The position numbers were made by a program, and so were the translations under genes. From positions 10,469,347-10,533,346 of the forward strand of contig NC_086380.1 of NCBI RefSeq assembly GCF_036588685.1: a stretch of DNA of 64,000 nt. Reading direction: 5' to 3'. Positions 1-64,000 of the stretch are shown here, one piece after another. This stretch comes from Mytilus trossulus (taxonomy: Eukaryota). Under the pieces are notes generated by a model. The model made no database searches and was not told where the DNA came from. It worked only from the letters and a program-made list of their open reading frames with translations. Each line of letters opens with the position of its first letter. Within the stretch, counting starts at the first letter, position 1.

Positions 1-120
1 TGTTAAAACTCTTTTAGGTCATTTTTTAGTAGCAATAAACAAAAAAACTATGTCAATTGGACATGCTTTGATACTATATATGCCCTTGAAATTTTACTAG
101 ATAACATTTTTGTTCGCTTT

Positions 121-1570
121 GGGGATTCCGTATATCGTCAGGTTATCGGAATTCCAATGGGGACTAACTGTGCACCACTTATTGCGGACCTGTTTTTGTA
201 TTGCTATGAGTTGCAATTTATGACAAAAATAAGCAAAACACCATCGAAACAACATCTGATACATAAATTTAATAATACTTTTAGATTTTTGGATGATATT
301 TCGGCTCTCAATAATGACGACTTCAGTATGTATATTAAAGAAATTTATCCTGTTGAACTTACTTTAAATAAAGCTAATACTAACAATGACCACTGCCCTT
401 TCCTCGATCTTGATACCTATATCACTAACGGAAAGCTAAATACTACAATTTATGATAAAAGAGATGATTTTTCATTTCCTATCGTTAATTATCCATGTTT
501 AGATGGTGACGTTCCCTTGTCACCATCTTACGGTGTTTATATATCTCAACCTGTGCGATTCGCTCGTGTATGTAACACTGTTTTAGATTTTAACGAGAGA
601 AATTTATGTATTACTGAAAAATTATTACACCAGGGTTTTCGATATCACAAACTAGTCAAAACATTAACTAAATTTTATCATCGGTATAAGGACATCATTC
701 GTAAATATAGCTCAACATGCAGACTTCTTATACGTTTAGGTATTTCACATCCATTTTTTTATGGAAATATTCTTTATAAAGCACAGAGGTGTCAATATTC
801 ACCTCAGAAACTAACAAAACTTTTGAATAGATTTATTAAGAAGGGATATAGCTACGATACTGGTGTCAGGTCATTAAAGATTGCATATGTTGGCATTAAT
901 AGTGATTCACTTATAGGGTCTTTGCGTCGGAACTAAACACATTTATTCAAAAACAAGTTGTTGGCATGACACGGGTTATGTTCTTCTCATATATGTCATG
1001 ATGGTATGAGACTAAACCCCTAACGGGAAGGATTGTGCCTGATGTTCATATGATAAAATCATAATCTTTCTGTCAGTTTTATTGAAGTCTGGAGCTGGCA
1101 TGTCAGTTAACTGCTAGAATTGTTGTTATTTATGTATTATTGTCATTTTGTTTATTTTCTTTGGTTACATCTTCTGACATCAGACGCGGACTTCTCTTGA
1201 ACTGAATTTTAATGTGCGTATTGTTTTGTGTTTACTTTTCTACATTGGCTAGAGCCAGTAGAGGTATAGGGGGAGGGTTGAGATCTCACAAACATGTTTA
1301 ACCCCGCCGCATTTTTGCGTCTGTCCCAAGTCAGGAGCCTCTGGCCTTTGTTAGTCTTGTATTATTTTAATTTTTGGTTTCTTGTGTACAATTTGGAAAT
1401 TAGTATGGCGTTCATTATCACTGAACTAGTATATATTTGTTTAGTGGCCAGCTGAAGAACGGAATTTCTCGCTACATTGAAGACCTGTTGGTGACCTTCT
1501 ACCGTAGTTTTTTTTTCTACGGTCGGGTTGTTGTCTATTTGACACATTCCCCATTTCCATTCTCAATTTT
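121..1570 (+). mobile_element. 3' portion of a LINE-like retrotransposon (RT C-terminus plus about 640-bp 3' UTR)
   Basis: The RT ORF is followed by a segment (1040-1570) whose reverse complement recurs at 41810-42300. Its terminal roughly 110 bp (...gacacattccccatttccattctcaatttt) recurs as 5'-truncated copies at 46622-46735 and 53827-53910 and as an internally deleted copy at 10170-10450. This is the classic pattern of copies that share a 3' end. Confidence 0.4.
157..936 (+). CDS. Reverse-transcriptase-like ORF fragment (non-LTR retrotransposon type), 5' truncated or degenerate
   Basis: The in-frame translation reads ...YRQVIGIPMGTNCAPLIADLFLY... (a GxPxG..P..A..F RT motif) followed by FRFLDDI (a YxDD-like box). 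The frame is open upstream to about 121 and then hits stops, so no upstream RT motifs are present. A 3' UTR-like tail at 940-1570 is shared with short dispersed copies. Confidence 0.5.
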   Translation: MGTNCAPLIADLFLYCYELQFMTKISKTPSKQHLIHKFNNTFRFLDDISALNNDDFSMYIKEIYPVELTLNKANTNNDHCPFLDLDTYITNGKLNTTIYDKRDDFSFPIVNYPCLDGDVPLSPSYGVYISQPVRFARVCNTVLDFNERNLCITEKLLHQGFRYHKLVKTLTKFYHRYKDIIRKYSSTCRLLIRLGISHPFFYGNILYKAQRCQYSPQKLTKLLNRFIKKGYSYDTGVRSLKIAYVGINSDSLIGSLRRN

Positions 1571-1599
1571 ATATGTAGAACAAGAAAAAAAGTATATAC

Positions 1600-1860
1600 A
1601 TATGAGGTTAACTATGTGCAAATAGATATATAAAAAATGTGCATATATAGAAAAGTATGTGCATATAAGGTAAACGATGTGCATATGTAGGAAAAGTATG
1701 TGCATATATATATATATAAAAAATAAGTGCATATAAAGTAAACTATGTTCATATATATGCAAAGTATGTGTATAAACAGAAAAAAACATTTGCAGACATT
1801 GAAAAGTATGTGCATTCATGTATATAAACATATAGATATAGGAAGATGTGGTGTGAGTGC
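1600..1860. repeat. Minisatellite of about 22 bp (aaaagtatgtgcatatatag-like units)
   Basis: Visible tandem units. The same array recurs at 56290-56560 (same orientation as unit taTATGCACATAg...) and inverted at 62200-62480. The ORFs 1535..1879 and 1612..1815 are artefacts of it. Confidence 0.85.
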
Positions 1861-2030
1861 CAATGAGACAACTCTCCATCCAAATAACAATTTAAAAAGT
1901 AAACCATTATAGGTTAAAGTACGGCCTTCAACACGGAGCCTTGGCTCACACCGAACAACAAGCTATAAAGGACCCTAAAATTACTAGTGTAAAACCATTC
2001 AAACGGGAAAACCAACGGTCTAATCTAATA
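1845..2030 (+). mobile_element. Short interspersed element of about 190 bp (SINE/MITE-like) inserted between a minisatellite and a conserved linker
   Basis: The 5' part of ggaagatgtggtgtgagtgccaatgagacaactctccatccaaataacaatttaaaaa...ggctcacaccgaacaacaagctataaa...gtaaaaccattcaaac recurs at 42676-42760 and the 3' part at 43070-43180. It is absent from the otherwise equivalent module at 62480-62520. Confidence 0.5.
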
Positions 2031-2089
2031 TGTTTGTATTCGGCAGCTACGGCGTTCCATAAAGTAGTATATTTAGCCAAACAGCTCAT

Positions 2090-2285
2090 GTCTATAAGAA
2101 TACGTGCAACTTGTGTGCACAAGTTGTACAACTCGTGCGCGCAAGTTAATAACTCGTGCGCACAAGTTGTGTAACTCGTGCGCACAAGTTGTGTAACTTG
2201 TGTGCACAAGATAGTAACTTGTGCGCGCAAGTTAGTAACTTGTGCGCGCAAGTTGGTAACTTGTGCGCACAAGTTGAATTTTTTT
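2090..2285. repeat. Minisatellite of about 22 bp (aactcgtgcgcacaagttgtgt), roughly 9 units
   Basis: Direct tandem repetition is visible. It follows the conserved linker ggcagctacggcgttccata at 2032-2052. Confidence 0.85.
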
Positions 2286-2319
2286 TTGCATGGCACTCCA
2301 GGGCTTCCGTACTTTGAAA

Positions 2320-3700
2320 GTCAAATAAGGAAATAGAAACCGAACAAGGAAATAAAAATCGAATAAGGAAATAGAAACCAAATAAGGAAATCAAAACCTA
2401 AAAAGGAAATAGAAACCAAATAAGGAAATAGAAACCGATAAAGGATATAGAAACTGAATAAATAGGGAATAGAAACCAAATAAGGAAACGAAAATTGAAT
2501 CAGGAAAGAGAAACCAAATAAAGACATTAAAATAAAAATATGGAAATGAATATCGAATAAGAAAATAGAAACCGAATAAGGAAATGAAAATAGAGTAAGG
2601 AATTAGAAACCAAATAAGGAAATCGAAACCGAATAAAGAAATGAAAATCAAATAAGGAAATAAAAACCAAAAAAGGAAATGAATATCGAATAAGGAAACA
2701 AAAACCGAATAAAGAAATAAATTGAATAAGAAAATAGAAAACAGTTAGAAATGAGTGAAAAAAGATTTGTGATGAAATTTTTTTTGGAGGAAAACAAAAT
2801 TTAGAGAAAAAAACATTTTGAGGGAAAAAAAATTGAAGAAAAAGAAATTTTGTGTTTCAGTTTGGATTTAAAATAACTTTCAAAATTTCAAAATTGTATA
2901 AGGAAAAAGAAACCAAAAAAACAAAATGAAAATCGATTAAGGAAATAGAAACCGAACAAGGAAACGAAAATCGAATAAGGAAATAGAAACCGATAAGGAA
3001 ATAGAAACCCAATAAGGAAATAGAAACCCAATAAGGAAATAGAAACTGAACAAGGAAAAAGAAATGAAAATCAAATAAGGAAATAGAAACCGAATAAGAA
3101 AAAATAAACCCAATCAGGAAATAGGAAACGAAAAAGGAAATAGAAACCAAATAAGAAATGAGGAGAAAAACATTTTGGAGAAAAAAAATGTTTTGAGGAA
3201 AACGAAATTTTGTGTTTCAGGTTGGACTTAAAATATTTTTCAAAATTTGAAAATCGAATTAAGGAAAAGAAAATGAATAAGGAAATGAAAATCGAATAAG
3301 GGAATAGAAACCGAAGAAGGAAATGAAAATCGAATAAGGAAATAGAATCCGAAAAATAATGATATAGAAACCGTATAAGGGAATAGAAACCGTAAAAGGG
3401 AATAGCAACTGAATAAGGAAATGAAAATCTAATAAGGAAATAGAAACCAAATAAGGAAATAGAAACCAAATAAGGAAGTAGAAACCCAATAAGGAAATAG
3501 GAACCCAATAGGAAATAGAAACCGAATAAGGAAATGAAAATCGAATAAGGAAATAAAAAACGAAATAAGGAAACGAAAATTGAATAAGGAAATAGAAACC
3601 CAATAAGAAAAAAGAAACCCAATCAGGAAATAGGAACCGAATAAGGAAATAGAAACCGAATAAGAAAATGAAATCGAATAAGGAAATAGAAAACAATTAA
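2320..3700. repeat. Satellite DNA with roughly 19-bp units (gaataaggaaatagaaacc) and higher-order structure
   Basis: There are dozens of tandem units. Arrays are interrupted at 2720-2890, 3150-3250 and 3700-3760 by a recurring spacer (gagggaaaaaa...ttttgtgtttcagtttggatttaaaata...caaaatttcaaaat). All minus-strand FGFYFLI-type ORFs here are artefacts. Confidence 0.9.
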
Positions 3701-4489
3701 AAAATGAGGGAAAAAAGATTTGTGGTGAACATTTTTTTTTTTTGCGGAAAACAAAGGAGTAGATCCGGTAAGGGCCGATTTTGGCCTCAAATTGCAACTT
3801 CATCTAACGAAAGATTTTGGACACTTTTTAAACACTTAAGTGTCTATTACAATTGATTCAATTAGTTCATGTGAACATTTTTAACTGAATTAGTCATTAC
3901 AAACGCTCGGATTCAGGCTTTAATATGAATTTTTGTTTTAAATGCCAAAAACGTCACTTTTCAGTAGGTTTTTGTCAAAAATGAAAGTGGCCGCAACCGT
4001 GTTCATCCTAGACCTTTATTTATGTTATGTATTTTCATCAAATACAAGTTAAATTTCAATATTCTGAATGAACAAGAATGCGGCCACTTTCATTTAAGAT
4101 GGAAATCGTCTAAAATTTAACTAAAATTCAAAAATAGTGAAGATTTCAGTAATTTAGCATGAATTAATAATGCAAGTACTCGATATATGTTCATTGTATT
4201 GTCAAAATCAGCCCATATTTATGTAGCAGAAGCATTCTACTTTCCAGTAAATAGCTAAAAGATGATTACATTTTCACAATTTTGTAAAACTGTTATATTT
4301 TGGGGCCAAAAAGGGGTCTTACTGAACCTACTCGTTTTTGAGGAAAACACGATTTTGAGGGGCAAAACAATTTGAAGATAAAAAAAATTCAGGAAAACAT
4401 GTTTGAGGGACAAAAATGAGGAAAAAAGAATGTGTTTCAGTTTGGTGTCAAAATATTTTTCAAAATTAGAAAATTTTATAAGAAAAAAG

Positions 4490-4950
4490 TAACCAAATAA
4501 GGAAATAAAAATCGAATAAGGAAATAAAAACTGAACAAGAAAATGAAAATCGAATAAGGTAATAGAAACCGAAAAAGGAAATAAAAACCGAATAAAGAAA
4601 TGAAAATCGAATAAGGGAACAGAAACCGAATAAGGGAATGAAAATCGAATAAGGAAATAGAAACAGAATAAAGAAATGAAAATCGAATAAGGAAACAAAA
4701 ACCGAATAAGGAAATGAAAATCGAATAACAAATAGAAACCGAATAAGCAAAAAGAAATTGAATAAAGATATAAAAATCTATTAAGGAAATAGAAACCGAA
4801 TAAGAAAATAGATACCCAATAAGGAAATAGGAACCGAATAGGGAAAATAGAAACTGAATAAGGAAATGAAAATAGAATAAGGGAACAGAAACCGAATAAG
4901 GAAATGAAGTCGAATAAGGAAATAGAAACCAAATAAGAAATGAGGGAAAA
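4490..4950. repeat. Second block of the same 19-bp satellite, flanked by the same spacer type (4320-4480 and 4950-5100)
   Basis: Same unit as 2320-3700. The ORFs 4255..5021 are repeat artefacts. Confidence 0.9.
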
Positions 4951-5339
4951 AAAGTTGTGGTGAAAAAAAAATTTGGAGGTAAACAAAATTTTGAGGGAAA
5001 AAAATTTGGAAAAAAAAACAAGTATGCAGAAAAATAAGTTGAGGAAATTTTAAGGAGAAAAAGTTTTTTTTTATGTGTTTCGGTTTGGACTAAAATAAGT
5101 ATATCAATATATATATATCATATAACACTATCAATAAACAAAAAGATAGCACTTATAAGATGCACACAAATCAGTGTCTAGATGCTAATATAGCTGATAA
5201 TCCAATACTTTATTTGTGAATTCATATACTGCATAGAAAGTTACTTTAAAAATGTTTGTCCTCAAAAACGTTTTGTCATTTGAAATTAATTTGACTTAAA
5301 CAATCAATAGCTTAAAATTCATTCATTATTAAGATAAAA

Positions 5340-6000
5340 GTCAGAGCATTTACCATGTGAAAGGCTTAACTTACTAGATGCCTTTTCTTAACATAAGGGT
5401 TACGTTAATCATTATTAAGATAACAGTGAGAGACTTACCATTTGAAAGGTTTAAACTACGTTGGGCCTTTTGTTAACATTAGGGTTAAGTTATTCATTAT
5501 TAAGATGACAGTCAGGGTGATTACCATGTGCAGGGTTTGAACTAATTGGGGCCTTTTGTTAACAATAGGATTAAGTAATTCATTATAAATATTACAGTCA
5601 GAGTGATTACCATGTGAAAGGTTTAAACGAATTGGGGCCATTTGTTGACATTAGGGTTAAGTTATTCATTATTAAGATAAAAGTCAGATTGATTACTATT
5701 TAGAAGGTTTTAACTAATTGGGGCCTTTTGCTAACATTATGGTTAAGTTATTCATTATAAAGATAACAGTCAGAGTGGTAACCATTAATTTGAAAGGTTT
5801 TAACTACTTGGGGCCTCTTGCTAACTCTATGGTTAAGTTATTAATCATTTAGATAACAGTCAGACCGATTACCATGTGAGAGAATTAAAATACTTGGGAC
5901 GTTTTTTAACATTAGGGTTAATCTATTAAGATAATTTTCAGAGTGATTACCATTTGAAAGGTTAAACTACTTGTGGCCTTTTGTTAACATTAGGGTTAAA
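5340..6000. repeat. Satellite of about 87 bp (cattattaagataacagtcagagtgattaccatgtgaaaggtttaaactaattggggccttttgttaacattagggttaagtta), roughly 8 units
   Basis: Tandem units are visible. A single related unit lies at 21170-21240, the homologous position in the second duplicated segment. Confidence 0.85.
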
Positions 6001-6589
6001 TAAAGGCAACAGTAGTATACCGCTGTTCAAAACTCATAAATCCATGGAAAAAAACAAAATCGGGGTAACAAACCAAAACCGAGCGAAACGCATTAAATAT
6101 AAGAGGAGAACAACGACACAACACCGAAACGCAACACACACAGAAACAGACCAATCATCAGACAAAACACCACGAGAATAACAAATGTAACATGAAAACC
6201 AAATACATGAATTTGGGATAGACAAGTACCGTGCCACGTCTTATCTCAATATCTCAAAAATAAGAGAAAACACAAACGACTCAACGTTAAAATGCAACAC
6301 AAAGAGAAACGAACAATATTATAACAATGACCATCTTCCTGACTTGGTACAGGACACTTTTAAAGGGGAATAAAGGTGGTGGGTTGAACCTGGTTTTAAG
6401 GCATGCCAAACCTCGCACTTTAATGGCAAAGTTAAATATAACATTGAAATGACAACATAATACTACAGGACTACAATACAAACAAATACGAGAACATATC
6501 AGACACAGAAAAACATGATAAATAGATAACAAAAAGCATCAGGTTTAAAATTCAATACGCCAAAAACGCACCTTGTCCACACAAGACTC

Positions 6590-7070
6590 ACCAGTGACGC
6601 CCAGATATAAAAGATCGAAAGTGAAAAAAGTACATAGTTGTACAGCACTGAAGATCAAAAGTTGAAAAGGTTTCGCAAAATACGGCATTGTTTTTATGCA
6701 TGGGATAAGAACATTCTTATTATATAGAACAATTCATGCTATTGCAAACAGTAAATTTTATCAAATGAATATGAAAGAGATATACACAAAGAAACTAAAG
6801 TATTAACTAATTACAGAAAACTAAACCTGAATACATAACGCCTAGATATAAAAGATCGAACGTGAAAAAGGTACAAAGTTGTACAACACTGAAGATCAAA
6901 AGTTGAAAAGGTTTTGACAAATACGGCATTGTTTTTATGCACGGGATAAGAACATCCTTATTATATAGAATACTTAATGCTATTGCAAACAGTAAATTTT
7001 AACAAATGAATATGAAAGAGATATACATAATTAAACTGAAATATTAACTAATTACAGAAACCTAAACCCA
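6590..7070. repeat. Tandem duplication of two units of about 245 bp
   Basis: 6596-6835 and 6843-7060 are near-identical (cagatataaaagatcgaa.gtgaaaaag.taca.agttgtaca.cactgaagatcaaaagttgaaaagg...). Confidence 0.85.
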
Positions 7071-7486
7071 AGTCACAAAATAGACACACATCCGAATCAG
7101 TCCAGGCGTCATTACCATTCTTGTTTTGTGATTTCAGTGAAGATTTATTTTAAGATATAAGTACATGGAAATTTTCTATAACTTTTATAACGCGTACAAA
7201 TCCTGTTGAACCATGTATGTCAGATCTTATAAAGTTCAAAAAACAACATTTGGGCGCACTGAATTCTATATCTAGCGTTAAAAGTAGGTATTTTAGTAAC
7301 ATTAAAATTAGTTTTATTACATGAAAATATATAGATGAAGTAGTATTAACAATGATAAAACTCTACATCAAAAACCAACTGATTAGAGCTTAGCATCTAT
7401 AAGTCACCAGCTTTTCACTAAGTTAATATTCAATACACATGTATATATAAATATATGCAATAATTTCCTATCATTTTGTCATTACT

Positions 7487-9433
7487 TCAACAGAGTTGAT
7501 GCAGTCTAAATGCAGCACTTGTTTTGTTATACGGATCCTCCTGTGCAGCAATATGAAAGTATTTTCTTGCTAAATCTATTTTACCTAGCATCTGAAAAGC
7601 TATTCCCTGTAAAAGAATATTATATGTGTTCACAAACCCACGCTGCTCCAATCCTTCTTGTAATCGATCGTATTCGCGTACTGTTTCTAATAACTTGTTC
7701 ATACAATTCCAACTTGATTTAAAGTCTTGGAGATGGTAACAACACAGAAAACGGAGGAAATGTGCAAATGGTATGGAACTTATATATGCCAATAGTTCAA
7801 AGGTATGAGGAGACTTTAACTCCATCGGGATGAATGAATCTGATAATGTATTGTCAAAACAGACATATGGAGATGGTATTTTCTTAACTAGTGACATTAG
7901 CTTCAGTGTCTTTGTCTGTGTTAGTGAAATCTTGGACAATATTGCTTCATCTTCACATTTTGACAAAGTGTAATTTATTATATCTATTGATGTTAAATAA
8001 TTGTTTTGACCATAGAAGAAAGAAGCCAATTTCAGCCACCCTGATACTGCATCTGAACCTACGCCTACCAACAACTTGCTCAGGTCATGTTTGTAGAGTT
8101 TGTAATGCTGTTTATTGTTTGGGTTATTTACATGTGGTGGTGCAAAAGGCATTAGTCGATATGTTATTATGATTGACAGTTGAAAGATACATCTGGATAA
8201 TTCACTTTTACAATGATGCAACAAGGTATACAAATTATAAAAGTATGGTAGATATTTTAGTGAAAATACTGGTCTGTTCTTAATCATTACTTTAATTAAT
8301 GTAGTTATTTCGCACACCGATCTTGTAGTTTCACATGGAAATCGTCTGTAATTCTGTAAAGTTTGAGAAGACGAGAAAATCTGAATTCCATTTTGGTATG
8401 ATTTCTTAAGGACGTTGATAAATGAGTTCCTTTGTTTATTGTTAAATCTTAAATAGAACAAGTTGTTATTAGGAATGAAATAATGTAACAACGTTGAATA
8501 TTCTACACAATATAATAACCTTTTTAAACAGGCCATAAAACAGGGAATAATATTGTCGGGTCTCCAGACTGATGTGTCATTTTCTTCTAACATCCAAAAC
8601 ATCAGGGTCTTCAAAAAGTATGAACACAATAAATCTTTTAATTCTTTCTTTCCATTTACTATTTCTTTCAATAATGTCTTTAACAAAGCATAGCATAGTA
8701 ACTGGGTATGACTGAAAGAATAAATCAGTATCTTCTCTGCAACAGAAAATGATATCCGCCACTGAAGATGTTCATTTATAGATCCCTTGTTGCCAATTGG
8801 AACAAATAAAATACCGCATGAAGTTATTTTGGAGATAAGTTCAGATGAAGGCCATATTGAACGTGATCTTGAGATCCATGGTTTGGCTTGAGATACCCAC
8901 TTATCACATTTTAGGCAGTACGCTAAATCCAACGATTCATCACAAATTGATAAACATGGACCGTGAATTTGTGGTTTGTACTCTGGGAATGAATCTTTGT
9001 TTTTTGTTAGTTGTGATTTATAAAGCTCACTTGAAAGTAGGGTTTTACCTCTGTGTTGTCGTAGGTTTTGTTTGATACAATTTAATTCTTTATCAACATT
9101 GGTATAACTTTGTAGTAGTGTAAAACACGGTGGTGTGTCCTCAGTATCCATTACAAACACTTTCCTCCTATCATGGACAACATCTTTATTTGATTCGTAT
9201 ATTACATATAAAGGATGAATTATCATTATATCAATATCACTACCTTTAAGATCTAGTCCTTCTCCCTTGCTTCCACTGGTTATGTTAGGAATAAGTTTGC
9301 TGGATCTTGTTGCGTCATCAGTTATAGATGTCAATCGTCTAGCTCTTACTATTGTCTCTGATCCAATTTTCTGACACAAGTATTCATAAAAATGTAAGCA
9401 TTCTGCTTTACTGTGAGACATATTCTTTAACAT
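7487..9433 (-). CDS. Mab-21 domain / cGAS-like nucleotidyltransferase (cGLR-like) with a C-terminal extension containing a TPR-like motif; single uninterrupted 648-aa ORF
   Basis: The translation contains ITSGSKGEGLDLKGSDIDIMI (the GS...[DE]h[DE]h nucleotidyltransferase motif) and VFVMDTEDTPPCFTLL. SLDLAYCL aligns with the cGAS third-Asp segment SVDITLAL. WRISFSVAEKILI matches cGAS WRLSFSHIEKEIL. LHYFIPNNNLFYLRFNNKQRN matches cGAS NYFIPEFNLFSSNLIDKRSK. The C-terminal 300 aa include a TPR-like stretch NTYNILLQGIAFQMLGKIDLARKYFHIAAQEDP. The paralogue starts at MSHSK, so the conserved start is probably Met5 at 9421. Confidence 0.8.
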   Translation of the reverse strand: MLKNMSHSKAECLHFYEYLCQKIGSETIVRARRLTSITDDATRSSKLIPNITSGSKGEGLDLKGSDIDIMIIHPLYVIYESNKDVVHDRRKVFVMDTEDTPPCFTLLQSYTNVDKELNCIKQNLRQHRGKTLLSSELYKSQLTKNKDSFPEYKPQIHGPCLSICDESLDLAYCLKCDKWVSQAKPWISRSRSIWPSSELISKITSCGILFVPIGNKGSINEHLQWRISFSVAEKILIYSFSHTQLLCYALLKTLLKEIVNGKKELKDLLCSYFLKTLMFWMLEENDTSVWRPDNIIPCFMACLKRLLYCVEYSTLLHYFIPNNNLFYLRFNNKQRNSFINVLKKSYQNGIQIFSSSQTLQNYRRFPCETTRSVCEITTLIKVMIKNRPVFSLKYLPYFYNLYTLLHHCKSELSRCIFQLSIIITYRLMPFAPPHVNNPNNKQHYKLYKHDLSKLLVGVGSDAVSGWLKLASFFYGQNNYLTSIDIINYTLSKCEDEAILSKISLTQTKTLKLMSLVKKIPSPYVCFDNTLSDSFIPMELKSPHTFELLAYISSIPFAHFLRFLCCYHLQDFKSSWNCMNKLLETVREYDRLQEGLEQRGFVNTYNILLQGIAFQMLGKIDLARKYFHIAAQEDPYNKTSAAFRLHQLC

Positions 9434-12400
9434 TGTGAGGATTTTGTTTTACAGTGAGACATAATCTTTTAATTTTCCGGGATTCTAAATAGTATAATGA
9501 TGTTGTATAACTATCCAGATATTTTTTCCGTTTTCTTTGTAAAGTTTTTCCTAATGGTATGGTATAATTGTTTTTATATTCTCTCTAGCTTGTAATGGTT
9601 TATAGATGTTCCTGTCAATTGGTCCAATATAAGCTCTACTTTCTTTTTTTTTTACTGCAGTGTAATGATTTCTGGTTCGGATACTGTATAATACTCTAGA
9701 CATTTGTTTATACGTGTAATGGTAAGTGTTGATTTTCTTAGGACGTTCCTTAAAAATAAACCAAATATTGTCTAAGATGGTTATGCCAAATCTTTAGCTG
9801 ACAATATTCTTCTTCGCACTTACCTGATGAAGTCTTAACTCTTTAAATATATTTTTTTCATATATTTCCGATGTAACTGGTACACCTTGTTTTTAACACC
9901 CTTCCCCTTTTTACCCCTTTTGAGGTTGTTTTTTTTTATTCAGCTCTTTTTGATTTAATCATCAACATATCAACTTGATCTGGTTGAATATTTGATTAAA
10001 GTGTTTACCGATATTAACTGAAATAACTTATAATTATAAATTATAACTAGCCTATATATATTTCGACAACTTTTCCTTGTTCCATATTTGATAATTTATT
10101 TTTTTAATATACTGTTTTTCTTAGAATTCTATTTTAAGAATTATTCGCAATGAGGAAGTTTTTGTAAGAAACGTAGCAGGTATAGGGGGAGGGTTGAGAT
10201 CTTACAATAATATTTAAATCCGCCACATTTTAGACTCTGTTCTTCGTAAGCCTTGTATGATTTTATAATTCTAGTTCACTTATATGTTTTTGAGTTCAGT
10301 ATGTCATCCATTTGTATTAAGAAGCCACCTAAGGGTACAAGAAGGTCTCACTGTGTTGAAAGACATAATTGTGGCCTTCGGCTGTTATCTACTGTTTGGT
10401 CGGGTTGTTTCCTCTTTGACCTTCCCCATTGGCATTCTAAATTTTGTTTCCCATACTTTGGCATTAAATATAAATGATATTTTCCCTACAGAAGCATGAA
10501 CTAGGAAATGTTTCCCTTAACTGAAACAAGTTGATAATATAGTTTCAGTTTCACATCTTACATTTATTTAATTATTAAAAATATTTTAAATAGGAAATAT
10601 TTATGTAGTATTATAAATTAATTTATACATTATTTATTTTATTACCCCCATTGGAAATAAGTTTGTGTTTGACTGCACGGGTAAAAGATATGCATAAAGT
10701 CACAACCATTGCAAACTATACATGCTATATATTAAGTTTGTATTTACATATGTTTCTGAATCGTGCAAATAGTATGTATACATTGGCATTAGATTAGAAT
10801 AAGGTTTAAAAGTTTACACTCCTTAACATCTTATGGATACTAGTGGTTCTACGTATGCATTGAATAATTGCTACTGGACATTCAACAAACAATCAAAAAT
10901 ACTAATGTAAGAATTGCAGATTCCTTGATAATATATGTACTTTCAAATTAAAAAAAAATCACTTACAGCTAGTATGCATGAAACAATACTTCATATAAAA
11001 ATTTGTTAAATTGATTAACCTTTTAGAAGGTTTCAAAAATCAAACAGTAACAATTTAGGCATATGAGATGAACACAAGATCCTAAGCTATCTAAAGCACT
11101 GAATAGGTTCCCCTTTCATAAAATTTTGAAATAACCTTTAGAGCGTTTAATACGCTCCCCTTTCTTGGACATGGAATATAATTTCTTTCTGTCCCAATTT
11201 ATTACGCAAGACTGTATGATGTTTCTAGCGGCCACTGATGCAAACTTTTGTTGAAGTTTGTGATTAGGTCAGTATAAAGGGAACCACTAATGGTAATTCA
11301 AATATATTTAAAATGCACTTATATAAACAATGGCACATCTGATTTCCATGTAGATTATTGGGTCCGGTCCTCTCATTCATGATCTATTGAGTTTGGAACT
11401 TTTTTCATAATTTACATGTTAAGTTGATGAAGTATCGGTCTTTTGACTAGGAAAATTTTGCATAGTTTATACGTAAAAGTTGGTAATAAGGTCTGTTTAA
11501 GGGGAACCACTTATGATAAGTAAATGATACCACTTCTTGGTATGCAGTTCTAATAGCATTGGCATATGTTATATTTCAGTAATTGTTGCAATTTGTTAAG
11601 ATCGGTAAAATTCATATAATTTGTACAATTTTATTGCAGAAATGTGTAACTGTATAGCCTTTCTTCTAGATTAAACCTGTTGATTATAAACATGAAAACT
11701 TATCTATGGAATAGCTGCATTATTTAAAAGAAGAAATGATGCTGCCTTTTGTAATTTTATTAGTTAGTAAGAACATTGCCCGAAGCACATTCTGCATGAA
11801 ACACTGAAGCATTTCACACTTGACATATATACACAGGCAACCCTTACACAACCCTATTAAATTTTAAAAGAGCCATTTATTCCTTATGATTACATCTTTA
11901 TGTTATAGCCATGTAATTACCAGTCAGGCCTTTCAATAGTTTTAACATGTGGGGTTATAGATGTTGCATTTTCCAGAGAATTCATTATTGTTCATAGGAT
12001 ACCATTTTTTTGTTGTCTTTGTAAATACAGGAGAAAACCTTTAATTTAAATGTTCAACAAATGACAAATTGTTAATAAAACATGTATGCAAAGTTTGGCA
12101 AAACCACGAAATTATATATATATATATATCTTTTTCTAAAAATGAGGGTACTCTTTATATGGCCTTCCAAATACCGTTTCGATCCCTAACATCACTGAAG
12201 AGACATTTATTGTCGAAATCCGGATCTGGTGTACTAAAAAAATATTGACACCGTATGTTTGTGGCAAAACACCGTGGCCACAAGTTAATTTTTTTTTAAG
12301 AAATAATTCATGGGGGCTTGAATATATCGTGATTTTACCACGGGTTGGCCCTTTATGACAAATATTTTATCCTGAGCGATAGCGAGATTCAAGCCCCCAT

Positions 12401-12479
12401 GAATTATTTCGATTCTAATAGGTCAAATACGGCAATTCTTTTGGATCGGAGCGCTCTAGGTGGAGGCATATATTTGCTG

Positions 12480-14530
12480 TTCCCAGAAATAAAGGTTACA
12501 CGCCATTATTCCGACAGCCCATTAGTCCGTCAGCCCATTGGTCCGACAACCCAATATTCCGACAACTCATTGCTCTGACAATCCATTGATCCGACAGCCC
12601 AATACTCCAACAACCCATAAGTCCGACACTTATCATGTCAAGTATCAGGGTCAAATAAAATTTGTCTGTCTGTATTATTACTTTTAAATATGTAATAACA
12701 TATAACTCCGTATATATAATGCTGAGTTCATTCGTAATTCGAATTCGATTCGCATAAAATAATTCGAATTAGTCCTAACGTCAATTCTAATTCGAATTAC
12801 AATGAGCGTCAAATTCGCTTAACTGTCCAAACGGCATTAACTTTAATTCGTATTAGCAAAAGCATATTTCTAATCCGAATTAGATAATTGGAATTGGCCA
12901 ATTCTAATCAATTCGAATTAGAAAAGAAGAGTGTGTGAACGCTTTTCGATTCGAATTAAATGTACGTGTGAACGAGGCATAAAATAAGGCCTATGTAGTT
13001 CGAATACTTTCTTTATACTTAATTCGAAATCTGTATATAGAATTGAACAGAAAAGAATATTTCATATTCCAAATTAAAGGGTCTATAAAGAGCATATAAA
13101 TCAAGAACAACGAGTGATAGTGCGAGCTACTGATGATTCCCCCGCTCACAAATTTCGTTGTAGAGTTATGAATCTGAAAAAGTATCGCACAGTATAGCTC
13201 ACATGTATAAACATTGAACCAAATTTCAGAAATCATTGTATTGTAGTTCCTGAGAACAATGTGACGAACATTTTTAACTTGGCTGTCATGTGAAAAGTGT
13301 TCGGTAAACAGGAAGTTGTTGACAATGAATCTGAAAACTCATCACACGATATAGCCGACTTCAACAAACCTTTCAGAAATCCTTGTATTTTAGTTCATAA
13401 AAAAAAATGCAACGAAAATATTCATGGAATTGACGGATGAACTGACTGACTGACTGACGGATGGACGGTTGGACGGACGGACAGACAGAGGCAAAACAGT
13501 TTTCGAAGCGGCGGTATAATGATTGGGTTAACATTAAGACTTTACAATACTAGTATAATAATATAATTATCTTTATAGCCCCATACGCCTCAGTGAGAAT
13601 CGGAGCCAAAATAAAATAAAAAAACTCAACTAACACATTGATATGAAATAACAGTGCTTATCAAGACATGCACTACATAATTCAAAAGAACTAGCAATAT
13701 AATCATCAGTTCCCCTCTTAATAGTAAAATTTTCTTGTGTTATCAATATTTAACTTTTTAAAGTTCTGACATGTGCTAGATATATGCTAAAAGAGTTCCT
13801 CCCTCAAATTATTATTAAGTGAGCATTCGATTGAAAAATGACGCTCATCCTCAACTTTATCCGTTGTACAATACGATTTTTTGAGTATATGACATTTTCA
13901 ATTCTTAACGTAATGGGTGAGCACCGATTTTTAATTAACATATGAAGTACCTTTCTTAAAATCAATGATATCTTCATATTTTTCTTCTTGATCACAATCT
14001 TTAAATGAAAAATAAGTGTCAAGTTTGCCATAAAAAAACATAATGTACTAAGTTTTTACAATTAGACAATGTATATACAGTCTCTGACCCCGCCGATATC
14101 ACTTTTCCTCATGACTATTTTTAAAGTAGAAGTTGCCGAAATGTTCTTGTCCGTCATATTTGTCGTAATACGACCGCAAAACTTTTTTTTAGGGATCGTA
14201 TAATGGTATGATGTCGCCGTCTGTGTCGCCTGCGTCAAGGGTAAGGACTGAGCAGTTAAAACAAGTATGTGTTTCAACTCCAATATATGAGACAAATATC
14301 CCGCATGGAAAGAATGATTGGAAAAAAAACGGACAACCCCAAATATAAAAGAGAAAAGATCTAGAGTTGGTCTTTTTAGAGAAAATTTTCCCAAAAACAC
14401 AAGACAGATGCATTGTCGGAATAATGGGCTGTCGGAGTAATGGGCTGTCGGAATAGTGTGCTGTCGGAGTAATGGGCTGTCGGAATAATGGGCTGTCGGA
14501 ATAATGGTTGTCGGACTAATGGGATGTCAC
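12480..14530. mobile_element. Nested element with long terminal inverted repeats built from tandem 17-18-bp units (cattggtccgacagccc-like)
   Basis: 12490-12620 is the reverse complement of 14400-14530 (ggactaatgggctgtcggaataatgg...). The interior holds a cluster of palindromic aattcgaatt motifs (12700-13030, at least 10 occurrences) and a tandem 130-bp duplication (13150-13420). It interrupts the foldback arm. Confidence 0.55.
13437..13500. repeat. Microsatellite (GACT/GACG/GACA)n
   Basis: gacggatgaactgactgactgactgacggatggacggttggacggacggacagacag. Confidence 0.8.
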
Positions 14531-16089
14531 CGAAATGAACACACTATTAAATTGGCGTAAAAGAACGGAGCAAACTGAATTAGTGACATGCTTAAACTAT
14601 TTAAAATAACGTATATAGATAGTTTTGAATTAATTTAAATGATAATTTACTTATATGTCTTAAATGTTTAAACAAATATGGCTTATAACACATTTTAGCA
14701 TTGTTTGTTTACGTTTCCATAATGTGATGATTTTCGGTAATACAAGCGTGTATTTTCCCATAAAATGCTCATATTCTAACGTCATCGTTTTATGACGTCG
14801 CAAACTCATTCATAAAAAAAGCATATGACGTGGGAGTACGATCGGAACAGCCCATGCAATATATTCAAATTTTACCACGGGTGTGTACTCAAAGCGTTTG
14901 AAGGACGTCATGTTAGAATTAGTATTACATTTATATTAAAATTCATTTTGTTACATGTTGTGATCAATTTTATTTGGCAATCGCCAATGGCAGGCAGCAG
15001 GGTTAAAGAACATCAGTTGTTCGACCTGTTAGTCAGATGCGTTTTGTTTAAATATACTTTTGCTCTTTTTTGGTCTTTTGGAAAATGTTTTTTGTACTGA
15101 TTTTAATACCCTTCTACAACCAAATTTGTTTTACATGCACACGTTAAAAAAAATCGGTTTTTATCCAACGCATTTATAGGTTTGAACGTTGTTTTCAATT
15201 TAGACTCGTTTATATATAAATACTTTACGGAAAAGATTTACTGTTCACCGTCAACAAATCCGAAATAAAGAAATTAGGATGATTAACGTAAGTGAACACC
15301 GGGATTTATGCGCTAGCAACACAGCACCCAAATACTTTGTTTTCCCATTTTTCCAATGTTACGACAAATTCACTGAAGAAATGAGAATTAATATGGAACT
15401 TATATGCTTATACAAAAGTACAAACCCAGCCTAAACAGATAAGATGTTACTTTTGTAAGGGTTACCGACTTTCTATCGTGATGTTACGTTACCGTTAGTT
15501 ACATTCATCCATGATTATCACAACGATGTGAAACCGGAATTAACCCTCTTGCTGCCGGAGGGACACATATGTCCATGGTTAAATTTATGCAAGCTTCTCA
15601 TCAATGCTGTATCTCTTCCCATAAAAATATCGAAGATAAAACAGTGTTATGTTTTTGTCCAATGGGTCCCAAATGTAACGGTCATTATGTCGTGACGTCA
15701 TATATCGAATGACGTCGTTGTTTGGCATGTTACGTCACAGACATTGAGCTGTCGTATTTTCCGGCATATGAAATGCAACCTTGAAAACGGTCGGCAGCAA
15801 GAGTTTGTCAATTAAAACAGAAAGAGACGTAGAAATATCTGAATTTTTGGTATTTTGGTATTTGCGCAAGTGTAAATTAATTTGTTCCCCGGACTAATGC
15901 TATACCGAACAGAAACTTAAAAATTTACGACACTACAGTGACAAAAGTCAATAATTTCCGTCAGTTCTACCACTGTCTACAGGTTTAAAGAAAGTAAGAC
16001 AACATTAAAAGGTGAAGGAAAATACAAACACTATGACATCTTGTGTTTTAGAAATTGAAATCTAAGTTAAGTTAAGTTATTTAATATTA

Positions 16090-16190
16090 TATAAATCAAC
16101 CTTAGTTGCACGGGATTCGAACCGTTGCCCGGTTTCATTGCATTGATATCAGCATGGTAAGCGAGAGCCCTATCCCCACTGCTACCGGGG
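16090..16190 (-). other. tRNA-like segment, probably a tRNA-derived SINE head
   Basis: The reverse complement contains GGTTCGAATCC (a canonical T-loop) preceded by GTAGCAGTGGGGATAGGGCTCTCGCTTACCATGCTGA. I could not fold a complete cloverleaf by eye. Confidence 0.2.
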
Positions 16191-16599
16191 TTAACATTAT
16201 CAATAAGCAAATCCAGCCAGTTAAACCTTTCTTTGAAAATGATTGAAATATATGAAATAATTCATTAAATTCTTTTTTCGTTTTTGTACCTTATCGCATG
16301 GACTATATATATATATATATATATAGTTAAATAACCACCAAACTTTTTTCAATTGTTGATAATTGATTTCTCACAAAAATAAATGAATCTACAGGATACA
16401 AAATAAAATCAGTGTATCGTGTTGAACTGATATGTGATATAATTGTACTGAAACAAAATAAACCATCTACGTGAATTGGTCCCTGGAAAAAAGTTTTCTC
16501 ATATGTGATGAAAGAAGTGTTTAATTACCTTGACTGGATATACATGCCTCGCACGGTCGGTATTGTCCTCTGTAATCATACCTCATCTACATGATTCTA

Positions 16600-17300
16600 C
16601 ATCATTGAGTTTATAGTGGAAAGTTATCTTAATGGAGAGATGTCTTCTTCGCAATCATACCACATCATTTGGTCTCTGGTGAGAGTTGTTTCATTTGTAA
16701 TTATAACATATCTATATCATTTGGTCCCTTGTGAGAGTTCGCGTATTGATAATTATACTACATCTATATCATTTGGTCCTTGGGGGAGAATTTTCTCATC
16801 GGTGAATCTACCTCAGCTCTATGATTTGCTCTCTGGTGGAGATATGTCGCATTTGCAATCATACTACATCATCTATCTACATGATTTAGTCTCTATGGAG
16901 ATATGTATCTTTGGAAATCAAACCACATCTCCATCATTTTGTCTCTAATGGAGAGTTGTATCTCTGACAATCATACCACATCGCCATCATTTGGTCTCTG
17001 ATGGAGAGTTGTCTCATTGGCAGTCATACCACATCGCCATCATTTGGTCTCTGATGGAGAGCTGTCTCATTTGCAATCATACCACATCTCCATCATTTGG
17101 TCTCTGATGAAGAGTTGTTTCGTTGACAATCATACTATATCATCTATCTAAATGATTTAGCCTCTGTTGGTGATTTGTGTCGTTTGCAATCAAACCACAA
17201 CTTCATCATTTGGTCTCTGGTATGGAGTTGTCTCATTAGCAATTATACCAGATTTGCACCCTTTGGTCTCTGGTGGAGATTTGTTTCAATGGCCATCATA
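16600..17300. repeat. Minisatellite with units of about 42-60 bp (catcatttggtctctgatggagagttgtctcattggcaatcataccacatc)
   Basis: Tandem units are visible. It is followed by a roughly 600-bp unique tail (17300-17900) that recurs at 18130-18700 and 28130-28560. The same composite recurs at 26480-28560. Confidence 0.85.
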
Positions 17301-20300
17301 CCACATCATCTTATTTTTATACATATTAATATCATTGCAGCCCTAGGTTTATTTGTTGTCTTTACTCACAACGTATTTTCATCTATACTTTACTTACCTC
17401 CTACTTCAAAAGCATTCGTTTACTAATTTTGTCTTAGAATCGTAGCTACTACATCTTTTTCACACTCACTGTAAATGAATCTAATACGATGAAATCATTG
17501 TTGATGTAGGCGGACAAAATCAATTTCCCAGTATAATATGAGGTTGATGCAAAGATAATTTACAAAATCCCATTGTCATTGATTAACAATAATAAAATAA
17601 ACCCACTGACCTTGCATGTAAGTACCTTTTTTTCCTTTCTAATTTTCTAGTGCAACTTGCATTCGTAACGGAATATTAACGTCACAAAGCAAATAATGAT
17701 ATAAACAACTAAATTGATATGTTTGTGTGTAGAAAAAACATAATTCTAAACTTGACCGATTTGTTTTAAGTAAATTCCAAAAGTGGTTCCGGAGGCAATT
17801 AAGGGTGGGTTTTTTTACTTAGTCAAGACAAGAAATTTGCGCAAAGACCGAACAAATTAATTACCTTTTCAACGGTATCATTCAAATATTTTTTTCTAAA
17901 TTAACCACTATAAGGTATTGGTAATCTGCATTTTGATTTGTTTTGTTATCTGGTTTACCCGAATATTTTTTTATAGGAAACATCCCCCTCACCACAACCC
18001 ACCACTGTGACGGTAAATGGTCGTTTCGTTATATGTATACTTACATGTATACTGAAGAAAGTATAGATAACTGCAGTCATCTTTTTATAACAGAAAGTAC
18101 AGCATCTTTTCAACACTCATTTAAAAATTGTATGTTGTAAGATGAAATCAGGTGGACAAAATCAGTTTCCAAGAATAATGTTAGATTGATGAAAAGATAA
18201 TTTACAAAAACCTATTAACATTGATGAACAATAATAAAATAAACCCACTGTTCTTGAATGTAAGTACATATTTCCTTACAAATTTACTAGATAAGTGTTA
18301 CCTTCATTCATTATGAAACTTTCACGTCACAAAGCAATTAAAGATATGAACAACTAATATGTTTGTGCGTAGAAGGAAAATAATACAAAACTTGCCTTAT
18401 TTGTTTTAAGTATATGCCACACATGGTTTAAGGAGCGACCAATTAACTTTTTAACTTCAAGGAGGTATGGGTTTTTTGAGTCAGAAATTATTTTTTAAGT
18501 TTTTGGACGTTATCAATCACATCATTTTTTAATTTAACACTAAAAGGTAGGGTGGAAATCTGCATTCAGAATAAAACAAATGTGTGTTCTGCTTGACAAG
18601 AATATTTTGTTAGAAAAAAATATAACCCCTCCATCCCTCCCTGCCCAACCCCCATCTTGCAGTTAATTGGTCGTTTCCTTATATGATTACTTAGACGCCG
18701 AAGAAAGTAAAAATAGGTGAAAAAAATGTTTCTAGAGACTTTTAATGTCTTAGCATTTAGTTCAAGTGCAAGTCATTGTTTTTGAATGACAACTCTAATT
18801 TTCCATATTGAATGTAACATGTTTATACCATTAATGGCCTTAGCTGTTTTAACATTCATATCACATGTTCCTGTTCCTGTCCTGAATATGCATTTCATTC
18901 TCCACTGGACGTTAACCAGGAAGTCATCCATCTGAATCAAACTAACAGCATCCCAAATATTGCACACATATGCCAAATGTTCTTGTCATAAATTTGATAC
19001 AGTGATACATAAGTTAAAAAAAGCCATTTCTCAAAATCTTATATAACCCTTGTTTCTATTTCATAGTTTTTGGAGGAAAAAAGATACCAATTTTTTAAAT
19101 GTTTGCAAAAATTCTAGTGAGAATCAAATATTGGCTTTGTATCTTATAAACAAGGTAAAACCTTTTTTTCTGATTTTTTAGTTCTGTTGTTTATATTACT
19201 ATTAATGTTTAACAGTCTTTTAAAAAGTATGTTATTTTTGAAAAAAGAGAGTAGCAAGCATCCTTAACTGGTATAATCTGTCTGTTATTTATACAAACTG
19301 GTCAGCCATTCCATTTATATCTTTGCACCGAAGGAAAGGCTTCGAGCCAAGGTTACCTTGGCATTAATTGGACGAGTCTTAAAAATTCAACGATTCGCTA
19401 TCATGGCTATGAAATTGGCCAATTATATTGACAGGACCTTGAACTCAAATATTAATACTGCAATGCCGCAAAATAGATAAGTATCTGTTCATGAACCCAA
19501 TAGTGGCAGCGCAGATAAATGCGAGCGTGTTATCATACTCTTGAAAAACTGAGCCGATATCTCTCAATTCCTTAAGAACCCAGTAGGAATAAAAAAAAAA
19601 ATCATTTCTCGTTAAAGTTCCTATCAATATAATACTTAATAAACATATCACATGATGCACTAATCTCGTCTAAATTATTTAATCACGAAGACCGAAAGCT
19701 GACCGGGGGATTTAAGCTGTATCTGTTGTTAGTGTAGCTATAAGTGAACACAACAGGGGCCAGTTTACTTTTTATATTCCTTGCTATCATGAACTTCACT
19801 TTAACACCGTGACTTGAGACTATTATGTTAAACTAGTCTCAGAATACATCTATATACTATTACATGTTCTTCCTTATTCAGTAGTTAAGATATTTCATTA
19901 GTTAAAGGCATATTGATCATACTGTGAAACGAAATGATTTATTGATTTTAAAACTATACAACAGAGTACATGATTATTAGAAAATAAGTATATATGCCGT
20001 AAAGTTTGATGATTTATTGACTTTAAGGTGGTACGAAACACCTTGACTCAAATTAATTGGGCTAGTTTCTAAAAATTCTAAAAAATTGAACCACACACTT
20101 TATTGAAAAAATTTCATTCGATTTAAGTGAGTTTGACAAACACCATTTTTAACATTGAGATACTTAATACTTTCTTAACAATAAAACCGGATGAAAATAT
20201 TTAGCTGATTTTTTACAGTTATCACCCTGTTGTGCACGTGTCGTGTATCACTTTAAAACTAAATGACAATTACATGGTGTTTTTTTTTTGGCATTATATA

Positions 20301-21555
20301 ACAAATAGATATATATTAACTAGTACATTGTGAAAGAAGGATTTATGATATAAGGTCATTTTTTTGGCCTCTTTAAATCGAAAATCAAGAAGTATTAAAA
20401 CTCTACCAAAAATGATTCACTTCAACACTTGTTAAAATTCTAGTCTGTCAAACATCAGTATTAATATTTAAATTTTTGTCAAACACATTTATATTTGTGC
20501 TTCAACTTGAGTTGACAAAATTGCAAAGATAGCCTCATTTCGAAATCATTTCGATATAATATTTGTATTAACCATGCTTTACCCAAACATTTATTTTGCT
20601 ACTAGGTGTATTTGACAAAGATGTTAATGTTTGTCAATATGTTTCTTGGTAAGAATTTGGCTCATATTCATTTTCTCCAAAATTTGTGTGCAAAATGGTC
20701 CTTTTATGTTAATTTCAATATGTTACTGACACTACAGTAACATCACATCTGCCCTGTCTTCTCTAAAGACTCATGATTATACATGTTATAGGAGCATGTT
20801 CATTGATCAATATAATTAACAGAATTTTTCAAGGCATTTATAATTTCTATTTTTAGAATTTCAGCTCTTATCATACATGTCATACTTTCTCCTCTTTAAA
20901 TGTGATTTCATGTAAATAACCAGTATATGTTAAATGGTCAATTTACAAAACAGTCTATACATTTCATATCAACTTGTATCAATTTTTCTGACACAGATGC
21001 TATTTTTACAATTAATGTCTTTTCCGTACAAATGTCTCTACAGTACAAATGATGTTTGAGGCATATATATTTGATAATCTAATACTTAATTGTTGAATGC
21101 ATACCACATAGAAAATTATTGTAAAAAAGCTTGTCCTCAAAAAATTATTTAAAAATTAATTTCTTTTGGACAATCAATGGCTTAAGTAATTTATAATTAA
21201 GATTGCAGTCAGCGTGATTACCATGTAAGAGGTTAAGACTCATTAAAGCATATTGTCAACAACAGTGTTGTCTTCTGCGATTTCAAGGAAGAGTTAGATT
21301 TCATTTTAAAATTACACAAGGAATTTACTTAAACAAAAGCTTGTATGACCATTTCGATCAGCTCTTATAGCTGACGAAAAGTTATAAAGAAATGGGCTGC
21401 ATTCAATGATATTTCTATTGTAAACAATGACTGTGTGTTTGTCATAACTAATGACATTAGTCGATTTGATGCAGTCTGAATGCAGCACTTGTTAAATTAT
21501 ACTCGTCAATCTGTACACCAATACGAAAATACTTTCTTGCTAAATATCTCTCAAC

Positions 21556-23379
21556 TTACATCTGATAAGCTGTTCCCAATAAAACAAAATGATATGCCTT
21601 TATATCTATATATCTAGCTTCTCCTGATTGAATGTAATCATTAACTGTTTCTGAAATTCTGTCTATACAATAACGACTTGATTTAAAGTCCTGTAGATGG
21701 TAACAACACAGAAAACGGAGGAAATGTGCAAATGGTAAGGGACTTATAAATACCGCAGTACCAAAGTCATGAGGAGACTTTAGTTCCATTGGGATGACTG
21801 AAACAAATATTATCCTGTTAAATGACACATATGTTGCTGGTAGTAGTGATATCAGCTTCAGTGTCTTTGTCTGTTTCATTGTAATTTTTGACAAAGAAAC
21901 TTCATCTGTACATTTTGACAAAGTGTAATTGATTATAAACATTGATGTTACATAATGTTTGTGACAATAGAAAAATGAAGCCAATTTCAGCCACCCTGAT
22001 CTTGAATCTGACTTTACACCAACCAACAACTGGCTGAGGTCATGTTTGTAGAATTTATGTTGCTGTTTATTGTTTGGGTTATTGATTTGTGGTAGCGTAA
22101 AAGGTATTGTTTGATATTCACTTGCAAAAGACAGTTGAAAGATACATCTGGATAATTCAGTTTTACAATGATGCAGCAAAGTGTTCAATAAGCCAAAGAT
22201 GTTTGAAATAGTTAAGTGTTTGAACATTGTCATTGCTTTCATTGATGTAGTTATTTCCCACATTGATCTTGCAGTTTCACATGGAAATCTTCTGTAATCA
22301 TGTAAAGTCTGAGATGATGAGAAAGCCTGAATTCCTTTTTGATATGATTGTTCTAGGAAATTGATTAATGCGTCCCGTTGTTTATTGTTAAACCTTAAAT
22401 AGAACAAGTTGTTATCAGGAATGAAATAATGTAACAATGTTGAATAATTACTCTATACAGTATAGTAACCTTTGTAAACAGGCCATAAAACAGGGAATGA
22501 TATTATCTGGTCTCCAGACTGATGTTTCATTTTCTTCTGACATCCAAAACATAAGGGTCTTCAAAAAGTATGAACACAATAAATCTTTTAAGTCTTCCCT
22601 TCCATGTAATATTTCTTTCAATAATATCTTCAAAGCATAGCATAGAAGCTGGGTATGACTGAAAGAATATATCAGTATATTCTCTGCAACAGAAAAAGAT
22701 ATTCGCCGCTGAAGATTCTCGTGTATAGATCCCTTGTTGCCAATTGGAACAAATAGAGTACCGCATGCAGTTATTTTTGAAATAAGTTCCGGTGAAGGCC
22801 ATATTAAACGTGGTCTTGATATCCATGGTTGTGCCTGCCATACCCACTGATCACATTTAAGGCAGATTGCAAAATCAATATAGTATCATCAATGTCCGAT
22901 AAGCATGGACCATGAAAATGCGTATTCCCTTTTGTCTTTGGAGATATTTCTTGCATTTTGTTTAATTTATGTGACTTGTAAAGCTCACTTGAAAGTAGGG
23001 TTTTCCCTCTGTGTTGTTGTAGCTGTTGTTTGAAGTGATTGTCTAAGTAATTAACATTGGTATATAATTGTAGTTGTGTAAAACACGGTGGTGTGTCCTC
23101 AGTATCCATTACTATAGCTATCCTTCTATCCTGGACAACATCTGTATCTGATATATATACTACATATGCAGGATCAATACACATAATATCAATATCACTA
23201 CCTTCAAGATCCAGTCCTTCTGCCTTACTTCCACTGCTTATATGAGGAATACTATTGCTCGACATTGTAAAATCTCTACTTATAGATGTCAATCGTCTAG
23301 CTCTTACAACTTTCTCTGATCCAATTTTCTGACACAAATGTTCATAAAACTGTAAGGATTCTGTTTTACTGTGAGACAT
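21556..23379 (-). pseudogene. Frameshifted paralogue of the cGLR-like gene (about 70% amino-acid identity in the N-terminal half), truncated at the C-terminus
   Basis: The N-terminal ORF 22804..23379 (MSHSKTESLQFYEHLCQKIGSEKVVRARRLTS...SGSKAEGLDLEGSDIDIMCI...) aligns with the intact gene and then diverges. The remaining homology is split over ORFs 22527..22847 (off frame), 22448..22633 and 21556..22437. A 4-nt insertion near 22447 turns CVEYSTLLHYFIP into CIE*. The stop falls about 30 codons early. Confidence 0.8.
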
Positions 23380-26300
23380 AGTCTTTAACTCTGTAGGGAT
23401 TCTAAATACTAGTAGTACAATGATGTTGCAATACCATCCAGAAATTTTTTCTCTTTTTCTTTGTGATGGTTTTTGGTTGATAATCCAGCTTCATTGTCTA
23501 GATTGTCTATTATCCTTGTAATGGTTTCTGGGTGGTACTGTATAATTGTCTAGATATTATCTCTAGCCTTGTACTGGTTTCTAGATGTTCCTGTCAAATT
23601 GGCCTATTCGTCCAATTTTTTATCTATTCTTTTACTGTTTTCTATATGGTACTGTATAGTTGTCTAGTTTGTCTATTGTCCTTGTAATGGTTTCTGGATG
23701 GTACTGTATAATTGCCAAGATATTCTCACTATCTGTGTGTTACTTTATAGATTTTTCTTGTTCAATATTTGCTCTTCTTTTCTTTTCTTCTACTGGTTAA
23801 TCTAAATGTTATGTAGTATTGTCTAGTTTGTCTTTAACTTTTGACAGGGTTTCTGGTTTCTGATACTGTATGATAGTTTATATATTTGTTTTAATGATTA
23901 GTGTTGGTTTTCTTATGACGTTCCTTTAAAATAAACAAAAGATTATCTGTTTAACATATTGTCTGAGATGAAAGTTGTGTAGTCAAAGTTTCAGCTGTCA
24001 ATTTCCCGTTTAAGACTTATCTAGCGAAGAGGTATGTGTCTGTCCCAAGTCAGGAGCCTGTTATTCAGTGGTTGTCGTTTGTTTATGTGTCACATATTTT
24101 GTTTTTTATTATTTTGTTATATAAATAAGGCCGTTTGTTTTCTCGTTTGAATTGTTTTACATCGTCATTTCGGGGCCTTTTATAGCTGACTATGCGGTAT
24201 GGGCTATGCTCATTGTTGAAGGCCGTACGGTGACCTATAGTTGTTAATTTCTGTTTCATTTTTGTCTCTCGTGGAGAGTTGTCTCATTGGCAATCATATT
24301 ACATCTTCTTTTTATATTATATCTTTTGATATATATTTTTATATATTTCTGATGTAACTGGCACATCTTCTTTTAATTATAAGATACATATCTATATTTC
24401 AACAACTTTTCCTTGTTGTATGTTTGATAAATTTCAGAGGGGGATCCAGATATTCTAAATAGAGGGGGCCACTGACTGTATAAGAGGGGCCCGTTTCAGT
24501 CATTCTTCTCTGATTCCCTATTTAATCAACATGTTCGCCACAAAAGGGGGAACCCGGGTCCCCTGTCCTCTATAAATCTGCCTCTGAATTTAGTATTTAA
24601 TGTACTGCTTTTCATAAAATTATATTTTAGAATGATTGGCAATGAGGATGTTTTTATAAGAAACTTTAACTTAGCCCGCATTTTCCAAACTTTGTTAATA
24701 AACAACTTAATGATATTTCCTCTTACAGAAGCTTCAACTAGGAAATATTTCTCTTTACTGAAACAAGAGGATATGATAAGTTCAGTTTCACATCTTCAAT
24801 GTAATCATTTTAAATGTGAAATATTTATATCAAATGATATTGATCAGGAAATATTGTATGATAAATGGAATGATACATTATTTATTTTATTATCCAGGCT
24901 ATAAGAACCCCATTGAAAATTGTTTTTTTATAGCTTCCGGGGGTTATCCTTTTGTTGAGGCATTATATGCATTGAGTCCGTGGCAACCATTGCACACAAT
25001 ATACATTCAGGTTGTATTCAACTAGGTTTCTGAATCTTTAAATTGTATGATTGTATAATGTATACGTTAGTATTAGATTAGATTTTATTTAAAGGTTTAC
25101 ACACCTTACATCTTATGTTTAACCTTTGAATACTAGTGGTTTTGCATATGCATTAAATAATTGCTAATGGGTTTTCAACAATCAATTAAAAGTACTGATA
25201 TAAGAATAGCAGATTCCTTGATATTATATGCAATTTCAAATTAAAAATTTCACACGACAGCAATTATGAATAAAACTAATATTTAATATCAAAATTTGTT
25301 AGATTTAGCCTTTTCTAAGGTTTCCAAAATCAAAAAGTTAAAGTTTCGGTATATGGAAGGAACACGACACACTGAGCTGTTTGAAGGTTCCCCTTTCTTA
25401 AAACTTGAAAGAATTTTTACAGCATCCAACAGTCTACCCTTTCTGAAAACAAAGTGGAGAACTTTCTGGAGCATTGGATAGAATCCTTTTCTGTCACCAA
25501 GTAAAACTTGCCGTATGGTGTTTCCTGTGCCTATTACTTCAACATGTCGTTAAGGTTTGTAATTAGGCCAGTTCAAAGAGAAACAAAATGGTCATTCAAT
25601 ATGCATTTGTATAAGCATTGACACATCTGATTTCCATGTAGATTATTTGGTCATATGCCCTTATTTATGATCTATTGACTTTGAAACCTTTGCATAGTTT
25701 ACATGTAAAGTTGTAGATTTAGGTCAGTTAAAGGGGAACTACTTATAATAAGTCAATAATACTTGGTATGCAGTTTTAATGGCATTAGTAAATGTTATAT
25801 CGCAAACAAAAATGTTGGCCCAGTTCCTTCAGTCATGGTTCATAGACTTAAAAGTACTAATATTTTTCATAATTAACATGTTAATGTTTTACCGTTTTAA
25901 ATTTCACCATCTAAATTTTACTATCAAATTACAAACTGACAAGACATATCTCTGTGTCCACAGTTTAATTTAAAGCATGTATAAAATGACTGATCTTTAT
26001 TTTCTGCATCAGTTATAATAAGCAAAATAAACCAAGTATTTTGTGCAAAAAGGCTTAGCAATATAATTAAAAATTCTCCCGAAGCACTTGACGTGTTGGC
26101 CAAGTCTTGTTGTAATTTGTTAAGAATTGTAAAAATCAAATCGTTTAGGCAACTTTAATGCAGAAATGTGTAATTATAAAGCCTTTCTACTAGGTAACAG
26201 TGTTTGCAAATGTTGTATTGGGCTAGTGGTTATAAACATGATGCATGATCCATGGAATTTCTGCATTTTTTATTTAAAAAATAGAATGCTGCTTTTTGTA

Positions 26301-26577
26301 ATTATTGTAGTGTAAGAGCATTTCCAAAAGCACATTCGGTATGAAGAACAGACGACCTTCGTAATTTAGATTCATTGATTGGAAACCCTTTTACAACCAT
26401 GTTAGATTTCAAAAGAAGCATTTATTTCTTATTATTGGCTTTTCATGTACAAATTTGATATGTTATGTAATTATAACGAAAAAAACTATCAACATCATTT
26501 AGACTCTGGTGGAGAGACTTGTCTCATTGGCATTCAATCATTTCATACCATATACCACATGTATATCATTTGGTCTT

Positions 26578-26832
26578 ATGGGAGCTACTATTTGTGTTTT
26601 AGGGGGTGAGGCTAGGATGAAATTTTTAAAAAAGGTAGGACGAGCTCATTTTAAGTTTTTTTAAAAAAGGCAGGATGACATTGTATGATAAAAAAAGTCA
26701 GGATAAACTAAAAAAAGAACAGGATCGAATAGTGTAAAAAATAAAATTCAGAACAGAGATAACAATTAAAATTAAAAGCAGGACCACATTTTTCGTTCTA
26801 TTCCCCCTAATAAAATCAAATGGTAGCTCCCT
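26578..26832. mobile_element. MITE of about 255 bp with roughly 30-bp terminal inverted repeats, inserted into a minisatellite
   Basis: The 5' end gggagctactatttgtgttttagggggtgagg pairs with the 3' end ttctattccccctaataaaatcaaatggtagctccc (reverse complement cttagggagctaccatttgattttattagggggaataga). The interior holds 5-6 tandem roughly 25-bp subrepeats (aaaaaaggtaggacgagc / aaaaaaggcaggatgaca / ...). The flanks are minisatellite units (tcatttggtct... / taagtgaaaagttgtttcat). Confidence 0.65.
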
Positions 26833-26879
26833 AAGTGAAAAGTTGTTTCATAGGCAATAATATCACATACTACATTTAC

Positions 26880-28120
26880 ATCATTTGGTCTCTGGTGGCA
26901 ATTTATCTCAGTAGCAATTATACCACTTCATTTAGTGTCTGGTGGAAAGTTGATTGTCTCACTGGCAATCCAACAACATCTACATCATTTGGTCTCACTG
27001 GCAATCCAACAACATCTACATCATTTGGTCTCACTGGCAATCAAACAACAACTGGCAATCAAACAACATCTACATCATTTGGTCTCGCTGGCAATCCAAC
27101 AACATCTTCATCATTTGGTCTCACTGGCAATCCAACAACATCTACATCATTTGGTCTCACTTGCAATCCAACAACATCTACATCATTTGGTCTCACTGGC
27201 AATCAAACGACATCTACATTATCTGGTCTTGAGTGGAGAGTTGTCTCACTGGCAATCAAATGACATCTACATTATTTGGTCGTGAGTGGAGAGTTGTCTC
27301 ACTGCCAATCAAATGACATCTACATTATTTTGTCTTGAGTGGAGAGTTGTCTCACTGGCAATCAAATGACATCTACATTATTTGGTCGTGAGTGGAGAGT
27401 TGTCTCACTGGCAATCAAATGACATCTACATTATTTGGTCGTGAGTGGAGAGTTGTCTCACTGCCAATCAAATGACATCTACATTATTTTGTCTTGAGTG
27501 GAGAGTTGTCTCACTGGCAATCAAATGACATCTACATTATCTGGTCTTGAGTGGAGAATTGTCTCACTGGCAATCAAATGACATCTACATTATTTGGTCG
27601 TGAGTGGAGAGTTGTCTCACTGCCAATCAAATGACATCTACATTATTTTGTCTTGAGTGGAGAGTTGTTTAACTGGCAATCAAATGACACCTACATTATT
27701 TGGTCTTGAGTGGAGAGTTGTTTCACTGGCAATCAAACGACATCTACATTAGTTGGTGTTGAGTGGAGAGTTGTCTCACTGGCAATCAAACGACATCTAC
27801 ATTATCTGGTCTTGAGTGGAGAGTTGTCTCACTGCCAATCAAATGACATCTACATTATTTGGTCTTGAGTAGAAAGTTGTCTCACTGTCAATCAAATGAC
27901 ACCTACATTAGTTGGTGTTGAATGGAGAGTTGTCTCACTGGCAATTAAACAACATCTACATTATTTGGTCTTGAGGGGAGAGTTGTCTCACTGGCAATCA
28001 TACCACATCTTCATCATTTGGTCTCTGGTGTAGATTTGTTTCATTACCAATCATACCACATATATCTACATGATATTGTCTCTAGTGGAGAGTTGCCTCA
28101 TTGACAGTCACACCATATCA
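26880..28120. repeat. Minisatellite related to 16600-17300 (63-bp units gtcttgagtggagagttgtctcactggcaatcaaatgacatctacattatttg, and 42-bp variants)
   Basis: Tandem units are visible. The ORFs 26835..27285 are artefacts. Confidence 0.85.
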
Positions 28121-28699
28121 TCTTATTTTCATACACATAAATATTATGGCAACCCTAAATTTACTTGCTTTCCTTACTCCTAACATATTTTAACTGATAC
28201 TTTACTTACTTTCTAATTAAACAGCAATGGTTTACTGTTTTTGTCTTAGAACAGTAACTACTGTATCTTTTCAACACTCACTGAAAATGAATCTTATAAG
28301 ATAAAATCATTCTTTATGTAGGCAAACAAAATCAGCTTCCCAAGATAATGTTAGATTGATGAAAAGATAATTAAAAAAAAAACTTAAATTAAATTTAATT
28401 ACCTATTTCCTTCAAAATTTTCTTGTGTAACTTTCATTCATTATGATACTTTCATGTCACAAAGCACTGAATTATATAAACAACTAATATTTTTCTGCAT
28501 AGAAAGAGAATTATATTAAGTATATGCCACAAATGATTTATATGTATATTTGGACTCTGAAGAAAGTTTTGGTAACACTTTTGGTTTCAAGAGACTTAAT
28601 ATCAGAGCATATTAATAGTCTTAATTTGTTCACTCATTGTTTTTGTCGAGCCTTTGTCTTTTGTCGAAACAGCGAGACATAGTGATCCTACATTTCTTC

Positions 28700-29030
28700 G
28701 TTGTTGTAGGCGTCCACAAATATTCACTCTGTGGTTAAAGTTTTTGAAATTTTAATAAATTTCTTAAACTATCCTGGATTTCTACCAAACTTGGACTGAA
28801 GCTTGTTTATGATCATAAGATAGTATCCAGAAGTAGATTTTGAAAAAAAAATTCTCTTTTTCCCGCATTTTACTTATAAATGGACTTAGTTTTCTGCCAG
28901 GAAACATAACATTCACTCTGTGGTTAAAGTTTTAAAAATTTTAATAACTTTCTTAAACTATCCGGGATTTGTACCAAACTTGGACAGAAGCTTGTTTATG
29001 ATCAAAAGCTAGTATCTCGAAGGAAATTTT
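28700..29030. repeat. Tandem duplication of two roughly 200-bp units
   Basis: 28725-28850 and 28910-29035 are near-identical (attcactctgtggttaaagtttt..aaattttaataa.tttcttaaactatcc.ggattt.taccaaacttggac.gaagcttgtttatgatca.aag.tagtatc). Confidence 0.8.
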
Positions 29031-32000
29031 GTTAAAATTTTGTACCTGTATTGTAAAAGAAAAATGCAGTTTATTTTATTTCATATAGTTTATTAGTTAA
29101 TGAATTAAGTTCTATACTCTGTAAACTATTTTATATGAAATTATTGTTTCAATGTTCTATACATTTTTCAAGCGTAGGACATTTCAAATATGTCAAATAA
29201 GCACTTTTATAAACTATTGAACTTGTCTGTACAGTGAGACTTCAGCAGTTGCCAAATTATATATATGTCTAGTAGAGTTATATAGAGCATCTTAAGAGTT
29301 CGGACACAGGTCAGCCTTCGTCAGCAAATCTTTTGTTTGTAACAGTCAGTTAAAGGGAAACTTCGCAAAAAAATCAAAAATTCATATTATGTCCATTCTG
29401 TATAAAAATGCTCAAATTTATAAATATTAAAGTTTTATTCCGCTAGATAAGAGATCACCATCGATTTTAAATTTTGAGTATCAGTTCTTTGCGTTCCGCC
29501 ATTTTGTTATCTTGTCCAAATAAAAATCACGACATGTCTATAAACCATAAAGAAACAAAACCACAGTAACCGATGTTGTCGTAATTACGTGTCGATATCT
29601 TGTCAATCGTACGGTTGTTTTATCTGACTAACTAACTTGATTCGGAAAATGTTCTTATATTTTTAATAAACATATAGTCTGTTATTTTTAAACTGTTAAT
29701 ATTGGAATTAGTTAAAAAGTCAAAGTTCAAATCATAAATAAGAGTTCCGTGAAAATTGTTTTTGAAAATCTAATTCGTTCATAATTCTTTAAAGTAATAT
29801 ACTTTATTCAAATAAATTAGGATCTTCGCTCCACTGATCACCCGCATGGCTTAAGGTATTACTCCCAAAGGTATTGTGAGGGGTGTAAGGTGACACGACC
29901 AGGTATTCAAGCGATTTCCTGTCGGGCCTGCAAGTTCATGCATCGTTTCACTTCTGTAGGTATTGATCAGTGTACACGGCCGATAACTTATCACTTTCCA
30001 TTTTGAACTATCAGGTGCATGTATAATATACATCTCTGTCTTGCGTGTCCGAAAGTGATATAATATACTAGTCATTACTTAACTCGTACGCTTGTTTATA
30101 AATAAAATTTCTGGTGTAAAGAATATTATTTATAAAAAAAACAAAAATGATACAAAAAAAAAAAACAAAAAAAAATGAAGATATACAAATATACGTATTT
30201 TTTCCAAGGGTTAATTTGGGGAAAATCAGAGACATATAATTGTATTATATGTCTCTGGGACAATGTAATATTTACTCGTTGTCAATAGTAAAGGACATAG
30301 TTGGATCATTCCAGAAATGTTGATTAAAAAAATGTGCGCACTTGTCGACGATTCGTTTATACGCCCGGATAGAAAGTTACGGAACTACAGCGCAATTTAA
30401 AATATATACATGTATACATTGAACATAAGAAAGAAACATGCATTTTGTGCAAATTGGGGTAAAAGTTTTGTAAAAAGACTAGTCCACGTATACCAACAGT
30501 ATGTAATCATCCAATTCGATAGACTATTGTATACCAAAAGAAGAAGAAGAAGAAGATGGCCAATTTGATTTAAATACAGGTCGATCTATAACTTGCTTTG
30601 GTTCATCGAAGCTATGAACATAGTAAAATCACAGATTTATATATCAATTAGATTGTTCTCGAATAAAGAAAGAAATTCGTCAACACCACAACTGTTCCGA
30701 CATATGCAACTGGACGTACACTAATAATCCCCGAGGGATGTGAATATTTTCTAGGAAAGCTATTGAGTATTAAAGTTTCAAATCATTTTCGGGATTTATT
30801 TTCTTTCTTGATATTCAATGACAGCAAATTTAAAGAATAAACTGCTTGTCAGATATTTGTCCGCTTTAGGGGTATTCTTGCCAGTTGAACAGACTTATAA
30901 TTACATTCAAAAATAGGGAAAGATGACATTAAATTCGTTGTCTTTTGTTTTTAAACATCTTTGGTCAAATAGTTATTAAGTATTATACGTTGTGAGACGA
31001 AGACTACTTTAATAAGGACGTCCCCGATTATGATTAAATTTGGTTGACGTTTTTCACACTTGATAAAGAATATCTATTCGTAATTTTTCGATTCCATTCC
31101 AAGAAGACCTTAAATTTGCTGTCAATGTTTTAAGACTTCTCAAGTACAAAAGTATTTTTTTCTTTGTTCGTTCATATTATATTCCGCTTCGGTAGAGTTA
31201 TCTTCAGTGAGTTCCAGTTATTAATTTGTACGTGGCTTTTAAAAAGTCTAAATCTAAGTGTTCTCATTCATTTATTTGCCTAATAAAGACAAATAAAAAT
31301 ACTTTGGTAAAGCTATTTATAATTTCTAAGTTCTCCTTTTTATTAGACATCAATCAAGGACAAAAGGTGTAAATCATTTCAATCGGACATATGAATTAAG
31401 TTTCCCGTCTTTAACCAAAAATTGTGTATTTCTTAGTAAATTAACTTATTTGAATTAAAATAAATAATAGCACCAAACATAATTAAATAATTCCACGGCG
31501 ATCAATTTTTATTTGTCACCAACTTGAATATATATTTTAAATATGTGTATTGGATGCTCCCCTTGTCTTATAATTCACTGATCCGAATAGACAGTCACAC
31601 CTGGCAAGGTGTGCCCGAGAGGCGTGGTTAAATACCGAAGTGCAAATAACAATTTACCTTTCAACAAGCCATCTACGAGTATTGCTACAGAACCGTGAAT
31701 ACACACATCGTATCAACCAAGTCATAGCAGAGATAGTAAAAGGTCAATAAGAGTACACCAACAGATTATTGTACTTTACTTTGTTCACCTTATCAGTCCG
31801 AAAATACATTAATTAAAAATCAATTTATAACTTTTTGTGTTGTCTACAAAAATAATTCGAATATATACGTTTAACACAGAAAAATTATCTCATGAATATG
31901 TACAATTGAACGTATGTGCGTTTTATCTTCTTATTATCGGATGGTTATTAGATAAAGCATAAGTCATCGGCGCGCTTACGATTACGTTAAAATATGATTA

Positions 32001-35000
32001 AAAACCAAGACTTTTAATGATTGTTTTTTAAATCCCGGCATGCAAAAACCAGGAGAAAACGTCACGACCTACAGGAAGTAGTTAATATTTTTTCATTAAA
32101 TATTGAATTTCTCCTTTATTACTGCACAAATAGCGATAAAACTTTGTGAATATATATATTATGTCATAATGAACATATTTAAACCATAAGTAAAAAATCG
32201 TGAATTTTCCCTTTAAGGGTTACTAGTACATTCAGAACTTAGTATATAAACTGATCAAGCCGCTATGATATTAATAGCGAGTTTCTTGATATTCTAGGTG
32301 TCAGTCGATCCCGGCCTGCCTCTATATCGGCAGCAATACCATGTACCATCCTTGGCATTGTCATAGCTAGTTTTCCCCCACAACGTGTAAAGATCCCAGA
32401 ACCAGCTCTCACATATGTAGTTCGTCTGTTGAGAGTCTGTCGGGAATCAACACAACGGCTAATTTCACAATATACCAACAATCCATAAACCATTCACATC
32501 GTTGTAATGAGTCAAATACATTTGTTATAATATATGGTGAGGACCCGGTCCATTATTATGTGTTATAATACCTGTTTATCCGTATACAAAGGTATTGGTA
32601 ATATAACGAATAATATTGTGGTACATGAGTTGTGAGTAATGTTAAAGAGTCATACTATGATGAATGTAGACTTGCGTATCAATAAAAGAAGTCCATTCGT
32701 TGTAGAGTGGTGAAAGGTCACTTAATTAATGAACGTTCATAACTCTATCACAAGATTACTTAATAGAATATCCCTTTTTAATCTTTGTGGGCCATGTGAG
32801 CTAACCGTGTCATTACTTGGCACATGTGAATATCGCCCGACTGTCGTCTGTAAAGTCGTCGTATAATACTTTCTCAAAACTTTCCTCTTCTCTTCTGTAA
32901 CCACTAAACCATTTCAGGAGTCATTTTTGTCCTGACGATAGAAAAACACAAAATTTTTATTTCTTGAATGATGGACTTCAGATTTTAATTTTTATTATTG
33001 ATTTATTTCTGTTGTCATGGTAAATACACACTGATTAGTCTGATAACATTTTACAGTTTTGAATGTTTGTTCACCAGTTTACTATGTTTAGGTGGAAGTA
33101 TGTTTTTTTTTCTCAAAAAACCGATCACTCAGCGAATATCTATTTGTGCAGGAAGTGATTGCCACAATTTAGGCCTTATAATGAATGCTAAAATCATATT
33201 TCACTGTTCAACATTTATCATTCATTCATTCGTAAATTCCCTAATTTGTGTGAATTAACAATAAATTTCAGCACTGTCCACTTTCAAACCACAACAAAAA
33301 TAGCTAACTGTACCGGTATAACTTATATTTGTATCTGTAGAACCAAAAAAAAATCAAAAGATAGGTACCCAAGGGTACCTATGGATAACCATAGGCCGCC
33401 TCAGGCGTATATCGAAATACAGTCAGTGTCTCCTACATGACACATATAAATTTCCTGTTAACAAAAGTTTGATTTTTTAAAAATTCTTTAAGGATTATCT
33501 TATCCCAGGCATGAGATTACCTTAGGCTATAGCCGTATTTGGCTTTTTTTTTAATTTTGGGTCCTCTATGCTCATCAACTTTGTACTTGTTTGACTTTAT
33601 AAATATTTAAGTAGACGAAACGCGCGACTGGCGTATTAAATTATAAGCGCCTGGTATCTTCAGGGACGTATATAGGTTTTAAGTCCTTGGTATCTTTGAT
33701 AACTATTGGCATTAAAACTAAATATTAGATAAACAATTAACACTGCTTATGTTAAGTGTTTGGTTCAGGTTGGGGTAAATGATTTTTTTTCAGGAAACTC
33801 TTTTTTGTCAGAAAACACTGTCAAACATCAGGGACTTCCTCTACTAGTTAGTACAGAAAGTCCATACAAACATCTAACCTACTATCCACACTGATCTGTG
33901 TCCACACTTGTATTCTTAAAAAAAAAAATGAAATCTTGACATTTTCCGAATATTAAGCCAATCTGTTTAGAAATTTTGGTGAAAGCAATAACTTTTTTCT
34001 GTCAATTATAACATTGCTTTGTTATAACAAATGAATAGTCTATCTCTATAGTCTGAACATCATTGGGCCGAAATGCATTGGGCCGAATTGTCTTATTGTT
34101 CGTAAGGAGAGTCTGATAACCAGAACAAAAAGGGTTAATCAAATAAAAATTCTAATCAAATATCCTTTTAAATAAATTTTGATACAATAAATATATATCA
34201 GGTCACATGATTTTAATTCTATTCTACCCATAATTTAATCTGTAGTGTGAATACAAAATGATATGCCGCAGTGGGCGTTTCCATTTGGTGTGATGGTTAT
34301 TGGAGCAGACCTTGATAGCAAAATAATAATAACAGTCATGATAGTCTTGTCACTAAACATTTATCAAGTTGTCCTACAAATAATATGCACAAAAAAACAC
34401 ACAAATATATGTCCATAGTTTAATATGGTACGTTTAACTATTTTTTCTGATATTTTGTGTACACAGTCACAGGCTCATCTCTGCATACGTCTTCACAACA
34501 ACTCACTGCATGCATTAGCTGCACAGCCATTGACAGGTCGACTATCCATTATTTGCACCTCATTTCTCTCCCCATTTTAGTATTTAAAATTAGGCTGGGA
34601 ACAACTCCTCAAATGAGAGATAACCCCTAAATGTGTAGTCTAAAATTTATAAAGTCTTAAAAGGCTATGATATTTTTTTGCTTTGATGCCTTACATATAT
34701 ATATATATGTCGATGTAAGGTGTCAAAGCCAAAACATATCATAGCCTTTCAACGTCATAATTATTTGGACTATTAAATGCAAAGACTATCCCTTTAATCA
34801 GCCTGGGAACAAACCCCTGTATGGTGATTATACCTGTATAGAGGGATAATCCTTCTTTAGAAAGGGATTAATATAAGTTGCAAAACTTGTTTCCCAATCC
34901 ACTCTAAATAAATATGTTTAAACTAATCCTTCTTTAGAGGGATAAAATTATCCCTCTTAGAGGGGTATTTTTGTTTACACTGGATTTAAAGCAAATTAGG

Positions 35001-35519
35001 GCTGAATGGCATTTTCTGGTTATATTGGCTATAATCTCTAGCATTATATGCATTAACATATATATGCACTTTACTAAAAATAGGGATGACCAGTTTTCTG
35101 CTAAAGTGACAAAACTTGCAATCTATTGTATACCTATCTGAACACCTGATCAACAACAAAAGGAATAGTTGACCTTTAAATTTCATGTTAAATCTAACAA
35201 TAGAAATTCTGTTCAGTGAGGCATAAGTGAGTGGAATCTACCTGATCATCACAGCTTTCAATCATGGTGAACAATAGATTTTATATTTAGTCAGATAGGC
35301 AGCAAACTGGGCATGTGGGCATACCCTACTTATAGGTTAGACAATACTTGGTCAAGTTTTATGAAGGCTTAAATCTTCATAAAACATGACCAAGTATTGT
35401 CTGACCAATTTAGAGCATATTCACACTTTCAAGTGACCTTAGAAAACTATCCTGTCCCATTATAATATTCAAACGTTAATAAGAGTTCACTTTTTAGCTC
35501 ACCTGGCCCGAAGGGCCAA

Positions 35520-35580
35520 GTGAGCTTTTCTCATCACTTGGCGTCCGTCGTCGTCGTCCGTCGTCGTCGTCCGTCGTCGT
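35520..35580. repeat. Microsatellite (GTCGTC/GTCCGTC)n
   Basis: gcgtccgtcgtcgtcgtccgtcgtcgtcgtccgtcgtcgtt, immediately 5' of the 490-bp satellite. Confidence 0.8.
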
Positions 35581-37560
35581 TAACTTTTACAAAAATCTTC
35601 TCCTCTGAAACTACTGGGCCAAATCAAACCAAACTTGGCCACAATCATCATTGGGGTATCTAGTTTAAAAAATGTGTGGCGTGACCTGGTCAACCAACCA
35701 AGATGGCCGCCACGGCTAAAAATAGAACATAGGGGTAAAATGCAGTTTTTGGCTTATAACTCAAAAACCAAAGCATTTAGAGCAAATCTGACATGGGATA
35801 AAAATGTTTATCAGGTCAAGATCTATCTGCCCTGAAATTTTCAGATGAATCGGTCAATAGGTTGTTGGGTTGCTGCCCCTGAATTGGTAATTTTGAAGAA
35901 ATTTTGCTGTTTTTGGTTATTATCTTGAATATTATTATAGTTAGAGATAAACTGTAAACAGCAATAATGTTCAGCAAAGTAAGATCTACAAATAAGTCAA
36001 CATGACCTAAATGGTCAGTTGACCCGTTTAGGAGTTATTGCCCTTTATAGTCAATTTTTAACCATTTTTCGTTAATTAAAGTAATCTTTTACAAAAATCT
36101 TCTCCTCTGAAACTACTTTGCCAAATTAATCCAAACTTGGCCACAATCATCTTTGGGGTATCTAGTTTAAAAAATGTGTGGCGTGACCTGGTCAACCAAC
36201 CATGATGGCCGCCACAGCTAAAAATAGAACAAAGGGGTAAAATGCAGTTTTTGGCTTATAACTCAAAAACCAAAGCATTTTGAGGAAATCTGACATGGGA
36301 TAAAAATGTTTATCAGGTCAAGATCTATCTGCCCTAAAATTTTCAGATGAATCGGTCAATCGGTTGTTGGGTTGCTGCCCCTGAACTGGTAATTTTGAGG
36401 AAATTTTGCTGTTTTTGGTTATTATCTTGAATATTATTATAGATAGAGATAAACTGTAAACAGCAATAATGTTCAGCAAAGTAAGATCTACAAATAAGTC
36501 AACATGACCAAAATGGTCAGTTGACCAGTTTAGGAGTTATTGCCCTTTATAGTCAATTTTTAACCATTTTTCGTAAATTAAAGTAATCTTTTACAAAAAT
36601 CTTCTCCTCTGAAACTACTTGGCCAAATTAATCCAAACTTGGCCACAATCATCTTTGGGGTATCTAGTTTAAAAAATGTGTGGCGTGACCTGGTCAACCA
36701 ACCAAGATGGCCGCCACCGCTAAAAATAGAACATAGGGGTAAAATGCAGTTTTTGGCTTATAACTCAAAAACCAAAGCATTTTGAGGAAATCTGACATGG
36801 GATAAAAATGTTTATCAGGTCAAGAACTATCTGCCCTCAAATTTTCAGATGAATCGGTCAATCGGTTGTTGGGTTGCTGTCCCTGAATTAGTAATTTTGA
36901 GGAAATTTTGCTGTTTTTGGTTATTATCTTGAATATTATTATAGATAGAGATAAATTGTAAACAGCAATAATGTTCAGCAAAGTAAGATCTACAAATAAG
37001 TCAACATGACCAAAATGGTCAGTTGACCCCTTTAGGAGTTATTGCCCTTTATAGTCAATCTTGAACCATTTTTCATAAATCTAAGTAATCTTTTACAAAA
37101 TCTCCACTGAAACTACTAGGCCACAATCATCTTTGGGGTATCTAGTTTGAAAAATGTGTATGATGACCTGGCCATTCAACCAAGATGGCCGCCACGGCTA
37201 AAAATAGAACATAGGGGTAAAATGCAGTTTTTTGCTTATAACTCAAAAACCAAAGCATTTAGAGCAAATCTGACATGGGATAAAAATGTTAATCAAGTCA
37301 ATATCTATCTGCCCTGAATTTTTCAGATGAATTGGACAACTGGTTGTTGGGTTGCTGCCCTCCAATTGGTAATTTTTAAAGAAATTTTGCCGTTTTTGGT
37401 TATCTTGAATACTATTATAGATAGCGATAAACTGTAAACAGCAATAATGTTCAGCAAAGTAAGATCTACAAATAAGTCAACATGACCTAAATGGTCAATT
37501 GGCCCCTTAAGGAGTTATTGCCCTTTATAGTCAATTTTTAACAATTTTCATTAATTTGGT
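35580..37560. repeat. Satellite with units of about 490 bp, roughly 4 copies
   Basis: Unit starts recur at about 35580, 36078, 36570 and 37060 (aatcttttacaaaaatcttctcctctgaaactact.ggccaaat.aa.ccaaacttggccacaatcatc.ttggggtatctagtttaaaaaatgtgtggcgtgacctggtcaaccaacca.gatggccgccac.gctaaaaatagaac...). The last unit has small deletions. The ORF 35635..35835 lies inside one unit and is probably spurious. Confidence 0.85.
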
Positions 37561-38072
37561 AAATTTATGTAAATTTTTACCAAATATAGTTCTCTGTTAC
37601 TAATGGGCAAAGTTCATGATAGATATAATTGTAAGAAGCAAAATCGTTCAGTAAAGTAAGAACTTCAAACACATCACCATCACCAAAATACAATTTTGTC
37701 ATGAATCCATTTGTGTCCTTTGTTTAATATGCACATAGACCAAGGTGAGCGACACAGGCTCTTTAGAGCCTCTAGTTTTATAATGAACTAAGTATAAAAC
37801 ATAAGTAATGATCATTTCAATGGATGAAATGAAATAGCACTGACATAGTTTGTGAAGGATAAATTGTTTTTCTTCGGCTTCAGGTAAAATTTAATACTTA
37901 TGTATCCTTAGATTTCCTTTTTCTAAAAGCAACACAATGTTACATCAAAACCTTGTTTGAAATTTGATTTTTATTAACTCTCTGTATGAATATTTGAATT
38001 CAAACCATTCAACATTTAATGCTTACTTTTTATTGATAAATTTAACTGTATTGTGTTTCTCCAAAAACAATC

Positions 38073-40606
38073 CTTTGCTTTATATATGGACCATAATTTG
38101 GTATTCGGCCTTTGGTTTCTTTTTGTATCCTTTTTTATAAGTTCTTTAATTTTAACTTTTATTTTGTGGGTTGTGTTGGTGTTAGAATAGTATGAATGGA
38201 AAAATTGAGTTTTTCGAGAAAAAATTTATACATTTTGATTCACCGTTTACGTGACATGAAACCAAACAGGAAACCAATCTTATTTTTCTTTATTTTGCAC
38301 AATATAATTCAAAAGGCATAAATAAACATCATTACTAGTGTAACTTGCTTCATGTTAATATTTAAAATCTATTTTCAATGTTATATTAAAGGTTTTTTTA
38401 AACCTGACAGGAAACCATAAGAAACCAAAAGCATTTTTTTAGTTTTATTTTATTGCAAAATCTGCTTAAAATAATCTGAACAGTATACTTTTTCTTAAAA
38501 TCCATCTTGAATGTAACAGTATTATAAAACTCCTAAATATGTGCTTGTTTTGAAAACAATTAGTACAATTTATTCAGAATTTTCCATATTTTCTTCATTG
38601 ATACAGGATACCATAATCGTTGTATCTTGATGTTTAAGCCAAAAAAATGTATTTATATTTGGTTTTGATATTCCAGTTATATACAATTTATTCCAAATCA
38701 TCATGATCATTGGCAATGTAACATTCTTTAAATCCAGTAAAGAAAAAAACTTTTAACTTGGAATTAAAATCTTTAAAATAGGCACAATGTGATACTTGTG
38801 ACCTGTACACTATCTACATGGTTTCCACATTTTAACCTACTTTAGTGGGCTAAAATCTATAAAGTACTTCCTTTCAAGTCATGCATGGTAAAAGTTTACT
38901 TCTCCTTTGACAAGTTTATTGCGTTTCTGATAAGTGTTTGCAGAACATGATTAAAAAATATTAATTAAAAACTGTGACAAAGATTCCAACTTTGTACATT
39001 CCAAGTGTAACGGTATATTAACATGTATTTTTTATTAAATCATATTTATTCACCTAAAATATCCAGTAATATTTACTGCTAAAATTAAATCTATCCAACG
39101 AGCATTGGTACAATGATAAGAGACGTAATTTGGATTGATTTTTCCAAGGACTCTTCACGTCATTATCGGGAAACGAAGTGTGTTCTAACGTCTGTCAAAT
39201 ATGAAATCGATTTTGTCAAGTCATTGGGCATTTATTTTCACACAGGATCGTATGTAACATTATGCACATAGGAAAAATAACAGACCACCGGCGCAATCTC
39301 TTTGACAATTGTATTTTCCTCTTTTAAACAAGACGAAACAAGTCTACAGATTATGTTTGCTAACATCCCGTTGGAAACAAAAACAATGTTTAGACCTAGT
39401 ATTTCGTACATCTGGCCGTAATGGCGTTATCACATGGAAGTCACATGTTTCACGTATGACCGGAAATGGTTATAACTTAAGGACAAAAACAATTTTAATA
39501 AATAACTGGACTTCTGTTTTGTGTGAAATGTAACGCATAACGACAACATAATTTTCTTACTTAATTATTACGAAGATCAAAACAAGAATGTAAATCATCT
39601 CGGATTTACCTGTTTGAACATCTCGCGAGAGTTCATATTTGCATATTGTTTTTAAGAATTCTATTACAACAAAGCAGATTACATCATTTAAAAATTGCGT
39701 TATGATATCGGACACAAAAATCACGCCACTGTTCTTCAAAATTGTTTTTGTCCTTAAGTTCTAATCATTTCCGGTCAAACGTGAAACATGTGACTAACAT
39801 GTGATCACGCCATTACAGCCCGACATACGATATACTAGTTCTAAACATTGTTTTTGTTTCCAACGGGATGTTAGCAAACATAATCTGTACACTTGTTTCG
39901 ACTTGTTTAAAAAAGGAAAATACAATTTTCAAAGAGATTGCGCCGGGGGTCTATTATTTTTCCTATGTGCATAATGTTACAAACGATCTTGTGTGAAAAT
40001 AAATGCCCAATGACTTGACAAAATCGATTTCAGATTTGACCGACGTTTAAACACACTACGTTTCCCAATAACGACGTAAAGGGTCCTTGGAAAATTCAAT
40101 CGAAATTACGTCTCTTATCATGGTGCCAATGTTCGTTGGATTGATTTTGCTTCAGCAGTAAATATTACTGGATATTTTAGGTGAATAAAGATAATTAAAT
40201 GAAAAATGCATGTTAATATACCGTTACACTTGGAATGTACAAAGTTGGTATCTTGTCAAAATTTTTTTTTTTTTTTTTTTATTCATGTTCTGCAAACACT
40301 TAAACTTGTCAAAGGAGAAGTAAACTTTTACCATGCATGACTTGAAAGGAAGTACTTTATTGATTTTAGCCCACTAAAGTAGGTTAAAATGTGGAAACCA
40401 TGTAGATGGTGTACAGGTCACAAATATCACATGATGCCTATTTTAAAGATTTTAATTCCAAGTTAAAAGTTTTTTTCTTAACTGGATTTAAAGAATTTTA
40501 CATTGCCAATGATTTGGAATAAATAAGAGTTAAAGTTTTAGAACTTATAAAAAAGGATACCAAAAGAAACCAAAGGCCGAATACCAAATTATGGTCCATA
40601 TGGGAA
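38073..40606. mobile_element. Large foldback / inverted-repeat structure of about 2.5 kb with roughly 870-bp arms
   Basis: Left arm 38073-38165 plus 38690-39500. The right arm 39740-40606 is its reverse complement; for example 38960-39480 matches 39760-40260, and the termini are atatggaccataatttggtattcggcctttggtttc and gaaaccaaaggccgaataccaaattatggtccatat. The spacer is about 240 bp (39500-39740). The left arm carries an extra roughly 525-bp segment (38165-38690) absent from the right arm. Confidence 0.8.
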
Positions 40607-41250
40607 ACGTTCTCTTTCTTTAGTTTGCCTCAACCAAATGTTATAAAACAATTTAACTTATACACTGCTCATTCCACTAAACTCTTATCAATTTAAAATT
40701 TGAGTTGGGTCACTTTTACTATTCTTGAGAAATGCTCTGTTATAAACATGATAAATGGTTTCCATTCTCAAACTTTAATTTGCCTGTGTGGGTTCACTTT
40801 TACCCTTATGGAGTAATGTCCCTTTATATGTGGTAAAAGATTTTCAAATTTGGTTGGGGTCACTTTTATCTTTCTTAAGAAATGATCAATTATAGAGCAA
40901 AAATGGATGAATTTGAAAGTTTCTGTTCTCCAACTTTAGTTTGTCTGTGTGCGATCACTTTCACTCTTTTAGAGTTATGTCCCTTTTATATATGGAAAAG
41001 TTATTTAACTTAAGTTTGCCTCAACAAATGTTAAAAAATTTATACAATGCTTATTACCACAAAACACTGATCAGTGTCGAATTTGGGTGGCATCACTTGA
41101 ACAGTTTTCTAGTTATGAATCGTTATCTACAAGCAGTGACATCATCTGTGTCCCATGGGCACATTCTCCAGTTTTCTTTTTTATCAAGTGGAAGAATGCA
41201 GTTAGAAAAAGAATTTACAGATAATGTTATTAAGTCCAGGGGCATGTAAT
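40600..41250. repeat. Interspersed repeat built of about 170-bp subunits (....ttgcctcaac.aaatgtta.aaa..tatacaatgcttattaccacaaaac.c.gatc)
   Basis: Internal subrepeats are visible. A second copy of the family lies at 55080-55570. Confidence 0.7.
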
Positions 41251-41469
41251 ATTCACAATATCACACTGTATAAGTGGTAGACTGAAAATTATTGCAGATA
41301 CATGTACAAGCATTTCCTAATTTGTATTTGCTTATACAAATACATGAAATATGAAACATCTTATTAAAGAAAGCTCAATTATGAACATAAGTCAATATTA
41401 GTATAGATAGAACAAATAATAACTTTTTACACGCTCGAAAAAATTTTGACGGGACGTATTATGGTATAC

Positions 41470-41520
41470 AAATGTCCGTTGTCTGTACCTCTGTCTGCCT
41501 GTCTGTCTGTCTGTCTGTCC
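41470..41520. repeat. Microsatellite (TGTC)n
   Basis: ctctgtctgcctgtctgtctgtctgtctgtcc. Confidence 0.8.
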
Positions 41521-41809
41521 GGTGTAAACATGTCGCATCCTAACTTGAGAACAACTTATCAAAATTTCATCAAACTTAATATAGTTGTTTCTTATGATGG
41601 TCAAACAATCTGTATACTTTTTGGTGAAAATTAGATTAAAACTTTTTGAGTTTTTACGGGACTTTGTAACTAAAACAGGGGTGTTTTTTTTCTCACAATA
41701 ATAATAAAATTTGTCTCACTGTATCTCAAAAACAGTTTATGATTATTGCTTAAAACTTTACAAACTTCTTAGTTGTATTAATCTTAAGATATAAAATTGA
41801 GAATGGAAA

Positions 41810-42300
41810 TGGGGAATGTGTCAAAGAGACAACAACCCAACCATAGAAAAAAAAACAACAGCAGAAGGTCACCAACAGGTCTTCAATGTAGCGAGAAATT
41901 CCCGCACCCAGAGGCGTCCTTCAGCTGGCCCCTAAACAAATATATACTAGTTCAGTGATAATGAACGCCATACTAATTTCCAAATTGTACACAAGAAACT
42001 AAAATAAAAATAATACAAGGCTAACAAAGGCCAGAGGCTCCTGACTTGGGACAGGCGCAAAAATGCCGCGTGGTTAAACATGTTTATGAGATCTCAACCC
42101 TCCCCCTAGCCAATGTAGAAAAGTAAATGCATAACAATATGCACATTTAAAATTCAGTTCAAGAGAAATCGAGTCTGATGTCAGAAGATGTCACAAAAGA
42201 AAATAAACAAAATGACAATAATACATAAATAACAACAGACTACTAGCAGTTAACTGACATGCCAGCTCTAGACTTCAATTTAACTGATTGAAAGATTATG
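41810..42300 (-). mobile_element. 5'-truncated copy of the retrotransposon 3' tail seen at 1040-1570 (SINE-like), sitting between about 150-bp direct repeats
   Basis: It is the reverse complement of 1080-1570, from ...gaatggaaatggggaatgtgtcaaagagacaacaacc... through ggctaacaaaggccagaggctcctgacttgggacagg.gcaaaaatg.cgc. Flanking direct repeats lie at 41590-41760 and 42310-42440 (ggtga..att..a.t.......ctgtatctca.aaac..tttatgattattgc.taaaact). Confidence 0.6.
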
Positions 42301-44720
42301 ATTTCATCATGTATAGTTTTTGGTGATGATTCAAATTTTATTTATGAGTTATTGAATTTTTTGTTAAAAAATGTGTGTTTTCACATGTCGCGCTGTATCT
42401 CAGAAACTATTTATGATTATTGCATAAAACTTACACACAAGACAACGGGCGTATCATGCGATCATGGCACAGCTGTTTATTAAAAATCTCACTACAATTA
42501 TTACTAAACAAGTATCAAAATATTTTGTGTTCCAAGGGGAGTAACTCTAGTATTACATAGAAATAAAAATCAGTTTATCACTGTAGATATTCATGTACAT
42601 TATAAATAGACAACAATAAAAAAAAACATTGAAATCGTTTGCTCTAAGTAAAAAATACATTTTAAGGAACTTATAGATAGATATAGGAAGATGTGGTGTG
42701 AGTGCCAATGAGACAACTCTCCATCCAAATAACAATTTAAAAATTAAACCATTATAGGTTAAATTAGTGTATTCATTACTTAAAAACCACATAAAGTGAG
42801 AATTACAATGTAATAAGTTTAGCTTTAAATAGTAATGTTTCTAATTAAACAGTTGTACACTAATTATATATAAGTCCTTCCTTCAAATAGAAAATTTCAG
42901 GAGGTGGAATAGAAAATGTTACTCATCTTCAACATTGTTCCACTGAATTTATTTATATAGGAGTTTTTGGTATAGATGCATCTACCAATTTCAAAATGAA
43001 GTTTATGACTGCTGATTCTGAACCTTGTCATTATCACTACTTACAATAATTATAGGTCAAAGTATGTCTTCAACAGGGAGCATTGGCTCACACCGAACAG
43101 CAAGCTATAAATGGCCCCAAAAAATTACTAGACTAAGTGTAAAACCATTCAAACTGGAAAACAAACTTCCATCTATACATTTATATATCATTATTTTTTT
43201 TTTTCAGTTTTGCAAATTGCAATATAGGGAATATCAATATGCAATACAAGGACAGCATGGTTATAATGGTTAGAAGTTTAAAAGAAGACCTTTGTACTAG
43301 TATATATCAATACTAACCATATAATAGTATGTATTATGTACATTTTGTAATTATGGTATTTGGACAATGGACAAAATTATGGATGCAAATGTGTTGTCTC
43401 CCTTGTGGTTTATAGCATATCTCAAATGAAAGTCTTCTTGTCTTACTTTGACTAGTCTGTGGTTCTCTCCAAGCACTTGGCCTTTTCTGTCATTAAAAGC
43501 TGGCCACAATGACTAAACTAAGAATGCCGGTGTTCAACACCAACCAATCCTAAATGAATCTACAATCAAATTTAAAAACAAATTAGGTGGCAAGATTTAT
43601 CTTAGAAGAAGATGACAATGCTCCAATCTACACAAGACAATTTCGCATATATACAAAAAATGTAAATTTCATATAAAGGAGTAGGGGCAAAAAGGCCTGT
43701 ATTTGGCCCAAAAATTACTGCAAATTTAAAAGTTATCTTACATTTTCTTAAATTACTGAAAACTTGACTAAGGTACAAGGTATTCAAAAAAACAAAACAA
43801 ATTTGTCATTGAACAAGTGACCATGGCAACAAATCATGACTTAATTTGCATATTTTGTAAAATTCCATATTTTCCTTGATTTTCATCGAATTTTAAGTAT
43901 ATTTTAGATTGAAAAAGTATGTGCGCACCCAAGAAACAACTTTATATTTGGTGAGATTATGTCAATAGTTATAATAAAGCTTCTGTTAAATTATTTTGTT
44001 GTTTTTTGGCTGCGCACAGTGTTTCCTCAACGGAAATAAAGATAGAAAACTGCATATATCATGTATATATTCTGTATTTTTCATCGGTTTTGTGAAAACA
44101 GTACATGTTATGAGGTAATTGTGACGTCATCAGGTAAAAATCCTTATGTTTTTCATTTATATTTCTTGACCCTATGCATTTCTAAACATTATATGCCAAT
44201 TTGAAATAGTTATCAAACATTTGATTTTCTTGGGCCAAAATCAGGCCTTATTGCCTGTACTCCTTTCACCTCAAATGAGTTTATGTGTGAATCTCACATA
44301 TAAGCTCACCTAGGAACAGTATACTAATATATATGCATGTTCCTGCATGATCCAAGTAAAAGCAAACAATGTTTTTCACAATACTTTTTCTGAAGGTGAA
44401 TATGCTGTTTTATTCAAATTATTATTCATATATATCGAAACAACCACTCAAGTTTTATTAATATTGAATAATGAAGAATATTCAACTCACAACCATCACC
44501 ACTGACAATTAACTCATGTCCTAAATGCATTCACAAATTCATTCATGAGTAGTTCCATCCCTCATTGCATTTTTTTATTCTTTTTTTTACTTTTCCATTA
44601 AATAGTATTCATGTTTTTCAATAAATATCTTTAAATAATAAACACTGTATTTTATGTTATGAGTGTATAATAGATAGTAAAATAACCATACATTTTTAGG
44701 TACATGTAACATAGATTGGA

Positions 44721-46013
44721 ATGGATGAAGTGATCAGTGTTTCTGTACCGGGATATAAAGATCAAGTATTCCACTCACTGCATCAGTTACAGCAAAGGGG
44801 AGTTAACTGTGATGTAACACTACAAGCATGTGATGGCACTGCAAATATACACAGCATTATCTTAGCAGCCAACAGCGAAAAACACATCTACAGCAAGATA
44901 TCACAAACAAATGAAAACCATCAAGTTGACTGTACAAAATACCAAATTCATGTAATTAAAGCTGTCGTGATATTTTTATATTCTGGAGAATTAGTTATTG
45001 AAAAAAGTTTTTACAATGATCTTGTACAACTCTGTAAAGACTTATATTTAAGCTCTGCATGTGATTCATTTAATCACCAGTATCAAATTACAAAGGTACA
45101 TCCTAGTACTTATGATAAAGATGGTGTCAAAGAGAAAACAGTTTTTGAAAGAGAACTATACATTCACTCAAATAATAGTAATTCATCTTATGAAAGCACC
45201 AGTACAATTCCTTTAGGAAATGATGATCTTCCAGCTACACCAATGAAAACAGTCAGCAGAGGTGACAGTTTGTACCTGAAGGTGACTGATCTTAAAAATG
45301 ATCAGGGAACCAGTAGTGATGACAATAACATGGAAACCAGCTCAGTTGAATATGGTTGCACCAATGACTCTAGACCCTCCAGTTCTTCACTTGGTGAAAA
45401 CCTTATAAATCAAATAGAAAATATTGTAATGCAATGTGTTGATAATGAAAAAAAAGAAAAAAAAGGGGATGTATTTCCAGTGTTAACAATGGATAATGAT
45501 AGCTCACCTGAAAATTCTGAAAAATCTGACAGTAAATCAAAATGTGAAGTGACAAAATGTCCAAGCTTTAATCAAAATAATACATCTTTAGGTAGAAAGG
45601 CTACTAAAAGACCTTCTAGATCATTAAGTTCAGATACAAAGGAAAAGCCATCTAGAAAACAGAAAAAGACATCATTGAATAAGAAGAGAAAAGTAACAAA
45701 GTTTATTAAAAGTAATAAACGCCAGAGAAATAATGACAATGATGAAGATGCCAAAGATCATCAGGACTATGATATGACTGATGACACAACAAGCCTTAAA
45801 CCTAAAAAACAATGGAAATGTACCAAGTGTAATCTTATATTTCAGTCATTTTCAGAACGAGCAGAGCACATGAGGAAGCTTCACAAACCATATCCCTGTG
45901 AACTGTGTGATTGGGTGGGCGTTCAGCCACATCTGTACGCCTCACATATGTATGGTCAACATAAAGTTGTTATATACTCAGAAAGATATCCATTGGTTCA
46001 ATGTGATTTTCAG
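44721..46013 (+). CDS. BTB/POZ + C2H2 zinc-finger protein, exon 1: BTB domain, Ser/Lys-rich linker, ZF1-2 and the start of ZF3
   Basis: An in-frame stop lies immediately upstream of the ATG. The BTB signature is FHSLHQLQQRGVNCDVTLQACDGTANIHSIILAANSEKHIY...VIKAVVIFLYSGELVIEKSFYNDLVQLCKDLYL. The fingers are WKCTKCNLIFQSFSERAEHMRKLH and YPCELCDWVGVQPHLYASHMYGQH. The donor cag|GTATGT at 46013/46014 is phase 0. Confidence 0.8.
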
Positions 46014-46640
46014 GTATGTTCATACATGTGTGTTCAACATATAGTTATTATAAAACTAGAAAGATATCCATTAGTTCAGGTTTGTTCATACATGTGAGGT
46101 CAATATAAAGTTGTAACATATACGATACCCAGAAAGATATCTATTATATCCACGAGTTCAGTTATTATAAACATTGTACCTAGAAAGATATCCACGAATT
46201 CAGTGTGATGTTCTTGTTACAAGAATCTGAATTCGTGGATATCTTTCTAGGTACAATGTTTATAATAATGTATGTTCAAACATGTACATGTGAGGTCAAC
46301 ATGAAATTGTTATATACTCAGATATCCATTGGTTCAGTGTGATGGTCAGATATGTTCATACATATGACTCATTATGAGGTCAACATAAAGTTATTATAAA
46401 CCCAGAAAGATATCCATGAGTTCAGTTATTATATACATTGTACCTAGAAAGATATCCATGAGTTCAGTGTGATGTTCTTGTATGTATTTGAGGTCAAAAT
46501 AAAGTTATTATATACCTAGAAGGAAAGTCATTGGTCAGTATGATAGTTTGGAAAGATTCAAACGAGTGGGGTCATTATAAAGTTTTTGTAATCAATTGGT
46601 TCAGTGTGATGTTTAGGCATGAAATTGAGAATGGAAATGG
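45940..46640. repeat. Minisatellite of about 65-70 bp (gttcatacatgtgaggtcaacataaagtt.ttata.ac.cagaaagatatcca..agttcagtgtgatg) overlapping the 3' end of exon 1 and extending into intron 1
   Basis: About 9 variant units. One unit pair (46170-46255) forms a perfect 28-bp inverted repeat (gtacctagaaagatatccacgaattcag ... ctgaattcgtggatatctttctaggtac). Confidence 0.75.
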
Positions 46641-47302
46641 GGAATGTGTCAAAGAGACAACAACCTGACCATAGAACAGATAACAGCAGAAGGTCACCAA
46701 TAGGTCTTCAATGCAGAGAGAACCTCCTGCATGTTCATACATATGAGGTCAATTCATAAAATTATTTTACTGTACAAAATATTTGAATTAAGTAAAGGGT
46801 TTTTCAGCTTACATGGGACATTTAGTGTCATGTTTTAAGCTTTTTAAAACATACTACTTGATGCTAAAATGTTAGTCATCTGTTTGTAGTAATCATGACT
46901 GTTTCTAAACTTCATAAAATACCTTAAAAGGTTTCTTCTGAAACCATTATGAGATTCGTACAAGATGGTCCAAATTTGGTCATCCCTTAATTGTTATTGT
47001 CCGTCTGTGAATTGCATCAGGGAGGGAAAAAGTTGTCCAAATTCACTCACTAAATATCTTGATTTGGTTTGGATATACAAAAATTGCTTAATTTAAGGGC
47101 CACTCACGGGTGAGTCTCATGTTCATGAAATGCCCATCTGGTGTAGAAAGTTATAAGCCTGGCATCTTTGATGTGCTGCTGCCAGTAAATTACATGACCT
47201 CAATATATTTTGGCTATACTCGTAAATGAATATAAATATTCTTACAATTGTTACTGAGTTAACATATACGAAGTTATTTTTCCCTCTGTTTTTTTTATGC
47301 AG

Positions 47303-47512
47303 GGATGCACATATAAATGTTTGAACATAAATATGAAAGATCATATGAGATGTCATAAGTATAAGAAAGAGAAGTTAGTATGTCATGTTTGTGGAATGGA
47401 GTTCACATCAGAAGGAGGCTTACGTGCTCATTCATCATACCATAAAGAAGAGGAAATGAAGTTTAAATGTAAAGAATGTGATAAAGTATTTGGATGGAAA
47501 CATGAACTAAGT
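47303..47512 (+). CDS. BTB-ZF exon 2 (ZF3 completion, ZF4, start of ZF5)
   Basis: Acceptor tttttttatgcag|GG and donor agt|GTAAGT. The reading is GCTYKCLNINMKDHMRCH, VCHVCGMEFTSEGGLRAHSSYH and FKCKECDKVFGWKHELS. ZF5 is completed by exon 3 as ...KHLTAEH, giving C-x2-C-x12-H-x4-H across the junction. Confidence 0.8.
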
Positions 47513-48828
47513 GTAAGTGTAAATATCATTGAATCAATTGATTGTTTGGGTCTATTTTATGGACAATTTACAATTTGTTTTGTATAAACAGAGAATAGAT
47601 ACATACATATGTGCAGTGGCAGATCCAGAAATTTTCATAAGTGGAGGCCCACTGATCCTCTTGAGAGGGAGCCCGCTCTGGTCATGCTTCAGTGATTCCC
47701 TATATATTCAACCAAATTTTTCCTAGAAAACAAGGGGCCTGGGCACCCCCTCTAAATCCACCTCCGATGTGTATCATCATTTTATAGCAAAGCCAAAAGT
47801 ATAAAAGTAATCTGAATTTAATGTCATTTCATTGCTCTATATTAGGTCATGGAGACTAAAATTATAAATTTTATCAAGTTGCAATTAGATATCTTCTTCT
47901 TACTGTTGGACGTCCATGACCAAAAATGACTTGTCTTGTCTTAGTGAGAACCCTGTGCTGGGCCCTCTGGAAAACACCCTAAATCTGCCTCTAATAAAGT
48001 GGACTAGAAAGGATAATGATACATTGTGATATATGAATTGAAAACACCAAATGAATACAAACGCATTTGCCGTTTTTACCCAAAAGCAAACAGTACTTTG
48101 CTGTTCTACATCTCAAAGTCACATGTTGGTCTTCAACATCGAGAATTGCATTCACACCTTACTAAAATTTCAAGATGGTTTCTATAACCATTTTGGGTAG
48201 ATTTCTTTAGGGTCAAGGTTGCAAAAACTGAAAATAAACAAATCAGTGATGTAAAAAAGAATTCAACAAGATAGTTGTTGAGTTAAAACCCAATTTGGTC
48301 ATAGGGTCAGTCACAAATAATGAAATTAATTCTCCTCTTTATTATGAGGTCAACTTGAGTATATAGCCATATATACCACATGCATCAAAAACATTTATAA
48401 TATATTTGTGGATATATATTCCATAATTGGTCCTAGTTCAAAGTCTTTGATACTGAAAAAAAATTCTGAAGAAAATGCAACCACCCACAATTTGTTATAT
48501 GGAACAGCCTTTGTCTAAGTTTACAATTTCATGATTTAGTCAATTCCATACCTAGGTTTCATTGTTAGTGTGTTAGTTTCCTAGTTTTGTCTCAATTATG
48601 AATTGAACAGTTTTTTCTTCAATTTTCACATTTTCTGCATGAATTGTTTTGCTTCACGTTGATTGCATATAAAGTTACATTGGTTAATGCAAATAACAAA
48701 TAATTCTTAGTTGTACATTTGATGCATGAGTTTCCTAGCTTTAGTTTCACAGCAATGCTTAATTATTTTTAATTATATTTAGCCTTAGGTTTTCAAGCTA
48801 AGTTTGACATAAAATACTCAATTTGAAT

Positions 48829-49090
48829 GCATTGAGTGTGTAGATTAAGGTAATATCTTTGGTTAGCTTGCTTGTAGGCTGAACCATGAAGTCATTATTA
48901 GGTTAGGTAAACTACCCTCCTTAAAGAGAAGACTTATAAGTCCGACAGATAACCAATCTATTTGTCTGAAGGACTAGACTACTCTGAAAGGAGGGTAGTA
49001 TACCTAAACTATTAATGACATCACAGTTCAGCTAACAAGCAAAGCTAACAAAAAATTATACTTTTACCTACACACTCAATGCATTCTGCT
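48829..49090. mobile_element. Hairpin MITE of about 260 bp in intron 2 of the BTB-ZF gene
   Basis: The termini gcattgagtgtgtag... and ...ctacacactcaatgcattc are inverted. The interior is largely self-complementary (ctaccctcctt... / ...aaggagggtag). It is followed by a 2x roughly 45-bp tandem duplication (49095-49180). Confidence 0.65.
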
Positions 49091-49550
49091 GTAATGCTTA
49101 AATGTCCCAAGCTAATTATATAATAAATTTTCTGCTGTAATGCTCAAATGTCCCAAGCTAATTATATAATAAAGAAAAAAACAAGAAAGAAGAAGTGCTA
49201 TAATTTCTGTTAATTTATGTAGGTCCATATATTACATGTATGACTATCATCATTATCATTAAATTAATTACTCTTTTGTTAATCTTTGACAAGTTTTACA
49301 TTTATATAGACAGTTCACTCATTAAACAAGCAGTAAATTTATACAATGGCAATGTATGCTTTTTTCTGCAAAGGGAATGAAATTGCTCCCATTAAACCCC
49401 TGGCTACAATCTTGTACTAATTTACATGAAATAATGAATTTATTTGCACAGAATATTGCTGTTTGTTTAAATTGTATAAATTGTATAAATTGTATAAAAT
49501 CATAAATCATGCCAGTGATATGCATGTATTTTCCTTATTGAATTTCTCAG

Positions 49551-49681
49551 AAACACCTAACTGCTGAACATAAAACACACAATCTTTGTCACCTGTGTCC
49601 ATTCAAGTCCAAGAATAAGACGTCACTGATTGTACACCTCCATAATAAACATGCTGAACCTATTCCAGAGAAAATGAAAAC
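49551..49681 (+). CDS. BTB-ZF exon 3
   Basis: Acceptor tttctcag|aaacac and donor aaaac|GTAAGT. The reading is KHLTAEHKTHNLCHLCPFKSKNKTSLIVHLHNKHAEPIPEKMK. It ends in phase 2, and the junction codon ACG is completed by exon 4. Confidence 0.75.
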
Positions 49682-49789
49682 GTAAGTTTAAAAAAAGAAG
49701 TTAATTAAATGGGACAGTTGCTATTGGAAAGGTAACCTTACAAGAATTTTAAAAATCCACTACAAGGTAAGTAAAATGGAACTGGGAAA

Positions 49790-50083
<294 letters not shown>

Positions 50084-50326
50084 CAAGTTTTATAAAAACG
50101 AAGACACAATGCTAAGAGTCAGAACACCCTGTGATAGTTTGAATTATGGCACTGTGTCATTTTATATTATAGATACGTGCATGCCCTATTTATCTTTTAA
50201 AATTGCAAAGTTTGAGTGGGATGAACCTGAAATCATGAATGATATCATGATGTAAATATTGAGATTATATATAAATTTGTTGGTGAATGATCACAATGTT
50301 TTAACATTATATTTTTGTTTTTTCAG

Positions 50327-50403
50327 GTATAAATGTGATATATGTGATTTCTATTGTTTTTATCCAAGTTATCTAAAAATACACAAACAAGAAAGTCATT
50401 CAG
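50327..50403 (+). CDS. BTB-ZF exon 4
   Basis: Acceptor ttttttcag|G and donor cag|GTAAAC. The reading is YKCDICDFYCFYPSYLKIHKQESHS, which is C-x2-C-x12-H-x4-H. The frame is continuous with exon 3. Confidence 0.75.
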
Positions 50404-50864
50404 GTAAACTTAGATTAATTTAGTCATATGAGCACCTCGCATTGATTATTAACAGTGAATATCTTTCTAAATACACAAATTGATGGGGTTGAAACATACA
50501 TTTTATCAAACAATTTTAATAAATCATTTAATTTGATAAAAGTTCAGTTCCTGTTTCCATATTTCCTGGATGTGAAAACGCTCCATTCTACTTTTTGTTT
50601 TAACGATGTTTAGTTTACTCAAGATTGTTGCAATGGTACACACCTTCACAAATTTGGAGGCAGAGATTTTATTGGTTTATATAAAAGTTATCAAAACAGG
50701 ATCGAAAGTAGAAATGAGTTTTATTTGTACAGTACAATGGGAAAAAAAGAATATGATATGGTCAGCAACAAATACAAGAAAGACTTTTCCTGTTTGACTT
50801 CTAGCAATGAAAGATAAACATGTTTTAGTAATGAATATATATAACTCATGTTTTCTTTCTGCAG

Positions 50865-50951
50865 ATTCCATGAATTTCCAATGCAATGTGTGTCCAAAAA
50901 AGTTTAAAAGTAAGAAAGCTTTAAGAAGTCACTGGGACTGTGCCCATAGTT
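50865..50951 (+). CDS. BTB-ZF exon 5
   Basis: Acceptor tttctgcag|A and donor t|GTAAGT. The reading is DSMNFQCNVCPKKFKSKKALRSHWDCAHS. The frame is continuous. Confidence 0.75.
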
Positions 50952-51349
50952 GTAAGTACATGTAGGCCTATTTCTACTATGGTTATAGTGAGACATATAT
51001 ATAGAGGTATGGCCAATAAAATTTCAGGGGGGGGGGGAGAATGGAATGTTCAATTTAACATGATGCAAGTCTGAGTTTATTTTGCTACTTAAAATTGTTC
51101 TTAAATTTTTAGGGCAGAATATTCATTTTCATCCTGTGTAAAGCATATATATTACCAGTTATTATCAGGCCAGAATAATCCACTTACACAATCCAATCTT
51201 GGTATTTATGAAAAAAATTCAACAGCGATAAAAAGATGGGAAAAATATTTTAATTGTTCTAATGGTTAGGATAGATAGATTTGAAACAATCCATATTGTC
51301 AGTGGAGTTTTGGAGACAATAAAATCTAAATCCTGTCTTTGTTTTTCAG

Positions 51350-51432
51350 CAAACTTTTTTAAGTGTGACAAATGTAGTTACACAACACGATCACAGACCA
51401 CACTACAAATTCATCAACAGAGTACACATTCT
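51350..51432 (+). CDS. BTB-ZF exon 6
   Basis: Acceptor gtttttcag|C and donor tct|GTAAGT. The reading is (S)NFFKCDKCSYTTRSQTTLQIHQQSTHS. Confidence 0.75.
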
Positions 51433-51699
51433 GTAAGTATTTAAGTTGCTAGGGACAACAAGTGCAGTAACTCTGCAAGAACAAAAACATCACAACCAGT
51501 TTTGTGGTTGTGTATCAGTAAAGTACAAATTACTAAGTAAAATATAAATACAAGGGTTATCAAAATGGAAACAGCACTTAAAATAATCTCTTGCAATTGG
51601 ATTTCTTATCAGGAGATCACTACAAAATCATAGACTACTCTGCACATACATGATTCTATATCTACTTGTTTTGTTATGACATTTAATGTAGTTCAATTA

Positions 51700-52255
51700 A
51701 TAAATAGAAAACACAAAATATTGATGAATAGAAAACACAAAATATTGATGAATAGAAAACACAAAATATTGATCAATAGAAAACACAAAACATTGATCAA
51801 TAGAAAACACAAAATATTGATCAATAGAAAACACAAAATATTGATCAATAGAAAACACAAAATATTGATCAATAGAAAACACAAAATATTGATCAATAGA
51901 AAACACAAAACATTGATCAATAGAAAACACAAAACATTGATCAATAGAAAACACAAAACATTGATCAATAGAAAACACAAAACATTGATCAATAGAAAAC
52001 ACAAAACATTGATCAATAGAAAACACAAAATATTGATCAATAGAAAACACAAAATATTGATCAATAGAAAACACAAAACATTGATCAATAGAAAACACAA
52101 AACCAATAGAAAACACAAAATATTGATCAATAGAAAACACAAAATATTGATCAATAGAAAACACAAAACATTGATCAATAGAAAACACAAAACATTGATC
52201 AATAGAAAACACAAAATATTGATCAATAGAAAACACAAAATATTGATCAATGAAA
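51700..52255. repeat. 24-bp minisatellite (aatagaaaacacaaaa[tc]attgatc) of about 23 units in intron 6
   Basis: Tandem units with an A/C and T/C polymorphic position. The NRKHKIL and FSIDQ ORFs are artefacts. Confidence 0.95.
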
Positions 52256-52880
52256 TACAGATTCTGAGAGTACTGTAAACCAACTAATATTTGCAGCTTT
52301 TGTGAGTAGAAAAATAACTTGAATATAAATCTTCCAAGAAAACTTATTTTTATTCAGGTAAACATAAATTGTTGGAAAAAATTTCCATCATGTAAATTGA
52401 GAATCTTGAAATTAAATCACAGCCAGATGAGCTAGAAAGGGCTAACCTAAAAAAGAGTATCCACAAAAATTAGTTGGTTTACAGTATTTGATCATTCGGT
52501 GATGGTGGTTAGTGAAGTTACAGTTACAGAAGCACTAAGACCTTGTTTTGACCTTAGCCAAAGTCAGATTTTTTTCTACAAAATTTCCAAATGTGTCTAG
52601 TGCTACCTAATTTGCTTTTGATCTATGGGTAACTTCTTCGCAGTACTGACAGTAGTTAAAAAAATTAATGCTCCCATCTGATTTTTAAGATTTATTTATT
52701 TGTTGTCCCAGAATTGCTGGACTGACAATTTAAAATTCTTCAAATTTCTTAAAGAAAATGCCAAATGTTTTGTCATGTTGAATATGCTTATTTGGGCGTT
52801 GTTTCAGAATCAACAAACCATCTCATAGTCTTGAAGATCTAGTATTATGTTTTCATAAATGCATTATTTTTATTTTGCAG

Positions 52881-53207
52881 GAAGCTCGACCATTTTCCTG
52901 TCATCTCTGCGAGTACAGCTGTAAATTGAAAGGAAATTTAAACAGTCATATGAAAAATATACACAAATTAGAAATAGTTTCTATAAATAAATTACACGAA
53001 AAAGTTGTCAAGACAGGTAAAGGATATGATGAATATATGGAAGCTAGAAGAAAACGTTTTTTTGAACCAGACAAGACCTCATTAGAATTAATAGAAACTA
53101 GACCACTTGATCAGAGCTGTGGTGCTACTATAGCAGAGGATGATACTGGAGAACAATATCAGGATTTACTTAACATTGTTAGAACCTGTAATTTACCTTT
53201 GTCCTAA
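52881..53207 (+). CDS. BTB-ZF exon 7 (last finger, C-terminal tail, stop)
   Basis: Acceptor ttattttgcag|GAAGCT. The reading is EARPFSCHLCEYSCKLKGNLNSHMKNIHKLEIV...CNLPLS* with TAA at 53205-53207. The seven exons total 2208 nt, or 735 codons plus stop. Confidence 0.8.
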   Translation, partial: EARPFSCHLCEYSCKLKGNLNSHMKNIHKLEIVSINKLHEKVVKTGKGYDEYMEARRKRFFEPDKTSLELIETRPLDQSCGATIAEDDTGEQYQDLLNIVRTCNLPLS

Positions 53208-55079
53208 CATAATGACAAAATACATGTCAACAGATGATATGTATGTAGATCCCTCCGTTTATGGAGCACCCCTCAAGAGCTGTGAGGGTACAGTAGAATA
53301 TGTATACACTCCCTTTAGGGATTAATGGAGATGTGTCACTAACATATTTACAACAATATTAACAAGGACAATCTCGACCCAAAAACGAGGGAGTATTAGG
53401 ACACCAGGCAGAATCTGTTACTATGCTATACCGTACTGTGAATTAATTTAATCTCACTGGTTTTTATAAATGTGGATTAAGAGAGAAAATTTATCTACCT
53501 GGATATAAGGTTTTGCTAAAGTCTGCAATTATTTAGGATTAGCCTAGAAAAGCAGTGAAAGTATCAATTAGTTGACAGAAAAATAGCTGCAATTAAGATT
53601 TCATTCTAAATTCTAATCCATATCAATGAAAAATCCTCTGAAAGTGTTACTGCACCTTGAAAATTAGCGATAATGATGCTATTCATGTTTTAAAAACAAA
53701 TTGCTCTTTTTAAAACGTGAGAAATGATAAGTAATAATTTATTACTTGTATGTAAATCAAATATAGTCTACTCTGACATAACTAATGCATACATCAAACA
53801 CATATTAATTATGTAATACCATAAAATTGAGAATGGAAATTGGGATTGTGTCAAAGAGACAACAATCTGACCAAAGAGCAGAAAACAGTCAAAGGCCACC
53901 AATATATTCGTTTGGTATAGCATTAACTTGTTGGAACTACTTTAAACATACTTCAGTGTGTCTGTTCTCAAGAATCAAGATTCTCCAAACTGCTGAATGT
54001 CCAATTGATTGACATAATATACTCATTGCATGGTGGTTTCCAAACCTGTCTTTCTATTTATTATTTTATTGTAAGCTGTTGATGTAATAATCATGTAACT
54101 CACAATGTGAGAATTAATGTGAATTTAATGAAAACAACTTCAAATAAAATTGTAGGTGTTTAACACAAGTATTTTTGTGTATCGGAAAATGACCTTTGTT
54201 TTGTTTGTTTTGTTTGTCATTTGTAGCTATTTTCAGAATACTATTTTGTTTGTATGTGTGGTTTTGTAAGCTGCTTAAAGGTATACTATTATTATAATCA
54301 ACATCTTCCTTTAAAACCTTTCATCAATAATTTAAGGGATCCATAGATTTGGTCTGATGAGAAACTTCTGACATGCCAAGAGGGTACTCATACAGTGGCC
54401 GATCCAGGTGGAGGGTTCTGGGGGTTGGAACACCCCTTTCTTTGACAATCAATGCATTTGAATGGGGACATATAGTTGTAACCCCCCCCTTTTATCCTGG
54501 GTTGGAAAAAAGGGCATGATCCACCCATTTCATAGCTCTTCAAGTACATTTTGTCAGTAGTCTATGAAACTGCTATTATCATTTTTCATTCAAAGCAAAC
54601 TAATATATACAAAAAATCATTGAGAACATTAAAGTATCGGTCAAAAGGAAAGTAGAGATTTAAAGATAAATCTGTGTCAACATTTTATCAAAATTTTACA
54701 ATATAAATAGTTTTGATTGAATCTTTGTGCAACTCACACTTTGTTTGATGTGACTTCAAAATTCCTGTTGTAGTTTTCCGAGGCATAATGAACCTATCAG
54801 CTTGAATTGGACAGTGGTAACTTTTATCATTTGAAAGAATAACTCCTTAATGATGATGATCCAAAAAAAAGGCAAAGCTTTGGTTTACAGATACTAACTT
54901 CAGTTATTAAGTCAAAACCAAATCATTTGAAATTTGAAAATGATGTTATGGACCAATAAACACTGATCTGAAGTAATGCCCTTTGATAAAGTCATGATTT
55001 TTGTGTTTCTATGCATTAAGTTTTACCCTTACTGGTCTGTAATTCTGTCCGTACACATGTCTGTATGTGCCAAAGTTGG

Positions 55080-55570
55080 TTTCTGATCTCTTACTTATTT
55101 TGCCTCAATCAATGGAATGAAAGTTGTACACAATGCTTATTACCACAAAACCCAGATCTAGATTGAATTTTGCTGGCCTTACTTTAAACGTTCTTGAGTT
55201 ATGCCCCTTTATAAATTGAAAAAACCTGATTTTTTCGTGTCTTTTCTGTAACTTAAGAAGGCCCAAATCAAATGATATGAAACTTATGCACAATTGATTA
55301 CAGATTAAGTTTGAATTTTGCTGGTGTTACTTTTACTTTTCTATAGTTATGCAAAAAATTCTGAATTTTTCGGTTCCATTCTCTTAACTTAAGTTTATCT
55401 CAACCAAATGTTATGAAACTTATACACAAAACTCAGATCAGGTATGAATTTGGTTTGTGTCAATTAACCATTATTCATTTGTGTCCGTTTATAACTTTAT
55501 ATATGCAAGCAGGAGCATCATCTGTGTCCCATTTTTGTATTCTCCACCATTTGGAAATGGTATTAAGGGC
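55080..55570. repeat. Second copy of the 170-bp-subunit interspersed repeat (see 40600-41250)
   Basis: ttgcctcaatcaatggaatgaaagttgtacacaatgcttattaccacaaaacccagatctagattgaattttgctgg... repeated three times with variation. Confidence 0.7.
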
Positions 55571-56139
55571 CTCTAAACACTGATTGAGATTTGACCAATT
55601 TCACTTTGGTAGATCAAGAATGATCTCCTGCAATTTGTAGTGAAGTAGCTCTAATTTCTGGGGGAAAATGGTTTTCAAGCAGTTATATGAACTACACGTA
55701 ACTAATCAAGTAACAAAGCTCTCACAGCAACAGTTTTGAACTTTTTACTATTGCAGTGATTCAAATTATATCTCATTTCTTATATTATTTCATTATTATC
55801 TTCCTCAAATGCTAAATCATTTGATGTGAACACACTCACTGTATGGAAAAAAGTTAAATGACAAAATACCAAACTTTGATGACATATCAAAACAGAAAGT
55901 CCACTAAATCTAATGATTTATAGCTATCTAAACCTCTCACATAAAACTCTATTATATTGACAACAATGTGTTAACAAAAAAAAAAGATAAAAAAGTTTAA
56001 AATAGGGTTACAGCAAAAATCAATGTGTTAAAATCAAAAACACTTTAAACAAACAAAGAAAGTAAAAAAAATACATATAGACAAAGCACACTAGCATAAA
56101 CAAGAGACACAAATATAAAAAAAATGCTTAACACACTGA

Positions 56140-56290
56140 TGTAGGTGTGGTTTAATCTGTCCATAATAGCTTAGGCAGGGGAGGACTAAATTACATAACA
56201 CACTGATGTAGGTGTGGTTTGATCAGTCCATAATAGCTTGTCCCAGGAGAAGACAAAATATCATAACACACTGATATGGAACGCCGTAGC
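56140..56290. repeat. 77-bp satellite (two units) forming the short arm of an inverted pair with 62480-64000
   Basis: cacactgatgtaggtgtggtttgatc.gtccataatagcttgtcccaggagaagacaaaatatcataa, followed by the linker ggaacgccgtagctgcc (reverse complement of ggcagctacggcgttcc at 62502). Confidence 0.8.
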
Positions 56291-56560
56291 TGCCTTATGT
56301 GTACTTGTTTTTAGATACGCTTATACTTTTCAATATATGCACATAGTTTTTCTATATATGCACATACTTTTTCTCTATATGTACATAGTTTACTTTATAT
56401 GCACATAGTTTTTCTATATATGCACATAGTTTTTCTATATATGCAAATAGTTTTACTATATATGCACATACTTTTTCTCTATACGCACATACTTGTTCTC
56501 TATATGCACATAGTTTACTTTATATGCACATAGTTTTTCTCTATATGCACATCTGTTACT
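56290..56560. repeat. 22-bp minisatellite (tatatgcacatagtttttctc), inverted copy of 62200-62480
   Basis: Tandem units are visible. Confidence 0.85.
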
Positions 56561-57050
56561 TATTCGTTTTTAATGCGCGGAGTATACGTTGCACTAAATG
56601 AACTAAATCTTTTTTCAATTGTGTTCATGTCTCTGGTGGTAACAATGTGTTCTTACATATGAAATGACCCTATAAGCGTGATTGCAACCGTTCCAGTGCT
56701 CGGTTAATACCCTGTTACTTATTCACTTATAATACGTTTGTTGTATGTTGCACCTTTTAAAAAAAAAATCAATTGTGCCCATGTCTCTTGGTGTAACAAT
56801 GTGTTCTTAGAGATGAAATGACCCTATTAGCGCGCATGTACCCGTTCCAGCGCTCGGCTAATATCCTGTTACCAATTCGTTAATTATTCGTGTATAATAC
56901 ATTTTTTTATACGTTGCACCTGTTAGAAAAGGATTTTCAATTGTTTTCATGTCTCTGATGGTATAAACAATGTGTTCTTAAAGAGGTAATAACCCTATTA
57001 GCGCGTATGTACCTGTTTCCAGCGCTCGGCTAATACCCTCACTGTAAATA
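56560..57050. repeat. Tandem repeat of about 180 bp, roughly 2.7 units; inverted copies at 61750-62200 and a direct copy at 61190-61400
   Basis: Units such as caattgt...catgtctct.gtggtaacaatgtgttcttagagatgaaatgaccctattagcgcg.atgtacccgttccagcgctcggctaata.cctgttac..attcg... recur. Confidence 0.8.
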
Positions 57051-57560
57051 AAAGTGTTAAGAATCTGAACACTTTTTGAACACCCTTTTGTAACACTTCT
57101 GGAACGCGCAACAGTGTTCTAAATATTAACATTGGTGTTCCAGTTTTTAATAGTATGTGTGCATCTTTCGAACGCTATGTGTGTTATTCTTGAACGGATA
57201 GTGTGTACTCCTTGAACGCCGAGTGTTTGAATCTGGAACGCGTAACAGTGTTCTAAATATTAACTTTGGTGTTCCAGTTTTTAACATCATGTGTGCATCC
57301 TTCGAACGCTATGTGTTTTATTCTTGATCGGATAGTGTGTACTCCTTGAACGCCTAGTGTTTGAATCTGGAACATGACCTTGTGAGCAAAATTGTATGCC
57401 GTTACGCGTTCCAAGCCTTGTAACACTTCTGGAACGCTCGGACTGTGTTCCAGAAGTATGTGTTAATATCCAGAACACATAGTGTATACATATGCATGTA
57501 TTAGTGGAACACAATTTTACAATTTCCAGAAAAAAGTGTTCTATTCTCTGAAACATTATT
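57050..57560. repeat. Tandem repeat of about 125 bp rich in gaacgc/ggaacac/gttccag motifs; related blocks at 58960-59100, 60650-60790 and 60990-61190
   Basis: 57100-57230 and 57235-57360 are near-identical (ggaacgcg.aacagtgttctaaatattaac.ttggtgttccagtttttaa...gaacgctatgtgt.ttattcttga.cggatagtgtgtactccttgaacgcc.agtgtttgaatctggaac). Confidence 0.7.
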
Positions 57561-59211
57561 GTGGTCTTGTAAAACAAATAATTAAATTGATTAAAAACAT
57601 CTTTAATTGATTAAAAGAGGCAAAATTAAAAAAAAAAAGTACAATACAATGTGAAATATTGAAGCAACTTTAAAATGACAAGTTAGACAAATTAAAAATA
57701 TAACATTTGTAATCTGCAAAAATTAAATGTGTCCAAATATTTAACCATAAACAAATTGTTCGTCATATTTAAAATTAGTATGTAACAACAAAGTTTAGTG
57801 ACTTATGAACACAGTTTAACTCATCGTTTGCAACTTCTCAAGTCAAGCACTGTCCTGAATTACAAAATACTTATGTCAATGACTCGTTTATCACCAATAT
57901 TTTCGATGATCCACAGCTTTCATAGCACTCAGATGGTCAACATCAAACATAAAATACCCTGTGTATATGCTGCTACTAGTCGAGTCGGTGTTCATGTAAC
58001 ACTGCTACCTTAGGTAGTTTTGAACATGATTTGAGTCGTTTACAACTGATTTTGAGCTGCCATTTTTTTAGAACATTCGTCTTTTGAGCTTCCATTTTTT
58101 AGAACATTCGTCTCCTTGGGTTATAACTACTCTTTAACCTTGTTATCCATCAACTGTGAGTTCTAGAATATGAAATATAAAGTGTATGAGTAAACAAATT
58201 ATGGATCATGTCGATATTCCTTAAGAATTAGAATTAAACTCTTATTTCGTTTTTTAAATTCCATTATACTTGTCAGCATTATTAGATAAGATACATTTGT
58301 TAAAGAGTGGTATACATGCATTTTCAAGTATATGGGCTCTCGTGTTCTATAGCTTTTAAAAAAAGATGGTGGGAAGTGTCCAGCAAATGCTCATACAGTA
58401 GGTGTTTTAGGCAAAACGTTGTCGTTAGACTTGTCACTAAACTAACTGCTCACATTTCTAGAAACTAACTACCTTTTGCCTCTTTTTTTTTTAAGATATG
58501 TAGTAATTTCACTTATGATCTGTATACGGTAATTCCAATTTAAATTGATATTATTATATCGAATTTAGCTCAAATAGTTTTCTGATTATAATGTACACCA
58601 GTGAATGGTGCACATTTTATTGATAAATCTGCAATAACAAAACTTGTATTAGAAGTCAATGGGCACTCCTAAAATTCTTAAACTTACATATGAAAGTACT
58701 TTTATGGTGCAGGATAAGTAGTCATCTCTTGAACTGCGAAATTTTCTCTTCATTCTCGGCGAGGTATGCACGAACAATTACCCCTCCGTACTGTAGTTGT
58801 GTTTGTACCCTATAAAAGGAACATAAGAATACATAACAATACATGTATGAACGGTGGACATTTGCTAAAATGAATTACTAAGATTTAAGTATTTAAGAAT
58901 GAGAAAGCTATTAATATAACATATACATAAGAAATTTAAAATTAGTGTTGCAGTATGCCTTTTTACAAACTTCTGTCTTGACATTGGAACACATGGTGTT
59001 CAGAGAAAACGATTAGCTGGAACGTTTCATGTTCGAAACTAGAACACATTTACAATAGCAACGATATCATTAAACATTTACGTATAAATTTACATTGGTT
59101 ATTTTTTTTTATAGCATGATCATCTAAATATATTCTCTCAACGAACCTCCTACTTTTTAAATCGAATTATGGCATAACAGCACCGTTATGTGTTGACACA
59201 AAATGTTCTAC

Positions 59212-60543
59212 TTAAGAAATAATTCATGGGGGCTTGAATATATCGTGATTTTACCACGGGTTGGCCCTTTATGACAAATATTTTACCCTGAGCGATAGCG
59301 AGGGGTAAAATATCGGCATAAAGGGACAACCCGTGGTAAAATCTAGATATATTCAAGCCCCATGAATTATTTCGATTCTAATAGGACAAATACGGCAATT
59401 ATTTAGGATCGAAGCGCTCTAGGTGATGGCATTATTTGCCGTTCCAATATATAAACGCACTATTAAATTGACGTAAAATAACGGAGCAAACTGAATAAAT
59501 GTTGATGCTTAAACTATTTATAATAACATATTTAGATAATTTTAGATTAATCTAATTATTATTGTACTTATATGTCTCATATGTATACAAAAACTGCTAA
59601 TATAACTCATTTTAGCATCATTTGTTAACGTTTCCTTGTTGTGATGATTTTCCGTTTCACAGGCGTGTATTTTCCCGTAAATTGCTTATATTCTGACGTC
59701 ATTGTTCTATGACGTCGAGTCGCTCATTCATTAAAAAACATATGACGTGGGGGTACAATGGGAACAGCCCATGAAATATATTCATATTTTACCACGGGTG
59801 TGTACTCAAAGCGTTTGAAGGACGTCATGTTAGAATTCCATTTATACTTCAGTGTGTCCTGTGAAAGTAGAAATTTGTTGATTTAATACTAAAACAAAAT
59901 GTGTGAAAAATATAGATAATTCTAACATGACGTCCTTCAAACGCTTTGAGTACACACCCGTGGTAAAATATGAATATATTTCATGGGCTGTTCCCATTGT
60001 ACCCCCACGTCATATGTTTTTTAATGAATGAGCGACTCGACGTCATAGAACAATGACGTCAGAATATAAGCAATTTACGGGAAAATACACGCCTGTGAAA
60101 CGGAAAATCATCACAACAAGGAAACGTTAACAAATGATGCTAAAATGAGTTATATTAGCAGTTTTTGTATACATATGAGACATATAAGTACAATAATAAT
60201 TAGATTAATCTAAAATTATCTAAATATGTTATTATAAATAGTTTAAGCATCAACATTTATTCAGTTTGCTCCGTTATTTTACGTCAATTTAATAGTGCGT
60301 TTATATATTGGAACGGCAAATAATGCCATCACCTAGAGCGCTTCGATCCTAAATAATTGCCGTATTTGTCCTATTAGAATCGAAATAATTCATGGGGCTT
60401 GAATATATCTAGATTTTACCACGGGTTGTCCCTTTATGCCGATATTTTACCCCTCGCTATCGCTCAGGGTAAAATATTTGTCATAAAGGGCCAACCCGTG
60501 GTAAAATCACGATATATTCAAGCCCCCATGAATTATTTCTTAA
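59212..60543. mobile_element. Near-perfect 1.33-kb palindrome (foldback element): arms of about 625 bp, central loop of about 80 bp, TTAA at both extremities
   Basis: 59212-59838 is the reverse complement of 59918-60543. The outer end is ttaagaaataattcatgggggcttgaatatatcgtgattttaccacgggttggccc... and the inner end is ...catgttagaatt. The loop is ccatttatacttcagtgtgtcctgtgaaagtagaaatttgttgatttaatactaaaacaaaatgtgtgaaaaatatagat. Each arm also contains a subterminal hairpin (59225-59370). It is flanked by same-orientation repeat blocks (58960-59100 and 60650-60790). Confidence 0.9.
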
Positions 60544-61749
60544 TTAAACATAGCTATTAAATCAAGCTTTGCTGTAATTTTCTTCAGTGAAGCTTCTTCA
60601 ATCACGATCAAAAACCAAACTTCCGGTACATTAAATACGTCACGCGCTGTTATGTACGCGGGCATGTTTCGAACACATGGCGTTCGGGGGGAAATGGTAA
60701 ATTTGAACGCATCATGTTCGACGCCAGAACGCTTTTACAATAGCAACGTTTTCATGAGCATTTACACATTTACATTGTAAAAAAATATACCCAAAGAACT
60801 TAAGTCCTTTAGAAAGAAGATTTATACTAAAAATCAAGCATTTGCACGCTTATATAAATACGCTCTTTCATTTTTTTTTTACCAAACTATAATTTGCTTA
60901 TGTTGATACAGCTAAAATACATTTATCGTCAAATTATAGTGCGAATCACACTTATTCATCGTCTGTTTGACTCTGAAGCGATGAAATATTTTTTCACTCC
61001 CCATTACAATATTAGAACATTTCTAGTGTTCAATTTAGAACACTTGTCTTGAACATGTGCGTTCAAAGACTGAACAAAATGTGTTATATTCTTTAACGCT
61101 GGCGTTCAATGTGGAACACGAATGTTAATAACTGAACATATTGTGTTTAAAAATGGAACGCGTCTAGACGCGTCAGGCGTCCGCAATATTTGCAGTTACC
61201 TATCTGATACTTATTCGCCTATTATACGTTTGTTGTACGTTGCACCTTTTAGAAAAGGATTTTCAATTATGTTCATGTCTCAGGTGGTAACAATGTGTTC
61301 TTAGAGATGAAATAACCCTATTACTGCGTATGTACCCGTTCCAGCGCTCGGTTAATACCCTGTTACCTTTTCGTTACTTATTCGCTTATAATACGTTTGT
61401 AATACTTTTTATGTGTAGTGTAGTATGTTCAGACTTATTTTTGTTTGTACGTTTTGGATGATTTTGTTTAAATATTCCATCTGTAATGGCAGTGTAAACA
61501 TTCAGAGTTTGAATTTATTAGAATAGTAAATTTAACATTTAAGAGAAAGCTGTACTTGTCACAAAGCTGCCACCAAAAAATAGGGACATTGCTTTAATCT
61601 ACAATTTTCTATGACAATGATAAATGTTCATTAAGAAGAGCAAATTTTCGTCTTTTATTCATCATATTTGATTTTCAACCATATTTGTCAGGGTTCTCCA
61701 AGGAAAATATGTGCAAAAGCAGAAACATGTAAATACTTTAATTTTATAT

Positions 61750-62200
61750 AACAGGTAACAGGTTATTTACCGAGCGCTGGAACGGGTACATGCGTGCTAA
61801 TAGGGTAATTTCATCTCTTAGAAAACATTATTACCACCAGAGATATGAACTTAATTGAAAATCCTTTTCTAAAAGGTTCTACGTACAACAAACGTATTAT
61901 AAGTGAATAGGTAACAGGGTATTAACCGAGCGCTGGAACGGGTACATGCGCGCTAATAGGGTCATTTCATCTCTAGAACACATTGTTACACCAAGAGACA
62001 TGGGCACAATTGAATATTTTTTTTAAAAGGTGCAACGTACAACAAACGTATTATAAGTGAATAAGTTACAGGGTATTAATCGAGCACTGGAACGGTTGCA
62101 ATCGCGCTTATAGGGTCATTTCATCTGTAAGAACACATTGTTACCACCAGAGACATGACCACAATTGAAAAACGATTTAATTCAAAGTGCAACCGTATAC
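61750..62200. repeat. 180-bp tandem repeat, inverted relative to 56560-57050
   Basis: Reverse complement of the 56560-57050 units (ggtaacagg.tatt.accgagcgctggaacgggtacatgcg.gctaatagggt.atttcatctct.agaacacattgttacc). Confidence 0.8.
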
Positions 62201-62480
62201 TCCGCGCATTAAAACGAATAAGTAACAGATGTGCATATAGAGAAAAACTATGTGCATATAAAGTAAACTATGTGCATATAGAGAACAAGTATGTGCGTAT
62301 AGAGAAAAAGTATGTGCATATATAGTAAAACTATGTGCATATATAGAAAAACTATGTGCATATATAGAAAATCTATGTGCATATAAAGTAAAATATGTGC
62401 ATATAAAGTAAACTATGTGCATATAGAGAAAAAGTATGTGCATATATAGAAAAACTATGTGCATATATTGAAAAGTATAA
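62200..62480. repeat. 22-bp minisatellite (gtgcatatagagaaaaactatgt), same family as 1600-1860
   Basis: Tandem units. The ORF 62177..62662 is an artefact. Confidence 0.85.
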
Positions 62481-62519
62481 GTGTATCTAAAAAGTACACA
62501 TAAGGCAGCTACGGCGTTC

Positions 62520-64000
62520 CATACACTGATGTAGGTGTGGTTTGATCTCTCCATAATAGCTTGTCCCAGGAGAAGACAAAATATCATAACACACTGATGT
62601 AGGTGTGGTTTGATCAGTCCATAATAGCTTGTCCCAGGAGAAGACAAAATATCATAACACACTGATGTAGGTGTGGTTTGATCTGTCCATAATAGCTTGT
62701 CCCAGGAGAAGACAAAATATCATAACACACTGATGTAGGTGTGGTTTGATCTCTCCATAATAGCTTGTCCCAGCAGAAGACAAAATATCATAACACACTG
62801 ATGTAGGTGTGGTTTGATCAGTCCATAATAGCTTGTCCCAGGAGAAGACAAAATATCATAACACACTGATGTAGGTGTGGTTTGATCTCTCCATAATAGC
62901 TTGTCCCAGGAGAAGACAAAATATCATAACACATTGATGTAGGTGTGGTTTGATCTGTCCATAATTGCTTGTCCCAGGAGAAGACAAAATATCATAACAC
63001 ACTGATGTAGGTGTGGTTTGATCTCTCCATAATAGCTTGTCCCAGGAGAAGACAAAATATCATAACACACTGATGTAGGTGTGGTTTGATCTGTCCATAA
63101 TAGCTTGTCCCGGGAGAAGACAAAATTCCATAACACACTGATGTAGGTGTGGTTTGATCTGTCCATAATAGCTTGTCCCAGGAGAAGACAAAATATCATA
63201 ACACACTGATGTAGGTGTGGTTTGATCTGTCCATAATAGCTTGGCCAGGCGAAGTCAAATTTACATAACACACTGGTGTGGGTGTGGTTTGATCTGTTCA
63301 TAATAGCTTGTCCCAGGAGAAGACAAAATATCATAACACACTGATGTAGGTGTGGTTTGATCTGTCCATAATAGCTTGGCCAGGCGAAGACAAATTTACA
63401 TAACACACTGGTGTGGGTGTGGTTTGATGTGTTCATAGTAGCTTGTCCAAGGAGAAGACAAAATATCATAACACACTGATGTAGGTGTGGTTTGATCTGT
63501 CTATAATAGCTTGTCCCAGGAGAAGACAAAAAATCATAACACACTGATGTAGGTGTGGTTTGATCTGTCCATAATAGCTTGTCACAGGAGAAGACAAAAT
63601 ATCATAACACACTGATGTAGGTGTAGTTTGATCTGTCCATAATTGCTTGGCTGGAAAAAACAAAATAACATAACACACTGATGTAGGTGTGGTTTGATCT
63701 GTCCATAATAGCTTATCCCAGGAGAAGACAAAATATCATAACACACTGATGTAGGTGTGGTTTGATCTCTCCATAATAGCTTGTCCCAGGAGAAGACAAA
63801 ATATCATAACACACTGATGTAGGTGTGGTTTGATCTGTCCATAATAGCTTGTCCCAGGAGAAGACAAAATATCATAACACACTGATGTAGGTGTGGTTTG
63901 ATCTGTCCATAATAGTTTGTCCCAGGAGAAGACAAAAAAATCATAACACACTGATGTAGGTGTGGTTTGATCTCTCCATAATAGCTTGTCCCAGGAGAAC
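62520..64000. repeat. 77-bp satellite of about 19 units, running to the window end
   Basis: cacactgatgtaggtgtggtttgatctgtccataatagcttgtcccaggagaagacaaaatatcataa units, with a few variant units (gccaggcgaagtcaaatttacataa). The ORFs 62924..63951 are artefacts. Confidence 0.9.

Follow-up and report, generated by a model that had tools for sequence, protein, structure and literature searches.

Two neighbouring units of about 10 kb, A and B, lie head to tail on one strand in a 64-kb window of the Mytilus trossulus genome (the whole stretch of DNA that was analysed, 64,000 nucleotides). We consider it probable (roughly 0.85) that they stem from an old tandem duplication and that both are array members of one Mytilus subfamily of cGLR (cGAS-like receptor) genes. 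Each unit consists of a tail with or without a 53-bp minisatellite, a 5' flank of ~3 kb, an intronless coding sequence for a cGLR and a 3' flank of ~2.6 kb. The coordinates of the units and of the sequences that they contain are summarized in Table 1.

Table 1. Features of units A and B and blocks of homology between them (positions in the window).
Feature	Position	Counterpart in B	Strand	Remarks
Unit A	5089–18809		-	13.7 kb, ~6 kb of it later insertion; ends from colinearity with the M. coruscus orthologous unit and also from homology to unit B
86-bp satellite	5321–5999			8 copies; A 3' flank; TRF
A-only repeat-element insertion	5995–7108			includes a 241-bp unit twice, at 6597–7068
cGLR-like gene A	7487–9433		-	single ORF, 648 aa, intronless coding sequence
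SINE/MITE-like interspersed repeat	10173–10445			5' flank of A; lies precisely between two blocks of A/B homology
A-only 4.5-kb insertion block	12119–16632			foldback, nested element and remainder (14953–16632)
A 53-bp minisatellite and tail	16574–18809		-	minisatellite 16633–17316 (TRF); two tails, ~17317–18069 and ~18085–18809
Unit B	18848–28660		-	9.8 kb; upper bound 28660 extrapolated
Pseudogene B	21463–23388		-	+2 and +4 frameshifts, premature TAA; start codon (MSHSK) intact
B 5' flank	23389–26448		-	colinear with A 9434–11903; B-only repeat pieces ~24035–24325 and 24434–24586; 52-bp repeat 23493–23721
B minisatellite and single tail	26856–28645		-	36/53-bp units, ~22 copies; TRF
A/B block	5166–5401	21045–21269	same	71%, E 1e-30; ~150 bp of unique flank and one 86/87-bp satellite unit
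A/B block	7493–9723	21463–23691	same	77%, 2.27 kb, E 0
A/B block	9984–10097	24326–24433	same	BLASTN
A/B block	10093–10172	24587–24664	same	84–86%, K2P 0.16
A/B block	10447–11453	24681–25738	same	68%, E 4e-138
A/B block	11583–11903	26107–26448	same	69%, E 7e-45
A/B block	16574–17749	26856–28519	same	53-bp minisatellite and tail, 70%, E 6e-170
A/B block	18038–18415	28203–28547	same	BLASTN
A/B block	18679–18784	28538–28645	same	BLASTN

At least eight blocks are colinear and on the same strand when segment A is compared with segment B by BLASTN, with E values down to 1e-170. With B reversed without complementing, and with identical settings, 0 HSPs were obtained, against 55 with the real sequence. 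All coordinate pairs given in the preliminary description of this DNA were recovered in the comparison, and its observation that homology extends far past the coding sequence, with the blocks in the same order, holds. The long blocks at 10447–11453, 11583–11903 and 17300–17749 have no further copy within the window. The two segments are adjacent and equally oriented, they remain colinear past the gene on both sides, and they meet at a head-to-tail junction, as befits a tandem segmental duplication. The duplication included both flanks of the gene, and the duplicate is therefore of the DNA-level, non-processed kind.

The ends of unit A are set by positions 4143–12701 of the M. coruscus locus L004, which match 18809–5089 of the window with 81–88% identity. 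At the 5' end of unit B, 28538–28645 matches both A and M. coruscus L004 4192–4271. Its 3' flank (21034–18848) is 77% identical to the corresponding flank of the A unit in M. coruscus (L004 13467–15290), and is homologous to those of the M. edulis units as well. The homology with M. coruscus ends at 18848, and the tail of A begins at 18809; at this junction, ~40 bp separate the 3' end of unit B from unit A with its 5' end. The start of the B segment, originally placed at ~21100, is thereby moved to ~18848, and the apparent spacer between these positions is the 3' flank of B itself. Unit A has no counterpart of this sequence (18848–21034), its distal 3' flank having been lost. Of the duplication of ~16 kb that had been proposed, the head-to-tail arrangement is real; the 16 kb correspond to the present spacing of the copies, while the unit measures ~10 kb and A is swollen by ~6 kb of insertions.

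The product of gene A is 100% identical to NCBI LOC134681645 from Mytilus trossulus. It comprises a Mab-21 nucleotidyltransferase (NTase) core (residues ~1–355) and a helical C-terminal extension (~360–648), and it matches the Pfam families Mab-21_C (62.9 bits) and Mab-21 (32.2 bits; gathering cut-off 24.1). Searched against PDB sequences, the family profile retrieved Sp-cGLR1 (8gjy, E 1e-18) and cGAS (E 6e-15). An AlphaFold2 model of the product (pLDDT 78, pTM 0.71) was compared with the PDB using Foldseek, and matched mouse cGAS (4k98, target TM 0.73), Cv-cGLR1 (8gjw, 0.71) and Sp-cGLR1 (8gjy, 0.66), each with a probability of 1.00; overall, the matches to cGAS and Cv-cGLR1 have a target TM of 0.70–0.73. 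Residues G54-S55, D66-I-D68 and D169 are invariant across the 32-member family alignment, and D169 is aligned to the D in the SVDLTL stretch of Sp-cGLR1. We take D169 to be the third catalytic Asp, by analogy to the SVDITLAL motif of cGAS. Judged from the sequence, the active-site motif of gene A appears complete, with the G[GS] loop, the [DE]h[DE] dyad and the third acidic residue. Homology that spans the NTase core as well as the C-terminal helix bundle, together with the predicted fold, identifies gene A as a predicted cGLR. Its product may synthesize a cyclic (di)nucleotide upon activation by a ligand, and this nucleotide would signal through STING. The family yielded 743 database matches at E<1e-5; among the 120 listed, nearly all are from Mytilus.

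In copy B, the +2 frameshift is located at 22877–22878 (codon 168), adjoining the proposed third catalytic Asp, the +4 frameshift at 22447–22450 (codon 311) and the premature TAA at 21556–21558 (codon 616). The A protein aligns to B in three frames (tblastn; 66%, 82% and 62% identity), and the longest ORF from the B ATG encodes 191 aa. The ORFs, the tblastn search and the alignment of A and B bear out that one copy is intact and that the other carries lesions. Six coding indels in B are in frame (a -10/+1 pair being counted as one net -9), and only those of +2 and +4 shift the frame; a 1-kb flank block contains 22 gap openings. The presence of lesions and the retention of both 5' and 3' flanks are marks of an unprocessed pseudogene. 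Since the parent coding sequence is intronless, the absence of introns from B is uninformative on retroposition. Relaxed constraint on the B branch, with ω nearing 1, was not found: branch ω is 0.48–0.59 for B and 0.47–0.56 for A, and pairs of intact copies give 0.35–0.59. The equality of the B branch with intact copies indicates that B was inactivated recently, and does not imply that B is functional. With three disabling lesions and a branch ω as in intact copies, the term 'decayed', previously applied to B, is an overstatement.

The synonymous divergence dS between A and B is 0.35 (NG86 and ML), and K2P at 4-fold sites is 0.23. For the flanks, K2P is 0.27–0.375 over the ~2.7 kb that can be aligned, with dense indels; identity is 77–81% in the coding sequence and ~70–75% in the flanks. 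The equal divergence of flanks and synonymous sites argues that a single event copied both, and the flanks are as old as the gene and have drifted since. The dS between A and the M. coruscus A gene is 0.13–0.15, which makes the A/B split ~2.5 times older than that speciation.

The repeats in the two units differ. The 86-bp satellite unit is single-copy in B (~21179–21269) and in the M. edulis units, and in the A unit of M. coruscus this place is occupied by L004 12303–12701 only; the array in A has expanded from a single-copy unit. Neither B nor the M. coruscus orthologue, in which L004 12308 joins 12303, has the insertion at 5995–7108. The inserted sequence is 85% identical to M. edulis L002 12215–13072, where its orientation to the gene is opposite, and more copies are present in L001 and L005. 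The interspersed repeat in the 5' flank of A has other copies at 1258–1570, 41788–42108, 46622–46729 and 53823–53905, and B has an empty site at 24664/24681. As the A unit of M. coruscus has this repeat and B lacks it, the insertion falls between the A/B split and the separation of the species. Within the 4.5-kb block, a foldback element (12274–12493 and 14533–14952) is interrupted by a nested element (12494–14532), the arms of which are inverted arrays of a 16-bp repeat. The block is missing from B (26448 joins ~26488) and from M. coruscus (L004 5822 joins 5871). The outer foldback element is uninterrupted in M. edulis L001 14019–14642, and another copy lies in the window at 59192–60551. TRF and BLASTN thus agree with the preliminary description on the satellite expansion and the foldback and nested insertions that A has and B lacks. 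Its suggestion that repeat insertions date later events is also sustained, as the 12119–16632 and 5500–7108 blocks are missing from both B and the M. coruscus orthologue of A.

The minisatellite and tail of A match 26856–28645 in B and L004 4143–5822 in M. coruscus, and the two tail copies of A are 68% identical to each other. At the syntenic M. galloprovincialis locus the tail is present (L005 455–997, 82%) and the array is absent. The module of tail and minisatellite is found at the 5' end of every unit, and the copy number of the minisatellite ranges from 0 to ~22 among units.

Paralogous units in M. edulis have the same layout of tail, 5' flank, gene and 3' flank. P0003 and P0006 of M. edulis lie on the same strand, 20.3 kb apart, and share this architecture, as does P0004, after which comes the 5' part of a further unit. 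Other array members in M. trossulus are LOC134727321 and LOC134727322, on the same chromosome. The dS of A or B to the M. edulis paralogues (0.31–0.39) is similar to that between A and B (0.36). The originally envisaged duplication private to A and B is not borne out, and both are old members of a multi-unit array. In neighbour-joining (NJ) trees, B grouped with the clade of P0003, P0005, P0006 and P0007 in 79% of bootstraps; A and B as a private sister pair, a grouping that we rejected, were joined in only 16% of 500 bootstraps. The NJ tree is close to a polytomy, with supports of 76–79%.

The annotations of M. edulis and M. galloprovincialis contain no orthologue of A or B with an identity of at least 90%, and the M. 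coruscus orthologue of A is disrupted; in contrast to A, the BTB gene that neighbours the units has an orthologue with 98% identity. The syntenic site of M. coruscus has a single unit, of the A type, and no B unit was found over the 4 kb upstream of it, which requires later loss of B in that species or assembly collapse. In M. galloprovincialis L005, a B-type unit is represented by its 5' end at the syntenic position, beside the BTB gene.

We regard it as very unlikely that the flanks resemble each other through independent insertions of the same TEs or satellite-carrying elements beside two related genes. The region is rich in repeats, single 53-bp minisatellite units occur elsewhere (24260–24311 and 1831–1878), TE families are common to the window and the M. 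edulis spacers, and both the doubled tail in A and the variable minisatellite would suit such a history. However, the blocks keep one order and orientation, and the long ones have no further copy in the window; across ~117 kb sampled from M. edulis, M. coruscus and M. galloprovincialis, every occurrence of the long blocks has the same placement with respect to a paralogous gene. Moreover, the divergence of the flank blocks matches the dS of the gene. An assembly artefact, with the second copy being a retained haplotig or a false expansion, is a natural concern in mussel genomes, which are highly heterozygous and hemizygous (PMC7653742), but is extremely improbable here. The identity between A and B is far under allelic similarity, their TE content differs, and independent assemblies contain an A-type unit (M. 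coruscus L004) and a B-type 5' end (M. galloprovincialis L005).

The flanks of the tandem duplicates might also have been kept by shared regulatory sequence, as the preliminary description suggested from their ancient conservation. This reading is unsupported, because flank K2P is no lower than 4-fold K2P or dS, and we consider it rather unlikely. It draws on two short islands with similarity above the flank average, one at 10093–10172 and the other a proximal block of A (9692–9785, ~270–350 bp upstream of the ATG) that can also be recognised in the units of M. edulis and M. coruscus; yet for islands of 78–95 bp the excess is ~2.4 SD and fails correction for the windows scanned (rough estimate). 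Somewhat less likely still is that B is not a pseudogene, its lesions being sequencing or assembly errors, or the copy in this assembly being a null allele with intact B alleles segregating. Three independent lesions, none of them within a homopolymer run, speak against it, as does the failure to find a protein at least 90% identical to B in any Mytilus proteome in the database. On the other side stand the branch ω, which is indistinguishable from the values for intact copies, the frameshifts of +2 and +4, which jointly restore the frame, the intact start codon, GS and DxD motifs, and the presence of one stop where neutral drift since the duplication would give roughly ten (rough estimate).

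We hypothesize that unequal crossing-over or replication slippage, involving sister or homologous chromatids, gave rise to the tandem duplication. Subsequent divergence involved lineage-specific TE insertions, expansion of the satellite and the minisatellite, and loss of the distal 3' flank of A. B was under purifying selection like the intact paralogues for most of its history, and then acquired two frameshifts and a stop. Birth and death, as proposed before, is a fair description of the locus. Birth-and-death evolution is known from the tandem MHC, immunoglobulin and olfactory receptor families (Nei and Rooney). Like members of those families, A and B are gene-plus-flank units that were duplicated and diverge independently, that are kept or become unprocessed pseudogenes, and whose losses differ by species; nothing differs in kind, and only the locus and the family are new.

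Some bivalves have more than 200 cGLRs per genome, and TPR-fused cGLR architectures occur (Li et al. 2023, PMC9980059). Gene A shares with these radiations the Mab-21 NTase core, the active-site pattern, the predicted cGAS-like fold and membership of a very large lineage-specific family, whereas no biochemically characterised member of this Mytilus subfamily is reported there, and genomic organisation (tandem units, pseudogenes) is not described (PMC9980059). The locus also resembles the dispensable genes of Mytilus (Gerdol et al. 2020, PMC7653742) in belonging to a young or expanded, short-ORF, intronless survival-function family, and in that the orthologue of A is unannotated or disrupted elsewhere. 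Mab-21 and cGAS genes are unmentioned in that work; here, the presence of orthologues was compared between species. The locus is an ordinary outcome of birth and death, in a family whose huge expansion in bivalves is already known, and involves no new mechanism or kind of element.

We speculate, although it is on balance doubtful, that alternative cGLR copies are retained in a lineage- or individual-specific manner: A is intact only in M. trossulus, intact B alleles may segregate, and the tail and minisatellite could be the recombination substrate that sustains turnover of the array. If this is true, mussels would differ in which receptor of the A/B pair is expressed, and the locus would present a concrete, datable case of polymorphism, by presence/absence or null alleles, among the cGLRs. 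The locus provides an example of growth and shrinkage of a bivalve cGLR repertoire in which boundaries and junction are defined, as are the relative dates and the sequence of TE insertions. Units of ~10 kb were copied in tandem, remained under moderate purifying selection (ω ~0.5), and were then lost singly in different species. The analysis is of use for correcting the annotation (unit size, pseudogene status and the 3' flank of B), and offers a case for studies of presence–absence variation in mussels.

We compared the A side of the locus with the B side by BLASTN and recovered all pairings of the preliminary description; order and strand agree throughout (see table). The similarity extends beyond the coding sequence on both sides of the gene. 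A reversed copy of B, used as a control, gave 0 HSPs versus 55 with the real B, and no third copy of the long flank blocks is present within the window.

Coordinates of genes, lesions, A/B homology blocks and A-only insertions (window positions unless a locus is named)
Feature	Position	Strand	Details
Gene A ORF	7487-9433	minus	648 aa
B lesion: +2 insertion	22877-22878		codon 168, beside proposed third catalytic Asp; nucleotide alignment
B lesion: +4 insertion	22447-22450		codon 311; nucleotide alignment
B lesion: premature TAA	21556-21558		codon 616; nucleotide alignment
First coding exon of BTB-C2H2 zinc-finger gene	44721-46097	plus	458-aa ORF, BTB/POZ domain
A/B block	5166-5401 with 21045-21269	same	BLASTN
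A/B block	7493-9723 with 21463-23691	same	77% over 2.27 kb, BLASTN
A/B block	9984-10097 with 24326-24433	same	BLASTN
A/B block	10093-10172 with 24587-24664	same	BLASTN
A/B block	10447-11453 with 24681-25738	same	E 4e-138, BLASTN
A/B block	11583-11903 with 26107-26448	same	BLASTN
A/B block	16574-17749 with 26856-28519	same	E 6e-170, BLASTN
A/B block	18038-18415 with 28203-28547	same	BLASTN
A/B block	18679-18784 with 28538-28645	same	BLASTN
86-bp satellite x8	5321-5999		A only as array
241-bp unit x2	6597-7068		A only
SINE/MITE-like repeat	10173-10445		A only vs B; four further copies in window
Foldback element	12274-12493 + 14533-14952		A only; interrupted by nested element
Nested element	12494-14532		inverted arms of 16-bp repeats; inside foldback element
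M. coruscus orthologue of gene A	L004 9992-11918, CACVKT020006198.1		stop at codon 226, -1 and -4 frameshifts

The limits of the duplicated unit are defined by comparison with M. coruscus, with the BTB gene as the synteny anchor between species (its M. galloprovincialis orthologue, of 735 aa, is 98% identical and its M. coruscus orthologue 87%). The annotated A-like model of M. coruscus (P0021) is taken to be on the same scaffold as the BTB orthologue, since the longest contig given for both is 5,965,434 bp. Unit A and the M. coruscus locus (L004) run colinearly at 81-88% identity, from 18809 to 5089 in the window. Downstream of its gene, in the 3' flank of the M. coruscus A unit, L004 13467-15290 is 77% identical to window 21034-18848, a stretch previously regarded as a spacer. 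On this homology, 21034-18848 is the distal 3' flank that the unit had ancestrally, kept by B and lost by A in M. trossulus. The 3'-flank homology stops at 18848, ~40 bp from the start of A's tail at 18809, which locates the head-to-tail junction and gives a unit of ~10 kb; unit B extends from 18848 to ~28660. The 16 kb proposed earlier is the present spacing, in which ~6 kb of insertions in A enlarge the ~10-kb unit.

Two features of unit A lie near these limits. The tail is present twice (17317-18069 and 18085-18809), with only 68% identity between the copies; it is single in B, in the M. coruscus A unit and in the M. edulis units, and the M. coruscus tail matches A's distal copy at 85%. A purine-rich 19-bp minisatellite (AATAAGGAAATAGAAACCG; ~71 copies at 2324-3692 and 24.5 at 4478-4941), with strong GC and AT skew, occupies the expected place of the unit A distal 3' flank.

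The satellite and the foldback and nested material described as specific to A are real. M. coruscus L004 lacks 12119-16632 and 5500-7108, so both were inserted in the M. trossulus lineage. It does have the 10173-10445 repeat, which inserted after the A/B split and before the species split; ARAGORN and Rfam (gathering thresholds) gave no match over the window, so that no tRNA could be linked with this SINE-like element. The outer, foldback element occurs without interruption in M. edulis (L001 14019-14642). A 1.35-kb near-perfect palindrome at 59203-60551 (96.5% self-complementary) is a further foldback element and belongs to one family with those in unit A and M. edulis.

In the coding sequence A and B differ by dN 0.18 and dS 0.35 (ω ~0.5). 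The flank blocks have K2P distances of 0.27-0.375, with many indels, and four-fold sites 0.23; the flanks have thus diverged as far as silent sites have, in line with the prediction for neutral decay after one duplication event. The likeness of the flanks had been read as conservation, possibly regulatory, a reading that the match to silent-site divergence does not support: the A/B flank blocks carry no signal of constraint by K2P relative to silent sites. Two short islands, 10093-10172 and 9692-9785, show slightly higher conservation than the rest of the flank, within window-to-window scatter by a rough estimate. The better-conserved middle of the gene (88% nucleotide identity) was considered as a trace of gene conversion and rejected, since only dN falls there; dS keeps the same level throughout the gene (0.32-0.38), evidence against conversion.

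Copy B aligns with the gene A protein over three frames (66% identity for residues 2-168, 82% for 168-311 and 62% for 312-647) and can encode only 191 aa from its own ATG. As the preliminary description held, one copy is intact and one disabled: A is open throughout, and B carries the two frameshifts and the stop codon listed in the table, its other indels being in frame in the nucleotide alignment with A. Loss of the first ATG was rejected as a lesion, since the usual start in the family is the second ATG (MSHSK), which the remaining members use and B keeps. A -10/+1 indel pair at B codons 388-400, in a variable, low-pLDDT loop, was likewise rejected as a disabling frameshift, since it nets -9 and the ORF stays open. 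No protein at least 90% identical to frame-corrected B is found in the protein database (best match 70%). Three-taxon estimates of ω are 0.47-0.56 for the A branch and 0.48-0.59 for the B branch; the latter is within the range of intact paralogue pairs (0.35-0.59), so B evolved for most of its history under the constraint that is usual in the family, and its disabling is recent.

The product of gene A is 100% identical to the NCBI entry 'uncharacterized protein LOC134681645 [Mytilus trossulus]', which is encoded on a chromosome record of 80.7 Mb. Two Pfam models match it above their gathering score of 24.1 bits (Mab-21_C 62.9 bits, Mab-21 32.2 bits), and among proteins of solved structure Sp-cGLR1 (8gjy) and cGAS are nearest to it in sequence. 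The AlphaFold2 model (pLDDT 78, pTM 0.71) gives target-normalised TM scores of 0.66-0.73 when superposed on the structures of cGAS from mouse and human and of cGLR1 from oyster and coral. Residues G54-S55, D66-x-D68 and D169 (gene A numbering) are invariant across the 32-member family alignment. D169 is matched to the Asp of the 'SVDLTL' stretch in Sp-cGLR1, and we take it to be the third catalytic Asp of the cGAS motif. Residues ~360-648 are modelled as an all-helical extension, and TPR Pfam models match the same C-terminal region in some relatives. TPR-fused cGLRs have been described before, as have extreme cGLR radiations in bivalves, with >200 per genome (PMC9980059). Given the Mab-21 matches, the similarity to the cGAS/cGLR fold, the active-site residues and the known TPR fusions, the label 'cGLR-like' is fair, and we infer an enzymatic function for the product.

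The ~45 bp around the start codon (9440-9480; …AAAGAnTATGTCTCACAGTAAAACAGAATCC…) are repeated in tandem in several units, with 2-3 degenerate copies immediately before the real start (equivalents in B and in the M. edulis and M. coruscus units), and a short upstream ATG in A derives from these copies. A 52-bp repeat (CCAGAAACCATTACAAGG…ATACAGTACCA) differs in copy number among all proximal 5' regions of the units. A 5' UTR exon end at ~9815 in A (CAG/GTAAGT donor) was rejected as a common feature, since the GT is present only in A and its M. coruscus orthologue.

The two copies had been presented as a simple pair. Gene A is 68.9% identical to frame-corrected B and 68-70% identical to the M. 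edulis paralogues P0003, P0004 and P0006 and the M. trossulus paralogues P0005 and P0007. A and B group together in 16% of neighbour-joining bootstraps, B joins the P0003/5/6/7 clade in 79%, and dS among A, B, P0003 and P0006 is in all cases 0.31-0.39. P0003 and P0006 lie on the same strand, 20.3 kb apart, and P0004 lies 0.3 Mb away. Their units are arranged like A and B: a tail of ~470 bp is followed by 5'-flank blocks and the gene, and then by a 3' flank that holds a single 87-bp satellite unit and runs on into sequence homologous to window 20572-19171; beyond P0004 follow a minisatellite and the 5' flank of another unit. On these comparisons A and B are array members and not a private pair.

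Independent insertion of transposable elements next to related genes cannot explain the flank similarity: the eight blocks are ordered and unique in the window, their divergence equals dS, and they occupy corresponding places in paralogous and orthologous units. The 19-30% divergence between the copies, and the independent support for each unit in the assemblies of other species, exclude that the second copy is a haplotig or another assembly artefact. It is possible that the lesions in B reflect sequencing error or a segregating null allele, in which case 'pseudogene' would become 'polymorphic' and the structure would be unchanged. The preliminary reading, tandem duplication with birth and death, was right in kind; it erred on the size of the unit, on A and B as a simple pair and on conservation as the cause of the flank similarity.

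The M. coruscus orthologue differs from gene A by dS 0.13-0.15 (ω 0.73-0.78), which makes the A/B split ~2.5 times older than the M. trossulus/M. coruscus speciation. It is either a pseudogene or the product of an error-prone assembly; the annotated P0021 (393 aa) omits the middle of the gene. The 4 kb lying upstream of the A unit in M. coruscus contain no B unit. There, 103 bp (L004 2129-2231) match, at 92% identity, a stretch of M. trossulus that lies upstream of B (window 32688-32586). This single short match is consistent with loss of B at the syntenic site, thin as it is as evidence. The identity of the piece is far above its surroundings, and it is probably an exon of an upstream gene annotated in M. 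coruscus, whose product has 471 aa and which would lie on the plus strand of the window. In M. galloprovincialis, L005 1-997 holds the 5' end of a B-type unit in the syntenic place beside BTB, without the large minisatellite; the locus stops inside B's 5' flank. Among the matches listed, M. edulis, M. galloprovincialis and M. californianus have no annotated orthologue of A that reaches 90% identity.

The window as a whole is eukaryotic DNA, rich in A+T (32% G+C) and laden with repeats. A 68-bp satellite (at least 21.8 copies, 92% identity) runs from 62523 to 63999 and past the window end. The adjoining 61760-62523 recurs inverted at 56275-57039 (89%), beside about two satellite units (56129-56275), and 21-bp arrays (56327-56552 and 62229-62474) flank both copies. 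A ~500-bp tandem repeat at 35584-37617 (~4 copies, 89-93% identity) recurs in M. coruscus (L004 16678-17908) and in M. galloprovincialis (L005 27197-27499). Other repeats are a perfect (TGTC)x73.5 microsatellite (49790-50083), a 24-bp minisatellite (51696-52255; x23.6, 95% identity) and 790-bp inverted repeats ~240 bp apart (38706-39496 and 39738-40513; 90.5% identity). A 259-aa ORF at 157-936 (plus strand) resembles the C-terminal part of a reverse-transcriptase-like transposable-element protein with an FLDD motif; Pfam gave no match to it at E<0.01, and a related piece lies at M. galloprovincialis L005 1380-2021.

We found no paper on the A/B locus in the literature on cGLR in Mytilus or on cGAS-like tandem duplication in mussel. 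The locus is an ordinary, well-resolved case of an established process, and it concerns a family whose radiation in bivalves has been described before. Mussels have expanded, dispensable survival-gene families, described in a paper from which the cGLR family of A and B is absent (PMC7653742); the history of the locus in the species compared fits this picture.

Follow-up and report, generated by a model that had tools for sequence, protein, structure and literature searches.

LOC134681645 of Mytilus trossulus is an intact single-exon gene for a cGAS-like (Mab-21) nucleotidyltransferase core with a TPR-like helical tail

The closest described systems are the cGAS-like receptors (cGLRs) fused to TPR modules, which Li et al. 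(2023, PMC9980059) already listed among the cGLR domain architectures (Fig. 1C/S2A). Their study counted 218 cGLR and nine STING genes for M. galloprovincialis, and 119 cGLR and eight STING genes for M. coruscus (STING counts in Table S5). Its screen of 140 enzymes contained no Mytilus protein. The Mytilus pan-genome papers (PMC7653742 and PMC10514466) make no mention of Mab-21 or cGAS, and other mussel papers that mention Mab-21 do so in generic annotation lists only. In the literature, we found no enzymatic, ligand, or expression evidence for LOC134681645 or any member of its family.

Here, we analyzed a 64,000-nucleotide stretch of M. trossulus contig NC_086380.1 (the window), for which an intronless cGAS-like nucleotidyltransferase with a C-terminal extension had been proposed from the letters of the DNA (the original prediction). 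The features identified in the window are summarized in Table 1.

Coding sequence, nucleotidyltransferase core, and catalytic residues

The ORF encodes 648 amino acid residues from an ATG start, with an in-frame stop located five codons 5′ of this ATG. Based on the base composition of the window, the probability of 648 stop-free codons occurring by chance in this DNA with 32% GC was 3.7e-23. The translation was 100% identical, residue for residue, to the 648-residue M. trossulus RefSeq protein LOC134681645, and the annotated coding sequence is therefore a single exon; this holds for the coding sequence, and introns in the UTRs are possible. The original prediction was thus accurate regarding the extent of the ORF, which is unbroken, the lack of introns in the coding sequence, and every motif that it quoted, all of which were found at verified coordinates, but the gene lies on the minus strand. 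The N-termini of the paralogues align with the second Met of LOC134681645 (M5, MSHSK...), and therefore the true start may be four codons downstream. In a collection of 15 billion proteins, LOC134681645 formed a cluster of one at a threshold of at least 90% identity, and its best non-self match was only about 70% identical, even in sister species. A look-up of LOC134681645 in the contig collection returned no record; for the paralogue P0032 it returned a Logan contig, of either RNA or DNA origin.

Table 1. Features of the LOC134681645 locus and its duplicated neighbor in the window.
Feature	Position	Strand	Basis
Complete single-exon CDS (648 aa + stop)	7487..9433	-	Same sequence as RefSeq LOC134681645
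Mab-21/cGAS-like nucleotidyltransferase core, aa 1-345, both lobes	8399..9433	-	Pfam PF03281 + PF20266, PDB matches, AlphaFold model, Foldseek
Nucleotide/metal-binding motif G54-S55 ... S65-D66-I-D68-I-M70 (GSKGEGLDLKGSDIDIM), aa 54-70	9224..9274	-	Paralogue invariance, model topology
Third catalytic Asp D169 in SLDLAY (aa 167-172), on strand 168-176	8918..8935	-	85/85 invariance, Sp-cGLR1 alignment
Mab-21_C HhH/H2TH-like helical lobe, aa 247-342, including YFIPNNNLF	8408..8695	-	Pfam 3.4e-17, hhalign, entropy, dN/dS 0.25
C-terminal tail, aa 346-648 + stop: basic, probable TPR-like alpha-solenoid with a small beta-hairpin (aa 523-527, 548-552) breaking it	7487..8398	-	
TPR-like unit, aa 463-496 (VSGWLKLASFFYGQNNYLTSIDIINYTLSKCEDE)	7946..8047	-	6/8 TPR consensus positions; helices 462-475, 479-495
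Conserved helix SIPFAHFLRFLCCYH, aa 553-567 (contains FAHFLRFLCCYH)	7733..7777	-	pLDDT 95-98
Terminal TPR-like unit, aa 603-636 (TYNILLQGIAFQMLGKIDLARKYFHIAAQEDPYN)	7526..7627	-	7/8 TPR consensus positions
Duplicated segment holding the gene	5166..11891	.	Partner 21045-26436, offset ~13.95 kb; blastn blocks, direct repeats
Decayed tandem paralogue	21463..23388	-	tblastn, three-frame translation

The core was identified by domain, sequence, and fold comparisons. The Pfam models Mab-21_C (PF20266) and Mab-21 (PF03281) matched the protein with E-values of 3.4e-17 (62.9 bits) and 1.4e-7 (32.2 bits), respectively, against a cut-off of 24.1 bits for each. The Mab-21 match spans only profile positions 107–196 (aa 145–238), and the N-lobe was recognized at the fold level alone. 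Among PDB sequences, phmmer gave Sp-cGLR1 (8gjy) as the best match (1e-13), with cGAS at 3e-12 and MAB21L1 at 1e-4, and the family profile matched Sp-cGLR1 at 3.6e-18. The full-length AlphaFold2 model, based on an 85-sequence alignment, had a pLDDT of 87.7 and a pTM of 0.86. Its best 50 Foldseek matches were all cGAS, cGLR, or MAB21L1; for cGAS, Sp-cGLR1, Cv-cGLR1, and MAB21L1, the TM-scores normalized by target were 0.63–0.71 over 320–398 columns, with E-values of 1e-11 to 3e-10. The assignment to the Mab-21/cGAS-like nucleotidyltransferases was thus supported by the HMM and structural searches that had been suggested for it, with a TM-score of about 0.7 over about 385 columns.

The Mab-21_C lobe is the best-conserved region of the family, with an entropy minimum at aa 200–326, and hhalign aligned aa 208–353 with mouse cGAS at a probability of 98%. 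The motifs WRISFS and YFIPNNNLF were located at aa 225–230 (nt 8744–8761) and aa 318–326 (nt 8456–8482), respectively. The N-lobe (aa 1–160) gave no sequence alignment with cGAS, and the profile-versus-PDB and hhalign alignments start only at about aa 163 or 208. The equivalence of the G-S and D-x-D residues to those of cGAS therefore rests on fold and topology.

The catalytic site was compared among 85 full-length paralogues, whose overall identity is only 35–70%. G54, E58, G59, S65, D66, D68, and M70 were invariant in all 85, and S55 was kept in 84. The motif is located at a strand-helix-strand junction of the AlphaFold model (E50–53, H54–57, and E67–72), and a weak Pfam NTP_transf_2 match (E 0.057) covers aa 53–76. 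D169 was likewise invariant in 85 of 85 and aligned with the VDL column of "SVDLTL" in Sp-cGLR1. The catalytic motifs are therefore intact, including the third Asp that the original prediction had called plausible, and the acidic triad is kept in the alignment of the paralogues. None of the 85 family members matched the active-site pattern of Li et al., h[QT]GS-X8-20-[DE]h[DE]h-X50-90-h[DE]h. The pattern asks for Q or T before G-S, where 80 of the 85 paralogues have Ser, and in LOC134681645 DIDI and LDL are separated by 98 residues, compared with 50–90 in the pattern. When [QT] was dropped and a spacer of up to 120 was allowed, 63 of the 85 matched. The pattern is an operational filter of one study, not a mechanistic requirement.

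The C-terminal tail and the mussel family

The extension of about 300 residues has no counterpart in cGAS, as originally proposed, and has counterparts in hundreds of Mytilus paralogues; it can be aligned across the whole Mytilus family. These last residues look TPR-like at the fold level. When 34-residue helix-turn-helix units were scored against the size pattern W4-L7-G8-Y11-A20-F24-A27-P32, only two clear TPR-like units were found, both of which are helix pairs in the AlphaFold model, and the remainder of the tail is irregular. The first helix of the unit at aa 463–496 is the best-conserved patch of the tail (conserved stretch 458–473), with G465, L469, A470, and Y474 conserved in at least 90% of the paralogues. 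The terminal unit, which had been quoted in the original prediction, gave a profile match to a designed TPR (E 0.005). The Pfam TPR_2 model matched LOC134681645 below threshold (12.7 bits against a gathering score of 27; E 0.15). Some paralogues have precomputed or scanned Pfam matches to TPR_1, TPR_2, TPR_8, or TPR_12, the scanned ones lying just under the cut-off; the counterpart of the terminal unit is matched by TPR_1/TPR_2 in some of them. For the TPR assignment, Foldseek gave no significant match, with IFIT5 found at low probability only. The TPR-like character proposed for the tail is thus supported by two units with six and seven of the eight consensus positions and may extend to the fold, but it does not reach Pfam thresholds or Foldseek significance.

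The tail modeled by itself from a 22-sequence alignment had a moderate pLDDT of 68.5. Residues 340–460 were modeled more confidently in the full-length run than in the tail-only run. This difference hints at packing of the tail on the core, but it was discounted as evidence because the two runs differ in alignment depth (85 versus 22 sequences).

The original prediction had also pointed out a Cys/His-rich stretch in the tail. This stretch lies in a conserved helix of the solenoid, whose conserved positions are F559, L560, F562, L563 (invariant), C564, Y566, and H567, and the Pfam scan matched no zinc-finger or metal-binding family there. A Zn-binding reading of "FLCCYH" was rejected, since the helix is confidently modeled and, among the Cys and His residues, only C564 and H567 are conserved, amid mostly hydrophobic positions.

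The full-length search yielded 743 matches (E ≤ 1e-3), and the tail-profile search yielded 766 representatives, including 455 at E ≤ 1e-10. Judged by these sequence matches, the core-plus-tail architecture is present in several hundred annotated Mytilus proteins, and LOC134681645, as one of them, is an ordinary member of a large, immune-type gene family. The proposal that this gene is a candidate for a new sensor-effector architecture is accordingly overstated, since the architecture is shared by these Mytilus proteins and TPR-fused cGLRs were already listed by Li et al. (2023). The median pI was 7.48 for the core and 9.04 for the tail, and 92% of the tails had a pI above 8. The basic charge of the family is thus located on the tail rather than on the core, which is a new observation of this study. 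Segments 115–125, 370–397, and 589–599 are hypervariable, and segments 56–66, 200–326, and 458–473 are conserved; the fastest-changing segments are in the N-lobe and the tail, and the C-lobe is tightly constrained. The tail looks mytilid-specific, also reported here for the first time, because the nearest clam relative lacks it and the tail of the Lingula proteins is not homologous to it.

Local duplication and possible functions of the gene

A frameshifted tandem paralogue located 14 kb from LOC134681645 was newly found in this study. It carries two frameshifts, one in the region of the third-Asp codon and the other near aa 311, as well as an in-frame stop within the terminal TPR unit. The two copies share 62–82% amino acid identity (tblastn, three frames) and 78% nucleotide identity. 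The dN/dS value between them was 0.53, with values of 0.68, 0.25, and 0.59 for the N-lobe, C-lobe, and tail, respectively. Beyond the CDS, the blastn blocks between the copies take in about 2.3 kb of upstream sequence and some of the 3′ flank, and the direct repeats D9–D11, D15, D16, and D20 support the duplicated segment. Because the homology extends into both flanks, the copies arose by segmental tandem duplication and not by retroposition. No poly(A) tract was found 3′ of the gene, and no transposase or reverse-transcriptase domain was found in ORFs of 150 aa or longer in the window; together with the flank homology, these results led us to reject a transposon or retrogene origin. No STING gene was present among the same ORFs. 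AATAAA sites lie 3′ of the coding sequence at 7313–7318 and 7144–7149.

LOC134681645 is best explained as an intact copy within a very large Mytilidae family of single-exon cGLR/Mab-21 genes, in which a basic TPR-like tail of about 300 residues is permanently attached to the core, and the protein probably acts as a cytosolic sensor enzyme. Ligand binding would switch on the Mab-21 active site, and the nucleotide second messenger then produced would most likely be a cyclic dinucleotide, for which one of the several STING proteins of Mytilus may be the receptor. The tail might function in ligand or partner recognition, in regulation of the core, or in both.

Three other explanations were weighed against this one. 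The protein could be a catalytically silent Mab-21 scaffold similar to MAB21L1 or MID51, in which the fold and the tail serve protein-protein interactions only and no nucleotide signal is made. MAB21L1 (5eom) and MID51 also turned up in the fold and sequence searches, the cGLR active-site regex is not matched literally, the closest screened relatives carry no active label in Table S3 of Li et al. (PMC9980059), and the title of a 2026 paper (PMC12928593) has shrimp Mab21 proteins acting beyond canonical nucleic-acid sensing. However, the paralogues, at an overall identity of 35–70%, all keep G54, D66, D68, and D169, and nearly all keep S55, a pattern that would be difficult to account for if the active site were not under selection; the P-loop (aa 56–66) is among the five most conserved stretches of the family; and Mab21L1/2/3 themselves have no predicted functional active site (Li et al., PMC9980059). 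We therefore regard a silent scaffold as unlikely. It is still less likely that the protein is an active nucleotidyltransferase other than a cyclic-dinucleotide synthase, that is, an enzyme similar to OAS, poly(A) polymerase, or TUTase whose products would be linear oligonucleotides or tails, or which would modify an RNA bound to the basic TPR tail. The absence of any such chain from the PDB sequence matches at E ≤ 1 and from the best 50 fold matches argues against such an enzyme, as does the C-lobe, which is a clear Mab-21_C lobe with the cGAS-family motifs WR[IL]SFS and YFIP. On the other side are the weak NTP_transf_2 match, the tails that are basic in 92% of the paralogues, and the nearest relative among bivalves outside the mytilids (Mercenaria, P0406), which matches the MTPAP-like palm PF22600 just above the cut-off (3.9e-6). 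The arrangement GS-x3-G-x5-SD-x-D-x-M, which we take to resemble a generic pol-beta/PAP/OAS P-loop, was also counted in favor of such an enzyme.

The explanation we hold least probable is that the gene is unexpressed or a recently dying duplicate in a birth-and-death family, like its neighbor 14 kb away. Its tandem sister already carries frameshifts, dN/dS is high in the N-lobe and tail (0.6–0.7), and the single-member cluster and distant best match would fit a gene that is lineage-specific or varies in presence and absence. Nevertheless, chance cannot account for an open reading frame of this length, all family-invariant residues are kept, and the C-lobe dN/dS is low although one comparison partner is a pseudogene.

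The sensor-enzyme explanation can be extended to the tail, although we regard this extension as doubtful. A mytilid cGLR core may have gained the lineage-specific basic TPR-like solenoid as a pattern-recognition surface, in place of the near-neutral nucleotidyltransferase core, and the paralogues, with their hypervariable segments at aa 370–397 and 589–599, may constitute a diversified receptor repertoire feeding the expanded STING set. By analogy with IFITs or with bacterial TPR-STAND sensors, the putative ligands of such tails would be, for example, pathogen RNA ends or pathogen proteins, respectively. If so, recognition would be coupled to cyclic-nucleotide signaling in a modular manner, unlike the groove binding of cGAS. 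Should the family prove inactive, it would instead illustrate on a large scale how Mab-21 scaffolds can be co-opted for functions other than catalysis.

Taken alone, LOC134681645 is one further predicted cGLR in a genus that was already known to have hundreds. The value for specialists is in the family-level picture: a TPR-tailed architecture apparently confined to mytilid mussels, built on a pan-metazoan cGLR clade, with catalytic residues kept invariant through a very large radiation and with the positive charge on the tail rather than the core. This picture offers a testable proposal for the way in which added repeat modules might diversify ligand recognition by cGLRs, and it singles out the TPR-tailed Mytilus family as a target for biochemical screening.

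Comparison with known systems

The Mytilus proteins resemble the TPR-fused cGLRs of Li et al. (2023, PMC9980059) in the bilobal Mab-21/cGAS fold, the G-S, D-x-D, and third Asp residues, the C-terminal TPR-type module, and the massive radiation in bivalves. They differ in that the Mytilus subfamily fails the literal active-site pattern and in that the Pfam TPR models mostly miss its tail, because the tail is so divergent. The tail also has no sequence homology to other TPR sensors, namely the IFIT RNA binders, the Rap/PlcR peptide receptors, and STAND/Avs proteins.

The whole catalytic domains of Sp-cGLR1 (8gjy), Cv-cGLR1 (8gjw), and mouse and human cGAS superpose with the LOC134681645 model (TM-scores of 0.65–0.71, normalized by target), and these proteins align with LOC134681645 at the third-Asp column as well as in the motifs WR-SFS and YFIP. 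In contrast, the sequence identity to these proteins is only 17–22%, the N-lobe cannot be aligned with theirs by sequence, and the tail of about 300 residues is extra. Unlike vertebrate cGAS, LOC134681645 has neither the Zn-thumb (H-X5-CC-X6-C), with a 12-column hhalign gap opposite mouse ...KTCCESSGAKCCRKEC, nor the long basic disordered N-terminus, since its spine helix starts from aa 9.

The nucleotidyltransferase cores nearest to the family profile were those of Mercenaria LOC123556514 (6e-48), Stylophora PFX14071 (1.6e-39), Lingula XP_013399423 (1.8e-34), and Nematostella XP_001641744 (1.9e-31), compared with 4.8e-19 for mouse cGAS. These four invertebrate proteins form a pan-metazoan clade that has the signature IHGP...WP..W..R.R..WP..L in common with the Mytilus family. 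PFX14071, XP_013399423, and XP_001641744 have the nearest cores within the biochemical screen of Li et al. (PMC9980059) and are nos. 10, 15, and 17 in its Table S3, where none is labeled "active enzyme"; the clade is therefore one without a demonstrated product or ligand. Mercenaria LOC123556514 is 488 aa long and lacks a tail. In the Lingula proteins (645–665 aa), a tail of similar length is present without a TPR match, and no homology between the Lingula and Mytilus tails was detectable (hhalign E 0.39; hmmsearch E > 0.2). The non-enzymatic Mab-21 proteins MAB21L1/2 and MID49/51 have the same fold with weaker matches, and they lack the TPR tail and a complete active site (the latter according to Li et al. 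for Mab21L1–3), whereas the catalytic triad of the Mytilus family is intact and invariant.

The gene and its nucleotidyltransferase core

The window is AT-rich (GC about 32%) and long ORFs are scarce in it, which is usual for animal DNA. The ORF under study starts with ATG, with an in-frame stop five codons upstream, and its 648 consecutive sense codons have a probability of 3.7e-23 from the window base composition; it is therefore not a chance feature. It was identical (100% over the full length) to the RefSeq entry "uncharacterized protein LOC134681645 [Mytilus trossulus]", 648 aa. The annotated CDS is therefore a single exon, in agreement with the original prediction of an intronless gene, whose quoted motifs were all present and whose nucleotide coordinates were checked by translation. 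Two in-frame Met codons, M1 and M5, lie at 9419-9433 (-). Because the N-termini of paralogues and of a decayed tandem copy align to M5 (MSHSK...), the true start may be M5, which would place the RefSeq start four codons too early.

Features of the gene product (aa) and of the window (nt)
Feature	Position	Strand	Observation
ORF, LOC134681645	7487-9433	-	648 codons
Mab-21 nucleotidyltransferase, C-terminal half of model	aa 145-238		Pfam 1.4e-7, exceeds curated cut-off
Mab-21_C	aa 247-342		Pfam 3.4e-17, exceeds curated cut-off
TPR-like 34-residue helix pair	aa 463-496		6/8 TPR size-pattern positions
TPR-like 34-residue helix pair	aa 603-636		7/8 TPR size-pattern positions
Decayed paralogue	21463-23388	-	78% DNA identity, 62-82% protein identity to the gene
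Two-locus homology	5166-11891; 21045-26436		Offset about 13.95 kb
BTB/POZ ORF	44721-46097	+	458 aa; N-terminal PF00651, 4e-7, exceeds cut-off
About 53-bp tandem repeat, two arrays	16664-17364; 26867-28178		About 10.2 kb apart, flanking the decayed paralogue
Related 40-nt piece	1844-1883		Inverted
Further repeats	2278-4955; 5264-5999; 6597-7068; 12498-12596 with 14398-14553
Spurious ORFs	3071-3622; 4255-5021		From 19-bp tandem repeats
Overlapping ORFs	51676-52283	both	180-200 aa

The assignment to the Mab-21/cGAS-like proteins was borne out by Pfam, by PDB sequence matches and by the predicted fold. The top PDB match was the coral cGAS-like receptor (cGLR) Sp-cGLR1 (8gjy; 1e-13), followed by mouse and human cGAS (3e-12 to 1e-6), MAB21L1 (1e-4), and MID51 (0.04). 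An AlphaFold2 model built with 85 paralogues was confident (pLDDT 87.7, pTM 0.86), and its first approximately 385 residues could be superposed on the entire catalytic domain of cGAS, Sp-cGLR1, Cv-cGLR1, and MAB21L1 (TM 0.63-0.71 normalised by target; E 1e-11 to 3e-10). Since the sequence alignment to solved cGLR/cGAS chains starts only at about residue 163, even with the family profile, the N-lobe is assigned at the fold level only. The Zn-thumb of vertebrate cGAS corresponds to a gap in the mussel family.

Conservation was scored on 85 full-length paralogues, whose identity to the query is only 35-70%. All 85 share G54, E58, G59, S65, D66, D68, M70, and D169, and 84 keep S55. In the model, G-S lies at a strand-helix junction (strand 50-53, helix 54-57), D-x-D on the next strand (67-72), and D169, which shares a column with SVDLTL of Sp-cGLR1, on strand 168-176. 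This modelled layout is the pol-beta nucleotidyltransferase arrangement, and the catalytic motifs named in the original prediction thus stand on the expected elements.

The helical tail

The tail (aa 346-648) aligns across the family along its whole length and thus belongs to the family as a whole rather than being peculiar to this protein. It was modelled as nearly all helical, with one small beta-hairpin (aa 523-527 and 548-552). The TPR-like helix pair noticed originally is the C-terminal one of the two tabulated, and the most conserved tail patch is the first helix of the other. The claim of a TPR-like tail held in that both pairs fit the TPR pattern, but the query itself fell far short in Pfam (TPR_2, 12.7 bits against a threshold of 27). 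Foldseek returned TPR-type proteins with a best E of only 0.023, and the matches of the tail profile to TPR chains in the PDB were weak, the best being a designed TPR (E 0.005). Clearer matches to TPR_1, TPR_2, TPR_8, and TPR_12 were found in some paralogues and in a second subfamily, and JGI labels some of these relatives "tetratricopeptide (TPR) repeat protein". It is reasonable to regard the tail as a TPR-like solenoid, although a divergent and interrupted one.

The stretch originally described as Cys/His-rich proved to be a helix (aa 553-567; model pLDDT 95-98). Conservation falls on F559, L560, F562, L563, C564, Y566, and H567, a pattern that fits a packing helix, and no Pfam zinc-finger family matched the query; the reading as a Cys/His-rich module was therefore rejected.

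The duplicated locus

Relative to the query, the decayed paralogue is frameshifted twice, near aa 168 (the third-Asp region) and near aa 311, and an in-frame stop interrupts its terminal TPR unit; it had no match at 100% identity among the fetched protein sets. Homology between the two loci reaches about 2.3 kb upstream of the gene and into the 3' flank, and neither a poly(A) tract 3' of the gene nor transposon domains in window ORFs of at least 150 aa were found. The two copies are therefore products of segmental tandem duplication. Decay of one copy after duplication is birth-and-death evolution. The dN/dS values between the copies (N-lobe 0.68, C-lobe 0.25, tail 0.59) are biased upwards, as one of the two is a pseudogene.

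Elsewhere in the window, the BTB/POZ ORF matched no Pfam family outside that domain and looks like another intronless gene. The approximately 53-bp repeat could be satellite DNA or the relic of a mobile element. The further repeats tabulated are, in the order of their positions, dense 19-bp tandem repeats, an approximately 86-bp tandem array, a tandem duplication of 231 nt (91% identical) in the 3' flank of the gene, and a 16-nt unit in two inverted arrays 1.8 kb apart. The overlapping ORFs at 51676-52283 gave only sub-threshold, repeat-type family matches (Fibrinogen_BP at 38.6 bits, cut-off 50) and are most probably simple-repeat sequence in translation rather than a gene.

The mussel family, its proposed role and probable origin

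A full-length search with the query yielded 743 proteins at E <= 1e-3. Among the best 120 of these, mostly 620-700 aa, all named organisms were Mytilus (trossulus, edulis, galloprovincialis, californianus, and coruscus), and several matches were already annotated "cyclic GMP-AMP synthase-like receptor 2". An exhaustive search of 1.84 billion cluster representatives with a tail-only profile yielded 766 proteins (455 with E <= 1e-10); every named match looked up was Mytilus, and the N-terminus, where present and recognisable, was always Mab-21. A second large subfamily combining Mab-21 and TPR was reached through P0113, a divergent relative from ENA/JGI assemblies and possibly from another mytilid. 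Other architectures within the family were seen in M. edulis P0368 (824 aa) and M. trossulus P0178 (790 aa): one combines Mab-21 with TIR domains (PF01582, PF13676), a cGLR-TIR fusion, and the other is TPR-tailed with an N-terminal C2H2 zinc-finger-like match.

In the survey of Li et al. 2023 (PMC9980059), 87% of cGLRs are stand-alone and some carry fused tetratricopeptide or ankyrin repeats; it counts 218 cGLR and 9 STING genes in M. galloprovincialis, and 119 and 8 in M. coruscus. The architecture, originally called novel, is therefore of a known kind, and the query is an already annotated, uncharacterised protein. The 140 enzymes screened biochemically in that study include none from Mytilus, and a literature search found no papers on the mussel core-and-tail family.

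The results establish that the fold is of the cGAS type, that the catalytic set is intact and invariant in the family, that the TPR-like helical tail is a permanent part of the protein, and that the paralogues form a very large radiation. The protein would be a cytosolic sensor nucleotidyltransferase, in which ligand binding would lead to synthesis of a nucleotide second messenger that one of the STING proteins of Mytilus would detect. A basic surface is usually taken as a mark of nucleic-acid-binding cGLRs. Of the paralogues, 92% have a basic tail (median pI 9.04), whereas the core is near neutral (median pI 7.48, only 38% above 8); predicted isoelectric points are displayed for every cGLR in Fig. 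S2 of PMC9980059. The most variable segments are an N-lobe loop (aa 115-125) and tail aa 370-397 and 589-599; conservation is seen instead in the P-loop, the C-lobe, and one TPR helix. The charge and variability of the tail suggest that it serves in recognition or regulation.

Other readings carry low but real weight. One is a non-catalytic Mab-21 scaffold: none of the 85 family members literally matches the pattern of Li et al. (PMC9980059) for cGLRs with a putative active site, h[QT]GS-X8-20-[DE]h[DE]h-X50-90-h[DE]h. In 80 of the 85, Ser precedes G-S, and the spacer to the third Asp in the query is 98 residues long. This mismatch was taken as falling outside the operational filter of a single study; it was not read as a lost active site. 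The protein could also be a non-cyclase nucleotidyltransferase of the OAS/PAP-like type; no OAS or poly(A)-polymerase chain was among the PDB sequence matches to the query. As for a silent recent duplicate, the gene does have a tandem copy, and a 15-billion-protein collection held no relative at >= 90% identity. The best non-self match, in a sister species, was about 70% identical, and this isolation would fit a fast-turnover or presence/absence-variable gene. The main value of the gene lies at the family level, in the apparently mytilid-restricted tail, the tail-borne charge, and the invariant catalytic residues.

The family HMM was scored against the sequences of Li et al. Table S3. Stylophora PFX14071 (E 1.6e-39), Lingula XP_013399423 (1.8e-34), and Nematostella XP_001641744 (1.9e-31) scored best, which places the core in a pan-metazoan cGLR clade; mouse cGAS (4.8e-19), Cv-cGLR2 (4.3e-14), human MB21D2 (1.4e-9), and Stylophora PFX14001 (Table S3 no. 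6; 7e-9) followed. None of the three best is labelled an active enzyme in Table S3, and XP_013399423 was included in the screen (PMC9980059).

Lingula XP_013399423 and its tandem paralogues resemble the query in length (645-665 aa); four such cGLR paralogues of Lingula anatina (P0401-P0404) lie on one 1.89-Mb contig. However, neither hhalign (E 0.39) nor hmmsearch (E > 0.2) related their approximately 265-residue tails to that of Mytilus, and these tails matched neither TPR nor any other Pfam family. The extension in Lingula seems to be a separate addition within this cGLR clade. Among the matches listed, the best bivalve relative from outside the mytilids, Mercenaria mercenaria LOC123556514 (P0406, 488 aa), covers family-profile positions 41-408 (6e-48) and then ends. 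Its N-lobe also matches PF22600 (MTPAP-like central palm; 3.9e-6), a hint that the N-lobe of this clade retains a PAP/TUTase-like sequence signature. The Mercenaria protein thus has a core like that of the query without the tail, and, among the matches listed, the TPR-like tail looks like a gain in the mussel lineage.

Follow-up and report, generated by a model that had tools for sequence, protein, structure and literature searches.

A perfect 1.33-kb palindrome in mussel nuclear DNA is probably a tail-to-tail pair of a small non-coding mobile element

The 1.33-kb palindrome at positions 59212-60543 of the analysed window (that is, the whole 64,000-nucleotide stretch of DNA) is, on balance, best read as two whole and identical copies of a ~621-bp non-coding Mytilus element, arranged tail-to-tail in inverted orientation; the element normally occurs solo. 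In the sequences compared here, the mobile repeated unit is the arm itself, not the palindrome, and the palindrome is a tail-to-tail dimer of it, since the copies found elsewhere consist of one arm each, delimited by one common pair of discrete boundaries. A previous sequence-only reading of the same DNA had correctly recognised the palindrome as transposon-derived but had proposed that it was a foldback transposon, an assignment that we do not retain: the other copies (copy 2 in the window, and L001, L002 and L003 elsewhere) are single arms with the same two boundaries, and no tandem subrepeats were found.

The two arms (59212-59837 and 59918-60543) are reverse complements of each other with 0 mismatches over 626 nt in a base-by-base comparison about the centre at 59877.5, and complementarity is at chance level directly outside these limits; an inverted-repeat search gives the arm pair as 643 nt at 99%, extending a few bases further per side. 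The 1.33-kb palindrome with an 80-nt loop and no visible arm mismatch, as described from the letters alone, was thus reproduced. Both outer ends read TTAAGAAATAATTCATGGGGG, in agreement with the earlier observation that both extremities read TTAAG, and the 28-nt terminus has 4 matches in the window vs. 0.00 expected. The left arm (+ strand) is a complete copy of the unit in sense orientation (profile HMM positions 2-625 matched), with flanking TTA (59212-59214), the element proper (59215-59835) and then TTC (59836-59838); its boundaries are common to 4 solo copies. The right arm (- strand) is a second complete copy, in antisense orientation, with TAA at 59917-59919 and again at 60541-60543 on the + strand, i.e., TTA...TTA in unit orientation. 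Between the two non-hairpin ends lies the spacer (59838-59917), which is asymmetric, unique, 80 nt long and of 26% GC, and for which no homologue was found within the window or the fetched loci. Folded as single-stranded DNA, the whole arm reaches -118.9 kcal/mol (z = -11.4).

The second family member within the window (copy 2), found by self-BLAST of one arm, lies on the + strand in two parts: a 5' part at 12296-12493 (unit positions 1-244, lacking 47 nt of the hairpin through a deletion, and with TTA at 12296-12298) and a 3' part at 14535-14921 (unit positions ~240-626, ending ...GTTAGAA, with TTA at 14919-14921). It has the same inner limit as the palindrome arms (...ATGTTAGAATT). Between its two parts sits a nested transposon of 2,038 bp, which has made an 8-bp duplication of its own (GAAATAAA/GAAATGAA). 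The sequence-only reading was therefore right that the copy at 12299 belongs to the family but mistook a full unit with a nested 2,038-bp insertion for a half-copy. Further copies were reached via a proxy protein query, the stop-free frame across the hairpin, which led to three ENA contigs (L001, L002 and L003); each holds a lone unit whose outer and inner limits are those of the arms, and in L001 the inner end is followed by 1.5 kb of unrelated sequence. The suggestion that the TTAAG end is a genuine element boundary agrees with these data, the boundary being the same in the solo copies. Independent copies are 82-89% identical to one another, and ~8 unit copies in all underlie our statements about the family.

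To this we add the results for the opposite end, for which a profile of the frame leaving the non-hairpin terminus (...FTTG..KRLKDV[MI]LE) was searched against 1.84 billion representative ORFs. Twelve credible ORFs (from ENA, JGI and Logan assemblies) run through the terminus ...KRLKDV[MI]LE, each into a different tail; hence, the non-hairpin terminus is a genuine mobile-element end, since it abuts many different flanks across these 12 ORFs. None of the 12 reproduces the window's own junction of arm and spacer. Further, a JGI contig (L008), reached through ORF P0134, carries three family members, X, Y and Z, which are independent of one another because they are diverged. X and Y face each other tail-to-tail across 26 nt, like the arms in the window, and Y and Z meet head-to-head at a shared TTAA. 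This arrangement means that members of the family do land side by side in inverted orientation. No unit copies were present in the 96 kb of M. galloprovincialis sampled around Mab-21 paralogs. DNA pattern scans returned 0 matches, with two conserved blocks in metagenome contigs and one in viral contigs, using patterns that are too subfamily-specific; despite the 0 matches in metagenome contigs, ORFs related to the unit are present in the JGI data.

In order, the unit consists of TTA, A, the hairpin, G, ATTCTAATAGGAC, a ~435-nt core and a ~75-nt terminal block that ends GTCATGTTAGAA, usually followed by TTA. The element is ~621 bp long (626 nt including flank bases) and non-coding, its ends are TTAAGAAATAATTCATGG... 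at one side and ...GACGTCATGTTAGAA at the other, and its non-hairpin end reads ...GTTAGAA|TTA. The terminal hairpin noted before in each arm is present at 59216-59373 (+) in the left arm, where it is 158 nt long with half-arms (A and A') of ~72 nt and a 13-nt loop, and as a mirror copy at 60382-60539 (-) in the right arm. Adjoining the hairpin is the inner subterminal inverted repeat ATTCTAATAGGAC (59375-59387, +; mirror at 60368-60380), which pairs at 11/13 positions with the partner GTCATGTTAGAAT at the non-hairpin end (59824-59836, +; mirror at 59919-59931), so that the repeat closes the core. In a post hoc test with 2000 composition-preserving shuffles, a partner arose anywhere in 79/2000 and at this spot in 5/2000; the repeat is also kept in the mini-element L008-Y. 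The two true termini of the unit are not inverted repeats of each other (no TIRs).

Two kinds of short motif recur within the unit. The module ATTTTACCACGGGT occurs three times per unit in the orientation -> <- ->, at 59248-59261 (+), 59329-59342 (-) and, as the third module within the terminal block, 59786-59799 (+) in the left arm, with mirror copies at 59956-59969, 60413-60426 and 60494-60507 in the right arm; its 8 matches in the window all lie within unit copies (vs. 0.44 expected). The CRE-like palindromes reported earlier are real: each arm has one perfect TGACGTCA (59694-59701 and at 60054), and each unit copy has four ATGACGT half-sites, clustered at 59694-59828 with a mirror cluster at 59927-60061. 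The window has 18 matches to ATGACGT (5.2 expected), 12 of them within unit copies, and the CRE-like sites are conserved in 4/5 copies. No ORF of note and no Pfam domain was found in or around the element, the Pfam search having covered all stop-free segments around it as well as L001 and L003, and TRF (minimum score 30) reported no tandem subrepeats at 59200-60560. Rfam gave sub-threshold matches only, to models of plant miRNA precursors, as any long hairpin generally does. Conservation among copies is high at the ends of the unit and lower in the middle, as would be usual for a non-autonomous element that depends on its ends for mobilisation.

The terminal hairpin is also a conserved structure, maintained via compensatory changes. 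The hairpins of the L008 relatives differ greatly in sequence from that of the window, and an alignment fold of the window hairpin with those of L008-Y and L008-Z keeps 64 pairs; in 19/64, both sides have changed and the pairing is retained. The right half-hairpin of L003 has the left-arm state at 4/4 sites that distinguish A from A', together with a private change common to the remnant of its own left arm. It follows that the hairpin undergoes flip-flop inversion or arm-to-arm copying.

The bases flanking the unit differ between its two ends. Given in unit orientation (5'/3'), the flanks are TTA/TTC for the left arm, TTA/TTA for the right arm, copy 2, L003 and L008-Y, TTA/TAT for L001 and TTA/TGT for L008-Z, that is, TTA in 7/7 copies with both ends known on the 5' side and in 4/7 on the 3' side; in L002 and L008-X, the 3' side is TAA and TAT, respectively. 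Solo units have TTAA, TTAA or TTAG at the hairpin end and TTAG, TATA, TAAT or TTAT at the opposite end. The non-hairpin end never has TTAA, the next bases being TTA, TTC, TAT, TAA or TGT, and the codon following ...GAA in the 12 ORFs is Leu in 5, Phe in 2 and Trp, Cys, Tyr, His or Ser in 1 each (T-initial in 10/12). TT stands both before and after the unit in 4/6 DNA-level copies, which fits insertion into oligo-T or a TTA duplication. The pattern as a whole would fit a 3-bp duplication of TTA, partly lost by decay in copies that are ~7% from the consensus; given the invariant 5' TTA, however, TTA might instead be a fixed target or sequence internal to the element. The piggyBac-type TTAA target suggested previously is not consistent with these flanks, TTAA/TTA being confined to the hairpin end and the ends not being CCC...GGG.

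No empty site was recovered from the window's own segmental duplication, from L004 or from homology searches with the spacer and flanks. The window segments that might hold the paralogous empty site of copy 2 are only ~70% identical and the interval is not alignable, and L004, from M. galloprovincialis, is paralogous (~80% identical), not orthologous, and therefore offers no empty site. The spacer and the flanks are both unique, the single match being a 115-bp direct repeat (75%) located 115-125 bp outside each end of the palindrome, and this repeat is not a target duplication.

As to how the pair arose, the arm is 7.2% diverged from a five-copy consensus and carries 24 private substitutions (4.2%; other copies have 19-32), and all 24 are common to both arms, with no difference at any of them. 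Hence, either one arm was recently copied from the other or the arms have been homogenised. Two old insertions that simply stayed intact are excluded by identical arms with 24 private substitutions in common, and the same substitutions exclude two fresh copies of a consensus master. The most likely route to the second arm, which we hold with a confidence a little short of even, is re-insertion (transposition) beside the donor: the resident, aged left arm would have given rise to a copy that inserted, oppositely oriented, at a distance of 80 bp from the donor's non-hairpin end, and such mobilisation would need an enzyme provided in trans by an autonomous partner element. This is the simplest reading because the arm limits are the unit ends and the flanks are TTA/TTA for the right arm and TTA/TTC for the left; that is, we propose that the flanks differ in this way because the right arm is the re-inserted copy. 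Counting against it, termini that are not inverted repeats are unexpected for a cut-and-paste element making a TTA duplication. Further, recent mobilisation of an element 7% from its consensus needs a partner that is still active or a diverged active sublineage.

Alternatively, two independent old insertions, 80 bp apart and inverted, might have been homogenised later by intrachromosomal gene conversion. This is the main alternative, which we consider rather unlikely, and it would give the same picture as re-insertion: identity would end, as it does, precisely where homology ends, at the unit boundaries, and the arm sequence matches the other copies in age. The independent, diverged members of L008 do adjoin in inverted orientation, and the L003 hairpin offers a precedent for arm-to-arm copying on a smaller scale. 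However, the conversion tract must span the full 626 bp without a trace of mosaicism, all indels and the deletion-prone hairpin included, and two insertions within 80 bp are a priori rare unless self-targeted (cf. 0 copies in 96 kb of the sister species). The possibility that the whole 1.33-kb palindrome is a single foldback-type transposon with 626-bp TIRs that duplicates TTAA (piggyBac-like or Kolobok-like), with the single arms as its decayed halves, seems very unlikely to us. It is true that TTAA abuts both outer ends, that the composite has perfect inverted termini, each with ATTTTACCACGGGT modules, and that L008 members meet head-to-head at TTAA. Yet 4/4 other loci hold single units with one identical inner boundary, which random decay would not yield, and the 12 further ORF-level junctions leave the same boundary into unrelated DNA. 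The ends of the solo units (TTAA, TTAA or TTAG at the hairpin and never TTAA opposite), together with the lack of CCC/GGG termini and of subrepeats, argue against it as well.

Two further explanations dispense with transposition of the second arm or with the palindrome itself. A replication error, by fold-back or template switching at a stalled fork near a hairpin-rich element, would account for identical arms with their private substitutions in common, and the element is indeed rich in secondary structure (the z-score given above); but both breakpoints must then match the ends of a mobile unit to within 1-3 nt, fold-back normally leaves a short turnaround loop where this pair has an asymmetric spacer of 80 nt, and the flanks of the right arm match each other as TTA/TTA, so that we find this explanation more improbable still. 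Least probable of all is an assembly or sequencing artefact, i.e., a chimeric palindromic read or a heterozygous inversion collapsed to a palindrome. Perfect palindromes are a known failure mode, but long reads far exceed the 1.33 kb of this one, which ends just where the biological element ends, and its spacer is ordinary AT-rich unique DNA that has at most a 7-mer in common with the SMRTbell adapter. An analogous inverted adjacency in an unrelated contig from another project (L008) likewise speaks against an artefact.

With respect to known systems, the most fitting description of the unit is a non-autonomous, unclassified DNA element that resembles a PIF-like or a Helentron-like layout, fits neither fully, and may already be named in Dfam or Repbase. 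Like a PIF/Harbinger (Tourist-like) MITE, it is small and non-autonomous, with TTA flanks, conserved ends and a variable middle, and a 3-bp TWA duplication is typical of that superfamily. In contrast to such elements, its termini (AGAAATAATTC... and ...CATGTTAGAA) are not inverted repeats and its 5' TTA is invariant. A comparison of the 5' end (AGAAATAATTCATGG) with the reverse-complemented 3' end (TTCTAACATGACG) gave no in-register alignment that would represent a PIF/Harbinger TIR (at least ~14 bp), and no TAA-flanked copy with both ends was seen. HINEs (DINE-1, oyster Cg_HINE) are abundant in bivalves, insert into TT or oligo-T and make no target duplication, and their autonomous partners, which have the same ends, encode a Rep/helicase-endonuclease (PMC4067079, PMC7492417), and their palindrome has a 5-10 bp stem and lies at the 3' end of the strand with T flanks (PMC4067079). 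The mussel unit is similar to HINE/Helentron elements in being non-coding, in having no true TIRs, in its T-rich flanks and in an 11-13-nt subterminal inverted repeat, of which one copy is at a terminus and the other just inside a terminal palindrome (ATTCTAATAGGAC and GTCATMTTAGAAT pair at 11/13 positions). It differs from them in that its stem is ~72 bp, not 5-10 bp, which makes the palindrome roughly ten times as long, and stands at the 5' end of the T-rich strand, not the 3' end; the TTA repeat flanks 4/7 copies, and there is no microsatellite or central tandem repeat.

Other classes fit less well. Canonical Helitrons begin with 5'-TC, end with CTRR-3' preceded by a 16-20-nt hairpin ~11 nt from the 3' end, and insert between A and T. 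The mussel unit reads TC...CTRR in neither orientation, and this class is rejected; its A|...|T flanks are compatible with such an insertion but follow trivially from TTA. A piggyBac-like or other TTAA-duplicating element is suggested by TTAA abutting both outer ends of the palindrome, where a test on the dimer cannot separate TTAA from the arm; solo units, however, have TTAA at one end only, their termini are (TTA)AGAAAT... and ...GTTAGAA, and no transposase was found. A piggyBac-type mechanism for the unit is rejected because TTAA is never at the non-hairpin end, and piggyBac membership is further contradicted by the lack of CCC...GGG and of any ORF or Pfam match, since piggyBac TIRs start with CCC and finish with GGG and the autonomous copies encode a DDE transposase. 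The FB elements of Drosophila consist of a long inverted repeat, are non-coding and capable of snap-back, and have arms of short tandem subrepeats and an 8-9-bp duplication. The mussel palindrome is likewise non-coding, could snap back into a hairpin and is nearly all long inverted repeat (arms of 626 nt, spacer of 80 nt), but its arms are without tandem subrepeats, the other copies are single arms, and no 8-9-bp duplication flanks it. An FB-like element, Tetris, is also cited in PMC7492417.

We also considered a tRNA-derived SINE (rejected, there being no tRNA in the window), LINE-type retroposition (rejected, with no long variable duplications and no tail repeats) and a parvovirus-like ITR (dropped, since the hairpin end is flanked by host DNA at many loci and no viral contig matched). 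Maize Mu killer offers a likeness of a different kind, as a transposon duplicated in inverted orientation at one locus; if the mussel pair is transcribed, a hairpin RNA against its own family is possible. Mu killer arose by a rearrangement that included flanking DNA, whereas the mussel arms are exactly whole elements.

It is also conceivable, and in our view quite unlikely, that the unit belongs to an undescribed class of hairpin-dependent eukaryotic transposons (single-strand/HUH-like or recombinase-driven). Features that would point in this direction are the invariant TTA(A) on the hairpin side, the lack of TIRs and the ATTTTACCACGGGT modules in direct orientation at both ends. The ~72-bp-stem hairpin kept by compensatory change with flip-flop, the subterminal repeat folding the core into a second stem, and a tendency to insert, inverted, at or beside the ends of resident copies would point the same way. 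If such a class exists, perfect palindromes would be a regular by-product of its insertion mechanism. The chance that the family uses an unusual hairpin-dependent mechanism, slight as it is, would deserve genome-wide study; if self-adjacent inverted insertion and an unusual partner enzyme were confirmed, transposon biologists would have good reason to take an interest in the family.

The palindrome is an ordinary kind of repeat-derived structure, and it illustrates how, in a bivalve genome rich in repeats, a small mobile element present twice can produce a perfect palindrome without any dedicated foldback transposon. For annotation, the consensus is the 621-bp unit and not the 1.33-kb palindrome; for assembly quality control, the palindrome has biological boundaries. 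As for genome stability, a repeat of this kind, inverted, perfect over 626 bp and interrupted by a spacer of 80 nt, is a potential fragile site that could form cruciforms and give rise to hairpin RNA.

Finally, the palindrome is nested within an older element of 6,247 bp (56276-62522) that has ~765-bp TIRs (88.8% identical), 21-bp tandem subrepeats and a perfect 8-bp target duplication (ACACTGAT), and that itself interrupts a 68-bp satellite. A larger, ancient palindrome centred on the spacer was considered and rejected, the outer inverted repeats being those of this separate 6.25-kb element with its own 8-bp duplication; since the two centres lie 486 bp apart, the palindrome is nested in the element as a feature of its own and does not form the core of a larger palindrome. 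Unlike the palindrome, the enclosing element looks FB-like in its 765-bp TIRs, 21-bp subrepeats and 8-bp target-site duplication. More generally, the window is of 30-38% GC, without tRNA genes and with many satellite-like arrays, and one of its ORFs, which is Mab-21/cGAS-like, matches Mytilus trossulus LOC134681645 at 100% identity; this identifies the window as mussel nuclear DNA.

The palindrome (59212-60543), a tail-to-tail pair of the non-coding units, sits nested inside a larger non-coding element of 6,247 bp (56276-62522), and within the window it is this enclosing element that is classically foldback-like. Its terminal inverted repeats (TIRs) are ~765 bp long and 88.8% identical; within them lie subrepeats 21 bp in length, arrayed in tandem (56327-56552 and 62229-62474), as well as 154-bp repeats (61755-62171). 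The insertion site is a 68-bp satellite (56119-56275, and again from 62523 to the end of the window), with a perfect 8-bp target duplication, ACACTGAT, at 56268-56275 and 62523-62530. Closer to the palindrome, a 115-bp direct repeat, 75% identical between its copies (58984-59097 and 60668-60777), has its copies standing 115-125 bp beyond each palindrome end rather than abutting it, and is therefore not a target duplication.

Copy 2, the complete unit that lies apart from the palindrome in the window, is interrupted by a 2,038-bp insertion (12494-14531), which represents a second foldback-like family. The TIRs of this insertion start with GGTTACACGCC and GGTGACATCCC, are built from ~17-bp tandem subrepeats (GGGCTGTCGGAATAATG-like), and are surrounded by an 8-bp duplication, GAAATAAA / GAAATGAA (12486-12493 and 14532-14539). 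About 800 bp past this interrupted unit, where the sequence gives no match to the unit profile, there is an additional TGACGTCA together with two paired ATGACGT half-sites (15693-15715).

Among the relatives of the unit elsewhere, the terminal hairpin of the solo copy on ENA contig L003 (2395-2505) is "flipped". The right half of this hairpin agrees with the A-type (left-arm) state at each of the four diagnostic sites, and it has a private T>G change in common with a 23-nt remnant of the left half, which together indicate flip-flop inversion or arm-to-arm copying. JGI contig L008 holds a tight cluster of three diverged members of the family (1049-1836). A gap of 26 nt separates the 3' terminus of X (1051-1110, sense) from Y (1137-1344, antisense). 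Y is a mini-element of 215 bp, consisting of the hairpin and a 45-nt core, and it joins Z (about 1347-1836, sense) head-to-head with a TTAA common to both.

Another large snap-back structure, unrelated in sequence to the palindrome, is found at 38706-40513, with inner arms of 543 nt (38954-39496 / 39738-40280; 90%) and outer arms of 213 nt (38706-38918 / 40301-40513; 97%). Across 40 kb, 1267-1574 pairs with 41789-42108 through three adjacent blocks of inverted repeat, each of them 90-114 nt long and 93-97% complementary; the two regions are probably oppositely oriented copies of another interspersed repeat.

The window also contains tandem arrays, namely an 8-bp microsatellite-like array (49718-50100), a 24-bp array (51600-52337) whose 200-aa ORF is spurious and matches Pfam (Fibrinogen_BP) below threshold, and four copies of a 502-bp repeat (35579-37557). 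Finally, two Mab-21 / cGAS-like receptor paralogs (7493-9622 and 21463-23602) share ~78% DNA identity at a spacing of ~14 kb, the second seemingly broken up into two ORFs (21556-22437 and 22804-23379). An old segmental duplication is indicated by the 53-bp satellite arrays, which are collinear (16.6-17.6 kb and 26.8-28.4 kb).
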